A stretch of 64,000 bases of DNA from Octopus sinensis (GCF_006345805.1 NC_043013.1:49972001-50036000); one strand, 5' to 3'; shown: positions 1 through 64,000, counted from the stretch's first letter. Program-made: numbers and translations. Notes: generated from the sequence alone by a model not told the origin.

Positions 1-129
1 AAATGACACATTTTTATGAAATTTACCGAACAAATACTTTCACTTTTGATAAGACTTCTCCCCTCGAAGTATAAAATGTCATATTTTCAACAATGTTAGA
101 TAAAATTGAAGGCATCTATTTTCATTTTA

Positions 130-600
130 TACGCCAGGTACGAATTTTCCGAAAATTTCATTAGAAGTGTAGTTTTTTTTTTTGTGTTAATTACATAAAT
201 TATGTTTTCCGAGTATAGTAAGGTAACCCGCCCATCGTTTTTGAGAAAGTGAAACTAAATAAATTACGCAGTTTTTACAATCGAAATTTTCGAGGAATTT
301 CATCCAACCATCTGCAACCATTTTCAACATGCCGGAAGTTTGCGCGTGATTTTTTTTCTCTTTTCGAAACACGTGCTTTTTTGGTGATTCGAATGTAAAG
401 ATGAAACGTATTTGATGAAAGCATCTTTTCTTATCTTTCCATTTAATAAAAACGCAATGTTGTGTCCCGTCGGTCATGTTGGGGGGGAAAGAAGAGTTAA
501 GCGACAGCCGGAGTGGGAGTGGGTGATAGTCACAGATACTAAACCAAGCGAACAGACGCTGGTAGTTTAATCAAAATGAAACTGCAAAGTTTTATCGTAA
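130..600. promoter_or_regulatory. CpG-enriched, promoter-like segment
   Basis: Locally many CpGs in a CpG-poor window; ETS-type CCGGAAGT at 332-339, CACGTG at 370-375. No TSS evidence. Confidence 0.3.
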
Positions 601-609
601 TTTGTATAA

Positions 610-1045
610 CACACACACACAAACACACACACACACCACACATATATATATATATATATATAGATATACATATGTGTATATATATATATACATACGTGTA
701 TATATATATATATAACCTACGTGTATAGATATATATATTACATATGTGTATATATATATATATATATACATACGTGTATATATATATATATAACATATGT
801 GTGTAATATATATATATACATATGTGTATATGTATTATATTATTACATATGTGTATATATATATGTATATATATATATACATATTGTATATATATATATG
901 TATATATATATATACACATATGTGTATATATATATGTATATATATATATACATATGTGTATATATATATGTATATATATATATATTACAATATGTGTATA
1001 TATATATGTATAATATATATATATACATATGTGTATATATATATG

Positions 1046-1076
<31 letters not shown>

Positions 1077-1573
1077 GTGTTTATATAATAAGTATATATA
1101 CTATGTGTATATATATATATGTATATATACATTGTGTATATATATATATGTATATATACATATGTGTATATATATATATGTATATATATATGTATATATC
1201 ATATGTGTATATATATATGTATATATACATATGTGTATATATATATATATTACATGTATATTATATATATATTATATAATCATATATATATAATGTATAT
1301 ATATATGTATATATATATGTATATGTATATATATATATGTATAGGTATATATATATGTATATGTATATATATATATGTATATGTATATATATTGTATATA
1401 TGTATATATATATGTATATGTATAATATATATGTATATATATATATGTATATGTATAGTATTATATATATATGTATATGTATATATATATATGTATATGT
1501 ATATATATATGTATATATTGTATATATAATATATGTATATGTATATATATATATGTAATATATATATGTATAT

Positions 1574-1605
<32 letters not shown>

Positions 1606-1725
1606 GTATATGTAATATATATGTATATATATATATATAATATATATATATATGCTACATATGTGTATATGTATGTATATATACATATGTATTATATAAT
1701 ATATGTATACATATGTGTATATATA
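610..1725. repeat. Compound (AT)n/(ATGT)n microsatellite
   Basis: Direct inspection; source of the YI/CI-repeat pseudo-ORFs. Confidence 0.97.
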
Positions 1726-1959
1726 TAAAACTGAGAATGTATGTCTGTCTGTCTGTGAATCCCTAAAACTTGAGAACTACTCAACCAATATCATTCAAAT
1801 TTTACACATGCCTTACTTAGGGTCCATGTAGTTTAATGGGCAAAAAAACCTTCTAGCTTCTTGCCTTGTGCGAGCCCACAGCAACATCATATCTTCTCCA
1901 CTATTTCAGTATTACCTGTTAAAAGTGAAACAAAAACGTCTCTCTATTGTAATGTCAGA

Positions 1960-2030
1960 TAGTTTCACTTTAATAGTTTCACTTTAGTAGTTTCACTTTA
2001 ATAGTTTCACTTTAATAGTTTCACTTTAAT
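1960..2030. repeat. 14-bp tandem repeat (TAGTTTCACTTTAA) x5
   Basis: Direct inspection. Confidence 0.9.
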
Positions 2031-2249
2031 ACTGAAACTATTATATGAAAGGGAGGAACCATTAACAGTGAATATCAATTTTGCTAGAAGAAAATCAGGT
2101 ATGGTCTTATATGCTACAACAATGGTTTTCAATTCATTAATCAAATTAATATTCAATTTTTCATCCTTATTTTAAATTTACATGTATATATATATATATT
2201 TTTATCCCTCTGTCTTCCCCTTTTTTTTTGTTTCCTCTGTCTTCCCTTC

Positions 2250-3110
2250 TCTGGATCTTTCCTTCTCCTATGTTTCTGACGAAGAGCTCCGCATCGAAGC
2301 GTTAAACCCTCCTTCTTCCCTTCCTTCCTGAGCGTCCAATAATACTATATTTGTTCCATGTCCTCGCGTTGTTGTGTTTTCATGTTTGGATTAACTATGT
2401 ATATATATATATAGATGTATATATATGGATGTGTATATATATATATATATAAATAGATGAGTGTATTTTTACCTTGTTAACAATTAACACAGAAAAATAA
2501 ATAAATAGTTACCAGGGCAGCAAAATTCTCACAAGTAAAGATGTTGTAACTCCTTGTTTATAAAGGTGTTTATAAATAGACAGAACGCTATTAATATTGT
2601 TTAAAAAAACGTTATATGATATAACGTCATAAGTAGCTAACAGAAAGAGTAGGGATATTAATAGTGAATGTTAAATATAAAGGAAATTAAAGTTTAAATT
2701 ATATATAATGATAGACACTACTTATATGCACTAAAAGTATGTTTCTGCCAATGCTTACATCTGTATGCTCGTTCTATAACCGTGTTTACTAGAGTATTTT
2801 TAGAAAAAAATAATGAAAAATAGCTCAGAATTGCAGAGATGACAGAATTTCTTGTCTTTGTCATATGGTATCGAAATTGAGAGGATCAACCATTCTAAAT
2901 GAAATTGTTCATTGTGGTCTTTTAAATCCCAAATCAGTTTGCTGAGACCGGTACTATTCCGTTTATTTCTATCCCTAAATGTTGAAGTAATGGATAGAAA
3001 TTCTTTTAGATAACTCTAACGATGTGCTTCCAATGTAAAATCGTACTTTATTACGAGTACTGATTATACACTTGTATATAGAATTTTTAATCTTAGAGTT
3101 ACTTGACATA
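2250..3110. mobile_element. Penelope-like remnant (hammerhead-like core and GIY-YIG 3' fragment on minus strand)
   Basis: 2720-3110 is homologous to 20680-21070; CTGACGA..GAAG core at 2276-2299. Confidence 0.6.
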
Positions 3111-3133
3111 ATTTTTATATATATATATATATG

Positions 3134-3168
<35 letters not shown>

Positions 3169-3830
3169 GTATATATATATGTATATGTATATATAATATG
3201 TATAGTATATATATATAATGTATATATATATATGTATATATTATATGTATATGTATATATATATATGTGTATATATATATATATGTATATGTATATATAT
3301 ATATGTGTTATATATATATATGTATATGTATATATGTATATGTATATATAATATGTATATGTATATATATATATGTGTATAATATAGATATATGTGTGTA
3401 TATATATATATATGTGTATATATATATATATATGTGTGTGTGGTGTGTATAATATATATGTATATGTATTATATATATGTATATATGTATCTATATATAT
3501 TATATAGTATATATATATATATGTATGTATATGTATATATATATATGTATATGATATATATATATGTATATGTATATATAGTATATATATATATATGTAT
3601 ATGTATTATATGTATATGTATTATATATGTATATATAGTATATGTATATATATATGTGTATGTAGCGTCCAATAATACTATATTTGTTCCACGCCTCGCG
3701 TTGTTGTGTTTTCATTTTTGGATTAAATATGTATATATATATAGATGTATAGATGTATATATATGGATGTGTGTGTATATATATATATATATATATCATC
3801 AATATATATATATATACTTTATTTAAAGCA
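3110..3830. repeat. (AT)n/(ATATGT)n microsatellite with repeat fragment
   Basis: Direct inspection; 3665-3730 duplicates 2330-2395. Confidence 0.9.
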
Positions 3831-3981
3831 GCAGAAAATTTTGTATTGTATTTCTATAGATATAGATGTATATGTATACATGTAAGTGTAGATGTATATA
3901 TATAGATGTACATGCATTATGTACACATATATACATGCATACATATATACACCCATACACCCCCCACACACACATATACAT

Positions 3982-4610
3982 AGGTGCAGGTGTGGCTGTG
4001 TGGTAACAAACTTGGTTCCAAAACACATGGTCCTCAGTTCAGTCTCACTGTTTGGTGACTTGGCATGTGTTTTCTGCTATACCCTAAGACCAACCAAAGC
4101 CTTGTCAGTGGATTTTGTAGACAGAAACTGAAAGAAATCAATTGTATATATATGTATGTCTATATGTAAGTTTATGTGTGTGTCTTTGTGTTTCTCCCTC
4201 ATCACTGCTTCACAACTGGTGTTTGTTTATTTACATCCCCATAACTTACTGGTTTCACAAGAAGAAACTGATAGAATAAGTACCAGACTTATCAAAATAT
4301 AAAAAAGCACTAGGCAGTGTCTCATATTTTTGTTTGCCCACTCAGTTGTATCTATCAATTTATCATTGTGTTTGTGTGCGCATACATATATATATATATA
4401 TATATATAAATATATATGGATTTCGTAGACAGGAACTGAAACAAATCATTTGTATATATATATGTATATATGTAAGTCTTTGTCTCTGTGTTTTGCCCTC
4501 ATCACTGCTTCACAACTGCTGTTCATTTATTTACATCCCCATAACTTACTCGTTTCAAAAGAACAAGCTAATAGAATAAGTACCAGGCTTATATTCATAA
4601 AATTTCATCT
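3982..4610 (+). mobile_element. tRNA-derived SINE family 1, degenerate copy plus partial second copy
   Basis: Head tggctgtgtggtaa...ggtcctcagttc; same body as 40686-41078. Confidence 0.7.
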
Positions 4611-5701
4611 TCTTACAAGTTACAAAGACTCCTCCATGGGGACTTAACACCCACAATTTTGTCATTTTATCTAAGCAAAAACGAACACAATTGTGCTCTT
4701 GGAAGCTGTAGGGTTACCCAAGCATAAAAGATGAGCATTATTTGTAATTCAATGGTACAACAGTGTAACAGTTTGCTTTGACATACACTTAGATTGTGAT
4801 TTCTGCAATGTGGTGCATAAATTGTCAAGTAAACGAGAGGCATCTTTGCCTCCACTGATTCAGTGACAAAGTGTTGAGTAAAGTTATTTGATTGTAGACC
4901 TCCTTTCAGTCTTTTAATTATCACTCGGTCTCACATAGTCCCTAGATGGTAACATTGATTTCAAGGCCTTCCCAGATGAGTGACTGATTATTCAAAGACA
5001 TTTATAGATTGTAAATTTAATCTGTCCAGTTACGTATCAGTATAGTGGTCATTTGCAAACTCCAACTTTCGTTTCTCCTTAGCCCTCACGTCACACACTT
5101 GTTAATGTTTATTTCAGTTGGGTCACGCCCTTCCAATTGCTATAGATTCATAATGCATCTTATGACTGTGACTGTTAGCAGGATGGTGAGGAATCCTACA
5201 TTGGGAGTGGTAACGACTAGGGTACTCTAGCTGACTGCTTATTGTGATCATTCGTCTTTTGGTTTCCTATAGCTTTCCTCTCTTTTACAAACCCAGTGAA
5301 CATATATTTCCTATTTCAAAGAAATTCAAACAATAGATATAAGACCCAAGTTAAAAAGATTCTCAACAATTCAACTTCTCTGGTTGACATTAAGACACCT
5401 ACCCCCAACAGGGGCCTTAACTCTCACATTTTAGAGCTCCATGACCTTCAATTTTCAGGAGCAAAATCTTTTTAACAGGTTCAATATGACTGGAATTTTG
5501 GAATATGCGCATAAAAATCAGTAGTATGGGATACACATGTCATGATTAGAATTTTTTTAGGGTGTGTAAAAAGGGAGATAACCCTCATCTGCAATTTTGA
5601 TGAAATTCAAAACATAGATATTCAGTTCATTTAGAAAATATAACAGAAAAGTCTAATTCTTCATTTGCATGTAACCCGGGCAATGCCGGGTATCTCTGCT
5701 A

Positions 5702-5702
<1 letters not shown>

Positions 5703-5772
<70 letters not shown>

Positions 5773-6193
5773 ATATATATGTTGTGTGTATATATATGTG
5801 TGTGTATATATATGTGTGTGTATATATATATATGTGTATATATATGTGTGTGTATATATGTATATGTGTGTATGTATATATATATATATATATATGTGTA
5901 TGTATATATGTGTATGTATATATATATGTATATATATGTGTGTGTATATATATATGTGTATATATATATATATTGTATCTATATATATGTGTATATATAT
6001 ATTGTCTCTATATATGATTGATTGATTCTAGTTTCAGCTTATGAGCTGTGGCCATGCTGGGGCACCGCCATTTGTGTATTTATATATATATGTGTGTATA
6101 TATATATATTGTATCTATATATATGTGTATATATATATTGTCTCTATATACATGTGTGTATATATATATATATTGTATCAATATATATGTGCG

Positions 6194-6225
<32 letters not shown>
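5703..6225. repeat. (AT)n/(GT)n microsatellite
   Basis: Direct inspection. Confidence 0.95.
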
Positions 6226-6229
<4 letters not shown>

Positions 6230-6230
<1 letters not shown>

Positions 6231-6740
6231 CAAAATCAAATTCGATGACTGGCATCCGTGCTAGCGGGGTGCAAAGAGCACCATATGAGTGTGATCATTG
6301 ACAGAGCGGCTAACCGGCACATAAAAGACGCCATTCGAGTGTGATTGTTACCAGCGTTGCCTTACTGGCACTTGTGTCCGTGCTAGTAGGGTGTTAAGAG
6401 CACCATCTGAGCATGATCGTTGCCAGAGTGGCTAACTGGCTTCTGTGCCAATGGCATGTAAAAGACACCATTCAAGCGTGATCGTTACCAGCGTCGCCTT
6501 ACTGGCACCTGTGCCGGTGGCATGTGTAAAAATATTCGAGCGAGGTTGTTGCCTGTATCGCCCGACTGGCCCTCGTGCCGGCGGCACGTAAAAGCACCCA
6601 TTACACTCTTGGAGTGGTTGGCATTAGGAAGGGCATCTAGCTGTAGAAACTATCAGATCAAGATTGGAGCCTGGTGCAGCCATCAGGCTCGCCAGCCCTC
6701 AGTCAAAATCGTCCATCGATGTTAAACGATGATGATGATG

Positions 6741-6742
<2 letters not shown>
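6230..6742 (+). mobile_element. RTE 3'-tail repeat ending in (GAT)n
   Basis: ggcacgtaaaagcaccc...ggaagggcatc...gttaaacgatgatgatg. Confidence 0.8.
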
Positions 6743-6837
<95 letters not shown>

Positions 6838-7130
6838 TAAATGTAAAAAAACACAAACTGGGACAAGAACGCAAAACATTTAGAAGACGATACAAAAAAA
6901 CGAATGGGACATTCGAAGCCTTCGATCTTCAGTCAAGAACCGGATCATCTTCGCAATTTCGGCTGATTAATCTTGAGATTGCTCCGACCTGGCCAGCCCC
7001 AAAGGAAAATCTAAGCCAAGCGCATTAGATTCCTTGGAAGAAAGCCTCGAATGTATACAAAACAAGGACGGGAACGAATAAAGAATACGAAAATACGTAA
7101 AAACACGTAAAATACGTAAAAAAAAATATG

Positions 7131-7172
<42 letters not shown>

Positions 7173-7699
7173 TCTTTCAGTACCATGTCATGATGTAAAT
7201 ATAGTTTCGTCTTCCTTGTTGTTGCCTTAAGATAACCTTAGTTCACGCATTTCCTTAGCTGCAACATATTCATTCATTCATCTATTAAAGTTTATCAGTC
7301 ACTTATTTTGTCTTAGATTGGCTCTCAGATTTTTCAATTCTATTTTACTATTATCAACATTTGCTGTCTTGTTACATTAATTATGCCACACAAATCCCAA
7401 AAGAATATTTTTCTCCCTCGTGTTTCTGACCACTAGCCCCCTTTCTCTCTGGCTCACTCCGTCTCTCTCTCTCTCTTGGCTTCACTCTGTCTGTGTCTCC
7501 CTATTTCGATTACCACTCGCCTCGCCAATACTTCCACCACCACCCTATATAAACTAGCGCACACACTCAGATTCCCCTACTCGATTTTTGATACCTCCGC
7601 CGAAAGAATCTGTATCCAGAAGATGCTATTGTCTAAATTTGCTAGCTCGCAGTAAACACAGTCACAGCAGAAGTAGTTGATAGCTTCCACTACCCAGGT

Positions 7700-9080
7700 G
7701 ATCAAGTTAGTAGTGGGGGTGGATGCTCAGCGAGTGTTACCACTAGAATAAGAATAGCCTGGGCAAAGTTTAGGAAGCTTTTTCCTCTTCTGGCGACAAA
7801 GGGTCTCTCGCTCAGAGTGAAAGGTAGATTGTACGACGCATGTGTGTGAACTGCCGTGACTGCAGAGGACATGCTTAGGCTCGAAAGAAATGAAGCTAGC
7901 ATGATCCGCTGGATGTGTAATGTCAGTGTCCATGCACGACAGAGTGTAAGCGCCCTGAGAGCAATGCTGGATGTAAGATGCAGCATGCAGGAGAGACGAT
8001 TGCGTTGGTATGGTCATGTACTACGGATGGATGAGGAGAGATGTGTGAAGAAGTGCCACTCTCAAACTGTTGAAGGAATTCGGGGCAGAGGTAGACCTAG
8101 GAAGAAATGAGACGAGGTGGTCAAGCATGACCTTCATACGTTGAGCCTCACAGAGGTTATGACAAAAGATCGAGACCTCTGGAGATATGCTGTGACTTCG
8201 AAGACCCGACAAATGAAGTGAGTTCATGGCTCGCAGGACGGCCTGCTGGGCTAACCTTGGATTGTAGAGGGACCCACTGTTCTCGAGGAGACCTATTGAG
8301 TCAAGTACGTCATCATCATTATCATCATCGTTTAACGTCTGTTTTCCATGCTAGCATGGGTTGGACGGTTCGACCGGGGTCTGGGAAGCCAGAAGGCTGC
8401 ACCAGGCTCCAGTCTGATCTGGCAGTGTTTCTACAGCTGGATGCCCTTCCTATCGCCAGCCACTCCATCCATGAGTGTAGTGGGTGCTTTTTACATGCCA
8501 CCGGCACAGGTGCCAGGGGAGGCTGGCGACAGCCACGATCGGTTGGTTCCTTTTATGTGCCACCGGCATGGAAACCAGTCAAGGCGGAGCTGGCATCGAC
8601 CACGTACGGACAGTGATTTTTATGTGCTACCGGCACAGGTATCAGAACTGCTATTTCCATTTGATTTTTTTTATGTTAATGGCGATGTACTTGACTCAAT
8701 AGGTCTTCTCAAGCACAGCAGGCCGTCCTGTGATAACTTCAAAATAAAAATCAAATGGAAATTGTAGTTAAGACACCTGTGCCGGTGACACGTAAAAAGC
8801 ACCATCCAAACGTGGCAGATGCCAACGCTGCCTGACTTGCGTCCGTGTTGGTGACACGTAAAAGCACCAACCAGTCGTGGCCATTTGCCAGCCTGTTGTA
8901 GCCCCTGTACCGGTGGTACGTAAAAAACACCCACTACACTCACGGAGCAGTTGGCATTAGGAAGGGCATCCAGCCGTAGAAACTTTGCTAGATCCTGGTG
9001 CAGCCTACATGGCTTACCAGACTCTGGTCGAACCGTCCAACCCATGCTAGCATGGAAAATGCACGTTAAATGATGATGAT
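7700..9080 (+). mobile_element. 5'-truncated RTE LINE (ORF C-terminus + 3'UTR), interrupted by an inverted tail copy
   Basis: RIAWAKFRKL...RRLRWYGHVLRMDEER...GRGRPRK; 3'UTR 8230-8306 resumes at about 8730 and ends in (GAT)n at 9080. Confidence 0.85.
8311..8728 (-). mobile_element. RTE 3'-tail copy inserted antisense into the RTE above
   Basis: Starts with (CAT)n-cgtttaacgtc; 8690-8728 is the reverse complement of parts of 8237-8306. Confidence 0.85.
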
Positions 9081-9082
9081 CC

Positions 9083-9113
<31 letters not shown>

Positions 9114-9599
9114 AAAAAGAAGTTTGAAAACGCCACTATATAAGATAAATTTTAATTTTCTTAGAAAATTTACATGTTTCGGTTCTTCTTGAAAAAACGA
9201 ACCTTATCAAAATTATTTTTAAAAGTTAAGTGTCATAAAAAAGTTCATAATTGTTTCCTATTAGTCTCAACAGAATCCACATGGTGGTTTTTTGTTGGAG
9301 GGAAGCATAATAGCTGTCTTATATGTTGACTAAAGTTGGGGAAATGACCAGTGGCCGAAATAGCAGTAGCAGCAGTGATTGTTGGTTGTAGTAGTAGTGA
9401 CTGTGGTGGTGGTGGTTGGAGTTGCAGCAGTTCATTGGCTGCAGTAGTAGTAGCAGCAGAGGAAGACTGTTGATCGTAGTAGTAATAGTAGTGACCATGG
9501 TGGTTGTAGTAGTAGTATTAGTGATCGTGGTGGTAGTGGTAGAATTCCATTTTTCTTTTCAGAAGACCAATATATTGTTTTAATGTTCCTGGCCTAGGG

Positions 9600-11200
9600 T
9601 GTTTAAACTTGGTCCGAATTTTCTAATAAAATAGTGTTCTTTATTTTGACGTTGAGTGAAAGTTACGTTGTTACTGAATTAGTAAAGTGGGAAAGTTGTG
9701 AATTTGAGATTTTTGTTTGAAGCACATCTATCTATGTGACCACTGACAGGTATTTTCCTGTATTCAGGATTCCTAATTTGGGACTTATGTACTGCCATCC
9801 TTTATTGTAGGCTGTTTTTTGTATGGCCTATATATCGCCTTTTGCACCCTGTGCATGTTAACATGTAAATTAAGTTTTCTGATGCACAGGTGTCGTTTTT
9901 TCTGATGGTAAAATGATGGCCTTGTTCTAATGTGTATTCCAAACCTTCTACTAAGATGACACAGATTCTGCAGTTGGGCTTTCCACATTTTTTAACTGCT
10001 GATTTTGTGGTTGTTGTTGGGTGCAGTTTAGCTTGGGTTAAAATCTTTTTTAAGGCTTTTGGTTGCCGTTTACTTTTTATGATGGTGTACGTTTGGAAGA
10101 TTTGGTTCATCTTTGGGTCTCCCCTGAGTAGGGCTGTGCTTTGGAGTATGGTGTTGAAGGCCTCATTGTTAAATGGGTTGTGTGTAGAGATGTAGGGTAG
10201 GGTTTTTAAATTTTTCTTTCTTTTTTGGTTTTGGTTGTCTCAGGTCTTCTATACTTAATTTAAGTGCTCGTTGGATTGCACTGTCTATTAGGGGCTGTGG
10301 ATAATTCCTATTTATGAGTGTAGTTCTGAGTTCCTGGAGACGTGTGTGTCGGGTGCTTGTGTCTGATATTATGGTACAAATCCTTCTGGCTAAACAGAAA
10401 GGGACATTTATTCTAGTTTGTCTTGCGTTGCATGAGTCAAAGGGTAGGTACTGCTTTGAGTCTGTCGGTTTATAATAGATATCTGTCTCTATTTTGTTGC
10501 CGACTTTCTTAATGAGGATGTCTAGAAATGGTAGTTTTTCTTGGTTATGATCTATCGTGAATTGAATATTTTCGTTAATTCCATTTAGTAGTATTTTAAA
10601 TTCCTCAAGTTTTTCTATACTTTCATCTTAGAGGATGAAGCAGTCGTCGAGATATCTTTTCCAGTTGTTCTGGATATAGGTGGAGAAAGTGTTTCCATAT
10701 TTCTTGAGTGTTTTCTGGTAGAGTATTATTTCGAGGTATCCCATTACTAGGTTGGCAAAAGAAGGCGCAGTATGCGTGCCCATCGCTGTTCCCGATCTTT
10801 GTCTGTAGAAATTATTGTCAAAAATAAAGTAATTGTTTTCTAAAATAAATCTAAGTCCTTCTATTACGAGTTCTTTATTTATGCAAGTTGGAAGTTCAAA
10901 GGGGTAGTTGTTTAGCCAGAATGTGATCGCTTCATTTCCTAGGGTGTGAGGGATGTTTGAATGAAGGTTAATTACGTCGAAGGATACTAGTAGGATTTTC
11001 TCATTGACTGTTTTTGGGAGGTGGTTGAGTATATTTATATCGTCTCTTACATAGCTTTTGATGTACTTAAGGAAAGGTTTCAGAAGTGTGTCTAAGAAGT
11101 TGCTGAGGCGGTGAGTTTCGTATGCTGGGCCTGCTATTATTGGTCTAAGTTTAAGAGCATTCGGCGAAGGGATTTTGATGAGTATGTCTGTACATTTTAT
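9600..11200 (-). mobile_element. Penelope-like element A: RT + GIY-YIG endonuclease, defective
   Basis: Minus strand reads LRPIIAGP, SFDVINL, GTAMGTHTAPSFAN, KRYLDDCFIL*, PFLDILI, YYKPTD; then C..PNC.IC...NLIYMLTC..C...YIGHT (9802-10110). Confidence 0.9.
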
Positions 11201-12589
11201 ATATATATATATATATAAACATAATAAATAACAATAGGGTAATAAGAAATTATTATTCCCAGTGGCCTAGCACAAAAACGAATTAGTCATTAGACTATAT
11301 ATTATTCACATAGAAATACAATAAGAGGCTTCCAAATAGGAAAGCCTTGTGCTAGAAAGAGCAGTAGAAAACTCAAAACCACCAAATTAGGATAAATTCT
11401 CGAAAGGAATGAAAATTAAAAACGTTTACCATCTCAATTATTTCCCAGACCACGGTTTCTAACTATTTCCAGCAAAAAAAATATTCGCTGAAGGCCAGTT
11501 TTCATCAGTGGGACAGCCTTTCGATTTCAAATATACATACAGCCAGGTCCACACATAAAACAGAAAGGGACATTGATGCCACCACGGGTCCTCACACAAA
11601 CAGCCCGCGGTTTGCTGGCCCAGAGAAGCTCGCGTGCGATAATGCTCAGGAAATCAGAAATCCACTCAGGGCAGTGAAGCAGCGAAACGTAGTGAGTAGA
11701 GCCAACAACAACAACAGAAATAACACACACAAAACGTTGCGTAGTCAAAGTAAAAATTTTTTTAACAAACCATTCAACAATAGTTCTTTAGAAAGTTTTT
11801 TTTTCCTTCCTCATTTAACAACACAAAGTTCTTTTTCTTTTTTTAAACGTATAACATCAAAGTTTGTTTCTCAAAAAAACATTTAACAACACATTCCTTT
11901 TGCTTCTTTCTTTTCTTTTTTCTTTTCTTTTCTTTTAAAAGCACAGTCTACAACACAGTTCTTTTTTTCTTTCTCTTCCTCCAACGAAACACATTTAACA
12001 ACAAAGTTCTTCTTTTTCTTCTTTTCTTTTGAAACAGTTAACACCACAAAGTTTTTCTTTTTTTTTTCTTAAAACATTTAACATCACAGTTCGTTTCCTT
12101 TAAAACATACAAAAAACCATTTACCGGCAACAGTTCTTTCATTTTACGTCTGCAACTTCAGCTAGGCGCAGCATCCCACTACATCACTTGCCAGTCGTTC
12201 AGTTGTCCGTCTCTCGCTCCATGTATCTCTCTCTCTCTGCCCCTGTTTGTCTCTGTCAGACCACGTCTGCCCTGTCCAGTCTCTTTCTCTCTGACTGCCT
12301 CAGTGCTACCCGTATATATGAGGCCGTCCAGCCAGAAAGAGAGGTATACCGTACGTAACAGTGCATGTTTCCCTTCCCAAAACTTTGTCTTCATTAAACT
12401 CTCTGTGACCGTAGAGGGCCAGAGGTCAAGTGCCTATGGCCATAAACAACTGTGCTCCTTGACGGAACAAAGGAAATACTACTGACCTGAACAACTAGAA
12501 CACCGTTTCGATCCCAGCTAATGGAAAAAGGGAAATGATGTTTTTTTGTTTGTCTTTTTTTTTGCGTTCGTATCAATATATATATATAT

Positions 12590-12885
12590 ATAATAATAAA
12601 TATTAGGGAATGAATCCAAAATTACAGGGAAAAATCAGATTTAGGGTTAAATCCAATTTTATAGTAAAATATTATATAATATAATTCGAGACAAAACCAC
12701 TATTTTAAAATCAAACAAGGAAAGACTTAATCAATACATAAAATTTTAATATAAATTAAATAAACCGCCACTACAATTGTTTCATGTCTGCTACTGACAT
12801 TCTTCAGGTGGAATTTCGATCTTCTAATCAGTATCAAATTACTTCTTTCCTTGTTTGATTTTAAAATAGTGGTTTTGTCTCGAAT

Positions 12886-12890
<5 letters not shown>
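12590..12890. mobile_element. Penelope-type pLTR fragment with internal inverted repeat
   Basis: About 12685-12725 is the reverse complement of about 12845-12887; a related segment recurs inverted at 13260-13330 and at about 27870. Confidence 0.65.
12768..12811 (-). ncRNA. Minimal type I hammerhead ribozyme
   Basis: Minus strand: CCAC-CUGAAGA-AUGUC(AGUAGCA)GACAU-GAAA-CAAUUGUA-GUGG. Intact core, stems I and II, palindromic stem III ACAAUUGU, GUA cleavage triplet. Confidence 0.8.
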
Positions 12891-12945
<55 letters not shown>

Positions 12946-12947
<2 letters not shown>

Positions 12948-13127
12948 TCATCATTTAACGTCCGTTTTCCATGCTAGCATGAGTTGGACAGTTCGACCGG
13001 GGTCTGGGAAGCCATGAAGGCTGCACCAGGCCCCGTCTGATCTGGCAGTGTTTCTACAGCTTGATGCCCTTCCTAATGCCAACCACCCCGTGAGTGTAGT
13101 GAGTGTTTTTTACATGCCACCAGCATG
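12946..13127 (-). mobile_element. RTE 3'-tail copy
   Basis: (CAT)n-ttaacgtccgttttccatgctagc. Confidence 0.85.
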
Positions 13128-13379
13128 TACTTTGTTGATTTTAGAATAAGGTTTTTATAGTATATGTTTTCTATATGGTGTGAATAACATCTTTCATTAT
13201 TGAATTGTTTAATAGAGGTTTTTCTCTAAACTATATACATATATTATATATTGTGAAATTTGATATAGAATTGCTAAATTGAATTTTTCCCTGTATGTTT
13301 GGAATTATATTCCCTACTATTATTAATAATAATATTACTTTTTATATTTATAACTAACGTTTGTCGATTGTATTTAACT

Positions 13380-14770
13380 CTCAATTTCGTTAGTTATGGA
13401 ACTTACAGGTAAGATAGAACCACTATTTTGAAATTCATCTTCGACGGATATTCCTATACCATCTAGAAAAGAATATATTTTGAAACTCATTAATAATATT
13501 AAAGATTTTATTAATAGGATTAAATGGAAAGCTACTACAATAATTATAACATATTTAATTTTAACAATGTAGACAATACTAATTATATCAATGCAAAATT
13601 TAAATCTAGAAAGGAACCCCTGTATAATAGGGATATACAGATTTTAGAGGATAATATTTGGAAGGTGGTGAAAAATATTAAATTTCATAAATATCCAAAT
13701 AGGCACAATGAATATTTAAATCTAGCTATTAGAATAAAAAGAAATCCGAAATATGGAAGGAATTATAGTACAATCAGATAAAACTAGGAACCTGTATAAA
13801 CTAGATGTTAAATCATATGATAACCTATTAGAGAAATAAATAAATAAAAAGTATAGAATTGTTCCAGAAAATACTCTTTATAATATAAATAAATCCTCTA
13901 AATTAATCATGATGAAATATAAGTTATACAATAAAACCGAACCTTATGTACCTATGCACCCTAGAATTACTTTAAAAGACCATAAGCATGATTTTTATTC
14001 TGACCCAAAAGTTAGACTTATGTGTCCATGTAAATCAGATCTAGGTAAATTAAGTAAGATCATTTTAGATAAATATATTAATAGATTAAATGAAATTAAT
14101 TACTTTAAACTTTGGACTAGTACTAATGATACTTTATAATGGTTTAATAATACTAAAGATAAAAATGGATATAAATTTATTAAAATAGATATAGATAATT
14201 ATTATTCTTCTGTTAATGAGATCGTAGTCAATAAGGCCCTAATTTATGCAATAAATAAGGTTGGAATGACATATAATGAAGTTAATGTAGTTAAAGCAGC
14301 TAGGAAATCGTTGATTAGATATAATAATAAATTGTTGGCTAGGAAGGATACTAGGGACTATTATTTTGATATACTTATGGGGGCAGCCGATTCTGCACAG
14401 GCAACTGATTTAGTAGGTATTTATTTATTTATTATCGGAAGTTCAATTAGAAAAATTAAATTTGGTGGGTGGTTTATATAGGGATGACCTTTTATTAATA
14501 ACTAAGAATTGCACTAATAAAACACTAGAATTATATAAGAAGAAACTATAGTTTTTTTTAAAAGATATGGATTAGGTATTACTACATATAATGAGAACTA
14601 TAATGTTAATTGTTTAGATGCTAATTTTAATTTAATAACAGGTAAAACCCAACCATTCCATAAAATTAATGAAAACCTTAGATATTTTAATGCTAATAGT
14701 AATCACCCACCCTCAGTTAAGAAATTGTTGATAGATAACATAGGAAAAAGAATTTCAGCACTTTCTTCAA
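13380..14770 (+). mobile_element. Penelope-like element B copy 1 (RT, defective)
   Basis: DIPIPSRKEY..RIKWKA, SDKTRNLYKL, RITLKDHK..PKVRLMCPCKSDLGKLSK, KIDIDNYY, FDILMG, NSNHPPS; frameshifts and stops. Confidence 0.88.
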
Positions 14771-15129
14771 TATTTCAAGCCTTGAATTTGTCTTCCATAT
14801 GACTTCTCACCGCATGGGAATCTATCAGTACACCACCCTCTTTTTCCACTTTCCACTTTTTTGCTACACCTTGGCCTAAATCAGTAATGAGCATGATGAA
14901 TTTTCATACCATAAGAAATTTTTCTTGTATGAAAATGTTGAAGAAATTATGTTCTTTTCTAAATGAAAATTAATGATAAAATTTTCACTTCTTTATTTTG
15001 TGACAGTTATCTGACTGACCTATCCCCATCGAGTTCATCTACATGAGTTTATGAATTTCAACTCAACTGGGATTATAGTGCTAGAAGTGCATTGAACTAG
15101 GTTGAGGGCTTCTGTTCAGCAATCAAAAA

Positions 15130-15550
15130 AAAAAAAAATATGGGATATACTTTGTGAATGGTTTGCAAGGAACTGGCCCGCTGAAGAGCGGCCCAGGTTC
15201 CAGTTGTCTGTTATGGCAAGGCTTCTATGGCTGGAGGCCCTTCCTAATATGCCAACCACTTTACAAAGTGTACTGGGTGCTTTTATGCAGCACTGGCACA
15301 AGTGCTTTATACATGGCACCAGCACCCACAGTCCTGCAAAATTAGGGTCACTCAGCTGAAGAGGGTTGTAGGAGACGTTCCTGTATGCAAGGACAACCAT
15401 GATTTTACTTAGCTTGATATGCATAGCAAATCACTAGCAGTCTTGGTCCCTTGTCATTCCCTCTGTCTGAAGATCCTTTCTCACCATTTCATCCCACATC
15501 TTCCTGGGTCTACCTCTTCCTCAAGTTCCTCCCACAATCAGAGATCAACA
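15130..15550 (-). mobile_element. Diverged RTE 3' end
   Basis: Reverse complement of about 15480-15530 encodes GRGRPRK-W-E-V-KDL; tail motif ggcccttcctaat. Confidence 0.55.
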
Positions 15551-15657
15551 CTTGGATACTTGCATATTAATCTAAACTAATACTATTTTTGCCTCTTTCT
15601 TTGAACAATATATCTTCTAAATTTTAATTTTAAATTTCTTGTTAATTTTTTTTCCAG

Positions 15658-15918
15658 TACCATTAGAAATGGAAGAGCCACCATCATCCCTTAAAGGGAA
15701 GAAAAGGATGTGGCTGAAACAAGAGATTGTAAACCTCTTAAAGCAACATCCACAAGGTATAGAAAAAGTTCATTTTTGGGATTTTATTAACCACAACATT
15801 AAAGGGATTGGACCAAAAAACAAATATGGTGTGAAGAGCATGAATGAATTATTTGAATATTATGATAACCTTGAAATTGTGTCAACAAATAATATTTCAT
15901 ATGTGAAGTTAAAAGCAG
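15658..15918 (+). CDS. Exon A: LOTUS/OST-HTH-like domain 1 (LKQEIVNLLKQHPQGI...KYGVKSMNELF)
   Basis: Acceptor ttttccag at 15657, donor GCAG|GTTTGT; 261 nt, phase 1-1; in-frame ATG at 15669. Confidence 0.8.
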
Positions 15919-15946
15919 GTTTGTAAATATTTGTTTCTTTTTATAT

Positions 15947-16372
15947 ATCATCATCATCATCATCATCACTTAACGTCCGCTTTCCATGCTAGCATGGGTT
16001 GGACTGTTCAACTGGGGTCTGGGAAGCCAGGAGGCTGCACCAGGCTCCAGTCTGATCTGGCAGTGTTTCTACGGCTGGATGCCCTTCCTAACGCCAACCA
16101 CTCCGTAAGTGTAGTGGGTGCTTTTTATGTGTCACTGGCACAGGTGCCAGGCGAGGCTGGCAACAGCCATAATCGGATGGTGCATTTTACGTGCCACTGG
16201 CTCAGGGGCCAGGCGAGGCTGGCAACGGCCATGATCGGATGGTGCTTTTTACGTGCTACCGGCACGGAGGCCCGTCGGGGCGGCACTGGCAACGGCCACG
16301 TTCGGATGGTTCTCTTACGTGCCACTGGCACTGGTATCACAGCTACAATTTCCATTGATGTTGATCTTATAA
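15947..16372 (-). mobile_element. RTE 3'-tail copy
   Basis: (CAT)n-ttaacgtccgctttccatgctagc. Confidence 0.88.
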
Positions 16373-16639
16373 ATATGTGTGTAAGCACACAGATGTACAC
16401 ATATATATACATACATGAAGGTTACTAACTCGATTTCGATTAGAGCCATTGCCTGACTTCTTTATGTCCTAGAATATCATAGATGAGCTGAACGAATATA
16501 GCTTTTGAGGCCTGCCAAAGACTTGCATGCTTTTTGACAATTAATGCAAGAAAACAGAGTCAAAAGCCTTAGTAAGATCACTGAATACCTGATAAAATCC
16601 TATTTGTTGTTCCACACACTTTTCCTGTAACTACCGTGC

Positions 16640-17480
16640 AGAGATCATGATGTCAACAGTAACCCTACCATTTCTGAATCCGCTCTGTGAAGAATCTCAT
16701 TAACCACATAGATCTGCAGCCGCTCCAACATTATATGTGATAAAACTCTTCCGGGTGTAGCAAGCAGGCAAATACCACAAAAGTTATTGCATTCATCTTT
16801 TTGTCCCTTACGCTTGAACACAACTCCCATGACTGCATCCTTCCAATCTTTTGGCATAACTTCATTTTCCCATATCTTCTGCATTGTTTCTGTCAGCATT
16901 TCCATCAAGTAGTACCATTCCGACTATCAGCTCCCAGTGCTTTATAATTGTCCAGCTTTGATATTGCTTTTATTGCTTCCTCCACTGACAGAGTGTCCTC
17001 TAAGCGTTCAATTAATGCATTCTGTGGAATCATATCAACACTTTTTTCATCAACAACTGATGGTCGATTCAGAAGTTCATTGAAATGTTCCTCCCATTGT
17101 TTTAAGATGTCTTTGGGCTCCCTCAATAAAAAAACATTCCTATTCTTCACATGAACCAAAGTAGGACATGATGGCCCATACACCTCTTGAAGGAAAATAT
17201 ATAATGACTTAGTGTTCTTAACATTGGAATCAGCCTCTATCTCTTCTTTCTTCCGCAACCAAGTTTCCTGCATGTTTCGAATCTTTGCTTTTACCTCTTT
17301 GGAAAAAGCTCTATTTTGGTCAGAATCATATGCGAGTAACAAATGCAATGCCTTTTGTTTTCCTTCCAACAAATGTGGAATATTTCCATCACTTTCATCA
17401 AACCAATCTTGATGTTTCTTTTCCTTGACTCCTAAAACTTCTTTACTTAGATTGTATAGTTGTCCTCTGAACTCCATCCA
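16640..17480 (-). mobile_element. RTE (BovB-like) RT fragment
   Basis: KKHQDWFDESD, ILKQWEEHFNELLN, WKDA...FKRKGQKDECNNFCGICLL...RVLSHI. Confidence 0.85.
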
Positions 17481-17599
17481 CTCATTTATCCAGTCTGAAT
17501 TTTCGTTTATCTACACTGTTTTATCCTTAAGGAGATTCACATGCAGAAGTTTATGATAATGAAATGAAATAATTATAATTTGCACTGAAAAAGAGGTTT

Positions 17600-17630
17600 T
17601 AGATGTGTGCTAGACTTATATATATATATA

Positions 17631-17713
<83 letters not shown>

Positions 17714-17959
17714 CCCTCTCTCTCTTTCGGAGAGGCACTGAGCAGCTATACGCACACATACACACACGGCAGTAACTCCCGCCTACCGAATTCAATCACA
17801 AAGCTCCGGTCGGCTCGGGGCTATAGTGGAAGACACCTACCCAAAGTGCCACGCAGTTGGATTGAACCCGAAACCACGTAGCTAAGAATATATATATATA
17901 TATATAATATATATATATGTGCATATATATATATATATGTGCATATATATATATATACG

Positions 17960-17991
<32 letters not shown>

Positions 17992-17992
17992 C

Positions 17993-18029
<37 letters not shown>

Positions 18030-18036
18030 TATGTGC

Positions 18037-18077
<41 letters not shown>

Positions 18078-18163
18078 TGTATGTATACATATGTATGTAT
18101 GTATGTATATGTATGTATGTATGTATATATGTATGTATGTATATATATATATATGTATGTATA

Positions 18164-18201
<38 letters not shown>

Positions 18202-18270
18202 CTTTCATATATATATATACACACATATACACATATGTATGCATATGTATATATATATATATATATATAT
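17600..18270. repeat. (AT)n microsatellites around a partial family 1 SINE (17750-17886, minus)
   Basis: Direct inspection. Confidence 0.9.
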
Positions 18271-19352
18271 CTAAGGTTTTCATTAATTTTATGGAATGGT
18301 TGGGTTTTACCTGTTATTAAATTAAAATTAGCATCTAAATAATTAACATTATAGTTCTCTTTATCAATAATAATTCTTAATGCATGTCTTTTAAAAAAAA
18401 CTATATAGTTTCTTCTTATATAATTCTAGTGTTCTATTGATGCAATTCTTAGTTATTAATAAAAGGTCATCCCTATATAAACCACCCTCCAACTTTAATT
18501 TTTCTAATTGAACTTCCGATAATAAATAAATACCTACTAAATCAGTTGCTTGTGCAGAATCGGGTGCCCCCATAGGTATATCAAAATAATAGTCCCTAGT
18601 ATCCTTCCAAGCCAACAATTTACTATTATATGTAATCAACGATTTCCTAGCTGCTTTAACTACATTAACTTCATTATATGTCATTCCAACCTTATTCATT
18701 GCATAAATTAGGGCCTTGTTTAGTACAGTCTCATTTATAGAAGAATAATAATTATCTATATCTATTTGAATGAATTTATATCTATTTTTATCTTTAATAT
18801 TATTAAACCATTATAAAGTATCATTAGTACTAGTCCAAAGTTTAAAGTAATTAATTTCATTTAATCTATTAATATATTTATCTAAAATGATCTTACTTAA
18901 TTTACCTAGATCTGATTTACAAGGACAAATAAGTCTAACTTTTGGGTCAGAATAAAAATTATGCTTATGGTCTTTTAAAGTAATTCTAGGGTGCATAGGT
19001 ACATAAGGTTCAGTTTTATTGTATAACTTATATTTCATCATGATTAATTTAGAGGATTTATTTATATTATAAAGAGTATTTTCTGGAGCAATTTTATACT
19101 TTTTATTTATTTATTTCTCTAATAGGTTATCATATAATTTAACATCTAGTTTATACAGGTGGTTCCTAGTTTTATCTGATTGTACTATAATTCCTTCTAT
19201 ATTTCACATTTCTTTTATTCTAATAGCTAGATTTCTTAAATATTCATTGTGCTTATTTGGGTATTTATGAAATTTAATATTTTTCACCACCTTCCAAACC
19301 TGTATATCCCTATTATAGGTGGGTTCCTTTCTAGATTTAAATTTTGTATTGA
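18270..19352 (-). mobile_element. Penelope-like element B copy 2, inverted relative to copy 1
   Basis: ORFs 18811-19041 and 18391-18699 nearly match 13909-14139 and 14266-14481; GGLYRDD catalytic motif present. Confidence 0.9.
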
Positions 19353-19799
19353 TCAGGTGGAAGCCTTGGAAATTTTACCCACTCCCAACATTTTACTGAA
19401 ATAAATTTTCCAGGGTGTGAATCACTTGACTGATAGTACCCTAGGAGGGGTTAGGTCTAGATCAGGATTAGTCGCTGCTTTTCAGAGGCTTCTGAGCCCC
19501 CTTTCACTAGGTTAGCTTAGGCTTATGTTAAGGCTTAGTTGTGATCCAAACATAATCTCTTCTGGCACAGAGGACTGGCAGCCCTTTTGGGAGTTCTATT
19601 TTCCTTGCTGAAAGGGCTCGAAACCCATGGGCCAAGTGGGGTTAGATGATAGGGGTGGTGGTTTTGAAAGGGCCAGCATGTGCAATCTGCCTGTCAAACT
19701 CCAAACTCTTGCATTCCTGTCGCAACACTGATTCTACAGAACTGGGTTGGGTGTGAAAGCCAACTTTAAAGTACAAATATAGATTTTTGGAATCAGCAG

Positions 19800-20224
19800 T
19801 GTTGTGTTCGGTTAAGTCCTATTTGGGGTGAAAAATCAATAAACTGATTCTTTTTGGTATTTTCCATTCACTCAGGATGAAAAATTGATAAACTGATTCC
19901 TTATAGGATTTCTCACTAAAATTGGCTACACCCCATTTTCAACCATAACTTTTACTAATTTTGATGTATATTCTTCAAACTTGATGCCGGCGTTACTTAG
20001 GACTCATGGGATCTATGAATGCTTTAACTTCTCAGAAAAAAAAAAATCGTTATGGGATTTACCAATCAAATTATCTGCAATCCGTTTTCAGCCAAAAGTT
20101 TACCAATTTCAACGGATTTCGCTCAAATTTGACATCAGTGTTACTTAGTTTGGTTTGAAACAAAGCACTTGATTAGCTTAATAATTCTAACTTAATCCTG
20201 GGCAACACTGGGCTATACTGCTAG
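19800..20224 (+). mobile_element. Helitron-like 3' end
   Basis: CCTGG-gcaaca-CTGGG (CpG-decayed form of the 5675 hairpin) then CTAG at 20221-20224. Confidence 0.5.
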
Positions 20225-20269
20225 TGTGTGTGTGTGTATATATATATACATAAATGGGGTTAAATGCAG

Positions 20270-21630
20270 GTGTTATTCAAATTCTTTTACTTCCACCACA
20301 TGTTTCAAAGACAGCATTGGTATTATTCCAAAGGAATAAAATTGTGAAAAACAATGTAATCTTCTCTTCAGGGAAATAAAGAAATAAAACAAACTCATCA
20401 ATAAGACATTTTAACAGAATATGATGTATATGTATAATGATGAACGGAATGCTATTAAGTTTTTTTTTGAAAAACGTTAGCGGATATAACGTCAATGGTA
20501 GCCTATAGAAAGAGGAGGGGTAAAGGAAAGAAGTAAACAGAAACCAAATAAATGAGAAATATAGAACTGTATGTGAATTAAATAAAAGCCTAAAGTCTTG
20601 GAAAAAGTTATATCTAGTGGAAGTGAAATGTAAGAAGAAAATCAATGTTCAAATTATATATAATGATTGATGTCACTTATATGAACTAAAGGTATGTTTC
20701 TGCCAATGTTTACATTGATAAACACGCTCTATAACCGTGTTTACAAGGGGATTCTTAGAAAAAAGAATAAAAAATAGTTCAAAATGACAGAGTTGACAAA
20801 ATTCTTTGCCTTTATCTTATGGGAATGAAATGGAAAGAATCAACCAATCTAAATTAATTGTTTGTTATGGTCTTTTAGATACCAAATTAATTTACTAAGC
20901 CCTGTACTGTTACGTTTATTATTATCCTTAAATGTAGAGTAATGATTAGAAATTCTTTTAGATAACTGAGAAGAACTATCTGTATAAAAAAGACATCGGT
21001 ACCTGAAGTAATTTTTCAATGATATATAGAGTTCCTGATCTTAGAATTACTAGACATAAACTTAATTCTGTTGGAATTAACTTTAGAGACAATAACCCTG
21101 TTATTAATATTTCTAGTGGGATGGTTGTTATCAGCTAAATTAATGTTAGTATTAGTTAATGGATTCCTATTTAACAGACTAATATTATGTGAGGAGATAA
21201 TTTGTAAGAGATTTTTTGTGTTAGAAAAACCAATCCTAACTGTGTGCGAGTTGATAATAGAGTAATACCTAGAATTCTATGGAAAATTCCTAATAATAGC
21301 TTCCTGAAACTGGAAAGGAAGATTAGATTTAATCTGCCTCCCATAAGGAATAATCAACCAAAGTGTTTTGCTATTAGCTGCCTTAGTTTTAGTGTAACTA
21401 ACTTTAAAAGACATTGATTTATCTTTAGAATGAAAAAAGAGGTTTAAATAATGGTTGTCTCCCTTCCTGTGTTTGCTGTTGGCGTATAAATTAAAATTGA
21501 TATCGTTTATATCCTTACAACTAGATTTCATGTCTCCATTACTAAAGGTAGAATAAGATTGAATGGAATTAGTGTAAGTAACTTTATCCGTATAACCTGC
21601 TTTAAGTAAGGCAGTTGTACTCAAGTGTCA
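20270..21630 (-). mobile_element. Penelope-like element C: RT C-terminus + GIY-YIG, degenerate
   Basis: LLKAGY..., LWLIIPYGRQIKSN, KISY; then KRISNHYSTF..NSTGLSKLIW.LKD...FCQLC...CKH. Confidence 0.7.
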
Positions 21631-21639
21631 AATCAATAT

Positions 21640-22797
21640 CTATAAAGCTGAAATGCAAAAAAATTTGTTTGTCTCATTTTCGGATGGGAACGGTTTAAGG
21701 GGCACTAGATGGGGTCAGATTGGCTCCAAAATTTACAGGGACATGTAAAAGGAGGCGAGGAAGTGGTGGACTAGGTTAGAAACCCCTATCTCAAAAGCTG
21801 TGGTTACTAGGGCAACAAAACCCACACTTTGACAAGTGTTTGTCGTTTCTCTTTCGCATATCACCCTGTCTTCCATCTCTCTCTTTCCTTCCTTCCCTCA
21901 ACTTTCTTTCTATAACAACGCTTGACAGCTTCATCGTCTCTCTGTCACTCTTTCTTCCATCACCTCTCTCACTGTACGTCTGTCTGTATCTATAGATAGA
22001 AAGCATTGACAGCTGCAAAAATTTTAATTTCCCGCCACGGGTCCTTTAGAACGGTGAATTATTACATTGATACAAATTGGATTTTTATGTGAAAAGGAGT
22101 CTAAATGGGGCTGGAAAGGTTTTAAAATTTACAGGAGGGGGTGTTTAGGAATTCTCTGTTACATCAAGCTAAAAAATTTGCAACAGCCTTTAAATCGTCA
22201 ATATGTTGCCGTCTGTCATGAAGAAATTTTGAATGCCTGCCATGGTGAGTCTCCTGTCGCAAGAAAGAATCACTTCAAAACTTGGTGTTTAGGAATTTTC
22301 TTTTACATCAAGTTCAAAATTTTAACCCTGTTAAACTGCCAGTACATTGCTGTCCGTCGTTAAGATGTTTTGAATGCCAGCCATGGTGAGTCTACTATCC
22401 TTAGATTCTATCCCTTCAAACTTTGGTTTCCAATATTTTTTTATTTTTATTCAGCTCACAAGTTCGTCTGCCCCTTTTAAATGTTAGTGTTTTGCTGTTT
22501 GCCTTGAAGCAGACCTTTCCGTTGTCACTGCCTAATATTTATGATTGATCTTTCAAACTACTTTCTTTCTCAACTTACTCAAGATCTTTTGTTGTTTATA
22601 AATGGGAGAGAGATAGATAAAGATAGAGAGTAAGAGAAAGCGAGGGAGAGTCCAAGAGAAAGGAAGAGTAAGAGAGTGGGAAAGTGAGAGAGAAAGGAGA
22701 GAGAAATAAAGAGGGAGAATGTGGCGATAAGAAACAGAAAGGAAGCAACAGAAAGCAACAACCACACCCGCGCATAGAGCTGGTCACCTTAAGCTAG
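21640..22797 (+). mobile_element. Non-autonomous Helitron-like element
   Basis: 5' tctataaagctgaaatg..tttgtttgtc; 3' decayed cccgcgcatagagctgg hairpin then CTAG at 22794-22797. Confidence 0.4.
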
Positions 22798-23184
22798 TAA
22801 AGTATAAAAGTGATATTGTCTGCAAAAATTAGAAATAGGACACAAAATATCAATGTTCAAAGTAATCGAACATAAACAATGAAATTTGTTATTTCCCTGG
22901 AGTGTTTAAAAAATATTGTACAGGTGCTATGGGTTATTTCCCTTGGTTGTTAAAAAAAATTAGTCATATAAGGTAGATATAAAGGTCCATTCCAGGGGCT
23001 ATATTATCTATTTTTTCAACAATCTAAGTATATCACAAGGTTTCCAAACATGGGTCTACATAAGACTTATATAAATATATATACACATATACACACACAT
23101 CCATACACACAAATATACATATATATGCATATATATACAAATATACATATATATGCATATACACACATACATGTATATATATAT

Positions 23185-23586
23185 TCTTTTACTCTTTATT
23201 CTTTTACTTGTTTCAGTCATTTGACTGTGGCCATGCTGGAGCACCACCTTTAGTCAAGCAAATTGAAACTAGGACTTTTTCTTTGTAAGCCTTAGTACTT
23301 ATTCTATCGGGCTCCTTTTACCGAACTGCTTAGTTATGGGGACATAAACACACCATCATCGGTTCTCAAGCGATGTTGGTGGGGACAAACACAGACACAA
23401 ACATTTACACACACATACATATATACGACAGGCTTCTTTCAGTTTCCGTCTACCAAATCCACTCTCGAGGCTTTGGTTGGCCTGAGGCTATAGTAGAAAG
23501 CACTTGCCCTAGGTGCCATGCAGTGGGACTGAACCTGGAATCATGTGGTTGGTAAGCAAGCTACTTACCACACAGCCACTCCTATG

Positions 23587-23590
<4 letters not shown>
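23185..23590 (-). mobile_element. tRNA-derived SINE family 1
   Basis: Reverse complement of the 40686 copy. Confidence 0.85.
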
Positions 23591-23619
<29 letters not shown>

Positions 23620-23983
23620 CCTAGCATTTCTAGATTTATAGGAAATATTATATTGACAAGGAAATGAACCTTCGGTTCTAATCCAGAAATGATTCGTCTA
23701 TAATTAATCCATAGGCTGGGATTTCGTTATTTTCTTTCTCTTTACCATATACGGATTACAAATTCTGTTTGTTTGTGGAGACTTTTTTATTAGTAGGAGA
23801 AATATTGATCTATTTGGCTGCTATTTCTAATATTTTCGGTATGTGGTTTTGAGCAACTTGTTGCAATTAACCCTTTATTATAATTAATATCATTCTTACC
23901 AAATATGGTCTTTTCCATACCGAAAAATCTACTAGGTGAAATTTATTAATTTTATTAAATTAATTATATTTCACCCTTTTTTG

Positions 23984-24027
<44 letters not shown>

Positions 24028-24501
24028 TATACACCCACATACATATATCGATATATGGTTCCAGTACAGTGAGGGTCTAGTAGATTGTCTGACATTAGTT
24101 GATTTATTACCATTAACTAGACGGATTTGATTTAATCCCGAATGGTTGATGACTACATTCTAGATAAAGTCTTCTAAGTGTAAGTAACTAGGTCACTACT
24201 CTTTTTATCCTGACCCTCACTATTTCCTCTGCTGCTCTCGAAATTATAATAGACTTAACGAGATATGCATTATTTTCTAAACTCATTCTGCCACAGATAT
24301 AACGAAGAAACAATGTAAATATTTTGAGTTCCATTATTGACGTGAATATGTTAAGTAAATGGTTGCATTCTTTATGTTTGAAGTTTATGCGGTCGTCTGA
24401 AGAGAATGGTTTCTTTCAAATGATGTAATGTTTCTTTTAATCAATTGAAGGAGTCACTTGAAACGACTGTAATAAATTGACACTTGTACATCTTTGTTAC
24501 T

Positions 24502-25245
24502 CATCATCATCATCATCGTTTAACGTCCGTTTTCCGCGCTAGCACGGGTTGGACGGTTCGACCGGGGTCTGGGAAGCCAGGGGCTGCACCAGGCTCCAGT
24601 CTGATCTGGCAGAGTTTCTACAGCTAGATGCCCTTCCTAACGCCAACCATTCTGCGAGTGTAGTGGGTGCTTTTTACGTGCCACCTGCACAGGTGCCAGG
24701 GGGGTCCGGCATCGGCCATGATCAGTTGGAGCTTTTAACGTGCCACCGGCACGGAAGCCAATCAAGGCGGCACTGGCATCGGCTGCGTTCGGATGGTGCT
24801 TTTTATGTGCTACCGGCACAGAAGCCAGTCAGGGCGGCGCTGGCATCGGCCACGTTTGGATGGTGCTTTTTATGTGCTACTGGCACAGATGCCAGTTGAG
24901 GCGGTGCTGGCAACGGCCACGTTCGGATGGTGCTTTTTATGTGCTACTGGCACAGAAGCCAGTCGGGGCGGCGCTGGCATCGGCCACGTTTGGATGGTGC
25001 TTTTTATGTGCTACTGGCACAGAAGCCAGTTGAGGCGGCGCTGGCAACGGCCACGTTCGGATGGTGCTTTTTATGTGCCACCGGCATGAAGCCAGTCGGG
25101 GCGGCGCTGGCATCGGCCACGTTTGGATGGTGCTTTTTATGTGCCACCGGCACAGAAGCCAGTCGGGGCGGCGTTGGCATCGGCCACGTTCGGATGGTGC
25201 TTTTTATGTGCTACCGGCACAGGTATCACAACTACTATTTCCATT
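24502..25245 (-). mobile_element. RTE 3'-tail copy with expanded 67-bp tandem array
   Basis: Unit marker ATGGTGC at 24793, 24860, 24927, 24994, 25061, 25127, 25194. Confidence 0.9.
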
Positions 25246-25540
25246 TATAAACACATACACACACAATGCAGAGACATAGACTCACACGCATACTTATACA
25301 CTATTATCATCTAAATATGAACACACTTTAATGACACCAACATCAACTGACGGATTACATTAAATGTCATAAAAGTTTTTGGCAAAGAGACTGATGAAAC
25401 TCTTTGAATTCATTGCCTGCTATTTTCATGGGTTATCTACCAAATGTTAGATTGCATTTCTACAATCTGATTGATTTACTGATAATGATAGTTTTGCTTT
25501 TTATTAATAACATTCAATTGACATATTTTCTTCTTTCCAG

Positions 25541-26886
25541 AGAATGAAATGAAAGCAGTAAATAAACCCGGTATTGAAGAACTTAAGAAAGTCATATGTG
25601 AAGTACTTGATGACAACAGAGGTAGAGTAAAACGTGATCAGTTTTGGAATAAGGTGGCTGAGAAGCAAAGACATTTTGTGAATCCCTCATCCTATGGTTT
25701 CAGTAACTTATATGAATTTCTGAAACATTTCTCTGATATTGTGGTAGAGGTGAGTGACAAGAATGAGTTATATATACAGAAGAAAACTTCGAGTGATTTC
25801 AATGAACCGTCTATTGACAGAAACTCATCTTACTTAGGCGAGAACATGTATCATTTTCCCTCACTTAATGAAACAATAAGAAGTAACCCATCAAAGCCAT
25901 CTCTAGCAGAAGTGAGACACAGATTTTGTGACGTTCTTCTGAACTTTCCTCAGGGCATGCCACTGCCGAAACTGCTGGATAACTATGACAGAATGTATCA
26001 AAAGCCAAAATTTAACTTGTTAGATTATAATGTCAGTAATTTTGAAGAACTTTTTAAGTTGCCTGAGTTTCGGTGTTTTAGTGTTTTAGTACAGAACAAT
26101 ATGATAATGATTTATTTGAAGGAACACAATACTCCCGGCCATAACATGTTTTATCCCTCCAATGTTAATCAAATGCCAGCTCCTAAATGGGGTGAGCCAG
26201 CATTTCCCGCCATGCAACAACAGCCACATGTCACTGATAGCTTCCACCTCGCACCTTTCTCAAAACTACCCCCACCAAAAACGAATGAAAAAGAAATTTT
26301 AGTACCGCCTTTAAATATTGCCCCTGGAGAGACTCTGACTAAAGAACGTCTTGACAAAATTGCCAAAGAATGTATTGAAATACTTTCTGAAAATAATGAA
26401 TGTGTGTCTATTCAAGCCATTGAAAATCTTTTCCTTCAACGCCTTAGAAGAAAAAACTTACGAGAACTTGGTATTCGTACTTTAGATCATTTGCCGTCAG
26501 TTCATGATCATAATCGTTTGGTCTGTAAAGTTAATGCTTATATTCAAGCCTTTGTGACAGTTCGGTCTGTCTGTACACTGAAAGAACTGGAAGACTGCAT
26601 TGCACTTTATGTTAATGAAAGCAATTCTTTTCAAAGCCTGAAACTTGGACCTTTACATAAGATGCAAATTGTTTTTGATTTATTTAAATTTCCTCCTGGT
26701 GAAGACAGTTTCCCAGAACTCTCTACAATGGATGTTTTAGATAATATAAGAAATTTTCTTAATGAGAATAATTGGTACAAAAAACATGAAATGCAGGAAG
26801 TTATGACTTTTTTGACGAAGGCTTTTCACTGCAGTGATCCATTTCACCTTGGAATTCGCTTGCGGAGCCTTCCACTTGCTATTGGG
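25541..26886 (+). CDS. Exon B: LOTUS-like domains 2 and 3, Pro-rich linker, start of NOV N-terminal helical region
   Basis: Acceptor ctttccag, donor GGG|GTAAGG; 453-aa ORF; G+AG joins exon A in frame. Confidence 0.9.
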
Positions 26887-28574
26887 GTAAGGATACATTT
26901 CTTTATTTAAATTTTGGAATCGTTTATCCTTTTCTTATTTCAAGAAATTAATGACTCTCAGATAGTTTCATATCAATTGATGACACAATTATGTGACAAT
27001 ACTGATTTTGCTTTATTTCTTTTATTTTTGATTATTTTCTTTTTATCTCCATTATGTTTTCTTTCAGTTTTCATATAATAGCTTGGGCAAGGGTTTTATT
27101 TTTTAAAATTTGGGTATTTATGTCATTGAAAAATTGTTTTCACAACTAATTGCTCTCTTAGCCCTCTTAACACTGCTTTTCTTTTAATTAATTTTGAAAC
27201 TAATGAAGAATTTAGTAAATAATTATGTTTTTTATTAAGCTGACATTTGGAACAGCAATTAACATGAAATTTTATTCAAAGGTTTAAATTTGGAACTTTT
27301 TTAGATTATGAACCCAGTGTGTGTTTCAGGCAGGTTGGTATCAAAAGGATTAGAACTGACTTCTCAACTGTCAGGTGAAGATTGTTAAGGTTAAGTTTTA
27401 TTGAAAAAAGGCATAACTTCCATTTAATACTCCACCAAATTATTTGCCTCATAACTTCCAGAAAAATAAATACTTTTTAATGAAACTTTCACCAAATTGC
27501 TTATATCCTGTTGATTGAGTGTATGTAAAGATTTATTGGAAAAAATTTTTCTGAGGGGTGAGGGAGAAGGGTTTCTGGAAAATGAAGTTTTAGATCAGAC
27601 AGCCCACATAAGTTGAAATTTCTCCATTTTGACAGGGATTTTTTCCAGTGTTTTTCATCAAAGTCTTCAGAATGATGGGAGACATCTTTTCACAAAAAAA
27701 AAATTTAAAAAATTTGAAAATTTAAATAGATGCTTGGTTCATTTTATTTGTGTCATGCAAAGTAAAAGTGATACATACAAGAATAAGAATAAAAGAAATT
27801 GGATAAAAGAAACAACCAAAAATAACTGATAAAAACCTACAGATGTTTCAATCTGACATATATATATAATTTAGAGACAAACCACTATTTAGTTATTCCA
27901 TCAATAGTGAAGTTATTATCTATAATAACAACATAGAAATTAATTATATATCTTATAATTATTATTCTAAAAATCTCATAACAAATCAAACATTAAATTG
28001 ACTATGCGAGTTTCATGACTAAATATATAAATCAATAATATTAAAATTTAATAGTAATTCAATAAAAAAATATTTAGCCACTCTTCAGGTCAAAAAAATA
28101 ACATAAATAAATTTAGATATTATAATACAATAATAAATATATAAATATATGTATATTGACAGTAAATAATTCAATAAAGTATAACAATATTAATGTAAAG
28201 CAAAAACATGACTTATCTTATTGATGAAAACCAGTTAAAAAAAATTTTAAACTTTAAACTTACAATCTAGCATTGTAAAAAGCCTATCTTGTTAAACATG
28301 ACGTAAACAATAGATATACAATAAATAAATAGATGTATGTATTTAATGATAAAATAAAAAATAATCAAATAAACATGATGTAATATACCATTTACAGGGA
28401 AAAATTCTAAATTCGCAATAATTTAAAACTACAACATTATATGTAAAAATATAAAATTAATTAAATGTCCATAAATTAATATATATTCTTCAATTACTTT
28501 TATTAATCCCTTGGTTTAAAACTTGTTCTAGTTATGGTCACACACTACATAACATACAACTAATTTATACTCAT

Positions 28575-28790
28575 TATAAAAAGGAGCACTCCATCGGTTA
28601 CGACGAGAATCCCAGCTGAAACGATCAACAGAACAGCCTGTTCGTTAAATGAATGTGCAAGTGACTGAGCAATCCACAGACACGTGTACCTTTAACGTAG
28701 TTCTCAGGGAGATTCAGTGTGACAAGTCCAGCCCTTTGAAATACAGGTACAATTCATTTTTGCCAGCTGAGTAAACTGGAGCAACGTGCA
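28575..28790. mobile_element. Short interspersed repeat fragment (SINE-like)
   Basis: GC-richer block ending tcatttttgccagctgagtaaactggagcaacgtg; family not assigned. Confidence 0.35.
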
Positions 28791-29754
28791 ATATTTTTCT
28801 TACAGTTGTCTCACAAGGAATATAGCTTCAGTGATGCCTTTTCTTGAAACAAAACTGAATTGCATCTCATCTACACTAATTAGGTTTTCAGTAACTTTTT
28901 CTGTAACTTTCATAACTTTGCCCAACAGTTCCGATGTCTTTGTAGTTACCTCTCTCTTGTACATTTCTCCTTGTACTTGTAGCAGTTTGCAGTGCTAGCT
29001 GCTTAGTATGATACTTTGTATTACTTGATTTACAATTTGAGTGACTATTCTCCATCCTTTTGTGCCAGATATTTTAAGAGTCTTGGCAACTATCATTGTT
29101 AAGATAGTCTTTCCCAACTGCTGCTCCCCTTTCTTTCACATCCCTTACCAGTCTATCATATTGCTGTCAACTTGGATGGCTGGTCTCTCCACATACTAAT
29201 ATCTCTTTGGCAAACCTTTTGATTATATTTTCTTTATCAAGCCCTTGGACTCATAAGCCAGTTATGCAGTTTTCATGGCATATAAATGACTGAGATCCCA
29301 ACATTCCTCCTCCCCTATTTTGGGAGGAGGAAGAGGAAGCAAATTGATTACATCAACCCCAGCACTTGACTGCTACTTTATTTCATTGACCCCAAAACAA
29401 TGAAAGGCACAGTTGACTTTTGGTGGAATTTGACCTGAGAGCATAAAGAGCTGGAAGAAATACTGCTGGGCATTTTGTCCAATGTGCTAATAATTCTGCC
29501 AGCTTGCTGCCTTATTTGTTAACATTACGGAGCATTAAATCAAGTTTTCTAGACAATGGCTTTAACCATTACTCTTTGAAAAAGAATTTTACACCTCTTT
29601 TCTCATTTTACTTTTGTGAAATGAAAATCGGCTCTGAGCTTAAAATATTCACAGGTAGAAATGTTTTACTGCCAACATTTGAACCTTGACTTTGTTTGTG
29701 TAAATTTGTATTTGAAACTGCTAGGTATGAACACGAAAGGTACCAATCTGTCTA

Positions 29755-30554
29755 CAAGGTGGTATCAAAAGGTTCCTGGACTAGTTATGTTTAATAAAAA
29801 ATAACTTAGTTTCCTAAGTTTTAATACCTCCTTCAAAATAGTCACCTTGCGCAGCAATATACTGATCTCAGCATTACTGCCACTTTTGGAATCTGGCCTG
29901 CAGGTGCTAAATCTGGCAAATAGGGTGGGTGTAGAAGTGATACCATATTGTTTTTGGCAAGAAACTCACGAGTGAGGAGAGCTTGGTGACAGGGTGCATT
30001 GTCATCATGAAGAATCCAGTTCTTTGTGCTCTACAGATTCGGTCATTTTCCCCAAACGTCCTCCATCAAACACTTCAAAACATTGCAGTAGGGCTCTTGA
30101 TGGACAATCTGGCCCTGGGGTGGGGTGGGGGCATCAATTCTTGATGCACAATACCATGTTTCTGGGGGTGACACACATGGCAGGTCTTCCAGATCATTCA
30201 TTGTCTTCCAGGGGCGTTCTTCTGCTTTCGAAATGCCTGTGTCACTCAAAAATATTGCGCATGGCCCATTGCTTTGTCACTGTAAGCTTGCTCAATGTCT
30301 CTGTGGCAGACTTCCTGAGTTCAATGCAAAGTTTCATGTTGGCTCTTGGTTCCTGTCCATGACAAGAATCACAGACTACAGCATACACATGATCAGGAAA
30401 TCAAAAATTTCTTAACCTGTGAAGTAAACGCAGGGATGTCACTTGGCACACTGCCTCACGAAGGTCACTGCTCACTCTCACTGTGCACGCAACTGTGTGC
30501 TGCCATCTGTTGGTGCACTACAGAACTAGCCCGGGGACATTTGATACAACTTTG
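29755..30554 (-). mobile_element. Internally deleted mariner (Tc1/mariner) element
   Basis: Imperfect TIRs caaggtggtatcaaaaggttcctggactagt / actagcccggggacatttgatacaactttg, TA on both sides; remnants ANMKLCIELRKSATETL, SGRP and HPPYLPDLAPA. Confidence 0.8.
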
Positions 30555-30780
30555 TATATCATGTGGTAGATATTGATACTAAAGTTCTCAATATCTAAAT
30601 ACATACATGCTCCAGCGAATTAGTGCCCTTATAATTACAGAGAAACTGCTCACTAAATTCAATGTACTAATATTACAGTGTCCCTTTTTTTATACACTTG
30701 CTAAGCATGAGTTGATCTTCAACAGAATGTTAACTTGTTTTTTTTTTTCAAATGCACTTGTACAATACCCTTTATTGTAG

Positions 30781-31234
30781 GTCATAAAACGTGCTCAGAA
30801 AGATGATTCAACCCTTACCAGAAAGGTCTTTGACGATATGAAAATGAAATTAACTGAAGAAATACAAAATGCTTTCAATAAATTCCGTGGCTACATTCTC
30901 GTAACGAAACAAAAGGATACACATTTGAAGGAGCACTATGCTAAAATGTCTGCTGATGCTGCACTGAAGGAGATCTTTGAACGGCTGTGTTTGTTGCTTC
31001 AAATTGATGAACCTAAAACTATAGCAGAACAGAAGCAAAAAAGAAGATTCATAGAGATTTCTAATAGTTTCTTTCAACAAATAAGTAATCATGATTTAGC
31101 TAGGACTGTCTTTCATGTTGCTATTTGTGTCAGTAGTACCGAACTACAAGCAACCGCTCTGGAATTCCTGGACCGAAGTCCTCAGCCTGCACCCAATGAC
31201 ACTAATAGAAATGAACGTCCTCCTCCTTCAAAAG
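30781..31234 (+). CDS. Exon C (VIKRAQKD...PPPSK)
   Basis: Acceptor tttattgtag, donor AAAG|GTAAGT; phase 0 in, phase 1 out. Confidence 0.88.
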
Positions 31235-31409
31235 GTAAGTGGTCCCCTCTTATATGGCTCACAGTTTCATTCCTTGTTTTTAGTTTTGGAGTGACTGGCA
31301 CCTCACACTGCCTGGTTTATCACCACTACCTGGCCCTTGGTTTCTTCAGCAGACTTCATTCTGTTGCAAGGCTTCTGGTTGGTGATTCCATCATCTATCA
31401 ATACACCTG

Positions 31410-31622
31410 TTTCTTTACTACCTACAAGGGGACAAACAAGGACAGACACACGGATTAAGTCAATTACATCGACCCCAGTGCGTAGCTGGTACTTATTTAA
31501 TCGACCCTAAAAGGATGAAAGGCAAAGTCGACCTCGACGGAATTTGAACTCAGAGCGTAACGACAGATGAAATACCGCTAAGCATTTCACCCGGCGCGCT
31601 AACGTTTCTGCCAGTTCGCCGA
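31410..31622 (-). mobile_element. tRNA-derived SINE family 2
   Basis: Reverse complement of the 47694 copy. Confidence 0.85.
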
Positions 31623-31699
31623 AGTATATAGATGATTAAGGGCTGTGAATACCTAACGAAAATGGGTTGCATTATTAAAATTTACTTTTTATTGTTTTA

Positions 31700-33660
31700 G
31701 TGGGGGTCTTGTTGAAGGGGCATGTGCCCTTGGCATTTGCAGGCCTTCTGAGATCAGTTAAACCATTGCTAATTAACATCTATAGGGAAGATATGAGCAG
31801 GAAGGTGATTCTCAAATGCCAATGTTCTGGGGATGAAGGACTACAAGTCGTGGTTAGTTCAAGGCCTGGAGAGATGAGCATAACAGGGGTAATGAGAAAA
31901 GGTGTTGATTGACTTGGGAATGCCTGAGTGGAAGTACAAAACTAGATAACTCCTGGGAGTAGTACTTATAGAAAAAGCAGAGGGTGGAGATAGCATGCTC
32001 ATGGGACATAGAGTGGGGCATGTCTGTGAGTGATTTTATGCCAATCAATCACATGGTCTTCCAATGAATACACTTGAAGAGGTCTATGTGGGTAGCAGCA
32101 GCAGCATCCCAGATGTTGGAGAAATACTCTGTTGCAAACTTTATTTAAACTTTGTAATGTCAATTATTGATGCGGGATGAAATATTTTCTCACCCTGAAA
32201 AGAAAGGCCAATCTTTGAGATGCATTCTTAGTTAAAGATATGCTTTCACCAGCAAAGATCTTTGGTAATAATAAGATCCAGCATTTGGAGTGACTATGAG
32301 AGCTCTAGTTAAGTGCTGTTTATGTTTAGTGAAGGTGTGGTATGACAGTGTTTCCTTGATGTAAGTAGTACTTGTTTTTTGGGGTGGGGGGGGCTGCTTT
32401 TTTTTTTTTTTTTTTGCTGTTGAAAGAAATAACATTGTTTTTCCACTCCTGAAGGATGCTTTTCAAGGTCTTCTTTCATAGAATTAGTGCAAATATGAAG
32501 TGTAGCATTTAGGTTCTTATGAATAATGCATGGCTGGGGAAGAATAGAGAGGAGTGAAAGGTAGTGTCGTCTGAATAAATGTTATTGGAGGTGATAGCAA
32601 GTAGGTCATTGATATACAGAAGGAAGAGAATGAGGACAAAATCAAACCCCGAGGCACACTAGAGTTGACTCAGATCAGGAGAGAAAGAGCATTGTTAATG
32701 AACTCCATGGCAGTCGTCTAATCTGATAGAAAAGTACTAATGTAAGAGATGTGAGATGGAGGGAGTTCGTAATAGGGAAGTTTTGATAGATTTGCATGCC
32801 AAACATGGTCAAAGGCTTTGTTGATGTCTAGAGCAACAACAATGCTTTCATTGACCTACACTAAAGCAAGAGCCTGCAGGTGGGTGACTTAAGAGAACAA
32901 ATTACCAGTGAATCTGGTTTTACAGAGGCCATATTGTTGGGCACTGAGAAGAGAAAGAAAGTCAAGATGTTGGGGAATATCATTGTTAATAAATTTCCAT
33001 TTGATAAAGACTGCCACTGTTCAAAGCTGAGCAAAACTGTGCAAGCCTGGTCAAGATTCTTTAGAAAGATGACAGCTACACACACATGCAAATCTCACTT
33101 TTCCATGACAACAATGTTTATCCAAGGGAAACATGCAGCTGCCATCTTTTTCAATTTTAGCCCCCTGTGGGCAGTAAAGAAACATATTTTTAGCACCATC
33201 CGTTTCGTGGCCGTTTGCCAGCTCTGTCTGGCCCCCGTGTTGGTGGCACGTAAAAGCACCATCCGTTTGTGTCCGTTGCCAGCCTCGCCTGGCCCCCGTG
33301 CCGGTGACACGTAAAAGCACCATCCGTTCGTGGTCGTTTACCAGCTCTGTCTGGCACCTGTGCGGGTGGCACGTAAAAAGCACCCACTACACTCACGGAG
33401 TGGTTGGCGTTAGGAAGGGCATCCAGCCGTAGAAACACTGCCAGATCTGACTGGGCCTGATGAAGCCTTCCAGCTTCACAGACCCCAGTTGAACTGTCCA
33501 ACCCATGCTAGCATGGAGAACGGACGCTAAATGATGATGATGATTCTCTTCTAAAATTGGGAATGTAGTAGGCTGAGAATAGGTATCAAGCATTTTGGAT
33601 GACCAGGTGGGAGATTGTTTCTATCTTGTCTCTGGTACTGTATCCTTTCTGACTGAATTT
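31700..33660 (-). mobile_element. Degenerate jockey/CR1-group LINE (RT)
   Basis: Minus strand near 32550-32860: ESIVVALDINKAFDHVWH ... LFLLYINDLL ... YSDDTT; interrupted by an RTE tail at 33185-33543. Confidence 0.75.
33185..33543 (+). mobile_element. RTE 3'-tail copy
   Basis: Ends ggacgctaaatgatgatgatg. Confidence 0.85.
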
Positions 33661-33765
33661 CTTCTTGCAAATCAGGGTGACAAAAGTATTGTGTGCCTAA
33701 GAAGTCTTTTAAGTTTATTTACTAATAAACATCACTGTTGGATAAACACTCCCTGATGCTTCAGT

Positions 33766-34080
33766 TTTATTGGTTGTGTGGTAAGTAGCTTGCTTACAAA
33801 CCACATGATTCCCGGTTCAGTCCCACTGCGTGGCACCTTGGGCAAGTGTCTTCTACTATAGCCTCGGGCCGACCAAAGCCTTGTGAGTGGATTTGGTAGA
33901 CGGAAACTGAAAGAAGCCCGTCGTATATATGTATATATATGTATGTGTATGTGTATATGTTTGTGTGTCTGTGTTTGTCCCCGACCATCGCTTGACAACC
34001 GATGGTGGTGTGCTTACGTCCCCGTAACTTAGTGGTTTGGTAAAAGAGACCGATAGAATAAGTATTAGGCTTACAAAGAA
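33766..34080 (+). mobile_element. tRNA-derived SINE family 1
   Basis: gtgtggtaagtagcttgc...ggttcagtccc head. Confidence 0.85.
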
Positions 34081-34575
34081 TAATAATAATAATAACTTAT
34101 TGTTTATGTTTATAATCATAATGCAATAAAATTTGATTTAAATAAATGAATAAATAGCAAATCTATAGTAATATGGGAAGAGAAAATATTGAAATACAAA
34201 CTATATCCATTCATCCCTTAAGAAAATTTATTGGAAGCCTTTAAAGTAAAAAACAATAATAATAAACTATTAGATAGGAAAGAATTTTTTTAAATTTTAA
34301 ATTTCAGACATACTGCATTCCGTTAAGTAAACCACAAGTAAATATGCTATGAAGCATACTTAAGTGGGTAAGGGTAATATTAAGAAAATAAACATTATGT
34401 AAGAGAAATACTTATATATAAATAAATAAATTGAAGATAAAATAAAATACAATGAATTACATAAAGAGCCTTCATGCATAGCTGGGATGTAGGCAAAAAT
34501 ATATGTAAAGAGACAGCTAAGCCTGAACAAATTTAAATGGGGCTTATCTTAAAATGCAGTCAGAGGTAATGATAA

Positions 34576-36840
34576 CACTGGTCAACAAAATGAAACTTTT
34601 TAATCATCAGAGTTGCTAATTGACTTATCTGGGTTAATTTTTGATGCTGATTACGAAGCTGAAGTCCGATTTCCTCTATCAGGTCACATTTTCATGTTAA
34701 TGATACCTGCTGTTTTAACTTATAGGATACGTAAAGTATGTCCATATAAGGTATATTGAATACAAGATACGATAATTTCATGGCTTTTTATTGCACGAAA
34801 TTAAAATTATTGTGTACAAATAAGCTAGAATACACTCAAATGCATAACAACTTAAAATCTTTGGGATTTGAACTTTCTCTGGTGTTTTGTCTCAGGTTCA
34901 TCCCTGTATAACATCCAAAAGTAGTCAGCTAATATTCCTGCATCCCGAAATGCTTGATATCATTGTTCCATCGATTCAATATCTTGATGAAATCATTCCC
35001 CTTGCTCATCAGACACTGCTCCAAGGTTCTCTGCGAAAAAGTCCAGATGTGAATCAAGGAAATGGACTTTTAGTGGCATCCGACAGCCCATTGCAGCGTA
35101 GGAGTCTAGAAGACATTTCACTCCATTTCTAAACTCTAGAGATCTCTTGTTGCCTAGGAAATTTTCACAGAGCCATTTGAAGGATTCCCAGGCTTTAAGC
35201 TCAATCTCATCCAGTGCTGTGAGGAAGTGGTTGTCCTTCAGGAGTTCTTTTATCTGCGGACCTATGAATATGCCCTCCTTCAGTTTTGCCTCAGTGATTT
35301 TTGGAAATTTAGCCTTCAAATATTCAAAATTTTTGGAGCTTTTCCTGGCAAGTGTCTTCATGAATTGTTTCATGAGGCCAAGCTTTATGTGAAGAGGAGG
35401 AAGAAGGACATTTTCTGGATTTAATAGTGGCTTACTCTGGACGCTAGAAACTCCTGGCTCGTATGATTTTCGTAAAGGCCATTCTGATTGAACATAGTGC
35501 TTGTTAGTTGCATGACTGTCCCATAGGCATAAAAAGCAACAATATTTCCTGAACCCAGATTGCATTCCCGTCAACATTCCAATCACCTTCAAGTCTCTGC
35601 ATACTTTCCAGCTGTAGTTTGTATACTTTATGGCTTTGAGGAGTAATTGTATGTTTTCATAACACTCCTTCATGTGCACTGAATGTCCTATGGGAATGGA
35701 TGGTTTCTTATTGCTGTTGTGTAGTAGTACTGCCTTGAGGCTTCTCTTAGATGAATCAATGAATAAGCGCCATTCAGCTGGAACATGCTCTTGGAACAAA
35801 CAGCGAAATAACTCATCAGTGCTGTTACTAAAACAAAGTGGTCCATCAACAGAGAAGCATGAAGTCAGATCCCTATTCCTCTTCCTGAAATGAGTAATAC
35901 AAACATTTTTCTTAAGCAGACACTTTTCTTGTAGGCAAAATGCTAATAGTTCAGCTTTATCCTTCGACGATGACAAGTCTCTAACTAAATCATTTAACTC
36001 TCCTTGAGAAAATTTCTGTGGTACATCTTCATTTTCAGTCGTGAAATCTGCATCCACTTCGGTCTCTTCCACAGCAGTAGTATTTTCTTCAGAAAATACA
36101 TCTTCATCAGACATCTGAAGGCCATTTTCTGGTGGTATTGGAATAGGAAGATCATCATTGTTGTGTGGTACTGGTCTTCTTGCTGATTCCAAGTTGGGAT
36201 ACACAATCTTGGTCTTTACGTTAAACCCACATACATTGACGTTACAGAAATAACAATCCATGAAATGATCCTTTGGCTCTCTCCATATATAAGGTATTGC
36301 AAACGGCATTGCTCTCTTCCTCTTATTTAGCCAATCCTTTAGTCCATTTGAACAAGCTGAGCAGATGATGTACGGGGCCCAACCCTTATCTTGATCCCCG
36401 AGAGAGCAGCCAAAGTATAACTGGTAGATCTTCTTGATTTCACTTGTGATGGCATGTTGCTGGGCTTTGGTGGTAAATGAACCACAGACATGACAAAATA
36501 TATCCGGACTGTTCTTGCAATGCCTTGACATCCTGAGTAGAATTTGATGATGATGGCGACTTGGCACCTTAAACTGAAAGGGAAATTTATGAAAAGAAAA
36601 GATTATGAAAACATTAAATTACAAAATGAATACAAATAGTTATAAAACAAAAGTCAGAATTTACCTGTATAAGACGTTTACCTGTAGCAATACTGCTGAT
36701 GAGAGTTATATACCTCTCTTATCTCATCAGAAAAACTGTGCCTGATAGAAGGAAACCGATTACATTTTTGAAATCTGCAGACAAAACTACATATAAGACA
36801 CCATATAATATCCCTGATGAAAATTGGCTGTTGACCAGTG
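34576..36840 (-). mobile_element. Full-length Chapaev3-like (CMC superfamily) DNA transposon
   Basis: 12-bp perfect TIR CACTGGTCAACA at both ends, 3-bp TAA duplication (34573-75 and 36841-43), internal transposase ORF. Element structure is direct; family name is from recalled motifs. Confidence 0.8.
34993..36567 (-). pseudogene. Transposase ORF with premature TGA stops in the C-terminus
   Basis: CKNSPDIFCHVCG, LGDQDK.WAP, WREPKDH..DCYFC, WRLFIDSSKRSLKAVLLHN, LPPLHIKLG, AVSDEQGE*FHQDIESMEQ*YQ...LADYFW. Confidence 0.88.
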
Positions 36841-37974
36841 TAATTTATTTATGTATTTAAGCAGTGGATCAGGTATCACCTCAATATGCTGTTAACTTGG
36901 CACATTTCAGTACTAACTAGCACTATAGTGCTAGTGCATGCATATACAGCTGCGTGCATGCGCACATACACACGAATACTGTCCAAACCTCCAACCAATC
37001 ACACACAGCTAGCTGGCATTCAATTGGCGTATCAAGTTTCGGGCATTTTGATTGGGTTTTGGATAGAAAATTCACAAAAAAGTCACTTCTATTGATTTTT
37101 TAATGGCTTTACGGGGTGACTGGGGAAATGTAAAGATGTGCACGACCACCCTTGGACGGATTTGAATGACCATAGTAAGTGCGAGCCCTCTAACTGAAAA
37201 ATTGTGGGTTTGTATAAAGGACACACATGCAGACATTTTGCCGTTTATATATAGAGAGATTAATACGAAATAATAAGACTAATGGAAAAATAAGCTTAAT
37301 TAATACATCAGAAATAAAATACGTCATTCCTGTATATAAAAATAATCTCAGGTAATATAATCCTCGTGTTAATGAGTTAAGGGGAGGTAATATGAGATTT
37401 ACCAAAAGTTCTTAATTTCCATAAATAATTATATGACATAACATTCATTTAATTTGCTAGATCAACTTACCTGCAAAATGTAATTTTATACGTAGATTAT
37501 AAAGTATGAAAGAATAAGTTTAGTAAATTAAATCAAATAAACTAATTGGAGTATATTATAAGACATAACTAGGTAGTCTTCTACTATAGCCTTCGGCTGA
37601 CCATGTGTGTTTTTGTGTCTGTGTTTGTTCTACCCGAACATCGCTTAGAAACCGATGTTGGTGTGTTTACGTCCCTGTCACTTAGTGATTTGGCAGAAGA
37701 TATCAATAGAATAAGCACCAGGCTTACAAAGAATAAGTCTAAGGGTCGATTTCTTCAATTAAAAGGCGGTACTCCGGCATGGCCACACTCAAATGTCATA
37801 TATATAAACATACATACATGTATGTGTATAGAGTGTTAGGTGTGATGTACAGTAATTTAATATTGAGAAAAAGGAAACAGAAAAATGCATGTATATATAA
37901 ATATATAATAATCTCATGCATAAATCCTTTTCTGTCTGTCTGTGTTAACCCAACAGAGGGGCCAGCTATCTGAG

Positions 37975-38410
37975 TTGACAGTACCTTGGTAGATAAAGCA
38001 ATTAAGAGTATGAAAACAGGGAAAGCCTCCAGCCCATCAGGAATTACTGCAGAGATGCTCAAAATATCTGGCAGTGTCGGTTATAGCCTAGTCACCTGTA
38101 TAGTTAACCAGGTGATACATGGAGTCATACCCAATGACTGGTGTAGCAGCACCATAGTCAACTGCTACAAAGGTAAAGGTGATGCTTTAGATACAAATAA
38201 TTACAGAGGTATCAAGTTGTTGGATCAGGTGATGAAGGTCACGGAGAGGGTCATAGCCCAACTAATTAGGGAGAGAGTGAGTTTAGATGAGATGCAGTTT
38301 GGGTTTGTGCCTGGGAAAAGCACCACTGATGCTATATTTCTGCTAAGACAGCTGCAAGAGAAATACCTAGCCAAAGATAAGCCCTCGTACCTGGCTTTCG
38401 TTGACTATAT
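37975..38410 (+). mobile_element. RTE RT fragment
   Basis: KGKGDALDTNNYRGIKLL...QFGFVPGKSTTDAIF..RQLQEKY...LAFVD. Confidence 0.88.
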
Positions 38411-38707
38411 GGAACCATTCTATCAGTGACTTTGGAATATAACACTATCTGTCAGAGCAACAAACGTTGTCAAAAGACATCAATACAACAAAATTAATCG
38501 CTTAGTGTTTAGTTCAACTCCTCTGTGAGTGTAGTTTGAAAAGAATTGGGTTTCCTCAATTACTTTCCCAATTTACAGTTTATATGAAACTGAAATTAAA
38601 GGTTGTATCAGTCTAAAGTGAAATGAAAATTTAATGATTGAATCAAATTATTTTATGAACATTTGAAAAGAAAACAGCTAAATATTGTACCTTTAATTGT
38701 CTTTCAG

Positions 38708-38889
38708 AACAAGTCCTTCAGTCTTTGAAAAAGTATCTGGAAAAATACATATCTTCTGGGACTTTAAACTTGAATCACTTCAACAAAATCGAAGAACGGT
38801 TATTGGAAGATTTTGGTATGACAACCTTTTCCCAAATGGGTTATGGACGATTCCTCTCATTCCTCCAGAATAATACATCAATAAAAAAA
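38708..38889 (+). CDS. Exon D (EQVLQSL...FGMTTFSQMGYGRFLSFL...IKK)
   Basis: Acceptor ctttcag, donor AAA|GTAAGT; phase 1 in, 0 out. Confidence 0.88.
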
Positions 38890-38999
38890 GTAAGTAATTT
38901 CTCTAGTAATGGTAGTGATAATAGCAGCGACAGCTTCGACAGTTAAAGTTTGTTGTTGATATACATTTTCTTTGATCCTCTTAACGAGACATTTAATAT

Positions 39000-39069
39000 A
39001 TCCATATCAGTATGTCCATATCAGTATATCCATATCAGTATATCCATATGCACCTGAGCACTGTACACA

Positions 39070-39116
<47 letters not shown>

Positions 39117-39182
39117 CATTATATGATCTGTTTCTAATAATACGATTTTTATGAGTTCATGAATGTTGATATTTTGTCCAAC

Positions 39183-39240
<58 letters not shown>
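39000..39240. repeat. 14-bp tandem (TCCATATCAGTATA) x3, (TTA)n and (AT)n
   Basis: Direct inspection. Confidence 0.9.
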
Positions 39241-39241
<1 letters not shown>

Positions 39242-39321
39242 TCGCCATGTTGATTGGCTAGCTTCTGCACGCATTTTTTTTTTTTCTCTCCTTGTTTCTT
39301 TCTGTGTCTCTTTTCTGTGTA

Positions 39322-39359
39322 TCTTTCTGTTGAAGAGCGTAGGCTCGAAACGTAAAAGA
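39322..39359 (+). ncRNA. Variant minimal hammerhead-like motif
   Basis: UCUUU-CUGUUGA-A-GAGC(GUAG)GCUC-GAAA-CGUA-AAAGA; stems I and II pair, but the core has U in place of the conserved A and an extra A. Confidence 0.5.
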
Positions 39360-39456
39360 CTTGTTTTATTTATATTCCTGAGCGCCATACTAATACAATT
39401 GTGTGTTTGTATTCCACCTGCCTTCGTCTTTTGTTTATTTTCGTAAAGCTTCCCGT

Positions 39457-39604
39457 TCATCATCATCATCATCATCATTTAGCGTCCGTTTTCCATGCTA
39501 GCATGGGTTGGACGGTTCAACTGGGGTCTGTGAAGCTGGGAGGCTTCATCAGGCCCAGTCAGATTTGGCAGTGTTTCTACAGCTGGATGCCCTTCCTAAC
39601 GCCG

Positions 39605-39640
<36 letters not shown>

Positions 39641-40180
39641 CCCAATGCTGTGCTTTCTGGAAGAAAAGCCTTCACATAACTGAGATGCAATGTCAACCCC
39701 AAATTTTAAATAGTCACAGTCCTTTGGTGGCAGAGGCACCTAGTGGCTTTTTTACATAAACAATATATGAATTAACTATAGTTAGACATAATGCTGGAGA
39801 TATATGGATCACCATACCTTATATCAGGATTCCAGTAGTTCTACAGTTGAAGAAGCTGCTGAGCACCAAGGAAATTGTAGCTGTGATACCAGTGCCGGTG
39901 GCACGTAAGAGAACCATCCGAACGTGGCCATTGCCAGCGCCGCCCCGACTGGCCTCCGTGCCGGTGGCACGTAAAAAGCACCATCCGATCGTGGCCGTTT
40001 GCCAGCCACGTCTGGCACGTAAAAAGCACCCACTACATTCACGGAGTGGTTGGCGTTAGGAAGGGCATCCAGTCGTAGAAACACTGCCATATCAGACTGG
40101 GCCTGGTGCAGCCTTCTGGCTTCCCAGACCCCATGCTGGCATGGAAAGCGGACGCTAAACGATGATGATGATGATGATGA
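39457..40180. mobile_element. Two RTE 3'-tail copies in opposite orientation (39457-39605 minus, about 39790-40180 plus)
   Basis: (CAT)n start and (GAT)n end. Confidence 0.85.
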
Positions 40181-40685
40181 TAGTAAAAAAAGCTCACATT
40201 TCTGCAGTGTCAGTTAGCTGACATAGTAGATAGGGCCTTCCACAAATGAAATTATACATTGAGCATTTGTTTCCTTCGTGACAGTTTCAAAAAAACTTTC
40301 CGGTAAAAATAAAAATAAAAATAAAAATAAAAATAAATAGTCCACCTGGACTGTATTTTGGACTAGTCTTTTCTGTGAAATTGGGAATTCTGGTTGATGT
40401 AGTAATCTTCAACCATGTTGCTGTGATGTTTTCTGTGTCATTTTCATCACTTTCATTATCAAGATCTTCCTCGTCCGACGAAGATTCATAAATGTCTATA
40501 TGATTCATTTGAAGACTAATTACTGTCATTTTCATTTATATTTTTTTGTACATCGTCAAGAGTAAAACCCTCAAAGTCGGAATCACTACTTGTTGATGTC
40601 ACATCGTTAGAAACTCAGATATACACTTCTCTTCAAAATTAAAAAAAAAACAAGAAGTCTCTAAAATTTCACCATATTTTTACAT

Positions 40686-41078
40686 AGGCGCAGGAGTGGC
40701 TGTGTGGTAAGTAGCTTGCTAACCAACCACATGGTTCCGGGTTCAGTCCCACTGCGTGGCATCTTGGGCAAGTGTCTTCTGCTATAGCCCCGAGCCGACC
40801 AATGCCTTGTGAGTGGATTTGGTAGACGGAAACTGAAAGAAGCCTGTCGTATATATGTATATGTATGTATGTGTTTGTGTGTCTGTGTTTGTCCCCCTAG
40901 CATTGCTTGACAACCGATGCTGGTGTGTTTACGTCCCCGTCACTTAGCGGTTCGGCAAAAGAGACCGATCGAATAAGTACTGGGCTTACAAAGAATAAGT
41001 CCCAGGGTTGATTTGCTCGACTAAAGGCGGTGCTCCAGCATGGCCACAGTCAAATGACTGAAACATGTAAAAGAGTAT
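40686..41078 (+). mobile_element. tRNA-derived SINE family 1, full length
   Basis: A-box-like TGGCTGTGTGG, B-box-like GGTTCAGTCCC, tail atgactgaaacatgtaaaagag. Confidence 0.88.
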
Positions 41079-41369
41079 ATTTTTACTTGAATAAAGGCAG
41101 GAAGGGCTTTATCTCGCATTATCTCAAAGCTACAAGAATTCAATAATGTGATTTGTTTAATTTTTTTAGTGATTTCATAAAGAAATCAGATACATCCGGA
41201 TTTGGCTGATTCAGACAAATAAAAGGGAAGCATTTTTGGCCAGTTATGGCCAGTCTAAACACTAAAGGGTTAAAAAATATCCTTGGCAAGGGTTTCAAAA
41301 GGGTATTAGCTCTAGATAAGAAGTTCCAACTGTCTGATAGGTATCCCTTGGATTTTGCTAATGCTTTAA

Positions 41370-41590
41370 CCCTTTTGTTACTGTATTTGTTTTGAGATGC
41401 TCTGTGTTTCTTTCAATTAATTTTAAATATAACAAAGAATTTAGTTAAATAACTTCGTTATCATTAAGCTAGTGTTAGGAACATAAATTATGACTAAGGT
41501 TTGGTGGAAGGTTTTAATTCAGAACTTATGAAAACAAGACATTTGTACTCAGAGCCAGAGCCGGTTTCAGCCGGGTTGGTAATGAAAGGG
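41370..41590. mobile_element. TTAA-flanked MITE (piggyBac-like ends)
   Basis: TTAA|CCCTTTTG...GAAAGGG|TCAA; further copies at 52660-52891 and 58387-58610. Confidence 0.75.
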
Positions 41591-41783
41591 TCAATGTAGA
41601 CAAATTACAATGAGTCATCCTTGTTGTACTTAGAGTTTTCACTGGGTTTGCATGAGTCGCCCAGTTTTGAGTAATTGGCTTCTTGGATCACAAATTCATC
41701 ATCTGTACAGTCGGCTAGACTAAGCTGTTTTTGTGTAGCTGACTTGGCATAAAAAAATTTCAAGTCCCAGATTAACAAACCTC

Positions 41784-42065
41784 ATCATCATCATCATCAT
41801 CATTGTTTAACGTCCGTTCTCCATGCTAGCATGGGTTGGACGGTTCGACCAGGGATCTGGGAAGCCAGAAGGCTGCACCAGGCTCCAGTCTGATCTGGCA
41901 ATGTTTCTACAGCTGGATGCCCTTCCTAACGCCAACCACTCCGTGAGTGTAGTGGGTGCTTTTTACTTGCCACCTGCACTGGTGCCAGGCGAGGCTGGCA
42001 TCGGCCACGGTCGGATTGGTGCATTTTACGTGCCACCGGCACGGAAGCCAGTCGAGGTGGCACTG
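41784..42065 (-). mobile_element. RTE 3'-tail copy
   Basis: (CAT)n start, family motifs. Confidence 0.85.
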
Positions 42066-42554
42066 TTAAATACTAATTGTTAGTGATGGGGGCCATCACT
42101 AACAACATTGCAGGTCTCACTAAAGAGAAAATTTACCTTTTAGCTTTAGGAAAGAAGTAATGATAGAGAATTGTAGAGTAGCGGAAGAGCTAGTAAGTCA
42201 ATTACAAGAGACACATAGAGAAGTGGCATTGCAAGTGATGTAACACATGAACAAGGACTATGAATAGCTGTGTCTGCACATGCGAACTACATCGTTCATA
42301 TCATAGTGTCCTTAGTCTAAAATTCCAAGATATACAAAAAATTTGGAAATCAGGGTACATACAGGATAGGCAAATATATGCTAGTGCCGCCTCGACTGAA
42401 GCAAGTCTGAAGCAAGTAACAGAAGATAAAGTCTACCATGTCTACCAGAAAGCTGTTTTTAAATGACTCTTGTTTGCTCTAAAAGATTCTCAGTACTTAG
42501 ATGAGAGAAGAGAGTGATGATCAGAGATGCAAGTTGCTCTGATCCTATCTTACT

Positions 42555-42965
42555 CTCTTTTACTCTCTTTTACTCTTTTACTTGTTTCAGTCATTTGACT
42601 GTGGCCATGCTGGAGCACCACATTTTTTTAGTCGAGCAAATCGACCCCAGGACTTATTCTTTGTAAGCCTAGTACTTAATCTATCAGTCTCTTTTGCCGA
42701 ACCGCTAAGTTATGGGGATGTAAACACACCAGCATCGGTTGTCAAGCAATGTTGGGGGGACAAACACAGAAACACAAACATATACACATACACATACATA
42801 TACATATATATACATATATATGATGGGCTTCTTTCAGTTTCTGTCTACCAAATCCACTCAGAAGGCTTTGGTTGGCCTGGGGCTATAGTAGAAGACACTT
42901 GCCCAAGAACCCGGAACCATGTGGTTGGTAAGCAAGCTACTTACCACACAGCCACTCCTACGCCT
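42555..42965 (-). mobile_element. tRNA-derived SINE family 1
   Basis: Reverse complement of the 40686 copy. Confidence 0.85.
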
Positions 42966-43045
42966 TGGAACTAATTTTTTAATAATATCTTCACTTAATT
43001 ATTGTGTTTTTTCCATACTTATATGTAATACTTTTTTGTTTCCAG

Positions 43046-43180
43046 ATTTTGGATGAAACTGGCCTTACAATGTCTGGAACATCTGAGAGCAACAAGAGTG
43101 GAATTGGTGTATATAAACCTTCACCAGCAGATGTTTGTAACTTTGTAATTCAATGTAAAGATGCCTGCACAACAATCCAA
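43046..43180 (+). CDS. Exon E (ILDETG...CTTIQ)
   Basis: Acceptor tttccag, donor CAA|GTAAGT; 135 nt, phase 0-0. Confidence 0.85.
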
Positions 43181-43323
43181 GTAAGTTATTTTAAAACTTA
43201 GGAAACTCTATCCAAATCATTGCAACAGAGTGTACTCCAGTAGAAGCATATGTGGGATAAGCGGTGATGTCAAACGAAGAGACGGATAAAACTATCAGTC
43301 AGAAACATGTACAATTACACTGA

Positions 43324-43612
43324 ATCATCGTTTATTGCTTAACGTCCGTTCTCCATGCTAGCATGGGTTGGACGGTTTGACCAGGGATCTGGGAAGCCAG
43401 AAAGGCTGCACCAGGCTCCAGTCTGATCTGGCAGTGTTTCTACAGCTGGATGCCCTTCCTAACGCCAACCACTCCGTGAGTGTAGTGGGTGCTTTTTACG
43501 TGCCAGCGGCACAGGTGCCAGGCGAGGCTGGCAACGGCCATGATCGGATTGGTGCATTTTACGTGCCACCGGCACGGAAGCCAGTCGAGGCGGCACTGGC
43601 ATCGGCCACGAT
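43324..43612 (-). mobile_element. RTE 3'-tail copy
   Basis: Family motifs. Confidence 0.85.
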
Positions 43613-43823
43613 TCGAAGGGCTTCAATATTGTTTCTGTCTTCTCAGTTTCACTTCAAGTGGAATAGAACCTGGAGCTAAGTTCAACTCTTGATTGGAAAT
43701 AGATAGGCTCAGGTGTTAGGCACAATTAGATAACAAAACACTTGGTAGTACTCCATACGGCTAATTGTTGTTGTATTTATGTGATTATCAGTATGGGTTC
43801 GTTTCTGATTAAGTTGCAGTATA

Positions 43824-43913
43824 TGATCACCTGGAAATATCTTCAGGTGTGATAATTAACCAAAATGTTAATTTTGGTTAAATATTACATCTGAAGATAT
43901 TTCCAGGTAATCA
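43824..43913 (+). other. Near-perfect 90-nt hairpin in intron E-F
   Basis: Arms 43829-43866 and 43871-43908, loop GTTA; 35 of 38 Watson-Crick, two G-U, one A-A. Confidence 0.85.
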
Positions 43914-44451
43914 CAAACATTTCACACACGGAATATCATATGACAAAGGCTTGATTTTTCTCTTTAGGACTTGAAAATACTTCAGCTCAGAGAGATGCTA
44001 ACTCTGAATAAAGTACAAGTGTGCCCTACACTAACAACAGAACCATCACACATTTTCTGCACATAATGGAAAGTAATGCCATGTGCAAATAGAGTAACTT
44101 TTTTTTTCACAGTAAATGTTCCAATCAGTGGCTCACTATTGAATTTTACTTTCTTTTTCACATCTCATATATAATCCTTAGTTTCTATTGCAGCTATGTC
44201 TTGCCTACCATACAAACTTAGCTCCTGTCTTTAAAACCACATTGCGAAACTTCTAGTGTAAAAGTCAAGATGTCAATGATTCAAATTTTATAAATCAGCT
44301 TGAAATACTAGTCTTGGCCATTTCACTTACTCATGAATGCTCTTTACTTATCGATCTGAGGCCCTAAGCTTAGGTAAGAAATCAATATGGTAGCTGAACT
44401 TTGGTTTTAAGCCAAAATTGTAATTTATGCTTTGACTTCTGTTATTTCCAG

Positions 44452-44609
44452 AATAATTTAATTGAAAATGCTCTCTGCCATCATTATGCTGTGAAGAATT
44501 TAAAAAGCATTGGCCATGGTACTGTCCAGCACATAGTTGATTTAGCCTGTAAAAGAACGTATCCAGCCTCACATGTCTTTTATGAAGCTGCTCTCTGTTC
44601 TCTGGAAAG
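44452..44609 (+). CDS. Exon F (NNLIENALCHHYAVKNLKSIGHG...LER)
   Basis: Acceptor tttccag, donor AG|GTAAAC; phase 0 in, 2 out. Confidence 0.85.
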
Positions 44610-44671
44610 GTAAACATTTTACTGTCCTTCTTACATCATTACTTTAAGTTCTTCTTTATTATATTTGTTAT

Positions 44672-45063
44672 CTCTTCTCTCTTTTTACTTGTTTCAGTCA
44701 TTTGACTGCGGCCATGCTGGAGCACCGCCTTTAGTCGAGCACATCGACCCCGGGACTTATTCTTTGTAAGCCCAGTACTTATTCTATTGGTCTCTTTTGC
44801 CGAACCGCTAAGTGACAGGGACGTAAACACACCAGCATCGGTTGTCAAGCAATGCTAGGGGGACAAACACACACACACATACACACATATATATATACAT
44901 ATATACGACAGGCTTCTTTCAGTTTCCGTCTACCAAATCCACTCACAAGGCATTGGTCGGCCCGGGGCTATAGCAGAAGACACTTGCCCAAGATGCCACG
45001 CAGTGGGACTAAACCCGCAACCATGTGGTTGGTTAGCAAGCTACTTACCACACAGCCACTCCT
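44672..45063 (-). mobile_element. tRNA-derived SINE family 1
   Basis: Reverse complement of the 40686 copy. Confidence 0.87.
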
Positions 45064-45433
45064 GTTTTATATATAAAAAAAATTCTCCTACAAATTCTAC
45101 AATATCTGAAGTCAGATAATGCCCACTTTTTAACTATTCAGAATGAAAGAAGGACTTTAAGCATCTGACATTTCATTGAGCTTACGGCTTACACACGATT
45201 TGACTTGCCCTTAGTTTACTGCACTAGATAGTATAAATGCCAAGGATTTTAACTTCTCCTGGCTCAGTCAATGGACTTGAATGTTCATCAGGCACATAGC
45301 AGAGTTCATGTACACCTAAAGGGCTGGTTCATGACAGAAGCTTTCACACAACATTCTTGTTTCAAGTTTTTGCACATACTTTAAAGAAAAGTCTGGAGTA
45401 ATATGAGCATCACAACTTCACATATGGTTTCAG

Positions 45434-45633
45434 ATCAATGAATTGCACCCTTGGCAAGGTTGGAATATTAGGCTACCAAAACCAAGAAACCGTTCTTGCA
45501 ACATTGCACAATTGCCCCTTACTAGAGGACATGTCGGCTTGGTCTCACTGGCCTTTGGTATTTGAACCGCAATTTGGAAAGCTGCTTGATTTTGTGCTCA
45601 AGAATGGTGGAGAAAAATATGTACAACTTGAAG
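45434..45633 (+). CDS. Exon G (SMNCTLG...CPLLEDMSAWSHWPLVFEPQFG...)
   Basis: Acceptor tttcag, donor GAAG|GTATGT; phase 2 in, 1 out. Confidence 0.88.
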
Positions 45634-46907
45634 GTATGTTTTCGACTTTTTTGTTATTCATTTCTGTTGTAGTTTAAACAAAAAGGCTGTTTGAATGAAT
45701 GTAATTGATGTAAATGTTTAAGCCAGTTTGATAATGTCAATAGCATATCGATAAAGATTTCATTTTGAGAATTTCTCAATGTTTGCTATTTATGTGTTAC
45801 TGAATAAATGAGACAACTTTGCAAATCTTTTTTCTCTAATGATAGCTTCATCGCAATAGTGTTGCCTCAATACTCTCCTTCTCCTCTTTTTGCTACTTGT
45901 TATGCTGAACACATAAATTACATCTCAGCTACACAAGTTTTATTTGTAATATTGTTTGCTTGTAAAAGTGTTTCATACAGAAAGAATCTGTAAAGGAACT
46001 GGTTGATTCTTTACACTGTTTGGGTGCAACACAATTTCCTTTCCTTTGTTTCCAGAAAATTACCAGTCAGGAACAAGAACGCAACCGTAAAAATATATAT
46101 GACTCTTTATTTTCTTATTTACAAAAGAAGCACGTTGGTATATTGGTATCCACTTGGTTCGATATAGCAAGGCTGAATTTTAACACTTGTAAGATAAACC
46201 TCACAACAAACTCAGCAGCAACAGAGCAGGTCAAATCCCAAGCGTCTGGGACAGGAGAATAGGCTGATCACACGTTTAACACGTCCTTTCTCTTCAATAG
46301 CCGTGTCTCAAGTCAACGACGCTAACAAGGAACGCGATAGAATTTTCTTCCCCAGTCTCTAGCGCATGTGCATGAGGGAACTTCCTTAGGCCTTTCCAGA
46401 AGGTTCCAGCCCTGCACACGCACACTGAAGAATGACGTCCCGCTCACGCACACTGGAAAATGATGTCACTACAAATCCCTTCAATCCAGAGTTAGCTCCG
46501 TTTTCTGTTTCACTCAGCATACATCCGTACATGCATGCATATATAGTGATGTTGTATTAAAATTTAGTTCCATTGAAAATTATGATACATATTTGAAAAA
46601 ATTACATTATCAATTATATTCTTAATGCATTTTCAGATGTGTTTTGTGATAACCATTCTACAATGGTTATCACAAAGCAAACAACAAGCAAAAACAAAAA
46701 AAAAAGCAAAAACATTGTGAAACAGAGATTTATGCTCTAGGCATTAAGTAAAAATAAGGATTGGTATTTTGTACTGATTTGAGAGTTGATGAGATTTGAT
46801 GATATATTAGGGTTACTCATGGTAGAGTAGTGATATTTAGAAATTGTTTGCTTTGTGAAAGAAGCAAATCTGACCTGGTAAATTTAGCGGGATAAATTTT
46901 TTTTTAA

Positions 46908-47232
46908 TCATCATCATCATTTAACGTCCGTTCTCCATGCTAGCATGGGTTGGACGGTTCGACCGGGGATCTGGGAAGCCAGAAGGCTGCACCAGACTCC
47001 AGTCTTATCTGGCAATATTTCTACAGCTGGATGCCCTTCCTAACGCTAACCACTCCGTGAGTGTAGTGGGTGCTTTTTACGTGCCACCGACACAGGTGCC
47101 AGGCGAGGCTGGTAACGGCCACGGTCGGATTGGTGCATTTTACGTGCCACCGGCACGGAAGCCAGTCGAGGCGGCACTGGCTTCGGCCACGATTCGGATG
47201 GTGCTTTTTACATGCCACTGGCACGGAAGCCT
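46908..47232 (-). mobile_element. RTE 3'-tail copy
   Basis: Family motifs. Confidence 0.85.
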
Positions 47233-47393
47233 GGATAAATCTCCTGGATAAATATGTTGAGCTGGTGAGTTGCTTCTAGTTCTTGTATGTACAACTTTTT
47301 CTTGGTCTGAAAATTCAGATGCCCCCATGAAAAAATGTTCACCAATGCACTAAAGCTAAAGAAATTCAAATATGTGTACATTATTTGTTACAG

Positions 47394-47648
47394 GTGGCAG
47401 AAAGTCAGTACGCACTGATTTTATGGTCCTTGAGACTGAACCCGGAAAATATTTAAAAATCATCAGTGAGACTTCTGTGGAAAAGTTCTCTGCTGCCTGT
47501 TCTACGAGTGATGTGATCAACACTTGTGGTCATCTGGTATCCCTCATTGTTCACAATAAAGGTCTGGCTATGACACCATTTGCCTACCTCTCTAATATCT
47601 TACAGACACAACTTTTCACATTGAATAATGATACTAACAGCAAACAAG
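47394..47648 (+). CDS. Exon H (GRKSVRTDF...CGHLVSLIV...SKQ)
   Basis: Acceptor ttacag, donor CAAG|GTAAGT; phase 1-1. Confidence 0.88.
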
Positions 47649-47693
47649 GTAAGTTGCTTTTTAATATTTTCTTTATTAAAATAGTGCAAGAAA

Positions 47694-47915
47694 GGCGGTG
47701 AGCTGGCAGACACGTTAGCACGCCGGGCGAAATGCTTAGCCGTATTTCGTCTGCCGTTACGTTCTGAGTCCAAATTCTGCCGAGGTCGACTTTGCCTTTC
47801 TTCCTTTCGGGGTTGATTAAATAAGTACCAGTTGCGCACTGGGTCGATGTAATCGACTTAATCCGTTTGTCTGCCCTTGTTTGTCCCCTTTGTGTGTAGT
47901 CCCTTGTGGGCAGTA
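47694..47915 (+). mobile_element. tRNA-derived SINE family 2
   Basis: ggcggtgagctggcaga..gttag head, gtccaaattc B-box-like, central gactttgcctttc..cctttcggggt.gat.aaataagtacc. Confidence 0.85.
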
Positions 47916-48465
47916 AAGAAATCATTATAGTGCAAGAAGATGAAAATGGATTATTTTCTCTTTCACTACGGCATTAGCCATAATAACACCACTCTTATCC
48001 TTTTCTTTGACTATTTCAATAATGGAAAAGAAAGTTATTAAAACGAGATCTTCTGTGCAAGCTTGAATATTTAATGATGAGTGTACACTAGTAACATTTA
48101 GAAAGAAAAGATATTTCCTGAGATAGCAGCTCTCAAAATGAAGAACTATGCAAAAAAAAACCCCCAAAAAAACAAGTCAGCTTGAAAGAGCAGATAGAGT
48201 ATAACTAGATTTTGTGTAAGGAAGTTTTATGGGGTTCATTAGATGGCTTTCATCGGAATGTGATCTATAACAGATTAATAATTGAAGAAGGCAGATGTTC
48301 TCAGATATGGGATCTGTTAAATAAAATGGAGTGAAACACAAAGTGTGAGTTTTATCTGCTTTTGTGTATAAATTTGTATGTGTATGTTTATGCTATAATA
48401 TATTTATTTTCAATTCATTCAGAAGAATTTCTTCTCTGATAATTGTTATTTTCTGATGTTTCTAG

Positions 48466-48557
48466 ATGATGAAAAATATACGGGTAACCCAGCGAAATTT
48501 GTGCTGGACTGCTTACTGCGTTTGCCCATTCAGATCTGTGTGTCTGTTGCAAATAAG
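48466..48557 (+). CDS. Exon I (DDEKYTGNPAKFVLDCLLRLPIQICVSVANK), absent from ORF track
   Basis: Acceptor tttctag, donor AAG|GTAAGT; 92 nt bridges phase 1 to phase 0 exactly as required. Confidence 0.85.
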
Positions 48558-49202
48558 GTAAGTCCTTTTTTTATGTTGCGCCCTTATAGGTCTTTCTCCT
48601 TTCCCAAATAAAACATATTCATTCTGGTTCCAATGAGGTAAACTGGACAGAACAATGCTCATCACTAAGTATTGTTTTGTTTTCTTTATTGAAACACTTA
48701 TTAGCCAGTGAATTTAATTATATAATTTGTGTTCTTTTCTCATTTATTATCAGCACTTTACCTTGAACCTCTTTTGAAATCTCTGTGGGTCTGGATGTGA
48801 GGATTACTACTCATGGAGATTGGTGATTATGAGCGTATTGAATTTCAACATAGTTATTTATCCTGCAATGGTAAAGCAGAAATATAAAGTATGTACTTAT
48901 ACGTACATACATCAATTAACTACACTACCAGTTCTTACTGAATGTAAGATAAGATCGTGTATATGCTCAAAATGAGAATACATGTATATGATAAGAACAC
49001 AATGTATAGAGGGATGTTCCCTAAATAAGAACTTATGTGTCTAACTACTTAAAGATTGTAGCCTTCACCTAGTTAGATTTCATTCAGGTTGGTGGTCAGA
49101 ATCCTTCAAATCTCTCCAGTTTTAAAATAATGCATTATAAAAAAAAACTTTGGGTCATAGTCACTCAATAGATAAAACTCATACTTGAATGGGTAATACT
49201 TA

Positions 49203-49424
49203 TTTCTTTACTACCCACAAGGGGCTAAACACAGAGGGAACAGATAAAGTGATTAAGTCGATTATATCAATCCCAGTGCGTAACTGGTACTTATTTAATC
49301 GACCCCGTAAGGATGAAAGGCAAAGTTGACCTCGGCGGAATTTGAACTCACAATGTAACAGCAGACGAAATACCGCTAAGTATTTCGCCCGGCATGCTAA
49401 CGTTTCTGCCAGCTCGCCGCCTTA
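49203..49424 (-). mobile_element. tRNA-derived SINE family 2
   Basis: Reverse complement of the 47694 copy. Confidence 0.83.
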
Positions 49425-49734
49425 GGAATGGGTAATATCATTGAGCTTTAGTCCAATGGAGGAATTGTAAACAGCAAACCATTAGACCAAATACATAAAA
49501 TACTTGCTCTAATTTCGAAAACATAGCTGCATGAAGAAATAGACAGAAAAAAGATGAGTACAGCTTCAGTGTGAGATCCACCTCTCCCGGTTCCATCAAC
49601 TTCTTGATAGCAAATCAGGAGCCAATTAATTATGAACCAAATGAATATTCCCAGATTAAATGATGACCTGCTTTAGACAGTGTTTATGGACTATACTCCT
49701 GGTCAGATATGTTTCCCTAGAAAAGTGTACAGAT

Positions 49735-49889
49735 GAGTGGCTGCGTGGTAAGTAGCTTGCTAACCAACCACATGGTTCCGGGTTCAGTCCCACTTCGTGG
49801 CATCTTGGGCAAGTGTCTTCTGCTATAGCCCTGGGCCGACCAATGCTTTGTGAGTGGATTTGGTAGACGGAAACTGAAAGAAGCCCGTC

Positions 49890-49929
<40 letters not shown>

Positions 49930-50145
49930 ATGTGTGTGTATATGTTTGTATGTCTGTGTTTGTCCCCCTAGCATTGCTTGACAACCGATGCTGGTGTGTT
50001 TACGTCCCCGTCACTTAGCGGTTTGGCAAAAGAGACCGATAGAATAAGTACTGGGCTTACAAAGAATAAGTCCTGGGGTCGATTTGCTCGACTAAAGGTG
50101 GTGCTCCAGCATGGCCGCAGTCAAATGACTGAAACAGTAAAAGAA
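49735..50145 (+). mobile_element. tRNA-derived SINE family 1
   Basis: Matches the 40686 copy. Confidence 0.87.
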
Positions 50146-50273
50146 ATTGTAGTATGATAGTAATTCTGCTCTGTGTGTCAACTTGTAGTGAATAATATTA
50201 ATTCAGTCTTAATCTTTTTTTTGAAGAAACCATAAATGTTCATTAGTAATTCTGTTTTCTTTTGTTTTGAAAG

Positions 50274-50504
50274 ATGTTCCTGGAGCCACTTGGGAAAGTT
50301 CTTGGCTTAACAGAATCTAAGCTTGTTCTCTGGAAGAACTGCCAAAATATACAGGAAACCAACCGTCTTGAGACTTTGGGGTGTTTACTTGGCATTGCTG
50401 ACTGGGTTGGCACTTTAAATAAAATGAAAGGTTCTTTCATAACATCTGAAATTGAAACTATAGCTGAAATGGAAGATGACCAGCAAACGGACAAGGAATC
50501 TGAG
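50274..50504 (+). CDS. Exon J (MFLEPLGKVLG...LGCLLGIADW...ESE)
   Basis: Acceptor ttgaaag, donor GAG|GTATGT; phase 0-0. Confidence 0.85.
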
Positions 50505-51039
50505 GTATGTTCCTGGAATATTTTTCCACTTGAATTGGATTTGCAGCAGAAAAAGCTGACTTGCAGTGGTGGTGGTGGTGGTGGGGGGGGGGTTGAAATT
50601 TCCTAAGAAATTACTTGGACTACTTAGGGAAATTATACAGAGAAGTGTTCTGCATGAAAAATATAATGTTAATTATGAGCCAACATAATGGGGAGAGAGA
50701 AAAAAATCATTAGGTTTAATGATTAATACTGATCACAAAGAGGAAAAGGAGCAGTTCTTAAATCCAAATTAAATGGTGTGGGTAAATGAAAAAAATGAGT
50801 GAGTCTGATCTTCAGTAAGTACAATGATAACTTTGGACATGTTTATGTTCCTAACACTAGCTGAATGATAACTAAAACGTAATTGAAAGAAACATAGAAC
50901 ATCTCAAAATAAATACAGTAACGAAAGGGTTAATTCATATCCTGTGGATTGTGTTCCATTATCTGAAGCTAACTTACCTGGAGCACCATATCAAACAAAT
51001 AACTCAAGTAGGAATCTTATTGTTGTCTTTGCTCATCTA

Positions 51040-51360
51040 TCCCTAGTTTCCGCATTGACCACCAGATTGGGGGACTCTGCCAAAGGCTTTGTCCATGTCA
51101 ACATAAGCTAAGTACAGAGGTTTATCTTTGGCTAGGTATTTCTCCTGCAGTTGCTGTACCAGAAATATTGCATCAGTAGTGCTTCTACCTGGCACAAAAC
51201 CAAACTGCATCTCATCTAGGCTAACTCTCTCTACCTTACTTCCTTGATGCAGCATAAATCTACACGTTTCCCTTCAAGCATCTCAACAATCTCACCAGAC
51301 CTACTTTTCAATGTGCCAACTCTGAGGGTGTGGATGGTGTGGAATAGTGAGACCCTGGGC
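51040..51360 (-). mobile_element. RTE RT fragment
   Basis: QFGFVPGRSTTDAIFLVQQLQEKYLAK...LAYVDMDKAFGRVP. Confidence 0.85.
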
Positions 51361-51729
51361 TAGTAATAATAATAATGAGATAGAATTGAGCATTTGCATT
51401 CTTAACTGGAGCTATAGCTAACAGTTTTTGGTCAGTCAGACTGTAACAAAATTAGATAAATGAATGAATAACAATAATAAATGAGCATGAAAGAGAGGGA
51501 GAAGGGAGAAAGAGGGAGAGTTGGATTGAGGGTAAGGATTTAAAATTTTTCTCTAAACATACAGCATGGAAGACGAAATTGTGTTTACATAGAGAGATAA
51601 TGAAATGAAATACTAAAGTAATTATGATTTGTGCTGTAAAAGAGGTTTTAGATGAGTGCTAGGTTGGAAAACAAAGTTGCTTATCTGAGCATCTTCTGTC
51701 TTCTACTCTGTGTGTCTTCTTGTCTTGAG

Positions 51730-52250
51730 ACAGCATTCACCCGGGGTGGGTTGAGCTGGCTTCATTCATCCTCAATGCTGCATCTCTCACAAACGCCGAC
51801 CAGACCTGGCGATTTGAGGCTAACAACCGCGTGATCTCCAACCACTCCTTATTCCAGCGGCGAATGCCGTAGATATGGGGGCCTAGGTTGGGTTCCAGAT
51901 CAGCCTTGACTGTCATCAGCCAGGTTTTTCGTTGTCCACCACATCACTTTCACCAACCCTGAAGGGGAGCTGGGGCAATTGCTTCATAGATGAATTCTCC
52001 TGGTTGACGATGGAGAGCATGACCCAGCCAATGCAGACGTCTCATTAGGATGACTTGTCAGAGGTCGGTAATTTTGCACTGGTGTCGCACCGAATTGTTG
52101 GAGACAAAGTGATGTCATCGAACATGAAAGATGCGGTGTAGACAGAGGTGATTGAAGGATTCTAGTCGCTTAATATCTTCCACCCTCATCGGCCATGATT
52201 TGCTGTCGTAAAGGAGAATCGTTCACAGAGGTAAAGTGTTGGGAGAAGCA
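51730..52250 (-). mobile_element. RTE-type C-terminal fragment of a second family
   Basis: Minus strand reads GQRKTWLMTVKADLEP.LGPHIYGIRRWNKEW. Confidence 0.55.
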
Positions 52251-52399
52251 AGTGGTTAACAGAACTGAGAGAGAGAGGAAGAGAGATCAACCAAAGGCCA
52301 AAAGCTAGGCTGGTCAAAGATAGAACACAAGGTGATGGAATTTTCGGGATTTAGGGTAACATAATTGAATGAATGGGTTTAATATTGCTGCTGCCAGTG

Positions 52400-52404
52400 T
52401 GAAA

Positions 52405-52451
<47 letters not shown>

Positions 52452-52520
52452 AGAAGAGTAGTAGTAGTAGTAGTAGTAGTAGGAGGAGGAGGAGGAGGAG
52501 GAGGAGGAGGAGGAGGACAG
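52400..52520. repeat. Compound (GAA)n(GTA)n(GGA)n microsatellite
   Basis: Direct inspection. Confidence 0.95.
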
Positions 52521-52659
52521 CAAACACTCTGTCTGCTGGTGTGAAAGAATGGTAACAATCTATATGTATATGTTTGTTGTATGATAAGTCAGAGAAGTTT
52601 ATATGCTGTTATCTGATACTGAAGGACATAGCATCAGCTAGCCATAGCAGTAACTTTAA

Positions 52660-52891
52660 CCCTTTTGATACCAACCCGGCTGAAACTGCCTCTGGCTCTG
52701 TAATACAAATGTCTTGTTTAAAATCTTGTATTAAAATCTTCCACCAAACCTTAGTCACAATTTATGTTCCTAACACTAGCTGAATGATAACTAAGTTATT
52801 TTACTAAATTCTTTGTTATATTTAAAATTAATTGAAAGAAGCACAGAGCATTTCAAATTAAATACAGTAATTAAATACAGTAATGAAAGGG
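52660..52891. mobile_element. TTAA-flanked MITE
   Basis: TTAA|CCCTTTTGATAC...GAAAGGG|TTAA. Confidence 0.8.
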
Positions 52892-54051
52892 TTAATGGAG
52901 TCAAGCTAACAACACTTTATATTAGCTTTTGCAGACTCCAGAGTTAAATTGTTGAGGAGCTTTCTGATTAGCCACAGTTACGACCAACAAAAAATAGATT
53001 CATGATGCCCAGTTGGTTGTTACTTAGTCAAATTGTTGCACTAGTAACGACTTAGAATACTTTTAAGTAATTGTCTATTTATAGTCAGTTGAAATACAGT
53101 TTAAGTAAGGCTTGGTATGAAGCTTACTTTGTCTGTGATATTAGTTACTTGCGACTGTAATGTCAGTTATATACCTATGTATGCGTATGTAAATTTGTTT
53201 TTCAAGTGTGAGAGAAATTTAGACCAGAGCTAGTAAGGATGGCAAAACAGTAATTACACTGCACACTCCAAGTTTTCAATGGATTTTTGTTTCTATACTA
53301 ACTTATATACTACTTACAGTGTTAACTTATGAGTTACCCTTGTAAAAATATTTTTTAAATGAAAATTGTAAAGAAATTAATTTTGATAATACTTAGAGAA
53401 ATAAAACCTGAGTCAAGAAAATATTTCTACGTTCTCGTACAATGATATTTTTTGGTTTAAGCTTCATACAGTATAGCATTTTTTTTTTGTAAACTATTTA
53501 CTTTTATTTTCAGCAATGCTGGCTCACAGAAATATATTTTGACATAAAACTTTATCATTTCAAATTTACAACTTTAATTCTATAGTTATTGTCTTTTTAT
53601 TTTCAACAAATTTGGAATTTCTCTATTATACACTGTCCCTGAGATATATTATCAAGGGTTCGATCAACAGCTTTGAGTTTATATTTTTAAATACATTCCT
53701 CAGAGAAATAGTACTGGCAATGGCAATGACACCAGATAGACCAAGTTACCTTTGTACATTCAGTTAAAAATTGCCCAGCTCTGTTTAACACTTGCCACTC
53801 TAATTAGCATGAATGCTTTGTTATATTTGTCATACCTTTACCATTCATATTAAACATAAATCATTGATGGTGTCTGATTATATAGATATTTAAATAGCAA
53901 AGTATTTTCACCTGAGTGTGAAGATATTTGGAGCTATATTAATGAGTTTTAAAAGCAACAACAACAAAAAAAAAACAACTTAATATTTGTGGATGGAATA
54001 TATTTACTACCCACGAGGTTTTGTTTTGTTTTACTTTTTTTTCTTTTTTAG

Positions 54052-54199
54052 GAGGAGCTCATAGAATCAGATTCTGAAGACAGTATAAAATCTTCAGACG
54101 AGGACGATATTATAACAATGCCGAATATGGTTCTAGAAACACAGAGTACAGAGGAACTGGATAATGTCCTGCCTGAAATTATGCCAAACAAAAATTCTG
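54052..54199 (+). CDS. Exon K: acidic linker (EELIESDSEDSIKSSDEDD...), absent from ORF track
   Basis: Long polypyrimidine tract + tag acceptor, donor TCTG|GTAATC; phase 0 in, 1 out. Confidence 0.8.
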
Positions 54200-54379
54200 G
54201 TAATCTTATTTAGTTTACAAATTTCTTTTTAATCTCTTTAATGCCTTCCATTTTTCCATAATATCATATATGTGTGTGTAATTGTTGATATTTTTATATT
54301 GTAAATTTTGTACAGTTGTAATGATATTTTGAAATTTACCCATTTTCCAGATCTTCCATATAGATTTAGTGCCTGAGAA

Positions 54380-57254
54380 TTTTCTCAAAATTTCATGAAC
54401 TTTCTAGAACATGCCCTTCATGTAATTAGTAATATAGATACCAAAGCTCTAAATCTTCAGCTTAGTTTAGTTTTAGCTGCCTATGTGAAAGGCCTATCTG
54501 CATTTATCAGCAATGTTGTCAAGAGGCTGCAAGCATCTGGCAGGTGTAATTTTCTATGTCTATGGCTAATTTATCAAAGTATGAGTGTAAAAATAATCGC
54601 AGCATCTGCTAAAATGTTAAAGACCCACAAAGCATATTTTGGCAATTCTGCTGGGAATCAAGTAACTCTGAGTACTTCATTTACTTAACTGAATAGTAAA
54701 AATTATATTATAAAAAGTTTAAAATTTTTGAAATTTAAGATGAGAAATAGATTTCTTTAAAATTTTCAATGTTTTTAGAAAAATATGTCAGATAAGAAAT
54801 ATGTTGTGAGAACCTTCCACAGCAAATGATTCTTCTTACCAATTTTATTAAAACCAATAATGATAAGCAAATTTAGCCATGTTTATTTGTTGCCATTCAT
54901 CATTTAATAACTGTGATCACTTAACAGAGTTATGTAAGAATTATATGTCTGATAGTGATATTATGTCCAAAGTGAAGTTGCATCATATAAAATGTGCAAA
55001 TATTGTGAGAAATGTTCTAGCTCCATATTTTGATGGAGATTTGATTTCTGATATATCATCATCATCATCATCACCATCATTTAGCGTCCACTTTCCATGC
55101 TAGCATGGGTTGGGCGGTTCAACTGGGGTCTGGGAAGCCAGAAGGCTGCACCAGGTCCAGTCTGATCTAGCAGTGTTTCTACGGCTGGATGCCCTTCCTA
55201 ACGCCAACCACTCCGTGAGTGTAGTGGGTGCTTTTTACGTGCCACCCGCACAGGTGCCAGACAGGGCTGGCAAACGGCCATGGACAGATGGTGCTTTTTA
55301 CATGCCACCAGCACGGGGGCCAGGCAAGGCTGGCAACGGCCACGATCGGATGGTGCTTTTTACGTGCCACCGGAACGGAGGCCAGTCGGGGCAGCGCTGG
55401 CAACGGACACAGTCGGGTGGTGCTTTTTACGTGCCACCGGCACTGGGGAGCCTGTTATTAGATGAATCCAATGATATAACGATAAAAAAGGTGTTAGGAA
55501 TTGTTATCATATATTATAGTGACACTCTCAAAAAAGGGGTACATACACATCTCAGTAAGGTATCTTTAGAAACTTGTGATGCAGATGGCATTGGAGATGC
55601 CTTAAAAATTGAATTAGTGAAAAAGAAATTAGATATAAAAAATTTACTGGCTATAGGAACCAACAATGCTAGAGGAGTCAACAACAGTATTTTCCAGAAA
55701 TTAAAAGAAGTTCCATCATTACTTCTGTTTAGATGTGTATGTCATTCTTTACAGTTGGCAGTATCCAACACTTGTGCTGAATGCTTGCCCATAGATTTAG
55801 AATTTTTAGTATCCGAAACCTATAAATGGTCCTCTCATTCTTCAACAAGACAAAGTGCCTACAAACAACTTTACCTTGCTATCAATGATAAAGAGTCTTT
55901 GCAGATCGTGAATTCTTGTGCAACTAGGTGGCCGTCAATAGAATCAGCTGTAAATAGAATTTTAAGCCAATGGTTTGAATTGCAAACTCACTTCCAAACT
56001 ACAATTACAAAAGAAAAATGCTTTACAGCACAAATATTACATGAAATGTTTTGGGATTCTAAGAGTGAACTTTACCTTTTATTTTTGCATCCAATTTTAA
56101 AACATGTTCAGGAAGTGAATAAACTGTTTGAATCAAACACTTGACAAAACAAAATTACTTGAGGATCTTTCAAATTTGATCAAATCTGTTGCTTATATGA
56201 TAGTGCTGTCAACATGTAGAATTGATCCTCTTGATCCAGATGCTTCTATTGAAAAATTTCTGGATCCTAATTCTGGATCAAGTTTAGGCTACAGATTCGA
56301 GAGAAAGATAGCAGAAATGATTATCAAGAAGTCTGTAACAGCCACCAAAGAAAATAATAATCGCAAAAGAGCACAGCAATTTTTACTCTGCCTTTATAAA
56401 GAGCTCAAGCATGGTTTGCCAGGAAATATTAATATTCTGAGGAATATATACGACGGGCTTCTTTGGTCAGCCCGAGGCTATTGTAGAAGACACTTGCCCA
56501 AGGTGCCACGCAGTGGGACTGAACCCTGAACCATGTGGTTCGTAAGCAAGCTACTTACCACACAGCCACACCTACGCCTATATATCAAATAGGAATATCA
56601 AATGTTTTGCAGTAGAGAATATTTTGCAGCATTTCAAAGAGCCAATTTTACCTGTCTTAGAAGCAATGCATTTAAATGAAAAAAAATTGCTTCAATTGAA
56701 ATTCAGTTTAATAGCATTCATTTAGTTAAATGGAAAAATACATCTAATACTGAGGCATTCTGGCTGTAAGTCTTGGAATATAAAGATGCTACTGGAGGAA
56801 ATCCTATTTAGAGATGTTGCAAATTTTGCCATTAATCTATTGACATTGCCAAACTCAAATGCAAAAGTTGATTGGCTGTTCAGTAGTATGGGTGTAATCA
56901 AATCAAAATTGAAAAACAAAATGCATCTTCCTATGCTTAGATCAATACTGTCTATAAAATATGGCCTGAAAAGATATGGCAAATGTTGCAAAATCTTCGA
57001 TATTCCAAAACTCATAACTAACAAGATTGGGACCTTGAATGTATACAGAAGTCAAGACCTAGGCACTGCAGCTGAAACTGATCAAATCAGTGAAATTTAT
57101 GAAATTATTTCTTAGTGCTGAATATAATTAAAGAAAGTGAATAAAAATGTAAATAAAAATTAAGCTTTTTGATATAATTAGTCTTTAGCATTTTTTGGGG
57201 TATTTTTTCTACTGAAATTTAGCATAAAATTCTGATTTTAAGTTGGCAACACTG
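54380..57254 (+). mobile_element. Fragmented hAT transposon, interrupted by an RTE tail (55056-55448) and a SINE piece (56445-56580)
   Basis: SLLLDESND, RCVCHSLQL, CATRWPS, LLTLPNSNAKVDWLFSSM..IKSKLKN; 3' end gttggcaacactg. No matching 5' TIR found. Confidence 0.85.
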
Positions 57255-58386
57255 ATTCTGAGTGGTTTTAGGATACCAATTTTGCTGTAATGAGCAGGTC
57301 TTCTCAAGCACAGCAAGATGCCTATATCACAGTCCTTTGCCATCTCCTCCATACAACTCAACAATTTTTTTCTTAATAACTTATTTTGCAGGATGGCACA
57401 GAGGCAAAAGGATAGTCATGAAGTTGATTGTCTCTCTTACTTCCCAAGTATTTGTTATTTGTGCTTGGTGGACCTTTTTAAATATAAGGCTGGCAAAATC
57501 TCATCTGTTGTCATGTATTCAAACTTTATATCATCCCCCATCCCAGTGCCACACTGCCTTGAATTCCATCTGCTTATTTTATTAGAGATGGAGCAACCAT
57601 TTTCAAAAGAGAGCAGCAGATTAGGACATGTGTGAGATATAGATACTGACTGCAATTTCAAAGGTGCAGTGAATGAGAGAAAGCCATACTATCCCTACTG
57701 AGAAAAGCTCAATGATTGAGCTTTTGATACTTAAGCTCAAATAGTGGAACTGATTAGATGAAAGTATGCAAGACTCACCTGAGTCTTGTTGTAAAATGCA
57801 ATAATTTTGTTTGAGGCAATTGGAATCAACAGTAGCCCAAATGGGTGACTCTTCTTCATCCACAGCTCATCCAGGAGCCTAAAGCTGTGCTGTTCCACAA
57901 AAGGAAACATATCTACCTTTTCCTTAGCTCACTCAGTGCATCTCTAAGATGAATAGAGCAGGATCAAGACATTCTTAGGTGTCTTGAAGTATGAGGAGTA
58001 TGAGTGGATAGTTATTGGGGATTCAGAATTGTGTGTTTCCAAGACAGCTTTACCAAGTTCCAGGAACACTGTGGTACATTATCAGAGGCAGCACTGGCTG
58101 ACCAAGTTCTCTGTGAGGAGAAATGATCTCAAGTGTGGATGCCTGGAGGTTATTTTCATCACTGCACATAAAACTGGGTTTGAGGGAACAATTTTCTTTG
58201 CTCCTTACTCTGCATTTGACAGTTTTGTGCAAACTATTATCCTTAATAATGCTTTTATTTGGCATTTTCTTCAGCATAACTGAATTTTGAATAAATTACA
58301 AAATTGACGATGACAGTGGTGGTGGCAGTGGCAATGGTAGTGTTGTTGTTGTTGCTGCTACTGCTGCTGTTGTTATTAGGTATTAA

Positions 58387-58610
58387 CCCTTTTGATACCA
58401 ACCCGGCCAAAACCACCCCTGGCTCTGTAGTACAAATGTCTTGTTTTCATAATTTTTTAATTAAAATCTTCCAGCAAACCTTAGTCACAATTTATGTTCC
58501 TAACACTAGAGCTTAATGATAACTAAGTTATTTTATTAAATTCTTTGTTATGTTTAAAATTAATTGAATGAAACACAGAGCATCTCAAAATAAATACAGT
58601 TATGAAAGGG
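58387..58610. mobile_element. TTAA-flanked MITE
   Basis: TTAA|CCCTTTTGATAC...GAAAGGG|TTAA. Confidence 0.8.
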
Positions 58611-59040
58611 TTAAGCAGTGATCATTCATTTCACAATTTATCCAAAATTTGATTCTGATTTTTATTTTTATTAAAGAGACAAACTTGATCTAAATATATC
58701 AATGGCAACTAATAAATTTCTGATTGTGGTAGATAATGTGTATCATACTTACCGCAATAGTATATATTTAATACCTCCAACATATGCTACCTTCTTGTCT
58801 TTTTGCCATGTTCTCAAGAGAATGTAATGACCACCCATACTGAAATATGTAAACTCTTGACTTAGCTAAAGATAGTGAAAGCAGTCTATCTGTATCTCTC
58901 CAGTTTACAAAGCCATTTTTATCTTCACATTAATCCCTTTTCAGTTTTAAGATTATATATAAAATCTTTATCCTTATTCTTGATATTTCAATATTTTATG
59001 CATCAAATTAATGTTTTGGAAAAAAATATTCTTTTTACAG

Positions 59041-59508
59041 ATGTTATTATAATTGATGAAGAAAATGAAGAAACTGGTACAAATGATGCTAATAAACAGG
59101 ATGAGAGTTTACCTGAGGAAGAAAAGGAAGAAATCTGCTCAGAGAAGGCTTTGATTGAAACAATACGTCGAGAAGAATTTGGTCTTGGCATTAAACTTAA
59201 TGCTGATGGTCAGAAGTTGATTGATCGGCAACAAGAACGACTGGGACGTAGTTTGGATCGATTATCTAAAGATTTGTATAGTAAAGACACTCATTTTGTG
59301 TTGGAGTTGATCCAAAATGCTGATGACAACACCTACCCAGATAACTTTGATTCTAAGGATTCGTCAGCCTGTCCATCAGTGCAGTTTGGTATAGATGATA
59401 GTTCAGTGACTATTCTCAACAATGAGGTTGGTTTTAAGGAAAAAAATATTCGAGCCATTTGTGATGTTGGTAAGAGTACCAAGGAAAAACGCAAATTTGG
59501 TTATATTG
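59041..59508 (+). CDS. Exon L: sacsin/NOV GHKL ATPase, N-box and G1 region
   Basis: LSKDLYSKDTHFVLELIQNADDN, NNEVGF, NIRAICDVGKSTK; acceptor tttacag, donor ATTG|GTGAGT. Confidence 0.93.
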
Positions 59509-59627
59509 GTGAGTATGTTTTATTCTATGCCTAAGCTATTTAGTCCTACAAAAACAGTATCTTATTAAATCTCAAACTTGGGTTTGGACATATGTGTGTT
59601 ATGGCACTATATTTGATTGTAATATCA

Positions 59628-60040
59628 GTCATCATCATCATTTAGCGTCCGCTTTCCATGCTAGCATGGGTTGGACGGTTCAACTGGGGTCTGTGAAGCC
59701 AGAAGGCTGCACCAGGCCAGTCAGATCTGGCAGTGTTTCTACAGCTGGATGCCCTTCCTAACACCAACCACTCCATGAGTGTAGTGGGTGCTTTTTACGT
59801 GCCACCGGCACAGGTGCCAGACGAGTCTGGCAAACGGCCACGATCGGATGGTGCTTTTTATGTGCCACCGGCACGGGGGCCAGGCGAGGCTGGCAATGGC
59901 CACGAACGGATGGTGCTTTTTACGTGCCACCGGCACGAGGCCAGTCGGGGCGGCACTGGCAACGGCCACGTTCGGATGGTTCTCTTACATGCCACTGGCA
60001 CTGGTAACTCAGCTGCAATTTCCATTGATCGATTTCAATT
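59628..60040 (-). mobile_element. RTE 3'-tail copy
   Basis: Family motifs. Confidence 0.87.
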
Positions 60041-60229
60041 CTGATTCATGTACTAAATAATTATTATTTCACAAACCAACCTAGTTAAGCAATTGACTTT
60101 ATGTGTGTATATGTTGATGTATTTCTATATACTTCTACCTACTTACTTATACCTATACAGGTAAATGCATATACTTATCAATGAGCATCTATTGAGGTGA
60201 AAACATTCTGTGCCGTATGAATATATCCC

Positions 60230-60637
60230 TTTTCTAGCAGTGTCATATGAAATTGTCACCCATAATTATGACCCTAGTATCGATCTATTGCATTTCAATC
60301 TATTTTAGATTTAGGGTTAGTTAGGGTTAGGGTTAGGGGTGGGAGGAAGGGTATCTTTTTTTCTTCACAAATGTAAATAAACCCAATGTGTTTCTTAAAC
60401 GAGGAACATATTCATACAGCACAGAATGTTTTTCACCTCAATAGACAGTCATTGATTGGTTGAAATTGCCGAAATGCAAGAAATTAAAGACCAAATATCT
60501 TACAAACTATAGAATTTTCTCAATAAAGCCAAGAGAAAAAGATGTTTTATAAACACATTCTACCAGTATACGAAGTTTAAAATTTTTTAGTTACCTAGAA
60601 ATTATGTTAAAAACTGCCGTTCAAACCGAAAAGATCC
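60230..60637. repeat. Interspersed repeat containing a short TTAGGG run
   Basis: tttagggttagttagggttagggttagggg near 60310-60340; ends aaaactgccgttcaaaccgaaaagatcc. Confidence 0.5.
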
Positions 60638-60861
60638 AAGTTTTAAGCCTATGAAAACCAACTATCCACGCATTTTAGTATCTGTAGATCTTCTGTATTG
60701 AAGCTATGGATTTTTTTCTTATTTTTCAGTTGGATCTTGCCATAGGTTTTTTCATATTGATTAGCCAAGTTTATTCCATGACAGTAATCAACATTCATCC
60801 AAGATTTTCTGTGAATGTCTTATTTTTATACTTCATATTGAATATTTTCTGTTTTTGCTAG

Positions 60862-61015
60862 GTCAAAAGGGAATTGGATTCAAGTCTGTATTTAGAATAA
60901 CAGATCGTCCTGAAATCCATTCCAACAAGTATCATATTTGTTTTGACGTGAACAGTGGTCCAACAGGCTACATCCTCCCCCACTGGATTGATAGCTACTC
61001 TCATCCAGAAGATAA
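60862..61015 (+). CDS. Exon M: GHKL G2 box (GQKGIGFKSVF...GYILPHW)
   Basis: Acceptor ttgctag, donor AA|GTTAGT; phase 1 in, 2 out. Confidence 0.92.
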
Positions 61016-61268
61016 GTTAGTTTCATTAAATTTTTTTTTTTTTTACTGACGTGTATTTTCCCCTTTATTAATATTTTACAGTTTCATCATCTTCACCCAA
61101 CTGTTTCCTTGTGTAAAACAAACTAATGGTTCATCTTACTTCAGCTTATGTAGAAAAATATTAAGCCATAAACAGTTGTAGGATTGTCATCTGAGATACT
61201 GATATCTGTTGACTGTCTTCTCAAAATGATTCTTGAAACAACTGGTTCAGTAAATTCTCTTTATTTAA

Positions 61269-61615
61269 TCATCATCATCATCATCATCATCATCGTCCGT
61301 TTTCCATGCTAGCATGGGTTGGACGGTTCAACTGGGGTCTGGTAAGCCATGGAGGCTGCACCAGGCTCCAGTCTGATTTGGCAGTGTTTCTACAGCTGGA
61401 TGCCGTTCCTAACGCCAACCACTCCATGAGTGTAGTGGGTGTTTTTTACGTGCCACCGGCACAGGAGCCAGCGCAGGCTGGCAAACGGCCACAATCGGTT
61501 GGTGCTTTTACGTGTCACCGACACGGACGCCAGTCAGGCGACACTAGTAACTGCTACGCTCGAACGGTGCTCTTACGTGTCACCAGCACTGGTGTCTTAA
61601 CTACAATTACCAATC
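61269..61615 (-). mobile_element. RTE 3'-tail copy
   Basis: Family motifs. Confidence 0.85.
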
Positions 61616-61945
61616 CTAATATATATATACTCTGACACTTTATGCTTTACATAATCACTACATTTAGTGTTCAGCATGGTCCTGTACCTAATTGAAGCAG
61701 AAAATATTTGATGTTCATGACCTTTGCAATTATATGTAATCATTCAAAACATATCACTGCACCACGATCTGTTTTTTAGCCAAGCTGACTGGAGTTACTC
61801 AACAATATACTTAGCTTAGATGAAATGCTTAGCTGCATTTCATCTCTCTTTACATTCTGAGTTATTCTGTTGAAATCAGGTTTGCCTTTCCTCCTTTTGG
61901 GGTTGATGAAATAAATACCGATTGAACCTTGGGGTCAGTATAGTT

Positions 61946-62370
61946 CATCATCATCATCATCATCATTGTTTAACGTCCGTTTTCCATGCTAGCATGGGTT
62001 GGACAGTTCGACCAGGGTCTGGGAAGCCAGAAGGCTGCACCAGGCCCAGTCTGATCTGGCAATGTTTCTAAAGCTGGATGCCCTTCCTAACGCCAACCAC
62101 TCTGAGAGTGTAGTGGGTGCTTTTTATGTGCCACCTGCACAAGTGCCAGACGAGGCTGGCAAACGGCCACGATCGGATGGTGCTTTTTACGTGCCACCGG
62201 CACGGGGGCCAGATGAAACTGTCAATGGCCATGATCGGATGGTGCTTTTTCGTGCCACCGGCACGGAGGCCAGTTGGGGCGGTGCTGGCAACGGCCACGT
62301 TCGGACGGTTCTCTTACGTGCCACCGGCACTGGTATCTCAGCTACAATTTTCATTGATGTTGAAAGATTT
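61946..62370 (-). mobile_element. RTE 3'-tail copy
   Basis: Family motifs. Confidence 0.87.
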
Positions 62371-62804
62371 CGATTTCGATTCCTCCCCTAAAAATTGCTG
62401 GCCTTGTACCAAAATTTGAAACCTATATTAGATACAGCAACATAGTAAACAATAAAACATTCTGAATTTCCTATGCTGCTGCAAAAAGGAAGGCTGTAAA
62501 TTTCATCATAGAATCCACAGAGACAGCCACTAGGATGTGACTTTGGATAAAGAGGGCAGGCCATTGTTGCTATAGGGGTGCAAGCAGGGACTTGATCAGT
62601 CCTGGCTGCGTCAACTGGGTAAGGGGATCTGATGTTGAAAGACCTGAAACCCACTGAGGACCCAGAAACATCACTAATGATGCAATGCAGAGCATCTGCA
62701 AGATATATCTTAAAACTTAAATGCATATTGTTTTTTTTTTGTTTTTTTTAATATTTATTTTAAAATCTCTCAGTCATGAGTTTACTTTTTTCCTTTCTTA
62801 ATAG

Positions 62805-62940
62805 TTGGGTTACAAAGATTCTTCTACCCTTAAAGGATGGTGTACAACAGTCCAAATGTCTTGCTGCTAGCTTCAATGACATACACCCATCTTTGCTACT
62901 CTTTCTACATCGATTGAAAAAGATCACTTTAAGGAATGAG
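62805..62940 (+). CDS. Exon N (WVTKILLPLK...IHPSLLLFLHRLKKITLRNE)
   Basis: Acceptor ttaatag, donor GAG|GTAAGT; LLLFL..L..I motif as in sacsin/NOV repeats. Confidence 0.9.
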
Positions 62941-63269
62941 GTAAGTGCTCAACAACTCTCTTATCACTCATAGAACGAGGTAAATGTTTTGCAATTGCAT
63001 TGTCATTCATAGAATGAGATATTCCACACTTTTAGTGTCGTTTCCCCTTTGCCACTGTTCTGTGAAGTTGAGTAGTAATACTCCAGTCAGTGGTTTGAGT
63101 TATGGAGGCAACACAAAGATTTATTTTCATACTCTCTGTCTAAGACTACCCATTCTTGTGAAGCTATTCTTTCCAAACTGTACTCAAAAGATGACTCTCC
63201 AGTGGAGAATGGAACGGTTTCAATATGCAGTATTCTCACTGTTTCCAATGGTGATACATGATAGGGAGC

Positions 63270-63604
63270 CAAGAGCACCATCCAAGCGTGATTGTTGCCA
63301 GAGCAGCCAACTGTCTTCTGTACCCGTGGCACGTAAAAGGCACCATTCGAGCGTGATCATTACCATCGCTTCACTGGTACCTGTGCCAGCTCCGTCTGGC
63401 ACCTGTGCGGGTGGCATGTAAAAAGCACCCACTACACTCACGGAGTGGTTGGCGTTAGGAAGGGCATCCAGCCGTAGAAACACTGCCAGATCAGACTAGG
63501 CCTGATGCAGCCTTCTGGCTTCACAGACCCCAGTTGAACCGTCCAACCCATGCTAGCATGGAAAGCGGACGCTAAATGATGATGATGATGATGATGATGA
63601 TGAT
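63270..63604 (+). mobile_element. RTE 3'-tail copy
   Basis: Ends ggacgctaaatgatgatgatg. Confidence 0.87.
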
Positions 63605-64000
63605 TCCAAGATATTTAATTTACAATGCACATGATATTAAAACAGAATGCACCTGTCAGCTTTTCAACCAGTAGATTAATGTTAAGTTACTGTTGCAATG
63701 CCATAACATAGAGTAGTACGAGTTGAAAACCAAGAAAGTCTGTTGTTAAAGTGAGTAACTGTAGAGTAAATTTAACTACAAGAGACATAACTAAAGATGT
63801 AGTGATTTTAGAATTAATGGTCAGAACTACCAGAAGTTAGCTCAAGAATAATAGATTATGCGTAGCTTTTCCTTCTTTGGTCACTAAACTTTGCTTGCGA
63901 AGACCTGTTGAGGCAAGTGAAATCAAAATCAAAATCATTTCGATGACTGGCATCCGTGCTAGCGGGGTGCAAAGAGCACCATACGAGTGTGATCGTTGAC

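What the first reader, a model, noticed from the sequence alone, without database searches (positions are those of the whole stretch)
15658..62940. Tandem LOTUS/OST-HTH-like domains fused to a NO VEIN/sacsin-type GHKL ATPase
Seen: phase-consistent splicing gives one frame of at least 1403 aa. It starts with three ~60-70 aa units (LKQEIVNLLKQHPQGI..KYGVKSMNELF; LKKVICEVLDDNRGRV..SYGFSNLYEFL; VRHRFCDVLLNFPQGMPLPKLLDNYDRMY..DYNVSNFEELF) and reaches the sacsin/NOV ATPase motifs ELIQNADDN and GQKGIGFKSVF. Established: LOTUS domains occur in Oskar, TDRD5/7 and MARF1 and engage RNA or Vasa-type DEAD-box helicases in germ granules; plant NO VEIN carries a sacsin-like GHKL ATPase and a C-terminal DUF3883 nuclease-like domain. 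Inference: this may be an RNP- or germ-granule-targeted ATPase/nuclease, possibly for transposon or viral defence. I do not recognise this fusion as a characterised animal system, but I cannot confirm novelty without a search.
Basis: partly seen in the sequence, partly recalled or inferred. Interest (0 to 1): 0.75.

Follow-up and report, generated by a model that had tools for sequence, protein, structure and literature searches.

The report
Octopus NO VEIN gene, LOTUS-tagged
The window holds the first half of the octopus copy of NO VEIN/Tiamat, a large ATPase-nuclease gene with three small LOTUS domains at its front end. The gene is real and intact, but it is already annotated and this domain fusion was described in two 2026 preprints.

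Summary
Fourteen + strand exons (15669-62940), all with GT-AG borders, splice in phase to 1403 aa without a stop. This protein is 100% identical to residues 1-1403 of RefSeq XP_036366467.1, 'protein NO VEIN isoform X2 [Octopus sinensis]' (2900 aa). The gene runs off the 3' end of the window. [quoted passage not shown]

All three N-terminal units are LOTUS domains. Pfam OST-HTH scores 32.4 bits on the first 290 aa. AlphaFold2 gives three confident winged-helix domains. For unit 3 folded alone, the 16 best PDB matches are all LOTUS structures (MARF1, Oskar, TDRD7).

The ATPase start matches the antiphage Tiamat (TmtA) models at E=1e-53, and its sacsin/NOV motifs are intact.

The fusion is not new. 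Two October 2026 preprints describe LOTUS-NOV/Tiamat proteins in aquatic animals, and one of them lists molluscs. The only increment here is that routine Pfam scanning misses the octopus LOTUS units (23.0 bits against a 23.8 cut-off).

Function in animals is untested. A link to Vasa has no support here.

The parts
15669..15918 (+). Coding exon 1 (aa 1-83 plus 1 base). The ATG is at 15669. The acceptor at 15657/15658 is used by isoform X1, which has a further upstream exon outside the window.
15690..15911 (+). LOTUS domain 1 (aa 8-81)
   Evidence: Pfam OST-HTH E=0.012 over profile positions 4-68 of 71. In the AF2 model, aa 11-80 have 10-residue block-mean pLDDT 87-95, with the fold a1-b1-a2-a3-a4-b2-b3. 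phmmer links it to N-terminal repeats of homologues.
25541..26886 (+). Exon 2 (aa 84-532): LOTUS 2, LOTUS 3 and the first conserved motif of the NOV N-terminal region
25573..25782 (+). LOTUS domain 2 (aa 95-164)
   Evidence: Pfam OST-HTH 24.8 bits, above the 23.8 cut-off, on exon 2 alone. AF2 10-residue block-mean pLDDT is 78-96.
25903..26118 (+). LOTUS domain 3 (aa 205-276)
   Evidence: No Pfam hit on its own. A profile anchored on it hits TDRD7 (9e-5), MARF1 (4e-4), Tejas (1e-3) and TDRD5 (2e-3) in the PDB. AF2 of the unit alone gives pLDDT 83.9 and pTM 0.71. The 16 best Foldseek PDB hits are all LOTUS domains, TM 0.57-0.78, rmsd 2.1-5.4 A (all but one at most 3.0 A).
26278..50456 (+). Eukaryote-specific conserved NOV N-terminal region (aa ~330-1085). 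It spans the end of exon 2 through exon 10, with introns between.
   Evidence: This is the strongest conservation (aa 246-447 of exon 2, 55 proteins at E<=1e-30). It is conserved in homologues across animal phyla. It has no Pfam family. It corresponds to the three unannotated N-terminal motifs of NOV in 10.64898/2026.09.30.755639.
30781..31234 (+). Exon 3
38708..38889 (+). Exon 4
43046..43180 (+). Exon 5. It contains the start Met of the predicted LOTUS-less isoform X3 (MSGTSESNK).
44452..44609 (+). Exon 6
45434..45633 (+). Exon 7
47394..47648 (+). Exon 8
48466..48557 (+). Exon 9
50274..50504 (+). Exon 10
54052..54199 (+). Exon 11 (acidic, low-complexity linker)
   Evidence: It is confirmed by identity to XP_036366467.1.
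59041..59508 (+). Exon 12: acidic linker, the pre-ATPase helices and the first half of the Bergerat ATPase fold. N-box ELIQNADD is at 59304-59327 and G1 box NNEVGF at 59418-59435.
   Evidence: Pfam SACS, PADLOC TmtA E=1e-53, HtpG/TRAP1/sacsin alignment, motif conservation, coordinates
60862..61015 (+). Exon 13: G2 box (G)QKGIGFKSVF at 60862-60893
62805..62940 (+). Exon 14, the last exon inside the window. The GTAAGT donor is at 62941 and the gene continues beyond base 64000.
   Evidence: The full-length protein has 1497 more residues.

Best explanation
Identity. The region is the 5' half (14 coding exons, aa 1-1403 of 2900) of the Octopus sinensis gene annotated 'protein NO VEIN'. This is the cephalopod orthologue of the metazoan branch of the NOV/Tiamat family.

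Architecture, shown by sequence:
- three tandem LOTUS (winged-helix) domains;
- about 750 aa of the eukaryote-specific NOV N-terminal region;
- an acidic linker;
- a sacsin/Hsp90-like GHKL ATPase;
- outside the window, the Tiamat core and a C-terminal PD-(D/E)xK (NOV_C) nuclease.

Mechanism, inferred from relatives and not shown here:
- The ATPase dimerises and cycles with ATP, as in other GHL proteins.
- The central TPR-like repeats bind a client or ligand.
- The C-terminal nuclease cuts nucleic acid. Purified B. cereus Tiamat hydrolyses ATP, cleaves ssDNA and nicks dsDNA, according to the preprint.
- The LOTUS array, which looks like the minimal RNA-binding subclass and not the Vasa-binding extended subclass, tethers the enzyme to RNA or to RNA-rich granules.

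Whether the animal protein acts in antiviral or anti-transposon defence, or in a housekeeping role as plant NOV does in development, is unknown.
For: - Exon model and identity to XP_036366467.1.
- RefSeq names in the cluster ('protein NO VEIN isoform X1/X2/X3 [Octopus sinensis]').
- Full-length protein: PADLOC TmtA E=3.2e-133 (aa 1186-2454), Pfam NOV_C 4.5e-17 and SACS 3.3e-14.
- The ATPase part inside the window hits TmtA at 1e-53 and aligns to HtpG (1.3e-5), TRAP1 and sacsin with the catalytic E, the Mg-binding N and the G2 loop.
- The motifs EL[IV]QNADD and G[QH]KGIGFKSVF are each present in 140 of 141 long animal homologues, and the G1 box is NNExGF in the variants tallied.
- LOTUS: Pfam 32.4 bits on aa 1-290, and 27 of 46 aligned repeat segments hit OST-HTH. 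AF2 gives three confident domains. Foldseek finds the TDRD7 tandem LOTUS at rank 2 and single LOTUS domains at target TM 0.70-0.79. Unit 3 was tested alone.
- One mRNA in a relative: Logan contig SRR8281668_3796 is 9325 bp with a single ORF at 99-8954 encoding P0152. P0152 carries all three units plus SACS and NOV_C.
- Literature: LOTUS-Tiamat fusions, B. cereus Tiamat biochemistry and predicted P-body localisation; NOV in animals with LOTUS.
Against: - Nothing contradicts the identity.
- For the mechanism, no experiment exists on any animal member.
- The G1 box has Asn (NNEVGF) where Hsp90 has the adenine-binding Asp. ATP binding therefore rests on family-level biochemistry from a bacterial homologue.
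- The nuclease and two thirds of the Tiamat core are outside the window.
- The O. bimaculoides annotation splits the locus into a 323-aa and a 2349-aa model, and O. sinensis isoform X3 starts in exon 5. LOTUS-less products may therefore also exist.
- Assignment to minimal LOTUS is weak, because the Oskar extension is disordered until Vasa binds.
Confidence: 0.9

Rival explanations
1. Exons 1-2 (LOTUS units) and exons 3-14 (NOV part) are two adjacent genes, and the 'fusion' is an artefact of gene prediction.
For: The O. bimaculoides annotation has a separate 323-aa protein (XP_014789138.1) that ends by reading into the intron after exon 2. It also has a 2349-aa protein (XP_052829754.1) that starts in exon 3. 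No RNA-seq of this locus was examined here.
Against: - All 13 junctions are phase-compatible GT-AG sites.
- The O. sinensis and O. vulgaris models, and the Argonauta hians model, join them.
- A 9.3-kb intron-free contig from a sequencing run of a relative encodes LOTUS units, ATPase and NOV_C in one ORF.
- The same N-terminal LOTUS plus NOV architecture recurs in bivalves, gastropods, echinoderms, hemichordates, sharks and teleosts.
- The 323-aa model ends in intron read-through (...LAIGVRIYLFI), which is typical of a truncated prediction on a 15.7-kb scaffold.
Confidence: 0.04
2. The three N-terminal units are generic winged-helix domains (DNA-binding type or ESCRT-II/ScpB-like), not LOTUS domains.
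For: - The Foldseek E-values are modest (8.5e-3 to 0.1).
- Tandem winged-helix proteins (Pol III RPC34, STK19, ScpB, ESCRT-II) appear among the hits to the three-domain model.
- Unit 3 has no Pfam hit, and unit 1 is below the gathering score.
- A single-sequence PDB search found nothing significant.
Against: - OST-HTH is the only winged-helix family Pfam reports, and it exceeds its cut-off on aa 1-290.
- The ten best PDB hits of a profile anchored on unit 3 are all LOTUS proteins.
- With unit 3 folded alone, ranks 1-16 are all LOTUS structures with probability 0.99-1.00.
- The multi-domain hits have rmsd 11-28 A, so they reflect only the tandem arrangement.
Confidence: 0.05
3. The LOTUS array is of the extended (eLOTUS) type. 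It recruits and activates the DEAD-box helicase Vasa/DDX4, which would make this a germ-granule enzyme.
For: [quoted passage not shown]
- Unit 3 superposes well on TDRD7 LOTUS1 and on Oskar.
- The extension is disordered without Vasa, so its absence from a model is not decisive.
- Fish homologues are highly expressed in testis among other tissues.
Against: - The AF2 models show only 4-5-residue helical turns after strand b3, followed by low-confidence linkers.
- The linkers differ between Octopus and Argonauta, whereas the eLOTUS a5 helix is the most conserved surface.
- The best E-value is to MARF1, a minimal LOTUS.
- Expression of fish homologues is broad, not restricted to the germline.
Confidence: 0.12

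Closest known systems
Octopus sinensis 'protein NO VEIN isoform X2', XP_036366467.1 (also isoforms X1/X3; O. vulgaris CAI9734952.1)
   Same: It is identical over all 1403 residues encoded in the window, with the same exon structure.
   Different: Nothing differs. The window simply lacks the 3' half of the gene. Routine Pfam scanning does not flag the LOTUS domains of this protein: OST-HTH scores 23.0 bits against a cut-off of 23.8 on the full length, and PF12872 is absent from the precomputed list.
LOTUS-Tiamat / animal NOV proteins (e.g. zebrafish wu:fj29h11), described in bioRxiv 10.64898/2026.09.30.754977 and 10.64898/2026.09.30.755639
   Same: Both have N-terminal tandem LOTUS domains, the NOV N-terminal region, a GHL ATPase, the Tiamat core and a NOV_C nuclease. 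Fish homologues score E about 1e-165 to 1e-190 at 33-36% identity over 75% of the query. The preprint explicitly lists molluscs among the taxa with the fusion.
   Different: Octopus has three LOTUS units and zebrafish is reported to have four. The octopus units are more divergent from the Pfam model.
Arabidopsis thaliana NO VEIN (NOV, AT4G13750)
   Same: Both have the eukaryote-specific N-terminal region, the sacsin-type ATPase and the NOV_C nuclease (Pfam SACS and NOV_C; literature).
   Different: Plant NOV has no LOTUS domains. Its known roles are auxin-dependent patterning and, per the 2026 preprint, a contribution to antiviral responses.
Bacterial antiphage Tiamat (TmtA, e.g. Bacillus cereus)
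   Same: The ATPase-to-nuclease core matches the PADLOC TmtA model PDLC03972 at E=3e-133 (O. sinensis, best stretch covering model positions 4-1070 of 1302) and at 5e-137 (Argonauta, positions 5-1291 of 1302).
   Different: Bacterial Tiamat lacks the ~1180-aa N-terminal extension (LOTUS domains plus the NOV N-terminal region). Its defence function is shown only for bacteria.
Sacsin (SACS)
   Same: The subtype of Hsp90-like ATPase domain is shared (Pfam PF25794; sacsin structures 5v44-5v47 hit at E 0.004-0.04).
   Different: Sacsin has three such repeats plus UBL, DnaJ and HEPN domains, and no NOV_C or LOTUS. None of those domains was found here.
LOTUS proteins of the germline (TDRD5, TDRD7, Oskar, Tejas, MARF1)
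   Same: The domain fold and sequence profile are shared.
   Different: Their partner domains are Tudor, OSK, or NYN plus RRM. Here the partner is an ATPase-nuclease. No conserved eLOTUS extension was seen.

Membership tests
NOV/Tiamat (TmtA) family | N-terminal GHL (Bergerat-fold) ATPase of the sacsin/Hsp90-like subtype with an intact N-box, G1 box and G2 box | tested here: met
   - Pfam SACS: 1.9e-14.
- PADLOC TmtA: 1e-53 on window aa 1151-1403.
- Alignment to HtpG/TRAP1 covers E1239, N1243 and the G2 loop.
- Family-wide conservation of the motifs.
- Only the first ~170 aa of the domain lie in the window.
NOV/Tiamat (TmtA) family | Central DUF3684/TPR-like core between the ATPase and the nuclease | tested here: met
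   This part is not in the window. In the full-length protein of the same gene (P0261), the TmtA model aligns over aa 1186-2454. In the Argonauta orthologue it covers 5-1291 of 1302 positions.
NOV/Tiamat (TmtA) family | C-terminal PD-(D/E)xK nuclease (NOV_C/DUF3883) with catalytic D...ExK | tested here: met
   This part is not in the window. In P0261, Pfam NOV_C scores 4.5e-17 at aa 2776-2878. The motif is YD(2812)...IE(2834)VK(2836).
NOV/Tiamat (TmtA) family | ATPase and DNase activity; role in defence | not testable with these tools
   Biochemistry exists only for B. cereus Tiamat, and virus phenotypes only for plant NOV knock-down.
Eukaryotic NOV (as opposed to bare Tiamat) | Conserved eukaryote-specific N-terminal region of about 1000 aa | tested here: met
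   Window aa ~330-1085 is conserved in hundreds of animal homologues. Direct alignment to plant NOV motifs was not done; that equivalence is taken from 10.64898/2026.09.30.755639.
LOTUS / OST-HTH (PF12872) | Match to the family profile at or above the curated cut-off | tested here: met
   - aa 1-290: 32.4 bits against 23.8.
- Exon 2 alone: 24.8 bits.
- Unit 1 alone: 15.9 bits.
- Unit 3 alone: no hit.
- Full-length protein: 23.0 bits, just below the cut-off.
The feature is therefore met for the array and only marginal per unit.
LOTUS / OST-HTH (PF12872) | Winged helix-turn-helix fold closest to solved LOTUS domains | tested here: met
   AF2 gives three domains whose 10-residue block-mean pLDDT is 78-96. 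TDRD5, TDRD7 and Tejas match at target TM 0.70-0.79. For unit 3 alone, ranks 1-16 are all LOTUS. Units 1 and 2 were not searched separately.
Extended LOTUS (eLOTUS, Vasa-binding subclass) | Conserved C-terminal extension (helix a5) after strand b3 | tested here: inconclusive
   Only 4-5-residue helices follow b3, and after them come low-confidence, poorly conserved linkers (compare). The extension is disordered in apo Oskar, so its absence from a model is not proof.
Sacsin | Three sacsin repeat regions plus UBL, DnaJ and HEPN domains | tested here: not met
   A single SACS-type ATPase is present, and no UBL, DnaJ or HEPN hits were found in P0001, P0261 or P0152.

The most novel reading that the evidence does not exclude
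In animals, LOTUS-NOV would be an RNA-granule-resident immune nuclease. The LOTUS array would dock the enzyme on viral or transposon RNA, or on a DEAD-box helicase such as Vasa/DDX4, in P-bodies or germ granules. ATP-driven dimerisation would then license the C-terminal PD-(D/E)xK nuclease. This would be a prokaryote-derived defence module rewired to eukaryotic RNP condensates. A smaller novel point is that aa ~359-401 may be a degenerate fourth LOTUS-like module. If so, part of the 'unannotated' NOV N-terminal region would derive from LOTUS duplication (hhalign probability 35%).
Probability: 0.15. Interest if true: 0.7.

Novelty: already known. Interest (0 to 1): 0.22.

Why it matters
It matters little as a discovery. 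The gene is in RefSeq under the name 'protein NO VEIN', and the LOTUS-NOV/Tiamat architecture in aquatic animals was published as preprints in October 2026.

It has some value as annotation. It shows that cephalopod NOV carries three LOTUS domains that fall just under the Pfam threshold. Surveys based on InterPro or Pfam hits may therefore undercount LOTUS fusions in molluscs. It also shows that the O. bimaculoides gene model is probably split wrongly.

The family itself remains an open problem. It is a bacterial antiphage ATPase-nuclease that was retained in many aquatic animals, lost in ecdysozoans and tetrapods, and has no known function in any animal.

Tried and rejected
1. A single-sequence phmmer search of aa 1-285 against PDB sequences gave only spurious centrin hits (E 0.16). 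A profile and a fold search were needed instead.
2. I looked for further cryptic LOTUS-like modules in the conserved N-terminal region, because 'GYGRFLSFLQ' in exon 4 looked LOTUS-like by eye. I ran hhalign of seven region alignments against a LOTUS alignment. Only aa 359-401 gave a weak signal (probability 35%, P=4e-4). Exon 4 and the other regions gave nothing.
3. I searched the window for the first coding exon of isoform X1 (MEKNVD). It is absent, so it lies upstream of the window or is itself split.
4. Rfam at gathering thresholds over the whole window gave no RNA family.
5. Pfam on ten intronic or upstream ORFs gave only an RVT_1 fragment and a weak hAT dimerisation hit.
6. To get past the length filter of the protein search, the query was the window's 1403 aa followed by the Argonauta C-terminal half. 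Only residues 1-1403 were scored.
7. I considered MORC and sacsin membership and rejected both, because none of their accessory domains is present.

Full report
**What is in the window.** The window is AT-rich animal DNA (GC 0.22-0.44). It is full of microsatellites and of a SINE-like repeat that translates to '...LDALPNANHSVSVVGAFYVPPAQVP...'. There are 18 copies of this repeat and none overlaps an exon. Rfam finds no RNA family.

A full HMMER search with the 453-aa ORF at 25549-26907 returned 223 relatives. The best was a 2870-aa protein (P0001, 61% identity) that a later search named 'protein NO VEIN-like [Argonauta hians]'.

**Gene model.** tblastn of P0001 against the window placed 13 collinear blocks covering its residues 9-1387. 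I then searched every GT(GC)/AG pair near the block ends for combinations that keep the frame open, and scored them against P0001. A fourteenth, acidic exon at 54052-54199 was included. Each junction resolved to one canonical site with a good consensus, for example CAG|GTTTGT...TTTCCAG|AG, GGG|GTAAGG...TTGTAG|GTC and AAG|GTAAGT...TTTCAG|AA.

The 14 exons are 15669-15918, 25541-26886, 30781-31234, 38708-38889, 43046-43180, 44452-44609, 45434-45633, 47394-47648, 48466-48557, 50274-50504, 54052-54199, 59041-59508, 60862-61015 and 62805-62940. They give 4209 nt = 1403 aa with no stop. Introns are 0.8-9.6 kb long.

**Whose gene it is.** Full-length relatives are about 2900 aa, and the protein search filters candidates by length. 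I therefore queried with the 1403 aa extended by the Argonauta C-terminal half, and scored only residues 1-1403.

- The best hit was a 2900-aa Octopus vulgaris protein at 99% identity and 100% coverage.
- Its 90% cluster holds 'protein NO VEIN isoform X1/X2/X3 [Octopus sinensis]' (XP_036366466-8), two O. vulgaris entries and two O. bimaculoides entries.
- My model is identical, 0 mismatches in 1403, to the N-terminus of O. sinensis isoform X2. It has 12 substitutions and no indel against O. vulgaris.

The window is therefore O. sinensis DNA, and the exon model equals the RefSeq model. The gene continues for another 1497 residues beyond the window.

Isoform X1 adds an upstream coding exon (MEKNVD) spliced to the acceptor at 15658. 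That exon is not in the window. Isoform X3 is predicted to start at MSGTSESNK in exon 5 and would lack the LOTUS units.

**Is it one gene?** The O. bimaculoides annotation splits the locus. One model is 323 aa, ends by reading into the intron after exon 2, and sits on a 15.7-kb scaffold. The other is 2349 aa and starts in exon 3. Against it:

- All junctions are phase-compatible.
- Three other cephalopod annotations join the parts.
- A 9325-bp contig assembled from run SRR8281668 carries one uninterrupted ORF (99-8954) for a 2951-aa homologue (P0152, 48% identity). It has all three N-terminal units, the SACS domain and NOV_C. An ORF of 8.9 kb without introns on a 9.3-kb contig is what a transcript looks like, so in that relative the fusion is one mRNA.
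- The same order of domains recurs in bivalves, gastropods, a chiton, a nemertean, annelids, echinoderms, a hemichordate, lancelets, jawless fishes, sharks, rays and ray-finned fishes.

I did not see RNA-seq for this locus itself.

**The LOTUS units.** By Pfam the evidence is real but marginal:

| Query | OST-HTH result |
|---|---|
| Exon 1 alone | E=0.012, 15.9 bits, but profile positions 4-68 of 71 covered |
| Exon 2 alone | 24.8 bits (cut-off 23.8) |
| aa 1-290 | 32.4 bits |
| Full-length protein | 23.0 bits, just under the cut-off |
| Unit 3 alone | no hit |

PF12872 is also missing from the precomputed domain list of the octopus entries.

Each unit, searched with phmmer against the collected homologues, finds the tandem N-terminal repeats of mollusc, echinoderm and fish NOV proteins. 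Of 46 aligned repeat segments, 27 hit OST-HTH on their own, the best at 2e-12.

AlphaFold2 on aa 1-290 with that alignment gave mean pLDDT 80.6. It shows three compact domains (aa 8-81, 95-164 and 205-276), mostly at pLDDT 85-96. Each has the order helix, short strand, three helices, beta-hairpin. The linkers are disordered.

Foldseek against the PDB put the TDRD7 LOTUS2-3 tandem at rank 2. Single LOTUS domains of TDRD5, TDRD7 and Tejas matched at target TM 0.70-0.79 and rmsd 2.0-3.1 A. The other high ranks were tandem winged-helix proteins matched at rmsd 11-28 A, which reflects only the repeat arrangement.

Unit 3 had the weakest sequence support, so I tested it alone:

- A 22-sequence alignment anchored on it shows the LOTUS signature (P-x-G-I, Y..Y, Y-G, E-L).
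- As a profile, its ten best PDB hits are all LOTUS proteins: TDRD7 9e-5, MARF1 4e-4, Tejas 1e-3, TDRD5 2e-3, Oskar 0.04. A caveat is that the alignment includes fish repeats that are themselves good LOTUS matches.
- Its own model has pLDDT 83.9 and pTM 0.71.
- Foldseek ranks 1-16 are all MARF1, Oskar or TDRD7 LOTUS structures, with probability 0.99-1.00.

All three units are LOTUS domains.

**Which kind of LOTUS.** Vasa binding needs the C-terminal extension (helix a5) of 'extended' LOTUS domains. 'Minimal' LOTUS domains, such as those of MARF1, lack it (PMC5458760). [quoted passage not shown]

In both models only a 4-5-residue helical turn follows strand b3, and after it come low-confidence linkers. 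Those linkers are poorly conserved even between Octopus and Argonauta. I therefore read the units as minimal LOTUS. Confidence is modest, because the Oskar extension is itself disordered until Vasa binds.

**The rest of the window's protein.** Residues ~330-1085 have no Pfam family, yet they are the best conserved part. Aa 246-447 of exon 2 alone gave 55 relatives at E<=1e-30. This is the eukaryote-specific NOV N-terminal region with three unannotated structural motifs described by Lageide et al..

Profile-profile comparison of seven sub-regions with a LOTUS alignment gave one weak signal. Aa 359-401 aligned to the first half of the LOTUS profile at probability 35% and P=4e-4. The other six regions gave nothing. 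This is a lead, not a finding.

An acidic low-complexity linker follows (exons 10-12). The ATPase begins after it.

- Pfam SACS scores 1.9e-14.
- PADLOC TmtA scores 1e-53 over model positions 3-226.
- The alignment to HtpG (1.3e-5), TRAP1 (1e-4) and sacsin (4e-3) matches ELIQNADD to ELISNASD, the catalytic Glu and Mg-binding Asn. It also matches GQKGIGFKSVF to GQFGVGFYSAF.
- The G1 box reads NNEVGF where Hsp90 has DNGIGM, so Asn replaces the adenine-contacting Asp. This is a family trait: every G1 variant tallied among the animal homologues reads NNExGF, and EL[IV]QNADD and G[QH]KGIGFKSVF are each present in 140 of 141.

**The full-length protein (outside the window).** XP_036366467.1 matches the Tiamat model PDLC03972 at 3.2e-133 over aa 1186-2454. 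It has Pfam NOV_C at 2776-2878 (4.5e-17), with the nuclease triad D2812...E2834-x-K2836. The Argonauta orthologue covers positions 5-1291 of the 1302-position TmtA model. No sacsin accessory domain (UBL, DnaJ, HEPN) and no MORC feature is present.

**Comparison with what is known.** Two preprints dated 1 October 2026 cover this.

- Yuan et al. (10.64898/2026.09.30.754977) show that Tiamat homologues are common in eukaryotes, including 50-80% of mollusc proteomes. [quoted passage not shown] These proteins are predicted to localise to P-bodies. B. cereus Tiamat hydrolyses ATP, cleaves ssDNA and nicks dsDNA.
- Lageide et al. (10.64898/2026.09.30.755639) show that plant NOV resembles Tiamat. NOV knock-down weakens antiviral responses in Nicotiana benthamiana. 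Animals have full NOV homologues, some with LOTUS domains.

It is untested in any animal.

**Verdict.** The domain interpretation is correct. The nuclease part is outside the window. The Vasa link is unsupported. The novelty claim fails, because the gene is annotated and the architecture is published.

The small increment is twofold. The octopus LOTUS units sit just under the Pfam threshold and were confirmed here by fold. The O. bimaculoides model is probably split in error.

I put identity at about 0.97. I put the inferred mechanism (an ATP-gated nuclease tethered to RNA or RNP by minimal LOTUS domains) at about 0.5.

Noticed in passing
window 34993-36567, minus strand (inside intron 3 of the NOV gene): This is an intact 524-aa ORF with no Pfam domain. 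It belongs to a very large family (2126 hits) of ~555-aa proteins without any annotated domain. The best match is 85% identical, in the mantis shrimp Oratosquilla oratoria. Others are 56-59% identical in a frog (Eleutherodactylus), aphids and a moth, and hundreds sit on ~2-2.6 kb contigs. The patchy cross-phylum distribution at high identity suggests a compact single-ORF mobile element, possibly transferred horizontally.
   Followed up: partly
window aa 359-401 of the model (about 26365-26493, + strand): The first conserved motif of the NOV N-terminal region shows weak profile-profile similarity to the first half of the LOTUS domain (hhalign probability 35%, P=4e-4). It may be a degenerate fourth winged-helix module.
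   Followed up: partly
18 places, e.g. 15961-16420, 24511-25248, 55072-55448, 61961-62363 (+) and 6377-6703, 33192-33539, 63271-63584 (-): A SINE-like interspersed repeat of about 300-450 bp contains internal sub-repeats that translate to 'LDALPNANHSVSVVGAFYVPPAQVP'. It makes up about 5.9 kb of the window, occurs in both orientations and never overlaps an exon. It creates many spurious ORFs of 80-170 aa.
   Followed up: partly
window 55530-57112 (+), 37986-38426 (+), 16645-17477 (-): These are transposon remnants inside introns. One is a hAT-like element (Dimer_Tnp_hAT E=0.008, with a 346-aa open segment upstream). One is a reverse-transcriptase fragment (RVT_1 E=1.3e-6). The third is an ORF on the minus strand that looks retroelement-like by eye and has no Pfam hit.
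   Followed up: partly
Related proteins XP_014789138.1 and XP_052829754.1 (O. bimaculoides); XP_036366468.1 (O. sinensis isoform X3): The O. bimaculoides annotation splits the orthologous gene into a 323-aa piece, which ends in intron read-through after exon 2, and a 2349-aa piece. This is probably a misannotation. O. sinensis isoform X3 is predicted to start in exon 5 and would lack all LOTUS domains.
   Followed up: partly
window 59418-59435 (+), G1 box of the ATPase: The family-wide G1 box is NNExGF, with Asn at the position of the adenine-binding Asp of Hsp90 (DNGIGM). Nucleotide recognition may therefore differ from Hsp90.
   Followed up: partly
window 1-6300 and 17600-18350: Long (TA/CA)n-type microsatellite tracts (GC 0.22-0.24) give overlapping 'YIYIYI' pseudo-ORFs on both strands. 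No gene was seen upstream of the NOV start within the window.
   Followed up: no
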